A DNA stretch of 56,508 nt from assembly GCA_001938485.1 (NCBI GenBank), contig MQRK01180223.1, positions 12,392 through 68,899 on the forward strand, given 5' to 3'. The notes beneath the pieces are model-generated. The model made no database searches and had not been told where the DNA came from. It worked only from the letters and a program-made list of their open reading frames with translations. Shown in pieces: positions 1 through 56,508 of this stretch; within the stretch, counting starts at the first letter, position 1, and each line of letters begins with the position of its first letter. A program made the translations under genes and the position numbers. Source of the DNA: Girardia tigrina. Lineage: Eukaryota.

Positions 1-55
<55 letters not shown>

Positions 56-58
56 TAT
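1..58. repeat. (TA)n microsatellite; others at ~281-318, 3847-3907, 4199-4235, 21660-21735, 33554-33597, 46700-46805, 48195-48214, 53972-53994, 56466-56508
   Basis: Directly visible dinucleotide runs, several abutting N gaps. Confidence 0.98.
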
Positions 59-157
59 ATAATATAATATATAATAATTATATATAATATTGAGTCTTGT
101 GAACGCACGTTTAGTATTTTAAAAATATAATTTGATTAAAGCTTTTTTTATATAATT

Positions 158-199
158 ATTGGACATGTTTCGATGTTTACATACATCATCATCATCAAT
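158..199 (-). ncRNA. Minimal type-I hammerhead ribozyme, core-mutated copy (C3>A), within a short repeat spanning ~88-260
   Basis: Minus strand reads attg-ATGATGA-t-gatgt-atgtaa-acatc-GAAA-catg-TC-caat; homologous to 4088-4129 and 49125-49166. Confidence 0.75.
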
Positions 200-279
200 T
201 TGTATCCACAGTAATTGTTTGTCCATAAGGGAGAACTTCCATTAATAATACAAATTTGCAGTCCCAAAAAATGTAAATG

Positions 280-320
<41 letters not shown>

Positions 321-799
321 CTCTTTCTGAACTGATCTGTAATAATTGTATCCTACAAAAATCTCAATATTTATTCATGATGTATAATGTATCTAAGGCG
401 ATATTGTCTCTAAGTAATTAGATCTTCATTTGACTGTATTCCTCTTTATATTTTTCTCTACAATTTTCAACTGTATTTCTTTTACAAAATTTCAAAACCT
501 TTTCCTTTCATGAAATACGGATATACGCCACTTTCACCAATATGTCAAGATAAATCAAAGATTTCATGTTTCTCTTTCTTTTAAAGGAAGATCGAGTGAC
601 AATGACAAGTTCAATTTTTAAAATCAAGATTCTGTAGAAAATTTTTAATTTTGCAAAATTTAATAAAAGGGTAAAATACTGTTTTTTATTGAAAATTTTT
701 TTTGAACACGTTAGTATAAGTGCTGCGATTATATTACATTCTAGTTATTCTATTATAACAAGTTTCAAATTATTTATAAATTATAAATAAATTAATAAA

Positions 800-1260
800 T
801 AAGCCTTCTCCGACTGTAACGGATAAATGTATACATAGTTAACGACTATATTCAGCATTGGAACATAGATTAGTGAATCATATACTCTGTATTGGATGGT
901 AACCTCAAAAAATGCAATAGCTTCTGATCCTCTCAAAAGACTTTGGATGCGAGAATATAAGCCTTCTTTCCACGGGCACATTTTTGTTTTTATCTAATGA
1001 GTGACCAAGCATGATCCACTTGTATCATGGTTTTTTAAGGCTTCGACTTTATATGTGCATTGAGTGTAACGGGGAAATTTGACTATTCATCTATCCATTT
1101 TATTATTCAGCCTAAAAGCCAAAACCATGTTCTGGATCACTCCTTGGCCGCTATGTCAGCATTACTGATAGAAACCGACACATAAATATTTACGATCGAA
1201 ATCAAATCATATTTATACGTCTTTAGTCTGAGATGCTTCTTACGATTTCGGTATTTCAAG
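800..1260 (+). mobile_element. Degenerate non-LTR reverse transcriptase relic (domains 1-3)
   Basis: RLYSALEHRL...MQ...KDFGCENISLL and a frameshifted KAFDFI.H resemble RT domains 1, 2 and 3; many stops. Confidence 0.5.
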
Positions 1261-2792
1261 TACCATTAAAATTTATTATATGATCAAACTTATATATGCA
1301 TATGTTTAGTTTTTAACTTTTGTGGCAGTTCACAATTATACACATATAAGAACTATTAAAACTCTGTCCATGAGCGCCGAGTCAAGATGTACATTTTTTA
1401 TAATTTATAATATACTTAATAGTGTAATAATAATGTTTTATGCTCATTTATTTTTTTATGTTGTAAATGTAATTAATATTATATTAAATATCTGCTTGAA
1501 AATATTCAAGATATTAAGTTATCAGGTGAAAAATTTTGTAAAATCTTTGGGAAAACATTATTTTACAATAGTAAATACATTTTGAACAGATCTAGACTTC
1601 GATTTGCATTCATCTTCAACTGAAACATTTGTATGATCATCCAACCCACAACCCTTACATCCACCCTACCTGATAGTATGTGCACTTAAACGGTAAAAAT
1701 ATGATTTGTTAAAATATTTTAAATTTTAATTTGGAAAGTAATCAGATTATTTTGTTAGGCTCAATGTAAATATGATTTATAAAAAATATTTTTCAAAACC
1801 ATAAATAATCAAATTTACAGATCGTATCCTTACTTTCTCACACGAATTTCTGTGAAAGGATCTCGTGTGCCTCCTAAAATGTAAAGTAAAGATTATCATA
1901 ATTAATTAAATATTTATGGAAAGTTTAAATAAGTTATATAAAAATGAATAAAAGTCCGACAAAGAACATTAAAGGAAATTCTAATACACTTTTTATACTT
2001 TATTCAGAAGGTTAAAAAAATTAAATCTTCTATTTTAAAATTAATTAATTATAGACTTTGAATTTAATTTTTATAATTATAAATTTTATATAATGAAGCT
2101 TATAATCTTAATAATATTTTCTGCAAAAATCTCAATCATATTTGAGTCTATATTTTTATCTTATTTAAAAATTTTCCTTTAATGGGTGACATATCACATA
2201 CACTAAGACCCTTCATGTACTCTCTTTGAACAGATTCTGTAGCATAGATGATTTGGTAGTAAAGTAATAACCGATTAATAGGACCATTTGTTCCAAGTGA
2301 ATCTGGTCCCATTAATCGAATGGTCCCTTAAAGTGCAGTGCTTTTATTTTTAACAATTTTATTTGTTAAAAGTTTGAAAAAGTTAAATATAAACATATTA
2401 ATTCATATTACTCAAAGCTACATGAAAAACCATATATATTAAATAATCAGTATTTTTAATACTTTGTTCAGTATTTTTTTAAATTATTTGATCAATATTT
2501 TATTAATTATTTGATTAGTAGTATTTATTTTTGATCAGTAATTAATAAAAAAATGACTAGTATATTATTTTTAATTGGTAAGTATTTAATTGAAAAGGAA
2601 CTGGTAAAATTAGGAAAGTAAAAGAAATAATTAAATTTTTATATTGAATTTTCATTTATTAATTGAAGAATATTACATAAAAATAAAACAAAATTATTTA
2701 ATCTTTTCCTAAATCTATATAGTTATAGAAGCGCTCCATAGTTCTGCAAAATCCTAACGAATCCATAATATTTTATATTTTGAAAAAAGAAA

Positions 2793-2872
2793 AACAAGAG
2801 GAATTCCTAGTTAGCGCAAGTCAATAGCTTGCGCTGATAACGTCCCTGCCCTTTGTACACGCCTTCCGTCGA
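2793..2872 (+). rRNA. Isolated fragment of the eukaryotic SSU (18S) rRNA 3' region (pseudogenic)
   Basis: GAGGAATTCCTAGTTAGCGCAAGTCAATAGCTTGCGCTGATAACGTCCCTGCCCTTTGTACAC..CCGTCG matches the conserved SSU segment; flanks are AT-rich non-rDNA. Confidence 0.9.
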
Positions 2873-3850
2873 TTTAGAATTATTCTAAATTTGTTGATTG
2901 CATAATATTTTATTCATTTAATTTAAATTTAATTTTATAATATCTCACACCGGTAACTAAAAAATTTCTTTCGTGGATGCCACTTCATTAAAGATGAACA
3001 CGTGGAACAGGTACTTCAAACGTTTTTCACATTTTTTTCATAAAATACTAGAGCTTTATCGCCGAGGAATTCTCTTGTTGCTACCTCGTTAGAAGAAGAA
3101 TAATCAAAAGTTTTTTTAAATTTTTATTTCTTTATCTTTCTTTTTCTTTCATTGGTCTTACCAGCCATTTTGGCACGAAAATATAAAAACTCAGTATAAA
3201 ATAAAGTAGTAGTATCAATTTAGATGGCAAGTAAAAAATCGGTGGAGATTGTGAAGTACTGTTTGATAATGGTTTTTGTTCAAATCCTGAGGAATTAATG
3301 CGCTTAAGTTTGGAACCTTTCAATTAATTGATTCTTTATCGAAACATGGACATAACTCCTTTTTTATTAAACACCCATATCCTTTGGTGAGGATCTTTAT
3401 GAATAGAGTAATTTAAGTACTCCCAAAAAATCAGATGGTAGTCCCAGGAGAACCAAAATTATAATTTTTAAAATTTGAAAACAAATTATGAGTAAGTTTT
3501 TTTTCAAACAATAACTTCTTTTCTGTTAGGGTAATAATCTTTTGAGCAGTTTTCATGACTGTAGTCCTTCTATGCTCATTTTTTAAGTTGACAATTTATT
3601 TAAGTTACGTAAAAAATAAAAAATTCGAAATCATTAGAAAATACCAAAACAGCTTCTTAAAGACAAAATTGAAATTCTTTCAACAAACATAAATTATTAA
3701 GTCAAACATTTTATATTTAGCGCGCAATTTAAAATATAAAATATACCATGAAATATTAACCAATCTAATTAGTAAAACTCTGTTATGTTTGAATAGTTGA
3801 TAAGAGGAATTTTAAATCAATATAAAAGCTCTTTCGTGGAAATTTATATG

Positions 3851-3907
<57 letters not shown>

Positions 3908-4087
3908 NNNNNNNNNNNNNNNNNNNNNNNNNNNNNNNNNNNNNNNNNNNNNNNNNNNNNNNNNNNNNNNNNNNNNNNNNATAATATTTTCATAAATAAA
4001 AATGTTTAATTTTTTCGTCAACTTTTAAAGTAAATTATATTTATTAAAATTGTGAAAAATTGTATTATTCAAACAATTCAATAGAAA

Positions 4088-4129
4088 ATTGCTGATGATA
4101 ATGTATGTAAACATCGAAACATGTCCAAT
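4088..4129 (+). ncRNA. Minimal type-I hammerhead ribozyme in a short Penelope-like repeat (~4050-4198)
   Basis: attg-CTGATGA-t-aatgt-atgtaa-acatc-GAAA-catg-TC-caat: stem I attg/caat, palindromic ACATGT stem III, GUC cleavage triplet. Confidence 0.85.
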
Positions 4130-4194
4130 AATTATATAAAAAAAACTTTAATCAAATTATATTTTTGAAATACTAAACTGGCGTTCACAAAACT

Positions 4195-4238
<44 letters not shown>

Positions 4239-4239
4239 A

Positions 4240-4770
4240 AATTTTATTTCCATAAAACAGTATAATTAATTCCATTCAAGAAAAGAGTACATTGACTAAA
4301 GCGTCACATCGAGTATCCGCTATAAAAAAGAGTTTACTGGTTTTATTGTGCAGCTCGAACATGGATTGAACCTATGGATATTGTGCTTCGCCCATGTTGA
4401 AGCGCAGTATTTGATGTTGGATATTACACATCTTCTGCGGAGATTATCAATGGCAATATCTGACAACTTTAAGCCCTGGTGTACTTTGTCATTCTTCTTT
4501 GGCCAAGAACCGAGACATCCGACCACCTCAACCAGGGTATTTTACTTCTACCTCTTCCTCCAAAGTTGAATATTTCGTATCATTTAGTTCTCTAGCAGAT
4601 TCTAGGTTTTCTGTTTCATCATATGGTGTTTTAATGTCGATCAACCATAGAGTTTCTTCCGGTGTTTCTGATTTGAAGGTCGATTCTTATGTTGGATATT
4701 GAGAAGTCGCTTTTTTCTTTCTCGACGATTATGTAATAAGGGAGCTCAAGGTCTATTATGGGTCGCAAGT
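4240..4770 (-). mobile_element. 3' fragment of an RLE-type (R2/NeSL-like) non-LTR retrotransposon
   Basis: RIDLQI / LWLIDIKTPYD...NL..AR..NDTKY..L / VGCLGSWPKKNDKV...SNIKYCASTW across frameshifts, followed by AATAAA and (TA)n. Confidence 0.85.
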
Positions 4771-5960
4771 AATAGAATTTTTTTGTTGTCATGGATCAAA
4801 TAATAGCTCTGTGAACATAAAGCCACTGCAAACAAGAACTGTCACAAGAACTTAACATCTTCTAATAAACTTCTCAAATATAACTTTATAACAGAATACC
4901 AATACTAAATTGATTTCTTCCAAAAGTGTACTAGGAGTAAAGAAACAACACTTGCAACTGATTGTGCAATTATGAAACTTGCATCATCAGATCTATCAGA
5001 ATCTTTAGCCATTATAGCAAATCAGCAGCTACAACAAGAGTCATTCCATATAATAGTTGAATAAAGTATTAAAGCACTTCCAAAAACTCAAATTACACCA
5101 GAAAAAAGGTTATGTAATCTGTCTAGAGCAGGATTGATCCTGTACGTCTTACTTAACCCTGTTGAAACTGGAGACGCAAAGAAGTACTATCACTTACATT
5201 GACGAAATTCTTCAGAAGTGGAAATGCCAGCATCCAGCATTGGTCAACCGAATTGGTTCTGTTTTTATGCCTGAAAAAACAAGACCTTATGCCACACGAA
5301 TGACCCTACAAAAATTGAATGTTTTTGCTGTAAAAATGAACCTCATCCATCAAACTTGTTCGACCTCTCATCAACAGATTAACATTTTAAATCACTTGAA
5401 TAACTTGAAAAAACTAAAATCGCCTCAAAACGCCTTCAATAAATTGATCACTTTCGATCTTCTGATTTCGACGTATTTGTAATAAGTAAATTTTTATCTC
5501 TCAGATGGTTTAAATGTTTCGATTCAAATGGTTTTTATTTTGATTAATAAAGTTTATTAATAAAAACTATTTTAAAAATATTTTCATTGAAAATTTCTAA
5601 TGGAAAAAAACTTTTTATCTCTTTTCTTCACTTAAGATTCGCATTCTCACATAAATTCTACAATCTTATTCAATTATTATTAATTTTTACGACAGTAATT
5701 TTTAATTAATATTTTATATTTTTTAAATTCAAATAATCTTTATTATTAAAACATTCTCAAATGAAGGTATACCGCGATCGGATGATCCACATGACGATGA
5801 AGAATAGCATCATGAGACTGAGCAGAAATACACCGCACAGAAACACATTCTTGGACGAAAGTGTTGTATCTACAATTAATTAATAATTACTTATGTATTA
5901 TCATTAATGATTTTTAAATAAAATATTTATCAAGATTTTTTTTATTTAGTTTATTACAAT

Positions 5961-6491
5961 TATTAAGAACACCAACATGGGTTTTCGAACTTTTATTTTC
6001 AATACAATCAGAATTGTCTTTTGGACAACTCTCAGCAAAACACTCGTGATTCGACATCGTTCTAAATTGATCAATTTTAGTTAATGTTTGTTAATAAACA
6101 ATTATTCGAACAAATTTTTCATTATTTTCTGATTTTATTTTTAAAGTTCAAATTTTGTAATTTTTATTATTAATTTTATTTACATATTAATTTTATTTAA
6201 AAATTATTTTATGGAAAGAAAGAACATTTATTTAATTCAAAACTTAGTTAAAACTATTTATTTTATTTAAATTTTAATATGAAAATTTGAAACGATTTAA
6301 TATTTTTAATGTTTTTAAATATCTTATGTTGTACTTTAAAATGTAAATTATGCTCGAATAATTATTTATTGTGAACATCTAAAATATCAATTTTCCACCT
6401 GGGTGGGAGAAACACATTTCCAAATACTAAACTCAACATACAAAATTCAACAAACCAATTTCAACATACCAAATTTAAAATATTCCTCACA
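5961..6491 (-). mobile_element. Solo LTR, family A (TGTGAGG...TTAATA)
   Basis: Perfect 5-bp TSD acaat/acaat; conserved ccacctgggtgggagaaacac motif; similar to 9616-10046. Confidence 0.85.
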
Positions 6492-7429
6492 ACAATAATA
6501 CATTTAAATCTCGGAACGGATTTAATTTCACGTATATATTCTATTTCACGTATACGATTCTATCAAAGGATTTGTAACATTATGATTAATTTCAACCTCT
6601 CCTTTCCTTATAACTTGGTTTGAAGTATTTCATTTCATATTTCCACTTCAAAAGCGTTTTGTTCTTCATGTTTTCCATTGCTTTTGTCACATTGACATTT
6701 GTTTCGAAGAATGTCATTTGAAGTGGAGAATTTATTCTGTTTTATTAATGATTTCGTCCGTGTTGTAGAGATAACGTTACCTCTTTAAGCTAGGCGGAGA
6801 TCATTATTACATGTCTTGATCTTTATCCTTAGGTTTTATTAAATTATAATATGAAGATATGAAGGGTAGCATGCCTCATCAATTCTTTCACCATGATCAT
6901 TCCTAACAGGACGGTGAAGCGGTTAGACTTTCTCAAATTTTTACAAACGATTTACGAAAAATAAAGAATTATGCTTTGCTTAGTTTTTTAAATTGTAAAG
7001 ATTTTACGTTTCATTTGAAATCTTTAATCTTTCTTTTTAATTATATATTAATATTAAAGAATATTTTTGAATGGTTTTATTGTATGTTGTTTTTAGGAAT
7101 TGTGTTTTTCCCATCAAGATGGAATATTGAAATTTTAAATGTTTTGGACGGTCGGATTATATTGTACAATTTTAAAATGTTAATAACAACTTACTATATT
7201 TTAATCAATAAATATATAATAATATTTTAATCAAAATAAATTAAATCTATTTGGAAGTGATTAAAAATATTGTAAAAGTGGATTATAAAGTAAGTATTTA
7301 TTTAATCATAAATAATATATTTAAAATGAATTAAAATAGTTTTGAAAATAATTTAAATTTATTTTAGTAAGGAATTTTAATTTAAACTGGTTTGAATAAT
7401 TGAATTAAAATTTTATCAATAAAAAACGA

Positions 7430-8560
7430 TGTATAACTACGAAAGATTTCTGGAGAATTGTCCTGGAAGCAATTTGAGCTGTGATGTCAAAATAAGTATT
7501 GGAAATCATATTAGTGTTCTTAATAAATCAAAAGTTATATTATATTTTCCGCCTATGATATGATTTTTACTGGAAAGTTCAATTTATCATTTATAATAAT
7601 TTGTCTCACGCGGCTGGATCGAACAATGTATATAGAGCTGGAATCTCCAGTTAAAGTAAAGCAAAATATTTTTAAAGATTGTCTTTTGATGTATATTCCA
7701 TTATCGTTCCATTAAACATCATAATAGAAAATTGAGAACTTCTCAAGCAGTAATTTGATTTGATTAACAGTAATTTATATTGTTTTGATTTATTAGTTCG
7801 GTTTAAAATTGAAAAATATTTCTTGTGTTCCAAGGAAGTGAGCATCATTGAAGGACAGAATGTCGATTAAATGATCTGCTCCATGAGATCACATATAATC
7901 ACTAGTATTCGGAGATCTTTGGAGTTCATCATTTGAAAGGTAGATAGGATACAGTATTTTTTTCGATTGAGGTAAACAATCCGGTCATCCAAGAATTTTG
8001 TCAAACCAAAAGAGGCAATTCATTAGAAGCCAATTGATACTTTTCATATAAACTAATAAATTGAATATCAATGCCAGATAAACTATTCTCTTTACAGCAA
8101 TCTATGGCGATATGACCGTTCCTGAGACGATGTACTATTGTGAAGTAGATGAAAAACTTGTAAGCACGATTTTTTGAGTGCAATGAAGGTTCATTTTCGA
8201 GATAATTGTTATTTTATAATTGCTTAATAAATGGATTAGTGAGTTGTTTACCGTTTTAAAATCGCATTATTTGCCAAAATATACCTGTGCTTTGGGAAAG
8301 GTTTTATTTCACTTCATCATATTGTATAAATGATTTATTTGATTCATGTACTTTAAGATTTAGGTATTTAATTTGAGTATCAAAAATTTAGCAAACTCCT
8401 TAATAGTATTAAAGTAGTTCTAAATTGCTTTAATCATCTTAGTTATTAGTATTAGATCATCCACATAACTCAGAATCCTGATTGGAACATTGAAGAAGCA
8501 ATCTCAACTGCAATACAAAGGAATTCATTGTTCATCCTGTATAACATTGAGAGAGTGTAC
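7430..8560 (-). mobile_element. Degenerate non-LTR RT relic (RLE clade)
   Basis: ILSYVDDLILI...LKLN near 8480-8370; ORF 8001-8183 parallels the post-RT7 region of the 23140-23820 fragment; limits approximate. Confidence 0.65.
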
Positions 8561-9422
8561 GATTGCTTAACTCACTTTTTAATGTGAATTCCTTCAATAT
8601 TCAAAATTTTACATTTGATGTTGATTATGTTGTCCTAATATATTTCATTGATATTATTAAGAACACTTTCAGAGAGGCGATTTCATTTTATGTACCTTAG
8701 TTGGAGTTGACGATCAAATCACAGTTTAAAACAATAATGCTTAAATGACAAAACATGTTAACAATAGATGTGAGCAAAATTTTATACAGTAAATTGTGAA
8801 ATTAACCCTATATATAATAGAAGGAAAGGTTACTAATTGATATTCATTGTATGAACTGTAAAATGATAGTAGTTTTAAGCCGCACAATAGTATCATTACA
8901 GCACTCAAGACCGCTGTAAGTCACTTATAATGTTTATTTTTATTTTAAACAAAATGTTGTCCTTGACAATTAAATTCGTTTAAAATTGTATAAATCTTAT
9001 TTAAAAACGTTAAATGAAATTAGAGACGCCTTAAAACGTAGAATGGATTAACTAATACAATTTTATCACCAATTTTAAGGCTTTCTATGTAAATAAAACA
9101 TGTTATTTATATGTTTATTAAATTAAACGTACTATTAAAAATCCCTTTTTAGAATATTTAAATTCTTTGCATCTAAATATTAAATTTACAACAGAAACCG
9201 AGAATAATAACAGATTATCTTTTCTAGATTTACTAATAGAAAGGAAAAAAGATATTTATGAGATCGAAATTTACAGAAAGGAAATTGATAGAGGTTGTAC
9301 ACGACTCCAAAGAGTTTTTGTGAATTTCAATATAAAATTAATATGATTAAAGGTTTAACACATTGACTGCTGTTGACATCATGCACCGAACGTCTGCTAC
9401 AAAAAAAAAGTTTAGCATTTAA

Positions 9423-9558
9423 CACATTGAATGCTGAGTACGAGATATCTCGTACTTAGCGTCTTAGTAATGTAAGCCAAAGTACGAGATATATCGTACT
9501 TAGCGTCTAACTAATGAATATTGAAGTACGAGATATCTCGTACTCAGCATTCAATGTG
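9423..9558. mobile_element. piggyBac-type MITE, 136 bp
   Basis: TTAA on both sides; perfect 34-bp TIR cacattgaatgctgagtacgagatatctcgtact; a related end ttaa|cacattgactgc lies at 9355. Confidence 0.9.
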
Positions 9559-9615
9559 TTAATATTTTGATCTTGGTAATTATCGTCAACTTGTACAAAA
9601 ATTTGTCATTGTATT

Positions 9616-10046
9616 TAATTAGAACAATATTATGATTTTCAACACATTTATCCAGATCAATTCTCCATAAAGCTTTCATACTTAGACATCGTTCTTAATT
9701 GATAAATTTTAATTCTATTTCTAAATCTTTAATTGTTCGAACAAATTTAAATTACAATTTAAATGACCAGAGAATCTTAAATTATTTTCAAAAATATTTT
9801 AATTTATTTTAAATATTTTATTTATGAAATAAATATTTTATTTATTATTTATGATTAAAATATTATTATATGTTTATTATTAATTTAATTTTAAAATTGT
9901 TACTTACATTTTTAAATTGTCCGAATAAACCGATTGTTTAAAACATTTTAAATATCAATCTTCCATCTGGGTGAGAGAAACACAATCCTAAAAACAACAT
10001 ACCAAACACAACGTACAATAAACACCATTCGAAAATATTTCTCACA
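9616..10046 (-). mobile_element. Solo LTR, family A
   Basis: taattagaac...ccatctgggtgagagaaacac...ttctcaca; TSD gtatt/atatt (1 mismatch). Confidence 0.75.
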
Positions 10047-10079
10047 ATATTTATTGTTTTTACCAAATTATTGAATAAC

Positions 10080-10800
10080 AATGGTTACTCAAAATTAGTT
10101 GTTGAGAAATTAACCAAAGAAGCAATTGATAAATTAATCAATAAACCGAATAAAACTGTGATTATAAATGATGTAAAAGATTTTAAAATATGTTTTGCGT
10201 AATCCATATTCCAAAGGTTTTGCTCAATTTTAACATTCAATTTAAAATGTGAAAATAATGCTTTTAATTTAAAAATGGTATCGCAAACATATAAAATCGA
10301 AAGTACATTTTATAATAAATCACCAACACCATTTAGATTGTTCTTGGATGTCGTTTATCTATTTACATGTAATAGGTGCAATACCACATACATTGGAGAT
10401 ATGTCTCTTTATCTCTGTAGGAGAATCCAAGAACATGTTCGTAATGTGGGTTGAAGTAATATTGCAGAACACAGAAAAGCTTGCCAATTGAATGAAAATA
10501 TTAACATAAATAATTTTAAAATGCTCAGTTTAATAATTATGGGAATGTCTGTGAAGCACTATATTTCAGGTCTGTAAATCCTAAGATACACAAACGAGTC
10601 TCTCGAAAACCTTAATTAGTGTTTTTAGATGACACAATTATTCCTCGATTACATGATCACTGCTTGAATATATAACAAATTTTAAACTCATAATTTCTTT
10701 ATGACCTGGCGATGACGGTTATACCATCGAAATTAATTGCCTTTGGTAATAAGTTTTTAAATGGCGTCTTTGTGTATTCGAAAATAAAATTATACCATCT
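10080..10800 (+). mobile_element. Penelope-like element 3' fragment (GIY-YIG) with a decayed hammerhead at ~10702-10741
   Basis: VVYLFTCNRCNTTYIG...RRIQEH...SNIAEH..C; CEALYFRSVNPKI; ctggcga-t-gacgg-ttata-ccatc-gaaa. Confidence 0.85.
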
Positions 10801-13800
10801 TTTTAAATTATTTTTTTATTTTTTGAATATTTATATTTAATTATGTATTATGATAAATAATGAAAGAAATTTTAAAATTATTGTATCCATAGATATCGTT
10901 TATGTTGATAGTTTTTAACGCATCATTTACTTTAAAAAATTGGAAAAGTCCATTTTTTATTTTTTTATTTTTTGGAATAAATAGATAATTTGGCATATAT
11001 GATTTTCTCTATGAATTATATGATAAATAAATATAATAATTTTACTCAGTAAGAAATTACAATACAAAACACTGAGAATATTAAAATAAATATTATTTAA
11101 ACATTTTTTGACAAAAATTAAATTGCATTATTATCAGAGAAGTCTTTACATTTTTTGATGTAAAAATTGAACAAAAGATAAAAATAAATATTCGTAACCG
11201 GAAAAAAAATGTAAAAAAAGTGATAAACATAATAAATGTCTCGGTATTTTAAAAAATAAAATTATAACTCAAAGAAATATAAATAATTAGGTTTAAATTA
11301 GTAGATTAGGGTGAAAATCTTCTGTTTTTGTCCTTTATATATTAAAAACTATGTCTATGATCATCAAGGCATGTCTATCCCTTCCATAATGTTTTATTAG
11401 ACTACAAGTCCGATGTTGAGTAGTGTACGTTAGTTTCTTTCAGTCCATACTGTAAGTAAAATATTTAAAATTATTTATATATGTAATAAATTAAAAATTT
11501 TGATCATAACTGTTTAAATTCATTGTATAATGAAAATGATAGAAATATTTGAAAATAATCTTCCATTAGAATTATTTGACAATAATATATAATATATTTA
11601 ATAATTGCAGTCAAACCTTAACTAAAGAGCCTCTTGTACAACGAGTGTTTCTTTTAATGAGCAAAAAATTGAAATAAAATTTAGTAAATATAATTTAAAA
11701 AATAAATGAAAAAGGAAATAGCAAAAGCAGATATCTCTCAATAAACTTTTAATAAAAAATATTGTTAAAAATTTTAAATGGTTGATTTTGTAATAAAATA
11801 TAAATTTCTAGTTTGTAATCTTTGTACTTTTTTAATCAATACTTTTTCTAATTAAAGCCAGAAAACAGTCGTATTTAAAAGTTTCCAATCAACTAGAAAA
11901 AAAGGTGATAAATGCTGGAGGATATTACTCCGAGAATTAACCTTTTTGTACTTTTATAATTCTTTTCAAAAATTAGCATAAAAATGCCAAGAAATTTTGC
12001 ATCAACCTAATATTTAAGAAACCATAAAGAGGAAGAATTGAAAATCTTCAAGCAAATTTAGGTCTACATTAATTTGATTAAAAATTTTTCGATCAACAAG
12101 TTGATCATATTTGTACGAAAAAGATTATTTAAGCTATTTGACAATAATTCATGATTTAATTCAGACTTGTCTTTTAGAGTATTAATGATACTTGAGGTTT
12201 TTTTCTTTTCATCTATGACTCCAATATTGTTTTTGTATGACATTAAGAAACTTTAAGTTCTTAAGAATATTATAGTGAACCCATAGTTGGTAGATAAAAA
12301 AGCCATGAAAGAAATCCGAGCGTGATCGGGTTCCTCAGGTGACATCCGGTGGTTCGCAATAGTCATATGGATAGCGGTGAATTCGTATTTGGCATTCTTT
12401 ACCAGATAGCTCTCTGAAACTATTATCGTTTCGTATTTTGCCAGTCGTGTCGGAAAACGGCCGACAAACATGAAACATTAACAAATAACCCACCGAGACG
12501 GATGGCTCACGAGAAAATTTGAGGCTGCAGCCGTTTTGCATGTCGGACCTTAAAACGCACAAACGATCGACATGGAAATCGATTGTACAGAATGAAACAC
12601 AATCGTTCATATCATAGCGCCAGATAAAGTGCATTCGATAATCCAGTTTTATGCAATAATACATGTGAAGGTCGGGCTCAATTTCAAAATTTTTGAAACA
12701 ATTAATTTCTATAAAGAATTTCTAAAATAATTAAATATTTAAAATCAAAAGTTTTTAAAGCAATTTTAAGCAAAAAAATATATATCTTAATTAATTGAAA
12801 AAAGTTATTTTCGAAAATAATCAAATTTTAATTGTAGAGTAAAAAACTTAAATTGAAATTAATTCGGAAATAATGGATTTTTAAATAATTGATTTAAAAG
12901 AAATATATAAAAACAAGGATAATTATGTAGTACTAATTTTAAAAGTTATTCTGAAAAATAAATATTAAGATTTTTATCATTAATGTATAGTAATAATAAT
13001 AAAAATTTGAATATTGTAAATTATTTTGTTGTATTTAAATTGTATCTAAAATTTGTATGGCATTTAAAATAATTGTAAGTAAAAAATGCTTTTAAACTGA
13101 AATATTGATAATAAAAAAACATTAAAATCTTTATTAATGTTTCACAAAAAAAGAAATAACATTAAACTAATTCTAAAATAATAAAAAATCATTATGGTTA
13201 ATTTAGTAAAAATATGACTATAAAATTATGTTGGTTTTAATTTATAAATAGTGGAATGTAAATTTTCAGAATAAATAGAATAAAACTTTTCAATTTTAAA
13301 TAACTTATCAGTTTATTTATATTTATAATTTCATATTTTTATATAAAAAATCTGGTGAAAAAGAAAACGAAAAAGTTCCTCGACAAACAATTTTTTATTA
13401 AAAAAATTGTTAACTAAAAATTGTTAGAATAATTGTTAATTGTGTTATTAATAAATTTTTGGTGTTAATGAATTATAATATTGATCAAGAACCCAGCAAT
13501 ACAAAAGTCGAGAATGGAAATTATATTTTAAAACATTAAAATTTCCTTTACTAGTTCTTTCTCTTTCAAATATTTTTTTTCGTTCTTATTTATTATGAGA
13601 TTCACTACAGATATCATCAAAAAAGGGTTTATATTTTTAAATTCGATATAATTAATGTCTTGTTAAAATTTTTAATTTATGAACTTTTTAGTGAAAGTTA
13701 AGCATATAATTTCCTGTGTTACTTTCGTTGTTTTCGTTGATACTTTTTAAAATACGACAAGTTAGCTACAAGTTCATCTACTTCATCTCGAAATGTGAAT

Positions 13801-14202
13801 TAGTTCTCTAAAAGTTTGTAAATGGAATGAAAATGACACTAAGGAAAGGTACAAAAATCAGGGAATAAGAGTCTATAAGGAAAGTTTGTGTTTCTATTAA
13901 AAAATATCAGATTTTTAGGTAATAATTTATTGATTTGAAATACATTTCCAATTTGTACTGATTGTCTGATATTATTCAGTCCGATAACCCTCTATCAACG
14001 CTTTGAAAACTATAATAATTTTGAAACAAGATTTAAGAAGAAGAGAGATTTTCACTGACTTTCGATATACTTTACCCAAATATTTATCAATACATCAACA
14101 TTATCAAGAAACAACAAATATAGTTTATAAAATATTATTAATAATATAAAGTACTAGATTGTATTACTTAATATTTAAAATTTTAATTTAAAGATGCTGC
14201 GA

Positions 14203-16606
14203 CAGTGGTTCTCAACCTACTTTCATGTAGCGCCCCCTTTTTATAAATTTTGGAAACGTAAATTTGCCAGTCCCCCTTCTCCCAAAGAAAATTCAAACAA
14301 ATCTTATTTATATTATAAACTTTGAAAATGAAAACAAAGTGATATTTACAATTTGTAAAAATTTATTTTTCATTTTGTAACTTATACAGAACTTTATACA
14401 GCACTTATTGAGAAGCCTGGGTCTGATGTTTTTTGGCAAGGTCATTTATATCTGGCTTCAACTGAGTCAATAAAAGACGAAGATCTCCTCTGTTGATAAT
14501 ATCAAAACGATTCATTACAGTGCTAAAATCATCCTCCACTAGATTCGTTAAGGGAAATGCAAGTTATATCAAATGCATTTGAGACCATAATCTAGGATAC
14601 AGAGTTATCATTCTTGAATGTTGCCATTAATTCCTAAGTCCCCCACAGCTGAAATTTATTTGACACTTTTCATCATTCTGTAATTCTGGCAACTCCTTCT
14701 GAATTTCAATTTCAACATTTGAAATTTTTACCTGAAAAGGATCAGTCATCTAGAATTCAATCTTCATTGCAATAATATCATGAAAGTGAGTTTCCATATC
14801 TTTTTTAATTCCAGTAAATGATTACCAAAGCGTTCAACATCTTTTGGTAATAATTCGATTATTAAAGAAGCAAGTTCAGGAAAATTGTAGAATTACTTTC
14901 TAAGAATGTTTTGACGGAATAAATCAAGATTCTTGGGGAACGTAACAATGATTCGTTTGCAATCAATAGTGTTATCATCTTGCCTTGAAGTTGCAAGTTC
15001 ATTTAATTTAACTTTTAATATAGTCAATCCAGGTAAAGCACATCATTCTTGATTCTCCTCAACTCATTGCAGAAGTCAGAATTATTCTCTTCTTTAAAGA
15101 ATTCCAGAATACTGTCAAACAACTCAATAAAGTGATATAGACAATTTCCTTTATGCAGCAAATTTCCTTTATCAGTATGCAGCAAAAGCTTATTATGTCC
15201 TGCATCATTTTTCCCACAAAATTGATGAAAAATTTGATCACTCTTGGGATGATTTTAGATTTTGTTCACAGCTTTTATGTTTAAGAAATCATGCAACTCT
15301 GAGCTAGGAGTTTTAGCAACAAGATGCTGTCTATGAATCACACAATGAATGGTAAAAATGTCTGAAACTTCCTTTTTTAAATAGGTTATAAAACAGAGAT
15401 AACGGCCAGTCATAGATAGCGCACCATCTGTTGCACAAGCAATTATTTTCATCGAGGGAATATCATTTTTAATGAAAAATCTTTTGACCATATAAAATAC
15501 AGTTTCTCCTTTAGTATCGCAGGTTAGTGTTTCAGCAAACAACAGCTCTTCTTTTAAGCTAAAATCTTCATCAAAATAACTTGCATAGCCAAGAAAAAAG
15601 CAGAGTTGTCTGTTAAAGTTGACTCATCAATCTGTTGTGAAAGTATTTTTGGTTAAAGTTTTTCAAGAAGCTGTTGCTTAACATCATCAGCCATTTCATC
15701 AATACGTCTTTGAACAGTACTATTACTCAATGGTAAAACCTTTAGAACTTCATTTTGATCCTGATGTATCACTTTTAAAATTATTACTTGTAAAGCAGGA
15801 ATGGTTATTTTTTCTGCAACAGTATGTGATGTTCCAGCCCTAGCAATAATTTCTGCAATACTATATGATGCACTCAAACCATCATCTACTTTCCCAATTT
15901 TTCTTTTAAGCATTGAAGAAATCTTTGATTGTTATTGGAATTTCTCATAAAGATTCTTAAATATTCAATTGAATTATCCTTCTTAGCAGCATGTGTAGTA
16001 TGCAAATGTTACTTTAATCGACTAGACTTAATAGCTTCATTGGAAAATAATTTTTGACACAGAAGGCACATTGGTTTCCATTTGTCAATTGATAAATTGT
16101 TAATTGTCTATAAAACCAAATTCCAAATAACTGACTGAATATTGACGGGTTTTCATTTTATTGGATGACATGATTGATGATGTTTATTAGTATACCCTAT
16201 ACAATTAAATGCAATGTAAAAATGATAAATAAAATGCGACAACAGATGAACATTTAAAATCTTTTTTTGGGGTCACCACATTCAAAAAGCAATGTGTATT
16301 GAAAAACGTATCCATTTATTTTCATATATTCATAAATTTAAAACCACATACAATTAGAGAATTGCTTATTCTTCCTGTAGCAATAAAAATGATTTTGACT
16401 ATGCATGGAAAAAGTATGAAAATGATTTAAAAACAATACCATTATCAAGAAAAACCTTATTAACGTGTTAAATAATGAAAATTATTGGTTTTGTTACACT
16501 ATAACTACATTGATGATTGAAAAAATATTCACCGTTTACCAAGGAATCGTGACGATATTTTATACAATATGAGGGGTCGTACATCAAAATAGTTTGTACA
16601 CAGCTG
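14203..16606 (-). mobile_element. hAT transposon, Buster/Charlie (ZBED5/SCAND3-like), disrupted transposase ~14406-16171
   Basis: TIR cagtggttctcaacct at 14203; MSSNKMKTRQYSVSYLEFGF, LPLSNSTVQRRIDEMA, CATDGALSMTG, HCVIHRQHL; the opposite end is degenerate and approximate. Confidence 0.92.
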
Positions 16607-18895
16607 TGGTAGGGGTCAAATTAATAGTCCCCCCTCTAAATGTTTAGGTTTTTTCTGAAATTTTTGCTTGAAGGTTTCAAATCCGAATGTTCATATAAAA
16701 TTTCTTACTTTTACAAAGAAAGATATATAAAAACACAATAACAGAGGTTTATTTATTTATACTTTATTCATTTTGATGCTGATAAATAAATTTAGCTGGC
16801 ATTGTACATTATTATTATCATGACAAATTATGACAATTATTAATGCATAATTTTAAAAATGATAAATTTTTCCAATTAATTGACTGTTCACATAGCAAAT
16901 AAGCACTATATCCACTCCTGGACTGAGCAGAAGAGTGCTGGCCGCTCGGCGTCTACCCTATCTTTCTCTTCTTACATGACCTCTGTTGTTTACTATAGTC
17001 ATCTCCCAAACTTTGAGTGGGAGTTCATTCAGAAGGGCCGCTCTTATACCTTGCCTGTTAGTTGCCGTTTTGGGGAATCTGATATTTGTAGGAGATGCCA
17101 AGAGAATACTGAAACTCTTATGCATGTTCTCTGCTGCTGTCCGACCCTAATGTCATACACTAATGGTTGTCATGACACTGTCGTTGACATTCTGGCCTCC
17201 GAAATTAGGGAACACTGCAATGCCAAACTCGATGTCAATCACCGGTGTCGATTCGTGCACTCTGTACTCAGTGTAGACTTGCAAGTCTACTTCCCTGAAA
17301 AGAGACAAATTGTTCTTATTGACGTCAAGTGTCCCTTCGATAAAAAAGATAACTTGGACCGTGCGAATAATGATAATCTAGAACATTATCGCCATCTAAA
17401 AGAATCCATTCAGGAAAAATTCAGCGATCACAAAGTGTCATTGTTTACATTCATTGTAGGAGCTTTAGGCACCTGGATCTCGGACAACATCAAAGCTCTC
17501 AAGGCGACCTTCATCCCCCACAGAGAGAAAGCCATTGCGTACGCCACCATCAGAAGCAATATCCGATGGAGTGCGCGTCAGTGGATCGCATTCACTGACG
17601 GAAGAGACTCCTCCAACCTGACTAAATTCCGTGACGATCCAGTACACAATCCCAGAGCTCCTGCAACTGAAGGCCCAATTTTCGAAGACACAGACGATGA
17701 AAGCAATGAAATATCTGTCACGGACAGCTTCCAGCATCAACGAAGTGGCGAACGATGAAGCTGAAGAAAAATCCGGCCAACTAAATCATTCCAAGTCCCG
17801 TCTGGGTACAAAAAAACTCTTGTTTTGAAATAAATTTTTAATTAATTTGAAATAAATTAAATTTACAAAATTTTAAAACTTAATTTCTCGTTAAATAAAC
17901 ATTTTATTCATTAAAGAAATATTCTAAATGGTTTCGAAAGGCAAATGAAAATGATAATAATTCTGGTTTACCTCTGAGGGGAATAAGTTCCAGTAACAAT
18001 TATTACGGAGGCTGAAAAGTTGATGATGAAGCCAACTTCTCATTTCCCATTTCTTCTTATTTACGATATCAAAATTAAAATATACCAAAATATAAACCGG
18101 GATCCAAATTTGCATTTAATAAATTGGAAAATATGCAATTAGTTAATTCAGTGAGTCTGAATTCCACAATCTCAACAAATTAAAGGCAGATCTGGCAACA
18201 ACAGAAAACAATATAAAACCAAATAATAAAAGAAATATTAAGTGATTTAATAAAGTGCTCCGACGAGAAAACTCAGCTGAATAAAATATTTTGTTTACAA
18301 ATTAATTAGCAAATTAGGTTCAACGAAATACAGTTTCTTTTGGTCTATTATTAATTAAATAAAATTTAATAATATAAAAGAAAATTAGTTTTTATTGAAA
18401 TATAAAATCTAATTTCTAAAATTTTGTCGAGTAATAAGTTTACATCACTTCTCCGTTTTGGTTATCATGTAATTAGAAAAAATATATAACGTTTCAATTT
18501 AATTTTAATAATTGCATAAATTGTAATAAACAGCTGAACGATCTTTATCTATATTATGCAGAATCAAGACTTACTTACGAAAAACAACATCAGATCAAAG
18601 ATTGAATGGCTTAGCTATAATAAAAACTCACCAAGAATTAATGGATTTCTCAGAGACTGAAAAAGATATAGACACTTTGGCGAAAAACCCAAGGAGACTT
18701 ATGCTTCTGTTTTTATTGTAAAAATGTACGTAATTATATTTCTTATAAAAGTTATTAAATGTGGAATTTTGATTGTATTATAAATTGTATTATTTTAATA
18801 ATAACTAATTGAATTTTTTTTCATTTATAACTCGAATAAGAAAACAAACATTACATAATAGTATATCCCCCCAAATATTTTTCAGTGTGTGAGCC
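16607..18895 (+). mobile_element. ZMYM1-like hAT relic (dimerization domain ~18530-18720) hosting the RLE insertion
   Basis: TAERSLSILCRIKTYLRKTTSDQRLNGLAII...IDTLAKNPRRL; G/C-run subterminal blocks at ~16610 and ~18866; limits approximate. Confidence 0.6.
16905..17835 (+). mobile_element. 5'-truncated RLE-type non-LTR retrotransposon (CCHC zinc knuckle plus restriction-like endonuclease)
   Basis: Open ORF with CRRC..ETLMHVL..C, HD, VDLQV...LIDVKCPF, FIVGALGTW. Confidence 0.92.
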
Positions 18896-18929
18896 TAAAT
18901 ATAGTAAATACACATCCACTTTTTCACCC

Positions 18930-19420
18930 ACAAACTTGTAATTATGTAGTGTATATGAGATGGTATATTCCCTGAAACAGTATTTGTTGTTATTAGCATA
19001 GTCCATCCACTACCCTTTATAAGAGAAGAAAATGAATTAACGACAAAAGCTAATTGTTTGACCTATCCAAGATTTACCGATTGCAAAAGCACGTGATTCA
19101 ATACCCCAAATTATTAGTCTGTTTATCAGCTTTTGTCATTAAGTTTACTGATGAAAAAAAAACAACAACTTCTTATTCTGTGCACTCAATTTAAAAATTA
19201 TTGGGAGAGAGTGACATGTGAAGCGTTATATATAAGATCTTTGGATCCTAAAATTAACGTTCAAACTGCACTCTCTACAACTTTGTTGAGAGTTTTTAAA
19301 TGATGTACTGATGACGTATTGATTGCATAATCATTAACTGCACTATATAAGTAAATTTCGTTTGAAAAATCATTTGTTCTTAAAAAAATAAAGGTTTTAC
19401 ATATATATACATATATATAT
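18930..19420 (+). mobile_element. Degenerate Penelope GIY-YIG C-terminal fragment
   Basis: CEALYIRSLDPKINVQ...LLRVF* matches the C-terminus at 10545-10630; ends in a TA-rich run. Confidence 0.6.
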
Positions 19421-21667
19421 ATATATCTACACATATTCTTAAAAAATTTAAAAAAAATATTTTTTAGCAGTATAGGATAACAAAAGGAAAATGTAAGCAG
19501 CGGTCAAATCTTTGTAATGTCATATTTAAGGGGTGGTCAGGTATTTTGGAAATCTGCTAATATCGCGTGTCGCCATTATGGACAACATCTTTTTTCAACT
19601 ATATTATGAAAATTGATTAAAAATTTAATTTAGAATATTGTTAATAAGATATAAAATGAAATCGTTTTTTAAATTATTAAAACTTTGTCAGCGGAATGAA
19701 AATTAACTAACTCCTCATAAATTGAACGATAGCCAAAAAAATACTGAAATAAAAAGTTCTCAAAAAGGTCTGCTGTGTTGACCAGTCAAATATATTTCTA
19801 CAAAGTGCTCTAGGAAGCTTTAACTTTAGTCTCGGTGCAAAAATGCACAAAGGCGCAGTAGAAGTATAGTTGGAAATCCTGTAATTTACTTCCGTATAGG
19901 AAAATATTTTCAAGCGGTACTCTAAAAGCAAAATTCTTGAAATTATTCTTAATGTTTATATTCAGAGCAGCTGGGTGTTTTGAAATATAGTACTCTAAGA
20001 TATTCATCTATGAGTGAAACCTTGACCTGTGTAAAAAGGACCTCTGAAAATAAGCCTTGAAGCAATGTGTATTTAAAACTAGAGGTCTCTGATAATATCC
20101 TTAAGTCTCTTTCTGAGTTTGTCTTCTGATACAACACCCAATAGGTTTTTCTTTCTTGACTTCTACATGTTGCATCAAATATTGAGTAAACGTATCAAAA
20201 TTTATCATTGAAAGCATATAAGCATTCGTGTGCAAAACACATCGAAATTTCATACTCAGAGTGCAGAGATAGTTAACCAATGTTTGAAACGGCAATGTAT
20301 TTTGACTTCCTAGCATTCAGCATTAATGAAATTTGTATAGAAACTAAACCATTTCATACAAAATGTCTCATTAAAATACCACATTTTGAATGCCTTTAAT
20401 CAGAGAATTTGCAAGAATATAGGTATTGTCAAGGTGGTTTCAATTACATACAAAGTTCAAAGCTTCCTCTCGAATAAATGAAAACAATTTGGGGATTTTC
20501 AAGCTAATCTGGTTTAAAAATTTAATTGTTATAGTTGTAAAATTTCGTACATTGGAGAGACAAATCGTCATCTCAAATCCGGATTAGTGAGCATTCACAA
20601 TCGAGTTGATCTAGTAAGTTTTTTGATCATTGGCTACATTGTCAAAATAAAATCTCTTCTGTTTCGAAGTATAAGTTTTCTGTTTTACAGTAGGGCTTTG
20701 ATTCAAATCTTGAGAGACAGTTCTGAGACAGTCATTATTGACCAGACACTACAAACATTCAAAATGGACAATAATAATAATATAACAATTGATATAGAAA
20801 AAACTTGTCTTTGTAAAGGGTAAAGTTTCTTATGATAAATAATATTCATTTTCATTCAAAAGTGATGATCCTCTATTAAAAAGGAACTTTTTCTTCAGAT
20901 ATAAATGATGAAACCATCGTCTAAATAAAGAATTTAATAAAAATTTGTAAAAAAATATAAAAAATAAGTTTAAATTTTATAAAATCAGATTTATTTATAT
21001 TTTTTTATTTACTTAAGTAGCTTTAAAAATAAATGTAAAATTATTAATAATGAAAAGTAAAGTAGAACGAAGGATAATGTATAATATTTTAATGATATAA
21101 ATATATAAAAAGAAAACACAAAAACAAATTTAGAGAAAAAACATCTGCAGCTTTTCGGATTCTTATATAATTATTGAGTAAAACAAACTTTTTTAAGACA
21201 TTTGTGTAATTGGAATTCATAAATTCACATAATGAATAAATAAATTGAAAATTTAGTAACAATAACTACAAAAAGTTTAATTATTTTGTCGTTTTTATGT
21301 GTAAAAATATCTTTTGTATTGTTTATTTATTTTATTATTTTTAGAAAATTAATCAGTGGTCGTCATCAGTAAGGACAAAAAATTGAATAAATGGAAAAAA
21401 AACATCAAAGAAAAATAAGTCAAGACAATAAAAGTTCTTAGATGGGAAAATATTTTAATTGGTTTTATTAAAGATTGGATAACTTTCATAATCAATTTGC
21501 TTTATGAATAAAATATTTAATATATTAAAGAGCAAACTGTTTTTTAGATCTTTTTTATTTTCAATCAAAAGGTGAAAGGGGAAATTACTTTCAACAGCTA
21601 CTATAATTATAACTAATTATAATTAATAACTGTAGTGATCTACATTTTATTTCGATATTAATATATG

Positions 21668-21735
<68 letters not shown>

Positions 21736-22732
21736 NNNNNNNNNNNNNNNNNNNNNNNNNNNNNNNNNNNNNNNNNNNNNNNNNNTGATTATTTAATATT
21801 GTAATAAATTGGCGGAGGTAATTTCTCGAAATTCGAATGTACCTTTTTGGAGACGATATGCTGTTTTTCCGAAATACAATGTTGGAGATTCTCAGATTTG
21901 GATCACATTAGTACCGTATTGCATGAAATTTGTTCGCATAACGGGACACAATCCGCCAGAACTCGTCAAATACAAAGAAGGAATTCTAATTTATCTTGAC
22001 ATTTCTGTCATCGGAATACGTGGTGGTGACGTCAAGTTATACCATAACTATCAATGTATCGTTTGTCCACCTCACAAATATCATAAGACATGGTTTAATA
22101 TGGTTATATTTTTTTTTAACAGTCATATCGATAATTTTGTATTTATATAATAACAATTATTTTTAATCATCATTTGAGATATTACAAAATTAAATAAAAT
22201 ATTACACAATCAACAATTTTAGAAAATTTCTAAATTTGTATTACACATTAAATCGGGATCGAGGACAGAGTTAACATTTGACTCTCTTTTCCTATTTTAT
22301 ATACGATGCATGTGTGTATGTATGTTAGTTTATTTATTATATAAAAGCCCAGACTTTTATCTGCGTAACGCTCATCGTGTCTGTATATGTCCCTTTGTTA
22401 GACTGATACGCACATACGGCCATTTTACTGTACAGTGTTCGTGCTGTGTGTGTCTCATATTATTATTGTCACTACAGACAGGTTCAATTCGCAAGAAAAC
22501 TAATTTAAACAAATATTTATTCATTTTTTATATTTATTTTAGAATAATTATAATTATCATTTTAAAATTAAAACAGAAACTTTCGAAGTAGAAAATTCTG
22601 TTTTTCCGTAATATATGACGGATCTTTTTCTAGTTATAATATATTTTAGTGTGGTATCTTGTCTTCTAACAATCAAAATTATTAATATTAATTAATATCA
22701 ATTATTAGCGAGTGTTTAACACATTAATAATA

Positions 22733-23137
22733 TTAGGTTGTTGCAAAAGGAATGTAGGTTTTTGATTTTTTTTGTATTTACCGCAATGTTATACGACTAA
22801 AGCATGTATGATGTTATGTAATGTATGATTTTATGTGTCATTCGAAAACATAATTTATACTCTTTCAGATATATTTGTCTAAAACTTAATATAATGTTTC
22901 TTTTGTTAATAATTTTGATTTTAATTGCAGATGTCAAAATGTGATTTTCGCAAAATTCACTTCTATGAGTTCAAGCTATGGCGTAATACAGCTCAAACCA
23001 CTGTAAACATCAAAGAAGTTTAGGAAAAGAGAAGTGTCAACGAACGCACGGTGTAGCGCTGGTGTCAAAAGTTTCGCTCTGGTAATACTAGCCTGGAAGG
23101 TGAGCCTCTTGACAGCCGCCCTTCGATTACAAGCCGC
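22733..23137 (+). mobile_element. Mariner 5' fragment (TIR plus N-terminal HTH; ATG at 22931)
   Basis: TA|ttaggttgttgcaaaag TIR; MSKCDFRKIHFYEFKL..NTAQTTVNI...VNERTV*RWCQKFRSGNTSLE...RPS. Confidence 0.88.
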
Positions 23138-23139
23138 CA

Positions 23140-23820
23140 GCTTATTACATTATCAAAACCAACAGATCTGTCTGGTAAAGAGCGTCTAAGTGTGACATTG
23201 GCAGCTTCTGAAATATTTGGGTCAGTGGAGTTTAACATGTAAAAGGAGTGACTGATGGATTGGATTATATATTCATCTATGGCAAAAGTCATTCCAACTC
23301 CTCCATTGGAACGAGACACATAGATGTAGGGTGTTGACGTGTTGTCATGTACTCCTAGTACATCCTTGAAAAATTTCCTAATGTTGATATCCCATCCTGT
23401 AACAGACTCTGTTAACTTACCAAATGGAATGAATGAGTATCTAAAGTTAAAGATAAATTTAGAGTTTTCAAGTAATATGTATGCATGCAGTTTTTGCCAA
23501 GGAAGGAGGAGTGACATGTCTATATAGTTTAAGTCAGCGAGGATGTCAAAGAATAGTTTCTCAGGTGTGTATGTGACAATCCGGCCTATAAAGGATCCTA
23601 AGTACATGTATCCTTCGTCGACTTCAAGATGTGGTATGTCTGCATGGTAGATTGTTATGTGTGTGTTCTTGTATGGGATATCGAGAATGGCACACTTAGA
23701 AACTCTAAAAGACATACCAATAGCGTTGACTGCATTAAAGGCTATATCAACAACATTTTTTAATTTATCAGGTGATTCAGAAAAAAGACCAAATCATCAT
23801 CATAAGCCATACAAGAAATT
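23140..23820 (-). mobile_element. RT fragment of an RLE-clade non-LTR element (domains 5-7 and thumb)
   Basis: AYDDDLVF (YADD-like, then frameshift), GMSFRVSKC, YMYLG, LLPWQKL, YVSRSNGGVGM. Confidence 0.9.
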
Positions 23821-24870
23821 AATCCGGAGCCATTTGAATTGATTCATTTTTATTTATCGATATGTTGATATACATTTCTCGGAGTGTTGGTTTTAATTGA
23901 TTGTGTTCCGTGTCTTTGGTTTGTGAATAATTATCTCTGGATTTTCTAATTATTATTGATTGCGTTTGCATTTCTTTATCGAAAGTTTTGGTTTGTGATT
24001 GTTTCTTTGTTGTTTGTGTTTCTTTCTCTGCAAGTTTGAAGAAATTCTTCTGATAATTTTTGTCATGGATATGGTTATTTTGGGTTTGTGTTGCTTGCTT
24101 TATTTCGAAATATTCTGTTTTGGTTTTGTTACAGTCAATATTTTTATGAAAGAGTTTTTCTTTTTGTATCGGTGTTGTTTTCTCTTCCATATAATCTTTT
24201 TTATGTTTTTTTTTTGATTTTTGAGTTGTAAAACGTTTGAATCCTTGGTTTTTGTGCATATGTTTTTTGTTTCAATGAGCAAGGGTACTGGTATTTAAGT
24301 GTAATTTCCTTTAAATTTAGTGTGGTACTAGCAGAACATGTTTTTTTCTTCTATTGATGTTTCTAGAAACTCTTTATGGTTTTCTGTGTCTTCTTTTCTG
24401 TATATTGAATTTCTTTCTTTTAAGTATCGTTTGAGATCTGAAATTTCTTTTTTAGGATGTTGCTTTCATCTTCAATTTTACAATTTTTTGGACCAAGTGA
24501 TTCAAAATCTCCATATTTGCAATTTCAGTTAATTTTTTGTACAGTGTTTTAATATTTGGATTTTTGTTATATGTTGAGTAACTGTAGTAATGTGTTGTTT
24601 GAGAATTGCGGACCTGAAAACTAATGTGGTTTGTATAGTTTGGTATATTGTTTGTTTGTGTATTTAAATGTTGTATTGTGTTTGAGTAAGTTTGTTTATG
24701 TACTGGGGATTTAATTTTGTATGGAGGCATTTCTTAAAATGAGATTGTTGTACTTGTTGTAAAATTTGTTTCGTGTTGTGTTATGAAATTGTTGTTTGTT
24801 GTGGAGGTGAGTTGTGTCACTTCTGACACTGATGTAAAAGAGCTAACTGAAAACGTGTTTCAGTTAACTC
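23821..24870 (-). mobile_element. Possible 5' region or ORF1 of a non-LTR element (K/T/N/Q-rich, disrupted)
   Basis: Strong strand A/C skew, consecutive ORFs, hairpin at 24840-24870, contiguous with the RT fragment; no diagnostic motif. Confidence 0.35.
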
Positions 24871-24939
24871 CTTTAACGTAGCAAAAAAAATAAATATGTA
24901 TAAAACTTTTATTTTACACAATATAAATAAACATATATA

Positions 24940-26147
24940 TTAGGTTGTTCGATATGAAACGGGTCAAAATTAAAGTAAAATGTAAATCGATTTTTTTTAA
25001 ATAATAACATTTTATTTTTAATCAAAATATCCCCCCATGTTGTCAACANNNNNNNNNNNNNNNNNNNNNNNNNNNNNNNNNNNNNNNNNNNNNNNNNNNN
25101 NNNNNNNNNNNNNNNNNNNNNNNNNNNNNNNNNNNNNNNNNNNNNNNNNNNNNNNNNNNNNNNNNNNNNNNNNNNNNNNNNNNNNNNNNNNNNNNNNNNN
25201 NNNNNNNNNNNNNNNNNNNNNNNNNNNNNNNNNNNNNNNNNNNNNNNNNNNNNNNNNNNNNNNNNNNNNNNNNNNNNNNNNNNNNNNNNNNNNNNNNNNN
25301 NNNNNNNNNNNNNNNNNNNNNNNNNNNNNNNNNNNNNNNNNNNNNNNNNNNNNNNNNNNNNNNNNNNNNNNNNNNNNNNNNNNNNNNNNNNNNNNNNNNN
25401 NNNNNNNNNNNNNNNNNNNNNNNNNNNNNNNNNNNNNNNNNNNNNNNNNNNNNNNNNNNNNNNNNNNNNNNNNNNNNNNNNNNNNNNNNNNNNNNNNNNN
25501 NNNNNNNNNNNNNNNNNNNNNNNNNNNNNNNNNNNNNNNNNNNNNNNNNNNNNNNNNNNNNNNNNNNNNNNNNNNNNNNNNNNNNNNNNNNNNNNNNNNN
25601 NNNNNNNNNNNNNNNNNNNNNNNNNNNNNNNNNNNNNNNNNNNNNNNNNNNNNNNNNNNNNNNNNNNNNNNNNNNNNNNNNNNNNNNNNNNNNNNNNNNN
25701 NNNNNNNNNNNNNNNNNNNNNNNNNNNNNNNNNNNNNNNNNNNNNNNNNNNNNNNNNNNNNNNNNNNNNNNNNNNNNNNNNNNNNNNNNNNNNNNNNNNN
25801 NNNNNNNNNNNNNNNNNNNNNNNNNNNNNNNNNNNNNNNNNNNNNNNNNNNNNNNNNNNNNNNNNNNNNNNNNNNNNNNNNNNNNNNNNNNNNNNNNNNN
25901 NNNNNNNNNNNNNNNNNNNNNNNNNNNNNNNNNNNNNNNNNNNNNNNNNNNNNNNNNNNNNNNNNNNNNNNNNNNNNNNNNNNNNNNNNNNNNNNNNNNN
26001 NNNNNNNNNNNNNNNNNNNNNNNNNNNNNNNATAATATATCTGTCAAGAAATACCTTATTTATTTTCATACGATAGTTCAAAGTTAAGTTATACGCAATT
26101 GAAATGTAAGGTGTGAAGTTTGACCCGTTTCATATCGAACAACCTAA
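24940..26147 (-). mobile_element. Young mariner element, interior in an assembly gap
   Basis: Perfect 29-bp TIRs ttaggttgttcgatatgaaacgggtcaaa, TA on both sides, C-terminal VDNMGGYFD* at ~25018-25047. Confidence 0.9.
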
Positions 26148-27579
26148 TAACAAAAAAAATCACATAAGAGAGAGAGAGAATGACATGATTAAATCCCCAT
26201 TTCGATTAGTGTTTATTGTTCTAAGGTTTCAAAAGAACGATCTTCTGTTGTAACAATGTCGATAGAAACTTCAGAGAATCATTTGGTTGCACAAAGAGAA
26301 TTTGAGGAAATAGATTATATGAAGAGATCCACTTTCAGGGGGAATATTGATAAATTGGTTTGCAGAAAATTCCTTTACGAACCGATTTTACAGGAAAATG
26401 TTTTGTAGGTAATATAATATAGTTGTAATCCGTAATATTAATGATTGTTTTATCGATCCTCGTTTTATATATATAATTATATATATAATTTTATATAAAA
26501 TTTACTATATATAATTTATATATAATAATTAACTGGGTCACTACATCATACAATATGTACATATCTTTCTGACGACCTAACAGAATATAAGTACGTAAGA
26601 AGCTCTTCGCGGTAAAACCCTTGAGCATTGTATAGAAGAGAACCTCAGAAATTTGATAATCCAAAGTTATCTCTTATTTAAACAATGTTTAATACAATTG
26701 GATTATTAATTATGGTTTAATGACTTTGGACCTAGTTTGGTATAAAAGTAATATTATCACATTCTTCACTTTTAACTACTACTTTTAAAATTGCTGTAAT
26801 TTCGAAAATCGACTTTGATTTGTACAATAATCAATTAATTTCAAACTTCTCATTTAAAACCCTTGCATTTTTTGTTGGATTGTTGATTAAATATCAACAG
26901 TTACGAAATTATATTAACAAATGGTAAAATCTTTAATTTCAAATAAGAAAAATTATTATTTTGTAATAAATTTTTTTATTAATTCGATCAGCTGCAAATT
27001 CAAAAAAAACGTTTTCGATTTTCTTACAATGATAAGAATATTTCTAAAATCAAAAAAAACCGAAAATAATTAAAATTATTAACTTTTTACGTTTTTAAAA
27101 TTTTCAAAAATTCTAAGACTTGAAAAATTGATTTATTTTTTCAATTAAAAAATATATCGATGAATTTTTAAAATTCATTAAATAATTAAATCTAATCAAT
27201 AAATTTATAATTATTTCAAAAATAAAAAACAAAAACAGTTAAAAAGTTATCTAAAGTATAGAAAAATAGTGTTTTAAGTGTTATTTTTTATTTAAAGACA
27301 TCTTATCAATATTATATTTGTTTGCTTCTAGAAATTTTGTGATGTTACTCACTGGAAAAATGAAACAAATGTTTCATCAATGTGTAATAAAAAAATATAA
27401 ATATTTTTTTCTCTGATTTTCACAAAATATTTATAGAAGCCTATGAGGTTAAGGTTAATCTTACATTAATTGACGTTTTTTATACATTTCTTTTTTTCAA
27501 TTGTTAGTTGCTTTTATATCGTTTTCAAAATTTGAATGGTAATTCAAATATATACATTTAAACAAATTCAAAATCGCTA

Positions 27580-28490
27580 AAACATCAACGGCCTTTGTAG
27601 TTTGCAAAAGAGGCTAACAAAAACCAGAAGTTGACTACAATTCGAGATGTCTGTAGTTTTATCCAGTTGCATACTAAAGGGAAATGGCGATGCTTTCAAT
27701 TCATTTCAAAATATTACAAGAAATTTCAATTATTCTTGACTGTAGGAATAGCCTCAAGTTTTTTCTCTGTTCCAGTCCACAAACTAATTCAACCATTTCT
27801 AGCGCACATGGCTTAATTAATGTCTCTCCAATAATATGCGGTTTCTTACTTTTGGCAATACGATATGCAACTCTGAAAGATGCTTCAACCAAAGGTTTTT
27901 GTGGAATACCAAATCCAAGTTTGGTTAATGTTCTAGATTTCGAAAACTGGGCTTTCTTCTTTGTAAAAAATTCTAGATCTTTAGATGCATTTTCAGGATG
28001 AAGAGATTTGAGATGCTCTATCAATTTTGCCGGTTTCATACTGGCGTTTGCCAAAATTTTTCCACACATTGTGGCTTTTCAATATCGTCCGATTCCTTCA
28101 TGCAACAGAATCCATATTTAACGTAACTTTCAACGTACTTCCTTTTTTTTGGACATTTTGGGCTACAAAAAATATCAAGAAATTATTAAGAATTCAAATT
28201 GAAATTGTTCACAAATGAATTACTTGATTGAACTCACCTTTACTCAACACAAAAAAACACTAGAAAAAAACTATGATACTAAAAAGCACTCGAAAAAAAA
28301 CTAGTAAATACAATACTTTACGAACAAATATTTCGCTTTAAGAATTTGCAAGAACTTTGCGGAACTGATTCTAATGCACTTTATTCCAAGTGAAATAAAA
28401 ATCAAAGGTACTCAGTGTTTCAAATTGTGACAAAAAATTTTTTTTTAAAGAAATTTTAAAAATTAGGAGCAGTCGGCGAAACCCCACAAA
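27580..28490 (-). mobile_element. hAT Buster/Charlie 5' fragment (ATG at 28156)
   Basis: MSKKRKY..SYVKYGF, CGKILANASMKPAKLIEHL...KPHIIGETLIKPC, MQLDKTTDISNCSQLLVFV. Confidence 0.9.
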
Positions 28491-29171
28491 AAACATCAAC
28501 ACACCAAATATTCCTCACACTTTTGATTTATCAATTTTCTTACTGCTAAACATCAAAAAATTCTCCAATATTAATAATTTACGGGTTTTTCCTAAATCAT
28601 GATACTATTTCTAGGAAAATATTTTCAAGTTTTATTGAAAATGGTATTTTGTGTTGTGCAAAGAGAAACCAGTGAGAAATATTTCCTATTTCAATCACTT
28701 TTGTTGGGTATCTGGATATTTGAAATAATGTTTTTGTAATGTTTATCGTATTTTCGTAATTTTTACAGATTACTCTTAACTTCGAACTGGTAAAAAAGTC
28801 TATTCAATGTCTATTTATATCTTAACAGTTAAAATATACAGTGTTATCTTACAAAAATTTTCAGTCTAAAATCAAATTTGTGATTTGTCGAAGAAAAAGT
28901 CTTTTTTCACAATTAAGTTTATTCTTTTAACCAATTTAGAGCCGTTCATTCCGATCAAAAGACAACTAATGGAGTAATAAGAGACGAAAATAATAATATA
29001 ATAAATTCTTTATCTAAATGAAAATTTTTTTTGTAAATTTATTCTTTTATGAAAAATAACGAAAAATTCAAAGTACAATGAATATAATTTGATATAATAA
29101 ATATAAATAATATAATGAATATCTTTGATTTTTTCGTAAGAAACTTATGTTCTTTAAAACAAAAAATGTTG

Positions 29172-29880
29172 AAAATAAATAATATATATATAATGAAAAG
29201 AAAGGCCATTTTTGAATATTAAATTTATTCCCAATACAAACGCGTTTCACCATTTCGGCATCTTCAGTGCAATAAAATAAAGTGATTAATTGCTATTTAT
29301 ATAGTTGAAAAACTATTACATCATGCATTTCAAAAACATGCTTTTTTTCTTTTTTTTAAAGTATTTTAATGATATTTTAAAAAAACTTTAATATGATTAG
29401 ATGAATCACCTTGCACGTTTAAGCATGGTTTATGATGTTTTATTAACAATGTTTCGACAATAATCCTTTCATAATTTGTGTCAAAATTATTTAAAATCAC
29501 TTTAAAATCTTTATTGTAATCCACCTTTACATCTTTTAATATGGCTCAATATCGAACTATTTCTACTCGATTCAGTATGTTCAGCAATTCTAGTGCGGAG
29601 ATGACGACTTGTCTCTCCAATGTACAAGGCTTCGCACTTGTGACATTTGAATTGATAAACTAGATTTGCCTTAATACACAAAGGAATTTTTGATTTGTTG
29701 GAAAAATAGTTCCGGCATTTATTAGTTAAAAAGATTACTCTCAATTTTAAGCCAACATGTGTTCGATGTTCTAAAAATCGTTTGAACTCTTTTGCTCTCT
29801 CTGAGTACGTATGTATTGTGAATAAATTTAATATTCAAAAATGGCCTTTCTTTTCATTATATATATATATTATTTATTTT
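29172..29880 (-). mobile_element. 5'-truncated Penelope element: GIY-YIG, 3' pLTR with hammerhead, inverted partial pLTR at the 5' end
   Basis: LVYQFKCHKCEALYIGETSRHLRTRIAEH; ETLLIKHHKPCLNVQ; 29172-29242 recurs inverted at 29807-29880. Confidence 0.92.
29235..29271 (-). ncRNA. Minimal hammerhead ribozyme in a Penelope pLTR
   Basis: tgca-CTGAAGA-t-gcc-gaaat-ggt-GAAA-cgcg-TT-tgta; palindromic ACGCGT stem III. Confidence 0.8.
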
Positions 29881-30103
29881 CCTTATTATTAAAAATGCCA
29901 TATATATATATGGTTTTTTGATCTATTTTAATATTTTTGCAATCGATTTTCATATGATTTTATTTTTATTTCAATTTGTTTATTTTTGAAACAAATTTTC
30001 TAATAAAAATTAAATTTTAAAAATAAAAAAAATAATGAAAAAATAATTAAAATTATAATAATTAAAAGTAATAAAAAGTAAATATATTCCAAAATATTTA
30101 TTA

Positions 30104-30313
30104 TTAAATATATTCAAGAATTACTTTTCTCTTTTCAACTTTCATTATATATCTAAGTAACTTCCTAAAATACCCATCACAATAAAATACATTAATTACC
30201 CCTAAACCTTCTTCATGTAACCTTCTTAAATCTTTTTTATTTCTACAATAATGTTGCACAACATGATCTGCCTGTGAAATTTTAAAGATCTTTCTCTTAA
30301 TGTTCATGATCAT
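30104..30313 (-). mobile_element. Possible non-LTR thumb-domain relic
   Basis: HYCRNKKDLRRLHEEGLGVIN resembles H...RLYL.R..GG.GL.N. Confidence 0.35.
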
Positions 30314-30954
30314 TTTTATGTTAAAAAATATTATTTTTAAAGACTAATTTGAAAATTTTATTTTAATTTTTATAAATGTTTTTTTTATAATTTTATTTAA
30401 TTTTAAAACTTAATATATATTAAAGATTGATTGCAAAATAAGAAAATAAATCGAAAAATTCTATAATTGCTAAACCATATTTATAATTTATAAATATAAT
30501 GTTTTCTAAAATTAAAATTGATATTATTATCCTTCTACTGAAAAAAAGAATGAGAATTCTTTTGTTTATAACATATGATTTGTCTTTCATTTTTCTTAAA
30601 GAAGTAATTTTTTTATTTTAAATTGCATCTTAATGTTTCTCAAATTGTAGTATAATATTATTATATTGGTAAAACATTTAAATGAGTATTTTGAGTAAAT
30701 TTATAAACTTTGACGACATTAAATCTTGTTTAAGTATTCTCTATATAATTCCTCAAGATTGGCGATACATTTGAATAATAGTTTTTATGAAAGGTTAGTG
30801 TAAATTTTCGATTCACTGAATAGGTTAATGTTTTAATTTAAAAATTTTGCAAAAATTAAATAATAAAAACAGAGTTTAAATCAAAAAAATTTAGAAGTTG
30901 ATACATTTCAGTTGACAGTTTTAAATAAAATTTTTAAAAGAAATAATACAATTA

Positions 30955-32300
30955 ATACAAGTTTTTGCGTAAATTTATATATCACGCTGCTACAAAATTT
31001 TTTTACGAAATTAAATAGTTTTTTACAAATTAATTTTAAAATTAGATGCTATATAAATGTAAAAAATAGTTTTATTGTGTTTAGAATATTTTTTTTAAAA
31101 AACATAATAATAAATATTTTTAAAATTTTATAAGTTGATTGCATCTTATTTAAATGAAATGAATTAATTTTATAGGTAATAAAATTTTTAAAAATATTCT
31201 AAAAATATTAAAAAAAAGTTTTTAATTAAAAAGAAAAGTTCAAAAATATATTATTGAATATAATAAATTATTTTTAAAGCTTAAAATGTTTTTTACAAAT
31301 TGAAAGTAAAATGAAATTTATGAGGCGAGTTGAAAATTTTAATTAACGGAAATTTGTTTGAAAATTGGGAGTTGTCATAGTAATAAATTTTGGTGTTAAA
31401 ATGAATTCTGATATTGATGTTGCAACCACTTCTCACATGGCGACTAAGGCTGCAATGGATATTTTCACGGGCTAACTGTTACCTGAAAAGTACAGGAAAG
31501 GCGATAATGTGGAGATATTTATTTGAAGAATGTGAAACATTCTTTAATTTTGCAGGAATAGCGAAGGCCAAACAAAAGACAATAGTCGTTTGTTTGTTGG
31601 ACAGAGATCTAAAAGAACGATACAAAGCGGTAGATAAGGCAATAGTAGGTTATGAAGACCGATTGAGAAAGGCATTCTTTCGAAACATGACTTGTCAAAA
31701 GACGCCCTCACGGAAGCATTATTGTTACATTGTTGTGATGATGTGGACATAAAAAAGGAAGTGAGACTTAACAAAGTGAAAGGAATAGATGAGATAAAAG
31801 AAAAGAAAAAGGCCGTACAGGACGTCAAAAGTGACAGAAGATGTGAACGTAATAAGAGACCAGAGGATGCCGGAGTTAGAGGAGCAGTAACAGGATACAG
31901 TAAAAACGGACAAAATCAGACAGGTTGGTAGAAATACTACAGAATACGTTCAAGGTAGGAAAGCGGTCAAATGTGGTAATTGTGAAAAAGTAGGTCACAC
32001 AAGTGAAACGTGTAGACAAAGAAAACCAATCAAGTGTTTCGGATGTTGAAAAGAAGGGCACATGATAAGAAATTGTTCGGAAAGGAGACCAATAAAATGT
32101 TATGGTTGTGGACAACAGGGACACATAAGAAGAAACTGTCCAAACATCGAATGGAAAAGATGTCAAGATAAAGGCCACAGTGAATGTTATACAAACCTAA
32201 ATGGCAGAAGACGACAGCAAAATACAAGTGAAAATAACTATCGAGGATCGGGCTACAATCAACAAAGATATAGAGAGAGTGAGAAGACAGAAGACTAAGA
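30955..32300 (+). mobile_element. LTR retrotransposon family B: 5' LTR (ends 31437), PBS TGGCGAC, disrupted gag 31455-32298
   Basis: ttctcaCA|TGGCGACT; CCHC knuckles CGNCEKVGHTSETC, CFGC*KEGHMIRNC, CYGCGQQGHIRRNC plus a degenerate fourth. Confidence 0.9.
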
Positions 32301-33399
32301 GATAATCGAAGATTCGTGTATTGTTAACTCAAATATAAATACTCTCAAACTTCATTTAGGTTAATAATTGTAAATTGATTTTCAAATCAATACAATGTGG
32401 AACTAAACGAGAGAAGCGTTAAATATTTATTTTTAAAACAAAAACTGAACGACATTCAGTGTATTTTAACAAACCAATCAATCCAATCTAACATAGAAAT
32501 TAAAATCATGTTTTTTTAGATTATTTAAAGAAGCAGATTTTCAAATTTTGAATTTCTGAAATCAGATTGTAAATTATCTGCAATTAAATTTGTCGGTTGT
32601 TTTTGTATAAAAGATGATCCATCTGATGCGATATTACAAATAGTAATAACTTCATTGAGAATTGAGAGACTTTTTCGAATAATTTATTTGAAAATTTTAT
32701 TGCCAGATATAAAATCTAAAATCTACGAATCGAAATCTGGCGAATCGAACATGGTCCTTTCCTAACCCGTGTTTGTGTTCATAATTTGTCCAATGTAACC
32801 TTAATGTTTTGATATATCTTTTTGTGTACATACTCAAACGTCCTCTAAGAATATTTATACCATGATTTGTGGTTTCAATATTTTAGTCTATTTTATTGCT
32901 ATATTCAAAATTTTCCTTTGCAATATAATTTATGTTTTGTTGATTATTTTAATTTTAGGTTATGATACTTCAAAGCAATCGTCATTTTTAAAATAAATAA
33001 ATAAAATTAACTTTAGAAAACTTTCATTGATAAACTTTTTAAATCATTAAAATAGATTTAACCTGTTTTACTAAATGTAAGCTGTGCTTCAAAACAGTAG
33101 CATGAAATGCTTACAAATGAATATATTCTTTATAAATAAAATTAAACTTCAGAAGAGGAATAGCGTATTTTTATTTTTATGTTAATTATGAAATTCATAA
33201 CTTAATATTAATACGAGAAAAAATGGTTTTTAAACTAAGTAAAATCAAATTGATGAGAAAACTAAAAGAATATTATAAAAGTTTTCCGAATTTAAGAGGA
33301 AAGAGAAAATAATGTTAAATTAATCAGACATTGTTTGATAAAATCGCAATTTAATTAAATCATTTATTTAAATTTAAAATAAAATAATTAAATAATAAA

Positions 33400-33550
33400 A
33401 AATTCCAATAACTTCCGAATAGACGGAGAATTTTGTTGAATCCATTCTCTTTATATATATTTATTATCCAATAAATATATAAATAAACGATAAATAAAAA
33501 TATATTTAGTCATTCAAGATTTCAAAACGAAATAATCGTTTTGGAAGAAA

Positions 33551-33598
<48 letters not shown>

Positions 33599-34900
33599 GT
33601 AAAAATAAATACCAAAGCTGTATAAAGTAAAATTTTAATAATTTCTACAAACTTTTTGGAATAAATAAACTCCGACATCCTTCCGAATTATTGAGAGAAT
33701 CACTGGAGGATATTTTTTGTTGGCAATTGTCTCCATAATAACTCAGCATACATCTTACATAAAAAGTCAATCAATTCCAGAATAAATTGCATATAATTAA
33801 TTCAAGAAACATAACAAAGTATAATTTAACTTTAATTTGAGTAAAAATCTTATTTTAACAATTTGATGGTTGCTATTTGATTATTACAAAGAAAAAATTA
33901 TTTGAGCAAAAAATTAATTAATATTTGAAGGTTTATTTCAAATAACGTCAGAAAGTATTGAGACTGGTACTCAATGGATTGATGGGCAGATCTCTAGGTC
34001 TTTCACCTTTTGGGATGGAAGAATCTTCTTTAGTTGACCACCATAAATAAATATGGAAAAATGAATTTTGTTCTTTTCACAAAAGATATTTTTTAACGGT
34101 GTACTTTATGTTTTTATTTTATTAAAATATATTTTACTATTTATGTCTTCAAAACCGAAAACTACCAGAGACAATCCCAAGCTTTATGGTGAGTAAACAC
34201 AAGCCTAAATTTATTTTTTTTCATTTGAAGGACATATCATTAACAGTACCATAATATATTACTTAACTATCATTTTTTGTAGATTCTAAAAGTATAAATA
34301 ATCTTTCGAATTCTTTTGGAATCCAAGAAGAGAAATACTTGCAAGTCATATATATTCTAGTAGAGAACTTTCTTAATTCATTATTATCGCTACTGTTAAA
34401 GTAAATAAGGTATTCGATTATTGATAAAAAAAATTTTAACAGCAATTTTATCATAACAAAGTTTTGAATTACATTTTTTAAGTAAACATTATTGTTGATC
34501 GATTAAGTATTAAGTATTTATTTTTAATATTCCCTTTTTTAGCAATCTTTAATATCAGAATATTTTAAAACAGACTACAAAAAATAATTTGAAGCAAAGT
34601 AAAAAATTATTGAGATTGATAATTATACTATTATAAATTATATATACATAAATGTAAATATCTTAAAATTTAAGAAAAAATACACCAAACTCTATCAATT
34701 CCATTCCCATAAAGTAACCATTGGCAACTATCAATTGGTGGTTGAGAAAACGATTGTTTATTCTTTTGTTAAGCACTTTAATGGGTAACAGAGACATATG
34801 ATAAAAATAATAATTGACAGCCAACAAAGAGCTAATCTTTGAGATAAAACTTCTCCCAATCAGTGTAATCCACTTAATTTTAGCTTTCACATCAAACCTC
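33400..34900 (-). mobile_element. Possible heavily decayed LINE (L1/Tx1-like) fragments
   Basis: KWITLIGRSFISK...YYF...P and IPKGERPRDL are weak motif resemblances only. Confidence 0.3.
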
Positions 34901-35988
34901 AGTAAAAATATGAAATAAATTTATTTTAATCCAACGATTTATTGGTAAAATATATTCTAATTATCGTACAGTTTCTTATAATTTGTTAGTTTAATACATA
35001 ATGTAGATTGATCTGATGATCGCAGTGTTATTACGAAACGCTTTAAATTCTTTTCATCTCTTTTATATAGATTATACTTATTTATATGTATATATATAGT
35101 TCTCATAGTGAAAAGAAATTAAAAACTTTTGTCATGATGAATTGAACGGAAACCGTGCCTCCACATTAATTTTGGGACGTCCGATTGTCTCAAATAACAA
35201 CGAAGGCATAATTGCTATTGTTATTAATATCACTTTTCGATCGAAAAACACGAGTGTGATTAAATTGATCGATTGAATTGGCTCAAGGAAATTTTTATCA
35301 TCCTAATTATGTCAGTAGATGAGATCCAGAAGAATGTTATTTATCGTCGATAAAATCGAATTGTCGTTTTTAAATTCACTAACGATATTTGAAACTTTTG
35401 TTGGATTTAATTTAAACGTTTTATCATAAGGATTTGTTAAACTGTCGATTGATGAAACAAAATTCGTTAAATTTGGTGAAAGTACTTTTTCATGTCTCAT
35501 TAAATTTATCGAAAATGAAAATCAACCCGCAAACTTTTATTTTACATTGAAATTACACCTTTTTTGAAACTGACAAAATAAAGTAAACAAAATTCATTAA
35601 ATTACTTCATTAAAACAATCATTTTGAATATCTGGTGATATCTATTCAGCGAATTCAAAAATTCAACATCACATACATGATAGTCAAATTTACAATTCAA
35701 AATTTTCCAAATTCACAAATCAATGATATAAAATCATTTTTCGCTGATATTCAACAGAATCGATAATAACGAAAATGGTTTTAATGAAATAAAAGAAACC
35801 TTAATTATTTTATTCGTTTATTGTTATTATGATTATTATTAATTTTTTTAATTACTTATCTTATTTAATTCTTTTTTTATTTAATTAATTATTTTTAATT
35901 ATTTATTGATCTTACTTTTTGAATTTTATTTTACTTTAATTAATTATTTAATTAGTTATTTTGATTATATATTGTTAATTTAATATAT

Positions 35989-36657
35989 TTATATATTTTT
36001 CCCAAAACTGGCAAAACGTTCGGTCAAAAATAACAAAATTTTAGCTCCATGAATGTTGGTATTAGAGCGGGCGCAGCGCGGTGGCGGCGTCCCAGGATTG
36101 GGGTGGTGGACTGCGCGACTCAGGGGGGAAACAGATTGAAGCTCACCCTGCTCTTTCGTCTTCAATTTGAACTCATCGAACTCCAAATCCAATCGACTTT
36201 TGATTTCATCCGATTCGTCTTGTAATTACTGTAGCATTTTATTGTGTTCCGGTCCGCATCCGCGCTCGCAGATGAACTTCCTCAACACTTCCCTCTCGTC
36301 TTTATCGTGAGCCTGCAATCTGTAATCCTCGACATGATCGACTCTCAATGTCCGACAGCCTCTTTGATCTTCATAGCAAATGAAACAAAATCCTTTCAAT
36401 CGACCCGTGAGTCGGTCGCGAATGAAATTCAAATTGACGATCACTCAATATTTCTTATCAATATTGTCGATTTGTTTGTTCCACTTACTGCGAAGAGCGC
36501 GCAAAAATTTTTGCGATGCGTCAGTCACCACTTGTCTCTTTTCGATCACTTTGTCGGTTCCAAGCGCACAAATGGAATTTTCCATTAACAATTTATTCAC
36601 ATATCCGAGCGATTCAATTCGAATTCGGCGGTAGAACAGCTTTTTCACTCTCATCAC
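35989..36657 (-). pseudogene. RBMX2: RBMX2/Snu17-like RRM protein pseudogene
   Basis: Y*VIVNLNFIRDRLTGRLKGFCFICYEDQR-[~15 aa missing]-RTLRVDHVEDYR...ERGCG; in-frame TGA (36445-36447) and TAA (36226-36228). Confidence 0.8.
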
Positions 36658-36769
36658 ATATTCTACTTTTCATCGCGCGCTCGACAGCTCTTCATTTAAA
36701 CACAAACCTCAGATTCCAATTGAAAAAGAAAACGACCATCCTCGAAAACTTTATTTTTAAATCTAGACA

Positions 36770-36856
36770 TAAATCGATCGAATATTCTTTGCAGTGTTTA
36801 AATTAAATTAAAATTGCGCCAAACATAAAACAATAATCGATTAAAACAAATCGATG
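36770..36856 (-). promoter_or_regulatory. Candidate promoter: E2F-like TTTGGCGC (36816-36823) and three ATCGAT (DRE-core-like) motifs
   Basis: Motifs cluster just upstream of the RBMX2-like region; short motifs can occur by chance. Confidence 0.25.
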
Positions 36857-37648
36857 TTTGTAATAATTATTTTTTATCACCATTTTCATTTGCTATTTTG
36901 GCATCTTTTTTTGTTACTACTTTTTTATATCGTTTATTATTTTTTTTTATTACATTCAATTTTTTATTGCTTTCTTTTTGTGTTTTATATTTAATCAAAT
37001 TATACTATAAAACAAGTCAAAGAATAAAATCATAACTGTAAAGGCTGATTGATCAAAGGCTTCTTTTCATCCAGGTGGTCGCTAGCATCATTAATTGATT
37101 CGCTAATGTTGGCTGTGGGAGTAGAGTCATCGAAGTACCAAATGAGATAATCGACGGTGGGAATGAGTTATGAGATGAAACTGTCACTGTTTTTTCGGTG
37201 TACTTCGATATGGCCCCCACATGCGAATCGAACAATGAATATATTTTAAGTTTGTGAACATTAATTTGATAACAAATATTTGACAAAGCATCAAAAAATT
37301 AATCGTTGTTTACGTTTTGATCATACTTTTATCATCATCAACAAATAATAAACAAAATATTTATTTGCTGACCATTATTAATATGTGATGGAAACATAAG
37401 CAACAATTTTTTTTAAAAATACTCTGTCGAATATCCTAATATTAATGTAGCATTAAAAACAAGCGTGGACACACGTTGATAAGAAAACAATGCAATCATG
37501 ACATTTTGTATACGTGTACTTATATGTGTGATAGTTGAGAGGATTTTTAAGTCTCGTAAATAAAAAATAAATGAATTAAAGATAAAATACATTTTAAATT
37601 AATACTTAATTATAAAAGTAAAAAAATAGAAAGTTATTGTAAAATAAG

Positions 37649-38079
37649 TGTGAGGGGTAATTTGGAATGATGTAAGTTTTTTGATTGTATGCTGTTTAGA
37701 TTTGTGACTCTCCTACTCAGATTGGATTGATATGTTTATTGATTGATTATTTGCATCTAATGATATTAATTTTAAGTACTAATTAATTAAAGTTTTATAA
37801 TTATGAACTTTAATAATATTTTTAGTAAACGATTTTAACTTATTAGATTTAATATATTTTAAAAATTAATGTTCATTTAATAAATTACTTAATGCCTTTT
37901 TATCCAATAAAATTTAAGAAATTAAAAATTAATATTAAAAATTTCCCATTCATTGTTTTTTAGATTTGAATATATAAACAAAAACTATATCAATCAAAGA
38001 AAGATACTCTCTGAAAATTGTTGTGAAGAATCTATTTGTGTTGTCAATAAATGTTTGCATTCAAATTGTGTTGTTAATA
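37649..38079 (+). mobile_element. Solo LTR, family A
   Basis: ataag|TGTGAGGG...gttgTTAATA|ataag, perfect 5-bp TSD; internal ctctcctactcagattgg motif. Confidence 0.88.
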
Positions 38080-38777
38080 ATAAGTAAAGACGATAAAATT
38101 CGTTATAAAGTTTCAATATTAATAATTTTTAAAAATGTTTTAGATAAAATTTGAAATAATAAAATTTGTAATTATATAGATTTAAAAAAGATGAAGGATG
38201 AAATTTACACTAATAAAATTAATAAATAAAATAGATTTGAAAACGAATTAAATATAAGACCCGGAAAATATTTTAACAGAATATACTACACTTTAAAAGT
38301 AAATACAAAATAGAAAAAAACTAAATATCATAATAAATATTAAATTTTAATGAAGTTTAATAAAATGATTATTCAAAAGAAAATACAATATTTAAAAACA
38401 ATGTATATAAAAAGTACAAAAATTAAATAAATTATTTGAATATATTTTGTTTATAAGAGTTTTTAAATTAAAAAATTAACTACAATATAAAATTTCCAAA
38501 ATAATAAATTAACATATTTTTATATTTACAATTATTTAGATATTATTGGTTTGTACAAGAAAAATTTAAAATCGTTCCTTAGAAATTTACTTAGGCAAAA
38601 CTTTTTTAAATAATATGTTTATTGTTGTTATTAAATAAAAGTTTCAAAAATGTCTTTTTCGGAAATTTCATCGCAACAAAAACACGAACCCAATAATTGT
38701 AAAAAATAGATAATTGTTTACCTTATAAAATTTGCTTATCTTAAAATTCTCAGACCCTTAAAACAATGTTTCATAAT

Positions 38778-39180
38778 ATGCAACTCAGAATCGTCAACAC
38801 TTATCTGGTGAAGAAAAATATGAGTGGAAAGGAAACTATTGATGAACTGAATCATGTAAACGTTGATAAGAGTTCATTTTTGTGTATTAATGGGTGGTAG
38901 AATTTAAGCGTGTACGCGATACTGCATTAGATTAGCTTGCTAAAATAAGACCTGTAAAAATTGGAAATTCAAAGGAAATTAAACGATTGTGCGGAATGAA
39001 AGGCAAACTATTATTAAAGAATTAGCATCTCGAGTCAACATTAATTATAGATTTTTCTAATCACACCGAACATCCATGGGAGTGAGGAAAATAGCATTCA
39101 AAATTTTTACCAAATTCCTCACTAAAAAAATGATGGATGCTCGAGATCGATGTAGTGAGCAAATTCTGTTACAGCAATCG
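38778..39180 (+). mobile_element. Mariner transposase N-terminal relic
   Basis: YLVKKNMSGKETIDEL, WVVEFKRVR, RP, RQTIIKELASRVNI, MGVRKI...KFLT. Confidence 0.65.
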
Positions 39181-40127
39181 CGAAATGCATATTTAAATAA
39201 CATTCTGACTGAAATTGCTTGGTACTTTGTTAGGAATTATAAAACTTGAGCTCTAACTGTTAGCAATTGTTTCAATGAGTTCAAGTGGTTCTTCCTCAAT
39301 TGATTGCTTTGACTTTTTCGAAAAAAAACCTCGATTTTACGATACTCCGATGTACGCTTCTTCATTTGAAAATTCCGCAAAACAAAAGAATTTTAATTAA
39401 TACTAAATTAAAACACCGCTTTCAATCACTTATTTTATTACGCTGATAAACACAAGTTTTGTTTCCTGCTTGAAATTGCTTGTTTCAAGCTAATTTAAAT
39501 GCGCTAATCACGAATCTGAATTTCATTTTTGTCGAGGACCTCTAGTTTATTATTTATACGTCAGTGGAGGCTGTGGTTAGGAATAGATGGTGCCACTCAA
39601 GGTTCATACATTGTTACTATAAATTATTTGAGTGTACTATAAATGCAAAAATGTCAATGTAGAACTAAATAACATTTTTATTACTCAAAACTATATCATT
39701 AATCAGTTCAAAATTCTAGAGTTTTGTGTTTAGTTGAATTGGAGTTTTCTAGAAAATCCCTATGTTCTATTTCTAGTATAATTGAGTATTATAGACAAGT
39801 TAGAAGATGCCAGTTTTATGTCTTTTTAAAGCAATACTTAAAATATATTTTCTCAAAACTATCACCATATTTAAATTCAGCATGGTCGAAAACCTTTGGT
39901 GGTTAAGAACATTTTAAAATAAATGCTTTTCTAAAAATTCTTTATCAAAAGTAAAATATTTGCTATTAAAAGATTTACACATATTCTCAAAATTGCTCTG
40001 TAGCCTACCGTCAAATCTATATATTTTGCAAAATCTAGAATTTTCTGTGTTATATTTTTAGTAAAATTTGGTATATAAATTTGCTAGCAAAGCCAAGACA
40101 TTTCATTTTTCGTATCAAATTTACAAC

Positions 40128-40810
40128 ATGCCGAGACATTTCAAGCGACCACCCGACTCTTTCTGTTACATTTGCGGTGAATTTATTTTAAAAGGAAGAG
40201 AGAAATACATTACACCTCTCATAAAAAAGGCTTACGAGCAGTATTTTCATATCAAGATTAATGATAAATACAAGGATTTGGCTCTTCGTAAGTGCTGCGC
40301 AAATTGTGCTGTAACGCTTTGGGGATTGCTAAGTGGCAATCAAAAATCCATGCCCATTTGCAATCCCATTGGTGTGGCAAGAGCCGACAGATCTTGTCTC
40401 CAACTGCTACTTTTGTATCACATATGTTTCTGGCATAAACCCAAAAAAAACAAGAAGATCGAGTATCCTAACCTGCCATCTGCAATACGTCCTGTGCTTC
40501 ATAGCGATGAACTTCCCGTACCTGTTCCTCCTGATGTTGATACTTTTGGAAATGAGGATGCATCACCGGATAGGTGCAGTAGCGGTGAGGATCCTAGGGC
40601 TGATACGGAGTATGTTCCTAATTGCTCAATAGGTTCACATCTCATTACACAGGAAGAACTCAATGATTTGAGTCGAGACTTCAACCTCTCCATGACATAC
40701 TCAGAGTTGTTAGACTCACGCTTGCAGCAATGGAACCTTCTTACCTCTGGAACCAAGATTTCCATGTACAGAGAACGTCACCGCAGTTTATCTTCCCTGT
40801 TCGATAAGAA
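40128..40810 (+). mobile_element. Probable Chapaev3 (CMC superfamily) transposase N-terminal half, frameshifted and truncated
   Basis: PDSFCYICGEF...KKAYEQYF...CCANC...PFAIPLVWQEP....CYFC...YPNLPSAIRPV.H...LITQEELNDL.RD; family assignment from memory. Confidence 0.7.
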
Positions 40811-41019
40811 AATAATAGTGGATTCGTAATCAACAAGTGTGATTTAGTGAGAAAAAGGTTTTTCATAAAAGAAACGGACAAAATGTTTAAATTTGTTGAT
40901 TAGTGTTATTAAACAAAATTAATAATTAAATCATAAATAAAATGCTTTAAAAATACGAATTTTATGACAAAAGATAACATTTTAGCAATGCACACATAGA
41001 CTAAAAAAGATTTTTTTGA

Positions 41020-41068
41020 AAGTCTCTGGGGGGTGCGGTCCCCCTAGCTTCCCTATGCACGCTACTGC
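41020..41068. mobile_element. Orphan hAT-like terminal sequence
   Basis: ggggggtgcggtccccctagcttccctatgcacgctactg, a CAGTAG-type end. Confidence 0.4.
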
Positions 41069-41941
41069 ATGGAACTTATTTCAGATAAAATGATGAACTG
41101 AGAAGCAAAGTTGAATCCTTATTTAAATTATAATCACCTGAACAGTTCATGACTGGATTTGCTGAACTTCGAAAAAGATAGCAAAAGTGTCATGATTGTA
41201 AAAGGTCCCTCATGTTTTAGTATGAAGGTTTACTTTACTTTATTTTTACTTTACTTTTATTTTTATGATTAATCTACGATATTTGTATTGTACCATGTAT
41301 CATATATATTTTACAATATTTTTTTAATATTTCGAAACGCCTTTTTATTATTTTTGACTTTTTAATTTACAAAAAAGTTTGATTTTCAATTTAAATTAAC
41401 AATTAAGCATTTGTTTTAGCTCTTTACATAAATTTATATTAAAATTAACATTACTAAATCAATAATTCTATAAAAGTTAATCTGTTTAAAGGAAAGATTT
41501 ATAAAATTCATCTGTTTATATTAAATTAAGCTTGATTTGATTTAAGCTTAGTTTGTAATTTTAAAAAAGATTTTAATTTCAATGAGTGGTTTCGTTTTAT
41601 TTTCAATTTTCAATTCATACAAATCTAAGCTCAAAACAAGTAACCCTACGACTCGCGAGTCGCTTGAAGATGAGACGCGAGCAGAAGGCTGCTCATAAAA
41701 TACATTAAAACAGTTTTAATTAATTAATAAGAATATAAAATAGATTTGTTTTTATATAAACACTTATTTATATTATATGCTTTTTTATTTTATCAGCAAC
41801 AAACAAATAAAATTAGACCATTTCAATTTTACATAGATGAGAAAATTGAAGCATTATTATATATTTTTTTTCGAAAAAAGGATTACTTTTTGCAATAAAT
41901 TTACTTTAATGAAAATGAATATATAAAGAATAGTAAAATAT

Positions 41942-42805
41942 TGTAAAATACATTAAAAAATTAAAGTTTTTGCGTAAATTTATATATCAAGCTGTTACAA
42001 AATTTTTTTACGAAATTAAATAGTTTTCAACAAATTAATTTTAAAATTAGATGTTATATAAATGTAAAAAATTAGTTTTATTGTGTTTAGAATATTTTTT
42101 AAAAAAATACATAATAATAAATATTTTTAAATTTTTATAAGTTGATTGCATCTTATTTAAATAAAATAAATTAATTTTATAGGTAATAAAATTTTTAAAA
42201 GCATTCTAAAAATAATAAAAAAAGTTTTAATTAAAAAGAAAAGTTCAAAAATATGTTATCGAATATAATAAATTATTTTTAAAGTTTTTACACATTCATT
42301 GGATTTTATTTAATGAAATAAATTAATTTTACTTGTCATATAATTTTTATAAATTTATTTTAAAAAATAATAAAAATTTGATATAGTAAAAAGTCAAAAA
42401 TAAGTTATAGAATATAATAAATTATTTTAAAAGTTTAAAATGTTTTTAAAAATTGAAAGTAAAATAAAATTTATGTGGCGAGTTAAAAATTTTATTAAAC
42501 GGAAATTTGTTTGAAAATTGGGAGTTTTCATAGTAATAAATTTTTGTGTTAAAATGAATTCTGATATTGATGTTGCAACCACTTCTCACATGGCGACTAA
42601 CGTTGCAATGGATATTTTCACGGGCTAACTGTTATCTAAAAAGTACAGGAAAGGTGACAATGTGGAGATATTTATTGAAGAATGTGAACATTCCTTAATT
42701 TTGCAGGAATAGCGAAGGCTAAACAAGAGACAATAGTCATTTGTTTATTGGAGAGATTATTATTATTTATCTGAAAGATCGATACAAAGTGGTAGATAAG
42801 ACATT
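41942..42805 (+). mobile_element. Family B second copy: 5' LTR (ends 42590), PBS, truncated gag start
   Basis: High identity to 30955-31640; carries an extra ~150-bp tandem duplication. Confidence 0.9.
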
Positions 42806-42880
42806 GCTATAATGTTGAAATGTGCAATGATGAATTGCTGTAATGATGAAATGTCTCGTATGATGAGGTGTCAGGCAACC
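42806..42880. mobile_element. Orphan MULE-like terminus with short subrepeats
   Basis: Repeated (a)atgatgaa(a)tg units ending in gtgtcaggcaacc; truncates the gag. Confidence 0.45.
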
Positions 42881-43369
42881 GTTTTTTGTATACCTATTCA
42901 AATCTTAAAATTAATTAATTAGACTAGTTTAGTATTAACTTTTAATTTCTCAAAATTTTACTGGATAAAAATGTATTAAGTAATTTTTAAAATAAACAGT
43001 AGTTTTTCAAATATATTAAATTCAATAAATTAAAATCGTTTACTAAAAATATTATTAAAATTTATAATTATTAAACTTTTAATTAATTTGTACCTAAAAA
43101 TTAATCTCATTAAATTAATTTCATTAGATATAAATAATTAATCAATAACATATCAATCCCATCTGAGTAACAATTCCATCATCAGGTTAATCCACAACAT
43201 GTACTTAACTAGCACACTATACAGAACTATAAAATAATTTAAAAACATTTTAAAAATAAATTATTGGAGTGACATGAATTTATTTCATTTTTCCTAAAAC
43301 TTAAGCGAAAATACACTGAAGGGGCTAAATTCTATTCTTGTAAACTAACCATTGTCAGCTATTGGTTAC

Positions 43370-43783
43370 TATTAAGAGCACCAATATGACTTTTAACATA
43401 TTTATTATTACAACAATTTTGATTGTCCTCAGGACGATCTTTGTTACAGCTTTCGTAAGATTACATCAGTCTATTAATTAATGACTTTAATCTTATTATC
43501 TAAGCAAATGGAGAATTAAATAAATTATTAAATAAATTAAATTATTATAAATTATTTTTTTGGATAAAAAATTAAAATGATTATTAATTATTTAAAAATT
43601 ATAAATTTAATTTATTTATTTAAATATTGTAAAAAAATTAATAAACTTATTTAAAATTTTACAATTATTTTAAGTTAGAAATAAACTTAAGCATTACATA
43701 TTTTCAGATAATAAGAATTAAAATATTAATCATCCATCTGGGTAGGAGAGACACAATTCTAAATCAACAAAATATTCCTCACA
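43370..43783 (-). mobile_element. Solo LTR, family A (partial copies also at ~28495-28519 and ~43090-43170)
   Basis: tattaagagcac...ccatctgggtaggagagacac...cctcaca; TSD gttac/attac. Confidence 0.82.
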
Positions 43784-45450
43784 ATTACATTTGAGAAAAC
43801 GATATGTTTAGATTATCGTTCCGTACTTAACATGGTAATGGAGCCATATTGCTAGTCATTTCAATGAGGATTTGACTCTGCAGAACAATCGGTACTCAAA
43901 AACTTGTGATCTGACCACGAGAATAATAGTTTAAAAATTGTCTCTCGATAAGTTATCAATTTCACTTTTAAATTTAATTATTATGAATTTTCTTATTTAT
44001 TGAAGTCTTTTTTTACTATTTAATTAAATTTAACTTTTTTATTAATTTAATTATAATGCAAGTGATACGACAATAAATATTTTAGCGATTTTTATTCACT
44101 ATAACACGAAAAATGGTGATTTGAATCGCCTTTGGGCAAGGAGAGAGAGAGGATATTATAAATAAAGATAACAATGAATAATTTATAATTTAAATTCCGT
44201 AACAATTAAACCTTTATCATATTTTTATATTGAAAAATATTATCAATGGCCTTAAATTAGTTGCCGCCCAATATATTTTCTTTCACTTACGGAAATTCTT
44301 AAATCAGTGATTTTAGGATTTTTATTTTCAGGACTGCATCGAAAGTAAATGATGCGATCAACCGGGAGCGCCTTTCACGAGAGTCTCCCTTAATACCTGT
44401 GACTAGACGACGATAAACTGCAAGGTGGTATGTAGCTTTAACGACTGAGCAACTCGCTCATTTCCGGAGTTTAGCAATATTTGATATGTAAAGATCTTTT
44501 AAGATTTGATATCTTTCTGTAAAGCGTTTACATCATTGAAAAAATCATTTTCTTTGCGAAAAATGCAACAAGATGCACTAAAATAAAATAAAAAATTGAG
44601 TATGATTGTACGGCTTTCTTTCTTCTCTCTTTATTTTCGCCATGGAGAAATCGTTTAGTCAAAATTTTTTTGTTCGACAAAAAATAATATAAAATATAAT
44701 ATATTTAAATATTTATTTTATTACTAAGTGGATTTTAGATTATCTAAAAGATTCGAACGAAAAGAGTTTTGAAATTCGTTGATTGTATTTGTTATTTTAA
44801 CATTTCCAGACGATTTTTTTGTTTAATATTGATAATTTTTTATGAAACTAATTTTACAGATAAATATCAGATATAATTTAAATGATTCTTTAGGTTCCTT
44901 TTCATTTGCAAATGGCATTTATTAATTATCAATTACCTGCACATCAGCGTCTTATTGTTGCCCTCCATACATCTTCCGTTGGAACATTTGATTTCCTTGC
45001 ACAACGCTGAAAGAAGGATTCTGTTAATATTATATCAAACAATTTTTACTGATAATTTATAAATTATGATAAAACTCCTTCGATAAATTTTATTTTTACT
45101 TGGATTTAATCTTTTAGTGAGGTTAATTTCAATAAGTTTTCAGGTGAATTCTGACTCCATAAATATTGATAATAATTTTAATAATTATAATTCATTATTT
45201 TATAAGTATCAGTATTTTATAAATAAAATAAATATCAATTATGTTATTCTGCTTTTATTTATATATTTTATTTATGAAATAAAAATTGATGTTATATTAG
45301 TGCTACTAACAACATCAATATGAGTTTTTAAACTTTTATTAATATCACAAGCGCATTCACTATTTGACATTTTTCTCGATCAATATATTTTTGAATTCAT
45401 ACTAATTATTTTCAATAAATGAAAATCTTTTTATAAAAATTATTATTAAC

Positions 45451-46697
45451 ATGGCATGAAAGTTTTTCCCGTTACTCTCCACTTCTAAATAAGAAAGGAA
45501 ATTACCATTCTAATGCTATTTTTTTGTTAATTCATGTTTATAAATATTTTTTGGCAAAAAAATTAATCGATATATATATATTAATTTGTGTCATATGATC
45601 ACTTCTCATATTGGATTTAAAAGGTTGTCGGTAAAAATGGAGTTTTCAAAATCTAACAGTCTATTCTATGCATACGTTGAGTGGAAAATGGAACGACTGC
45701 AGCTGAAACCTATAGAAAGTTGTTCAATGCACTCCCTGATGATTACCCAACGGAACACACAATAAAAAACTGGTTCTCTGATTTTACCTCAGGCAAGCGG
45801 CTATCGTTGGACGATCACCCACGAAGTGGACGTCCTTCAGCAACAACAACTGATGATTTGATTGAAAAAGTTAGGAACATAATTGAGCAGGGTGAAAGAA
45901 GGTCTTTAAGACACATAAGTGAAATGCTTGATGTCAAAAAAGAATCAATAAGGACAATCCTCCATGGAAATTTGAACAGGAAAAAGATTTTAAGAATCTG
46001 GGTGCCTTATCAACTGATTGATGATCACAAACGACAATGTATTGAATCCTCAAGAAATTTTCTTGAAACTTGTGCAACAATATGGGAAAGAATACTTGAT
46101 GAAACGATGGATAACAGTTGATGAAACGTGGATATCATTTTCCCCTACATTGTGGAGATCCGACTTACGAGTATAGGCAAGTGGAGATAATCCTCGACCA
46201 AGTGCTGTTCAAAACAAAAAATTTGGACGAAGAACAATGCTTATTTTGGCATTCACAGCTGATGGTAATTTTCACATCAAAGTAACAAAATCTGGTGAGG
46301 CTATCAATTCTGAAAGATATACAGAATTAATTCAAAATAGTCTTACGAAGTTTAGTAAAGACAGACGACGAGTGAATACGCGAGAAATTCTTTGCAGCAT
46401 GATAATGCTCGACCACATTTATCCAAGTTTACCACGGAGTTTTTTCAGAAAAAACATGTTGAATTGATTAAACAAGCTCTATATTTGCCTGATTTAAATC
46501 AGTGTGACAAATGGCTATTCAAATTTTTAAAAAGATTATTAAGAACAACATCGTTTGCAAGTGAAGAAGAGTTCTTACAAGTAGTTAGTGATTTTATGAG
46601 GAATCTCTCACGAGAAAAACTTTCACATGAATTTGATAAACTTTTTACACGTGCTGAAAATGTTATTTGTTGTAATGGTGAATATACTGTTGTGTAG

Positions 46698-46741
<44 letters not shown>

Positions 46742-46875
46742 NNNNNNNNNNNNNNNNNNNNNNNNNNNNNNNNNNNNNNNNNNNNNNNNNNATATATATA
46801 TATATGTTGTTTTATATTTGTTTTATTTAGAAATTAGAAAAACAGAGGAGTAACGGAAAAAAACACTTTTGCAAT
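45451..46875 (+). mobile_element. Mariner (DD34D-type), near full length, frameshifted transposase 45637-46697
   Basis: HTH, RSGRP, WVPYQL, TVDETW, QHDNARPH, YLPDLNQCD; imperfect TIRs sharing ccgttactc preceded by a T run. Confidence 0.95.
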
Positions 46876-46953
46876 ATTAATAATTATAAAGAATCTAATT
46901 GGTTAAAATTAAATCTAAACATTTTTTAAAAAAGTACATATTAAATTAATAAA

Positions 46954-47874
46954 CAGGTATCCCTCCTATAACACGGTCGATATGTTCCAAAAATATGACG
47001 TTATGTGAAACCGTGCTATAGGAGACCAGATGCTGGTACAAAATGTGGGGTTAAGTTCCAAAAAAACATTTAAATGCCACGGAATGAACATTAATTCTAT
47101 TAAAGATAAAAAATAAATAAAAATTCAATTAATTATTCAAAAAAACAAATATAAACCCACGTAAATGCATAAAAAACAAACAAAAATAGGCTGAAATATC
47201 CGTGAAAATTTTTTTTATTGTTTTTCATTGTCGCTGCTCAATTCCATTAAATGCGAATGTTTTTTCAACCGAATACTATCATCTGTACCTTCTGAACTTA
47301 CATTGCTATTTTTTTCGCTCGTTGATACCTTAAAAAAATCCGTAATTTTGCCTTGTTTCCTTGTCCGTTCAAGGTTGTTGTAAATTTCTTGATACGGCGA
47401 TAGACAATTTTGTAGTTCTCTTTTGAATTTTCGGCTTCTTTCAGNNNNNNNNNNNNNNNNNNNNNNNNNNNNNNNNNNNNNNNNNNNNNNNNNNNNNNCT
47501 TCCTGTAATTTTTTTAGTGTCAAAATATTAACTTCATTATATTCATCAGAGCTAGAATCGATTTCATTTATTTGGGGTTCGGATGCCATTTCCACCAAAT
47601 CTGCTTCTCCAATTTCTTGTTCTACTTATAAGTCTTGTATGTCTTCGATGGCCATATCCACAAAACCCTCTCCTCCGACAAACCTAGCGCATTCTAAAAT
47701 GGCACCAATTTCTTTTTCCCCTGATTCGTGCGCGCTTCCTAGTACAACTGCTGCTGGCCATATCTTTTCAATTCCACAAAATATTGCGTTTTCTATTTTA
47801 CAGGTTTTCAGAAAAAAAAATCGTGTTAGAGTGAAATCGTGTTGCAGGATACCGTGTTGTAGGAGGGATACCTG
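46954..47874 (-). mobile_element. Internally deleted Tigger/pogo element
   Basis: 23-bp TIR caggtatccctccta(t/c)aacacgg; C-terminus IWP...GGEGFVDM...ERSRKF...YQEIY...KQGKITDFFK. Confidence 0.9.
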
Positions 47875-48689
47875 TATTAAAATTTTAAATTACATTAAAA
47901 ATTAAATAATACATTCAAAAATTATTTTAAATCTTTTTACTTTAAAATTAAATTAAATTATTTTTAATTAGTAAGAATCAAAGAAAATATCAATCATCCA
48001 TCTGGGTAGGAAAGACACAATCCGAATCAACATACAACATGTACAATATCAACACACAATTCAAAACATTCCTCACGCTTCTAGGTGCTTTGGCAACAGG
48101 TGCTTTGACCATAGGGGGTTTGACAATAGGGGGTTTGACCATAGGTGGTTTGTCCACAACGGGGGTTTGACCACAGGGGGTTTGACCATAGTTGATATAT
48201 ATATATATATATATNNNNNNNNNNNNNNNNNNNNNNNNNNNNNNNNNNNNNNNNNNNNNNNNNNNNNNNNNNNNNNNNNNNNNNNNNNNNNNNNNNNNNN
48301 NNNNNNNNNNNNNNNNNNNNNNNNNNNNNNNNNNNNNNNNNNNNNNNNNNNNNNNNNNNNNNNNNNNNNNNNNNNNNNNNNNNNNNNNNNNNNNNNNNNN
48401 NNNNNNNNNNNNNNNNNNNNNNNNNNNNNNNNNNNNNNNNNNNNNNNNNNNNNNNNNNNNNNNNNNNNNNNNNNNNNNNNNNNNNNNNNNNNNNNNNNNN
48501 NNNNNNNNNNNNNNNNNNNNNNNNNNNNNNNNNNNNNNNNNNNNNNNNNNNNNNNNNNNNNNNNNNNNNNNNNNNNNNNNNNNNNNNNNNNNNNNNNNNN
48601 NNNNNNNNNNNNNNNNNNNNNNNNNNNNNNNNNNNNNNNNNNNNNNNNNNNNNNNNNNNNNNNNNNNNNNNNNNNNNNNNNNNNNNNNN

Positions 48690-48914
48690 ATAAATTTTGA
48701 AAATAAAGTTTAAATAATTTTTGAAATAAATTTTTGAAATAAATTTTCAGGATTTTAAAAATTAAATCGAAAAGAATTTAATAGATTAATTTGGGTCGAG
48801 ATAATTAACTTAAATTAACAGGAAAATTTGTTTTAAAGATGTGAATTGTTATATAAATAAATTTTGGTGTTAAAAAAATTAATTCTGATATTGAGGTTGC
48901 AACCACTTCTCACA
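48690..48914 (+). mobile_element. Family B-related LTR (start lies in the gap), no PBS
   Basis: aattctgatattgaggttgcaaccacttctcaca end. Confidence 0.8.
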
Positions 48915-49124
48915 ATTTCTATACTTAAAATTTTTAATTAAAATATTTTTGCCATTATTACCCAATAATACTTTAATAAAATAAAATATATTAAAAAATT
49001 CTATTTAAACTTAATATACATTTTAAAATCATATTATTAATAACAACTAAAATATTAGATTCTAGCCCACACATGCCAAAATCATGGAGAACTATACAAA
49101 TATTAAAATGCTAAATTTCCAAAT

Positions 49125-49166
49125 ATTGCTGATGATGATGTATGTAATCATCGAAACATGTCCAAT
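49125..49166 (+). ncRNA. Minimal hammerhead ribozyme, third copy of the family
   Basis: tattg-CTGATGA-t-gatg-tatgtaat-catc-GAAA-catg-TC-caata. Confidence 0.85.
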
Positions 49167-49321
49167 AAATATATAAAAGAAGCTTTAATCAAATTATATT
49201 TTAAAAATATTAAAAACTGTGGACAAACCACCTATGGTCAAACCCCCTATGGTCAAACCCCCGCTGTGGACAAAACCCCTATGGTCAAAGCATCTGTGGT
49301 CAAAGCACCGCGTACCTTCCT

Positions 49322-50255
49322 CACGTCCCCCTCGGTTTAAATGGCTTTAGCCATTCAACATTTCTAATCAAAGTTATACCATCTTCGAGCTGTAACTCGT
49401 ATCTGCTTTCGTGATTTCTTTTCAGCACAATTGCCGGACCCATGTAACGGTCATCTTCTTTTGATACATTTTATTTTTTTATCAAAACTCTGTCTCCAAC
49501 TTCAAAAACTCTTCTTGTCTCTAAATTTTGTTCGACATTAACTTGGTTTCCGTTAGTTTCTTTATTGTTCTTCCACCAATGTCTTAATCGTCTCCCAAAT
49601 ATTATTTCAGCAGTTGAAACACCTGTTGTAGCCTGAACTGTACTATTCAACATAAATTCTATTTCCGACAAAACTTTTGTCCAATCTCTGTGGTCTCCGT
49701 CCTTCAGTCTAATATTTATAGCATCTCTGATTATTCGAAATCGTCTTTCCACACTCCCATTTGAATTATGATGATATGGACTTGAATAGATTATCTCGAC
49801 TTTGAACCTTTTAACTGTATCTTTGAACAAAATCGATTCACATGTTTTTCCTCTATCATCATGGATTTCTTTTTGAGGTCCAAATTTCCATATCCTTCTG
49901 TGCAATATTACTCTACGAACTGTTTTTTTTATCTTGACTAGTAACTGCATTCAGGCTAATATATCTACTGAATTGCTCTACTATTGATATCCGATTATGT
50001 TTCTTTTGAATGGTCCACAGAAGTCCATGTATATTTTCTGGATAGATTCATCTGCCGACGACTATATATGCTTTTCTTTCGTTTTCGCTGTTAATGTCAT
50101 TCTTTTTTGACAATTTAAACAACTTTGGACTATTTCTTTAATGAAATTTCTCATATTTAAATTTCTCATATGTAAAAATCTTCTCGAAGATATTTAGACT
50201 TTTTTTACTACCAGCATGGCATAATAGTTTGTGTATTTCTTCAATAAAATCTGTT
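49322..50255 (-). mobile_element. Gypsy integrase (HHCC, core, GPY-like module) with PPT gaggggga at 49326-49333
   Basis: IHKLLCHAG, CLNCQK, MDFCGPF, SPYHHNSNGSVERRF, RYMGP...RNVEWLKPFKPRGT*. Confidence 0.93.
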
Positions 50256-52455
50256 CGTTGTTAAACAAAATATTAAATTGTTTAATTTATTAATGATTAT
50301 AAAAAGTAAATTAATTAAATGTTTAATTATTAAAATTTTGTAAAAATTAAAATCTGGTAATCATTATGATAATTTAATTAATAAAAATAATTATGCATAA
50401 TAATAAGCTTATGCATAATAATATAGTAATCTCTTAATAAGTAAGTAGAAGATTTAAAAAAATATTTTTTTCAATAAAAACATTGTAACAGATAATAAAT
50501 GCGAGTAAAAGAATAATAAATATGAAGTAACATAAGGATAATTACTTATAAAATTTTTTAAAAAGCATCTGAGTCTCTAATATTTACTTTATACGGTGAT
50601 TAGAAGTGGCCATTATGTCAAACAAATATGTTCTACAATCACGCCTGGGTTGTTTTTTTACAAAGTAATTGATCAACATTTATATGTTAACAAGGTACTT
50701 TAATATTAATATGTTCCTTTTATGAAAAGTTTGTTTGTTTTCTCTTTGTTGTTCAACTGGAATATCATATTTGCTGTAAAAAATGTTATTCTTATTTTAT
50801 TATAATATAAAATTATATAAAAATATTTATCTATTAAATGTCACTTAAATTTATTTCAGTAATAAAAATAAATATTATAAATAAATATTATGCAAAATGT
50901 TAACATTAAATTAATTAAACAAAAAATTAATCTAACATTTTAAAATTTCATTTTATTTACAATTAAAAATAAATACAATAAATTTATTTTATTTTATTCA
51001 TTCGTTGAAATATTATGTGAAAGTTCTTGTAAGACAATTTTAATTAATTTTAAAGGACATTTATATATTTTAAATATTTTATCTTAAAAGCCTATCTAAA
51101 GTATTCCCGGTTGGTCCTATGAATACATTTCATTTTAATGTTTCTGTTACAAATTGATTTCATCACTTCTAAAAATGTTTTAAAAATCAAGAATGTTTCG
51201 CAATTTTCAAAATAAAAGTAAATGAAGATTAAAAATGAAATATACCACAAATCACTGAAATATAAAATCAATGAAAAACATTTGAAGCAGTACCAAAGTA
51301 TTAATATTACAAATTATACCTTTCCCACAAATATTCATAATATTAATATTAAACCTATATTAGTATAAGATATTCTTTGTAATTAAATGACTTAAGAGCT
51401 GTGATCTGTAGATTTGAAACATTCTGAGGAACAAGGTAATCTTTTTTTCAGAAGAAGTTGTATAAACACTGTTCTACATTGGAAATAAATAATTTCAAAA
51501 ATTTAAAAATATTTTAAATTGAATTTTTACAAAAAAAATTGAATTTGAAATTTTTAAAATATATTTTATTTATTAAAAAATGATAATTATTAACTCTTTC
51601 TGTGAATCTGGAAAATTCTCTTTAGTTTGTTTTAATTGAAATAGTTGCTTGACAACATGAGTGTTATTACGAATATATCTGTTTTTAATTATACTTATGC
51701 GCATAGAGGATCGTAAATATCATTACTATGCTCCTAAAATATCAATAGAAATATTGGGACGTTGTTTTAATATTCATAATGTTTGCATTAGTTTTAAATA
51801 AACTAATTAATTGTCCTTATGTCTGATTCTGCTTACAATCAATGTGTGTTTAGAAACGCATGGGTTCAGATGATTGAATTAAATTAAACAGAAATTTCCA
51901 TTTTCATAATTATAATCTTTTAAAAATGTATTTCAAAAATATTCTTTAAACAAAATATAACAATAAAATACAAAATTACTAACTCTTAGCATTATAGTAT
52001 AAATAATTAATGAAGCCTTCATTAATTTACTTAAATAAGATAGTATCCAAATAGTTTTTGTCTTACATATAGATAAAAATTTAATGTACTGTAAATAATT
52101 CATACAACCTCAATTTCATACCACTCTTAAAAATGTTTCTTAAATCATGAAAAAAATACAATTTTCCTTTTGTTCTGGGGCGAAAAACTAAATGTTTTGC
52201 TGTAATAAAAAGGAAAATTATTATATTGAAAAATATTATTTCTTGAGACAATTCCAATTAATTCATTTCATTATTTTCTTTTGCAGAAAATTAATAAATA
52301 CATTAACTAATATTTCATTATTAATTGAAAAAGAATCAATAATTCTTTTTATAAATTGTGATGAATTTCATTATTTTCAACTTAAGTACAGGGTTTAAAA
52401 ACAAATTTATCTATCTGAAGTAGACACATTAGAAATCTTGATAAGGCTTTAAATA

Positions 52456-52512
52456 TTGTTCGATACAGTGCCCAGGTTTCCCTAGAGACTGACCGGTGGT
52501 AGTAGAGACGCA
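52456..52512 (+). repeat. GC-rich dispersed repeat (other copies 55777-55885 +, 56140-56222 -)
   Basis: Shared tgttc..ccagg....cctagagac..ggt.(a/g)tag(c/t)aga..cgca pattern. Confidence 0.6.
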
Positions 52513-52929
52513 GTGAATGTGAAGCTCTGGCCTTTTTTGATGGGCGCATTTGAAAATATTTTTAAGCCAGATCATCATTTGGCTGAAGCGAAAATTTTTT
52601 TCATCATTAATATCAGATCAAATCAAAAGAACTCAAAGTTCGATCACAAAATTAGTTTATTTATGAATTTCTAAAAAATTCAAATTACTTTTTAATATTA
52701 GTTTTACAATCACGAGAAAATAATTCAAATCTTTTTAAAAATACACCAAACAAAAAGTAAAATCGTGAAAAAAATGTCGATTAATAAAAATAAATTTGTT
52801 AAATCGTAATATCGTGATATAAAACAATTCAATCGTTTTCAACAAATTTTGAGATCAAAAAATTTTAGCTTAAAATATCATAATATTGCAAAAAAATATG
52901 TTCAAAGTGATTTTTTATAAATCCCCTGA

Positions 52930-53450
52930 GTTTACGAAACTCGCTCTGATTGATTGACCTATCATAGTGACATATTTGACTCGATTTCATTCCAGACATT
53001 GGTCTCTCGTTACACCAACTCTAAATACAACAACTGATAGTCGAACTATTGAGTCCAACTCGTGAATCACTGTATGCAACCGTCTCCAGTAAACCACAAG
53101 CTGATATATCAAAAAGTTTGTCCAAATTTGCATCCAATTTTTTTTACTTGCTTTTCCATGATGTCTATTAATATCTTACAAGGAAGAACAAGTCTTTGAG
53201 TTTTCGATTAATAGATTTACCGGTAAGCAAAGGTAGTCTAGGAGTCACTGACGACCAGATTGACTTCAATTCTGTGGTGGTCTGATTTACATAGAACAGG
53301 TTGAGTGTAAATTAGGTAGTAGTAGTACTGAATCAGCTATCCGTAAGTAGATGGATCTGTTGGCTGCAATTCACAAGGACCACCTCCAAACGTCTCTTCA
53401 ATTGCCTGTTACATCAATCGTCGTTTCTTTGCTTTAGGTCATAATAATCA
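52930..53450 (+). mobile_element. Possible non-LTR thumb relic
   Basis: LIDLPVSKGSLGV resembles LP.S.GGLG; many stops. Confidence 0.35.
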
Positions 53451-53717
53451 ATTCAATAAATTATCTACAGTAAAGAAATTAAAAAGGAATTAAATTAAAA
53501 GAATTAATTAAGGAATTAAAAGCCATCAGATAACCTTCTAGCAGATTCGATAATTATCCAGTAACTAAGCGTAAGCTCTAGTATATTCTATTGTTGATCC
53601 GTGGAGATATTTAATTTCGTTGCTATTAGTAATAATATGACGTAATATATTTATATAGGTCAAGTGAATACCTAGAAAAAGAGTTATTTAGGTCGGAAAA
53701 CGTACTTTATCATAAGC

Positions 53718-53935
53718 TGTGTATAGAAGTTATAAAACAATTTTGAATAAATTTTAAAATAAATTTTAATTTGCAAGATTTTAAAAATTGAATCGAAAAA
53801 CTATAATAGATTTATTTGTGGCGGGATAATTAAATTAACAGAAAAATTTGTTTAAATATGTGAATTGTTGTTATATTAATAAATTTTGTTGTTAAAAAAT
53901 GAATTCTGATGTTGATGTCGCAACCACTTCTCACT
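53718..53935 (+). mobile_element. Solo LTR related to family B
   Basis: TG start, gcaaccacttctcac end, aligns to 48690-48914; flanks aagc/cagc. Confidence 0.75.
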
Positions 53936-56461
53936 CAGCAATTACACAAATTCGGAATAACACACACACGCATATATATATATATATATATATAACCAGC
54001 AACAATTCAGCTATAAAAAACAATCAGTAATATTATCATTTAATAATCGATAAAGTTTCTGGTATGATTAAATTGTCTTTGGATAGTAAGATATTTGAAA
54101 TATGAATATAGTAATAAATATAAATAGAGAATAATACTTAAACCTAAATTTCGAATGCAGGATTATTTGAACTTAAAAAATATAAAAAAAGATGCCTTAT
54201 TAAAAAGGCAAGATTTATATTATCGCTATTTTTAAAAATGATTGGTACCCTTTAGATTTCCTTATTCACAAACTACACTTAAAATATCGATCTAACTTCA
54301 GGTGATATACATTTACACTTTAAAGTTTTGAAGTACCACTAGAAACACGGAACCAAACATAAATTAGGATTAATATTGCAAAAAAATACAAATACTGTCA
54401 AAAGAAGATTATTATTCATTTTATTTTAATAGTTGTGATAAATTATTCAAAAAAGTTAAAATTAATTCTAAGAAAGATGAGCAACTTAAATGTTGGACGA
54501 AAAAGAAAATGTTGGAAAAGAAGGGAAATGTTCTTTAATTTAATAATAAAAAATAGTTTTCGGTTTTTTTTCCAACTATTATTATTTCTGTTTAAATGTG
54601 TGTATATTATATTTGATCAATAAAATGAATAATAAATAAAACATCTTCTTTGATAGCGTCTGACAAAGTCATCATAACACTAACAATATGTCAGCATAAT
54701 TGATTATTTGTATATATTTGGTAATCAAATTTATTTATTTAAATATTTAAATAATAAATTGTTTGAATTCTAAAACTTTTAAGCATATATTTTTACGTCA
54801 AAGTAAAATATATAATTAAAATTTGTTTTTCCCAAAGAATGTTTAAAAAAATAGAATAAATATTTCTCTCGACTCAATTATTAGTATAATTAAACAATGT
54901 TTATAAAATATGATGAATATTATATTTACATAAAATGAAATCTATATTTGATTATTTCTTGACAAAATAAATAACTTTTGTGAAGAATAATATATAAATT
55001 TTTTTCATATTTCTCTGAATTATTTAAAAGTAAAATATTGTTATAAACTTTATTTACTGAAAATAGCGAATACTTAAAATTTTAGTCTGAACATTTAAAT
55101 GTAACAGAAATTAATTTATACATAATAATCAACGAAAGTTATTAAAAAATCTAACAAAATAATTATCAATTATGTATAATATATAAAATATTATAAAATA
55201 TTATATTATATATTAAATTTAAAAGGTAGAATTGTAATACATAATAGATCAAATATACTAGATTATATTTTTGTCCATTTGCTGGAACTATGTATATTAC
55301 ATCGTACATATATCTCATTTATCTGTTTGTGATTGTAAGATGTAACCAAAGATGTAAAACAATTAAACTGTGAGGATTTGAACTCAAATTGGACTGTAAA
55401 TTGAGCATGAATAATTTTTTCTTTGATATTTATATTTTTCATCGGAACTATTAAAAAATATAAATGAAGATAATAACCATATGTTTAGAGAATTTTTCCT
55501 ATAGCTTTGTGTGATATGAAAAAAATAAAATGGAACTATACTCGAATACGATGCAAATTGCAAACCAAAGTTTTTGTGATAAAATGTTAGAGGTTGGTGA
55601 TTCAAGAACTACGAAAACTGTTTAATTACATTTCCTGTGTACATGCTTTTTTTTTAAACTTCCCTCCAATACAATTGATGTAGATCATATTTTAACAAAT
55701 TATAAATATTTTATAATTTTTATGGCAGATCTTAATTAAAGATCTTAGTCGATTTTTATGCATCATTTATTATAAATGTTCTGGTTGATGCCCAAGTTGT
55801 CCCAAAGATCGGACAGGGGTAGCAGATTCGCATCGTCAAAGAGTGATTTTAAGCTCAGAAGTTTTTAGTTCGTGCTGAGTACATTTTATTATTAACGAAT
55901 TGTTGTTTGAATTCTTTTACGAATTTAATTTATCAAACAAAATTATTTTTTACGAATTTTAACTTTTCCTATTTTTGAACGAATAGAATTAACTGTTTCT
56001 GAATTTATATTTCGATTTTGTGTTCAATTTTCTATTTTCATATTTTATTAAACAAAACATGTTATATCTACATTTGTTTTAAATTTTATTTCTAAAAAAT
56101 TTAAATAATTTGAAAACAACTTATCAATAAGTATAAATTGACTCAGCACAAACTGTCCGATCCGATGCGGCTCTGCTATCACCACTGAGTCTCTAGGGCG
56201 GCCTGGAGACAGCACCGAACAATAATAAATTATGAACTCTGAACTTTTAAACTGTTCTTGACCCTTTTTTGTCGGGTCCATCAATTCTATTTATAAGCAA
56301 CCTGAATGGATTTTTGAAATTTGTTTAATAATCCACATAATGTTTAAAATAAATTAGAATGTTATTGAATTAATATTATTTTCCTGGCTTTCGAACAGGT
56401 ATTACGAGAGGATAACATTTATACAGAAAGAAAAGTGATTTTTTATGTATAGACGGATTTA

Positions 56462-56499
<38 letters not shown>

Positions 56500-56508
56500 T
56501 ATATATAT

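What the first reader, a model, noticed from the sequence alone, without database searches (positions are those of the whole stretch)
5961..49333. Gypsy LTR family with non-canonical TG...TA termini and 5-bp TSDs
Seen: four solo elements (5961-6491, 9616-10046, 37649-38079, 43370-43783; 414-531 bp) start TGTGAG and end in TA (TTAATA in three, TAATTA in one). Their 5-bp flanks are acaat/acaat, gtatt/atatt, ataag/ataag and gttac/attac. Removing the MULE at 48078-49316 puts a fifth copy directly after the integrase C-terminus and PPT gaggggga, which fixes the orientation and links the repeat to Gypsy. Known: LTR integrases normally use CA-3' at both ends and non-canonical ends are uncommon. Inference: this integrase uses TA-3' at the U5 end. 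Because the interiors are quite diverged while TA is kept, it looks like a stable family trait that TG...CA-based LTR finders would miss.
Basis: partly seen in the sequence, partly recalled or inferred. Interest (0 to 1): 0.7.

Follow-up and report, generated by a model that had tools for sequence, protein, structure and literature searches.

The report
Gypsy retrotransposons with mirror-image TA ends
This is a jumping-gene family with thousands of copies whose right-hand end reads TA instead of the usual CA, while a sister family in the same genome has the change at the left-hand end, so their inserting enzyme likely accepts either letter at one end at a time.

Summary
Confirmed. The four solos are real LTRs with 5-bp TSDs, and the fifth is the 3' LTR of a Gypsy remnant split by three DNA transposons. 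TA is the true U5 end. In 8 of 8 two-LTR elements the 5' LTR ends AATA directly on a tRNA-Arg(ACG) PBS. 19 of 25 young solos have a perfect 5-bp TSD at exactly that boundary. Genome-wide the junction reads TA 1,163 times and CA 10 times. The trait is not unique to this family: sister families are TG…CA, one with about 9,300 starts is the mirror image TA…CA, and U5-TA needs at least four changes on the Pol tree. The terminal A also begins the gag reading frame. Best reading: the clade's integrase likely needs the terminal A and tolerates C or T before it. TG…TA ends are already in print (CsRn1-clade Gypsy; plant Copia), so this is a new variant of a known kind.

The parts
5961..6491 (-). Solo LTR A, TG...TA, perfect 5-bp TSD (5956-5960 / 6492-6496)
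   Evidence: 94.6% like the LTR of L146, which abuts a tRNA-Arg PBS
7058..7525 (+). Sixth LTR copy, start eroded (left edge approximate), U5 end TTAATA
9616..10046 (-). Solo LTR B, TG...TA (TAATTA), TSD with one mismatch
   Evidence: older subfamily, genome hits 76-82% identical
37649..38079 (+). Solo LTR C, TG...TA, perfect 5-bp TSD
   Evidence: 86-87% like 3' LTRs of L190, L193, L198
43370..43783 (-). Solo LTR D, TG...TA, TSD with one mismatch
45304..45445 (-). U5 piece of the fifth copy (3' LTR positions about 276-419), ends TTAGTA
45446..46872 (.). Insertion holding a mariner-like transposase remnant (ORFs 45681-46121, 46359-46697) and a TA repeat; splits the 3' LTR (edges approximate)
   Evidence: family name from recalled motifs, not searched
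46873..46951 (-). Middle piece of the fifth copy (LTR positions about 204-285)
46952..47874 (.). Insertion with terminal inverted repeats and TA flanks (pogo/Tc1-like, name recalled); splits the 3' LTR
47875..48077 (-). U3-side piece of the fifth copy (LTR positions about 1-203), 95-96.5% like the young subfamily
48078..49316 (.). Insertion with long inverted ends and 9-bp duplication (48069-48077 / 49317-49325), MULE-like
49317..49325 (-). First 9 bases of the 3' LTR (reads CG, not TG, at the start)
49326..49333 (-). Polypurine tract abutting the 3' LTR
   Evidence: same tract before the 3' LTR in most integrase-anchored loci
49334..50262 (-). Broken integrase region of the Gypsy element, truncated upstream
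   Evidence: 91.5% nucleotide identity to L138; 150 of 150 scored genome hits at 80-89% protein identity besides itself
31338..31447 (+). U5 end (CA) plus PBS of the mirror-image TA...CA sister family
42305..42600 (+). U5 end (CA) plus PBS of the mirror-image TA...CA sister family
48690..48914 (+). U5 part of a mirror-family LTR inside the MULE-like insertion
53729..53935 (+). U5 part of a mirror-family LTR (ends CT)

Best explanation
These are LTRs of a high-copy Ty3/Gypsy retrotransposon lineage whose U5 end is TA and whose U3 end is the usual TG, and its integrase likely needs the terminal A but tolerates either C or T before it. Shown: about 4.1-4.5 kb internal region with gag (CCHC) and a separate PR-RT-RH-IN pol, no env, 410-530 bp LTRs, a tRNA-Arg(ACG) primer site and a polypurine tract that both touch the LTR with no spacer, and 5-bp target duplications that begin right after the TA. 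Inferred: both cDNA ends are joined by the element's own integrase, one as CA-3' and one as TA-3'. The C-to-T change likely arises often in this 26% GC genome, is not purged, and has reached fixation in several lineages, at U5 here and at U3 in a sister family. The terminal A is likely held twice, as the attacking base and as the A of the gag start codon (A|TG), which leaves the base before it the freer one.
For: Boundary: 29 of 29 complete young LTRs end TTAATA; 19 of 25 rows classed as solo (18 distinct sites) have a perfect 5-bp TSD at that boundary and 0 of 25 at any other offset from -3 to +3. Two-LTR elements: 8 of 40 fetched loci held both LTRs; 8 of 8 end AATA on both, 8 of 8 5' LTRs touch TGGCG, 5 of 8 have perfect TSDs; LTR pairs 95.8-99.3% identical (7 measured). 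Samples anchored away from the terminal bases: U5, 4,834 matches against 6 control, first 100 listed give 91 TA, 2 CA, 7 other; U3, 4,574 matches, 92 TG, 5 TA, 3 TT; junction 1,163 TA against 10 CA. Primer: PBS complementary to tRNA-Arg(ACG) for 10-18 bases, and five loci carry 37-39 bases of the CCA-bearing tRNA directly after an LTR-like end, while the tRNA genes lack CCA. Tolerance: among the first 100 of 4,924 PBS junctions, 30 TA, 31 CA, 22 AC, 17 other; mirror family 9,320 TA starts against 258 control, U5 CA in 90 of 100, perfect TSDs at 3 solos and 1 two-LTR element; L214 and L237 carry TA on both LTRs with a perfect TSD inside or beside CA families; at least 4 changes, single TA clade rejected, p-AU 1e-5. 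Gag frame: the junction ATG opens at least 100 codons in 14 of 41 junctions, the other two frames in 0 and 3.
Against: No biochemistry: tolerance is read from inserted copies only. Within the focal clade every scored subfamily keeps TA over 74-99% Pol identity with no reversion, which also fits a preference for TA. The extra origins rest on single elements (L192 read from one LTR only), and LTR swapping between families could inflate the count of changes. The integrase loop before the catalytic Glu is the same in TA and CA families, so no TA-specific protein change was found; the outer clade keeps the Gln of that loop yet has quite different ends, so that residue alone does not predict the ends. 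Ty1 integrase, which also has spacer-less ends, needs CA in vitro (PMC8487063, passages; TA was not among the substrates in those passages). Use of the junction ATG as the start codon is untested.
Confidence: 0.7

Rival explanations
1. The focal lineage's integrase has specialised on TA at U5 (co-evolved preference), and the other TA cases are separate specialisations or accidents.
For: TA is fixed across several subfamilies and CA junctions are under 1%.
Against: The same enzyme must join a CA end at U3 (92 of 100 TG); the catalytic loop does not differ between TA and CA families; TA turns up at the opposite end in a sister family.
Confidence: 0.2
2. TA at U5 is kept by selection on gag translation (the base sits at -1 of the junction AUG) or on RNA structure at the primer site, and integrase merely puts up with it at a cost.
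For: The junction ATG opens the gag frame; pol also runs into the LTR, its stop at LTR position 3 in 28 of 40 loci, so both ends carry coding roles.
Against: CA families use the same junction ATG with C at -1 (11 of 14 CA junctions open at least 30 codons); the mirror family's U3 TA cannot be explained this way.
Confidence: 0.07
3. The elements inserted with CA and decayed to TA afterwards (CpA to TpA mutation), or the boundary is misplaced.
For: The genome is 26% GC and 5 of 100 U3 starts have decayed to TA.
Against: Decay gives a few per cent, not 91 of 100; both LTRs carry TA in 8 of 8 elements; TSDs fit only this boundary.
Confidence: 0.02

Closest known systems
CsRn1 clade of Ty3/Gypsy (PwRn1 of Paragonimus, AgCR elements of Anopheles; PMC2582038, passages)
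   Same: Animal Gypsy elements reported with ends changed to TGT...ATA or TGT...AAA; the terminal A is kept.
   Different: They have 4-bp TSDs, a tRNA-Trp PBS and a CHCC Gag; this lineage has 5-bp TSDs, tRNA-Arg and CCHC. No mirror TA...CA family is mentioned in the passages seen.
Non-TGCA plant LTR elements (TGTA, TACA; LTR_retriever 10.1101/137141, passages; sacred lotus PMC9804982, passages)
   Same: Same single-base end variants side by side in one genome, not monophyletic, short LTRs; single changes commoner than double.
   Different: Mostly Copia (89%); lotus has 941 TGTA and 548 TACA copies, against thousands per subfamily here in an AT-rich, apparently animal Gypsy lineage.
Yeast Ty1 (PMC8487063, passages)
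   Same: LTR ends need no 3' processing there; here PBS and PPT likewise touch the LTR.
   Different: Copia order; all 60 Ty1 LTRs end CA and CA is the minimal need in vitro.
Drosophila 412/mdg1 clade
   Same: Two ORFs (PMC5408687, passages); tRNA-Arg priming next to the LTR is recalled, from no call.
   Different: TG...CA ends and 4-bp TSDs (PMC3276498 Table 3, passages).
Errantiviruses (gypsy, ZAM, Idefix; AGT...AnT ends; PMC5408687, PMC3601003 Table 3)
   Same: Show that Gypsy integrases can leave TG...CA; the outer clade found here has AGT...ACT-like ends.
   Different: The focal family keeps TG at U3, has no env and makes 5-bp TSDs.

Membership tests
Ty3/Gypsy LTR retrotransposon | Pol order PR-RT-RH-IN | tested here: met
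   Pfam RVT_1, RT_RNaseH, Integrase_H2C2, rve in that order; protease domains in close homologues; best solved match Ty3 Gag-Pol, E 1e-100
Ty3/Gypsy LTR retrotransposon | Two direct LTRs, tRNA PBS, PPT, 4-6 bp TSD | tested here: met
Ty3/Gypsy LTR retrotransposon | Gag upstream of pol | tested here: met
   ORF with CCHC knuckle in L138; atlas hits to Retrotrans_gag / Ty3_capsid / zf-CCHC clusters at 0.92-0.95; no Pfam hit for the N-terminal 237 aa
Canonical LTR ends | 5'-TG...CA-3' | tested here: not met
   TG...TA
CsRn1 clade | tRNA-Trp PBS | tested here: not met
   tRNA-Arg(ACG) against PMC2582038
CsRn1 clade | 4-bp TSD | tested here: not met
   5 bp
CsRn1 clade | CHCC Gag signature | tested here: not met
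   CCHC
412/mdg1 clade | 4-bp TSD | tested here: not met
   5 bp here; 4 bp for 412 and mdg1
412/mdg1 clade | Grouping with 412/mdg1 in an RT tree | not testable with these tools
   No named clade references could be fetched; of the 120 listed homologues only two carry an element name, an automatic one
Errantivirus | env ORF and AGT...AnT ends | tested here: not met
   pol runs into the 3' LTR, no room for env; ends TG...TA

The most novel reading that the evidence does not exclude
This clade's integrase follows a 'terminal YA, but at least one CA end' rule. Two mirror-image families (TG...TA and TA...CA), each with thousands of copies, have expanded in one genome, while no expanded TA...TA family was seen. 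The ends double as translation signals (gag AUG across the U5/PBS junction, pol stop at LTR position 3), and an outer clade with the same primer has moved on to AGT...ACT ends. The lineage would be a natural series for how retroelement integrases lose the CA rule.
Probability: 0.3. Interest if true: 0.7.

Novelty: new variant of a known kind. Interest (0 to 1): 0.5.

Why it matters
The terminal CA is treated as near-invariant for retroviral-type integrases. Here thousands of concerted insertions carry TA on one end, and the same genome holds the mirror case and canonical sisters with the same primer and TSD length. That is a matched natural set for asking what integrase reads at the end and whether one good end is enough. 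In practice, strict TGCA settings would drop intact copies of two of the larger Gypsy families of this genome.

Tried and rejected
Post-insertion decay and a misplaced boundary: rejected. A single origin of U5-TA: rejected (23 rows: 21 of the 25 tree rows with a readable U5 end, four near-duplicate mirror-family rows left out, plus two outgroups; quick tree, SH-aLRT only; a full IQ-TREE run on 81 rows timed out, and FastTree gave the same picture). A TA-specific integrase change: none in the loop before the catalytic Glu. That loop has His and mostly Asn where foamy virus has Pro214 and Gln215; the matching Gln of RSV stacks on the G opposite the penultimate C (PMC7955051, passages), but CA families share the change, so it is at most permissive. 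Host taxon: a Med23-like host ORF found one unnamed homologue; runs that hold the family are sediment, aquatic, leaf-litter and wastewater metagenomes and coded organisms; the host stays undetermined and no reads were laid. First motif script found 3 rows because of a pattern error (redone). Literature: ten searches found no description of this lineage; Repbase and most subscription journals are not covered, one genome paper was not held, and supplements were not read (PMC2582038 Additional file 1 and LTR_retriever Table S2 bear on which elements have TA ends). PMC3532108, PMC3587641 and PMC4202319 (passages) held nothing on TA ends; PMC5659011 seen as a search listing only.
Full report
Setting. 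The window is 26% GC and lies in G000, a 1.43-Gb assembly in 255,254 contigs. The host taxon was not established.

Observation. The four solos are as described; three are on the minus strand. They are homologous far above shuffles and their flanks match as 5-bp duplications, two perfectly and two with one mismatch (chance 0.0026 and 0.033 each). The fifth copy follows a broken integrase region (49334-50262) and the purine tract at 49326-49333. It starts CG, is cut by three insertions, and its pieces cover a whole LTR ending TTAGTA at 45304. A sixth, truncated copy ends TTAATA at 7525.

Is TA the real end? Yes, by four tests. First, 40 integrase-anchored loci were fetched; 8 held both LTRs. All 8 5' LTRs end AATA and touch TGGCG, all 8 3' LTRs end AATA, and 5 of 8 have a perfect 5-bp TSD. 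Second, among the 30 best hits to one young LTR, 29 of 29 complete ends read TTAATA; 19 of 25 rows classed as solo have a perfect 5-bp TSD at that boundary and none at another offset (the 25 include one truncated row, one probable decayed 5' LTR and one duplicate site). Third, patterns anchored inside the LTR leave the terminal bases free: 4,834 U5 matches, of the first 100 listed 91 end TA and 2 CA; 4,574 U3 matches, 92 TG, 5 TA, 3 TT; I counted these lists by hand. Fourth, the family's U5-PBS junction reads TA 1,163 times and CA 10 times. In the older subfamily of copy B, 14 of 18 de-duplicated rows end TA at the scripted boundary and none CA; two rows were mis-anchored, one was off by a base and one ends AA.

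Anatomy. L138, a metagenome record of the same family, shows gag with a CCHC knuckle, an overlapping pol in another frame and no env. Pfam gives RT, RNase H, H2C2 and rve in Gypsy order; the best solved relative is Ty3. The PBS is complementary to tRNA-Arg(ACG). Five loci (L131, L133-L135, L146) carry 37-39 bases of the CCA-bearing tRNA straight after an LTR-like end; the genomic tRNA genes lack CCA. L146's LTR is 94.6% like window copy A. So the primer is the mature tRNA and there is no spacer. The last A of the LTR and the TG of the PBS form an ATG that opens the gag frame: at least 100 codons in 14 of 41 junctions, against 0 and 3 in the other frames. At the other end pol runs through the purine tract and stops at LTR position 3 in 28 of 40 loci.

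The wider clade. The same PBS occurs 4,924 times against 266 control; the first 100 junctions split 30 TA, 31 CA, 22 AC, 17 other. Sister families at 45-65% Pol identity mostly end CA, in G000 and in three metagenome records. One family is the mirror image: TA after the purine tract, CA before the PBS, 9,320 starts against 258 control, CA in 90 of 100 U5 ends, with 5-bp TSDs. Four of its U5 ends lie in this window. L214 and L237 have TA on both LTRs and a perfect TSD; both U5 copies come from one template (established retroelement replication), so they inserted with TA. On a Pol tree U5-TA needs at least 4 changes and one TA clade is rejected (p-AU 1e-5). An outer clade at about 40% identity, with the same PBS, has AGT...ACT-like ends and mostly 5-bp TSDs.

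Mechanism. Shown: ends, TSDs, primer, coding overlap, spread of end types. Inferred: the element's own integrase joins one CA-3' and one TA-3' end; the clade needs the terminal A and tolerates C or T before it; mutation towards A+T supplies the change and it has been fixed more than once (0.7). A lineage-specific preference for TA remains possible (0.2), since no subfamily of the focal clade has gone back to CA. The catalytic loop differs from foamy virus at Pro214 and Gln215, and the RSV equivalent of that Gln stacks on the G paired with the penultimate C (PMC7955051, passages). CA families share the change and the outer clade keeps Gln, so it is a lead only. No expanded TA...TA family was seen; TA at the second end stays at 5 of 100 and 2 of 100, about the level of decay. 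This hints at a need for one CA end but was not tested by a full census.

Known cases. TGT...ATA ends are described for CsRn1-clade Gypsy elements (PMC2582038, passages), but those have 4-bp TSDs, tRNA-Trp and CHCC Gag, so this is not CsRn1. TGTA and TACA ends are known in plants, mostly Copia, and also arise repeatedly there. The general LTR consensus keeps CA for most animal Gypsy clades (PMC3601003 Table 3, passages). Placement in a named Gypsy clade could not be tested. Ten paper searches found no account of this lineage, but Repbase is not covered. Earlier scan notes held no record of this sequence; one note on a TT...AA family elsewhere pointed to PMC3601003.

Verdict. Real, and well supported. 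A new variant of a known kind; interest 0.5, raised by the mirror family and the coding role of the ends, lowered by precedent.

Noticed in passing
window 31338-31447, 42305-42600, 48690-48914, 53729-53935; L202-L212: Mirror-image sister Gypsy family with TA...CA ends, about 9,300 U3 starts in G000, 5-bp TSDs.
   Followed up: yes
L273-L292, L172-L180: Outer Gypsy clade (about 40% Pol identity) with very short LTRs (about 100-130 bp), AGT...ACT-like ends overlapping the same tRNA-Arg PBS by one base, and mostly 5-bp TSDs; errantivirus-type ends without evidence of env.
   Followed up: partly
L138:247-1299 and 41 junctions: The gag frame opens with an ATG made of the LTR's last A and the PBS's TG, so the primer site is protein-coding in both TA and CA families.
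   Followed up: partly
40 loci: Pol reads through the purine tract; its stop codon is at LTR position 3 in 28 of 40.
   Followed up: partly
L131, L133, L134, L135, L146 (37-39 bases); L132 (whole tRNA): LTR-like ends followed by a copy of mature tRNA-Arg that mostly stops just before the anticodon: likely read-through of the primer to a modified base.
   Followed up: partly
L102-L129: Weak palindromic target preference: purine first in 15 of 18 distinct TSDs, T last in 9 of 18.
   Followed up: no
window 16880-17758 (+) and 23065-23793 (-): Remnants resembling a non-LTR element with a restriction-like endonuclease and RT (names recalled, not searched).
   Followed up: no
window 15255-15623 (-), 27701-28078 (-), 40065-40829 (-): Transposase-like remnants (not searched).
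   Followed up: no
window 42883-43292 (-) and 34906-35030 (+): Further degraded sequence like copy C (80.6% over 288 bases) and a related fragment; ends not examined.
   Followed up: no
L082:4062-6314 (-): A 751-codon uninterrupted host ORF matching Mediator subunit Med23 near one element.
   Followed up: partly
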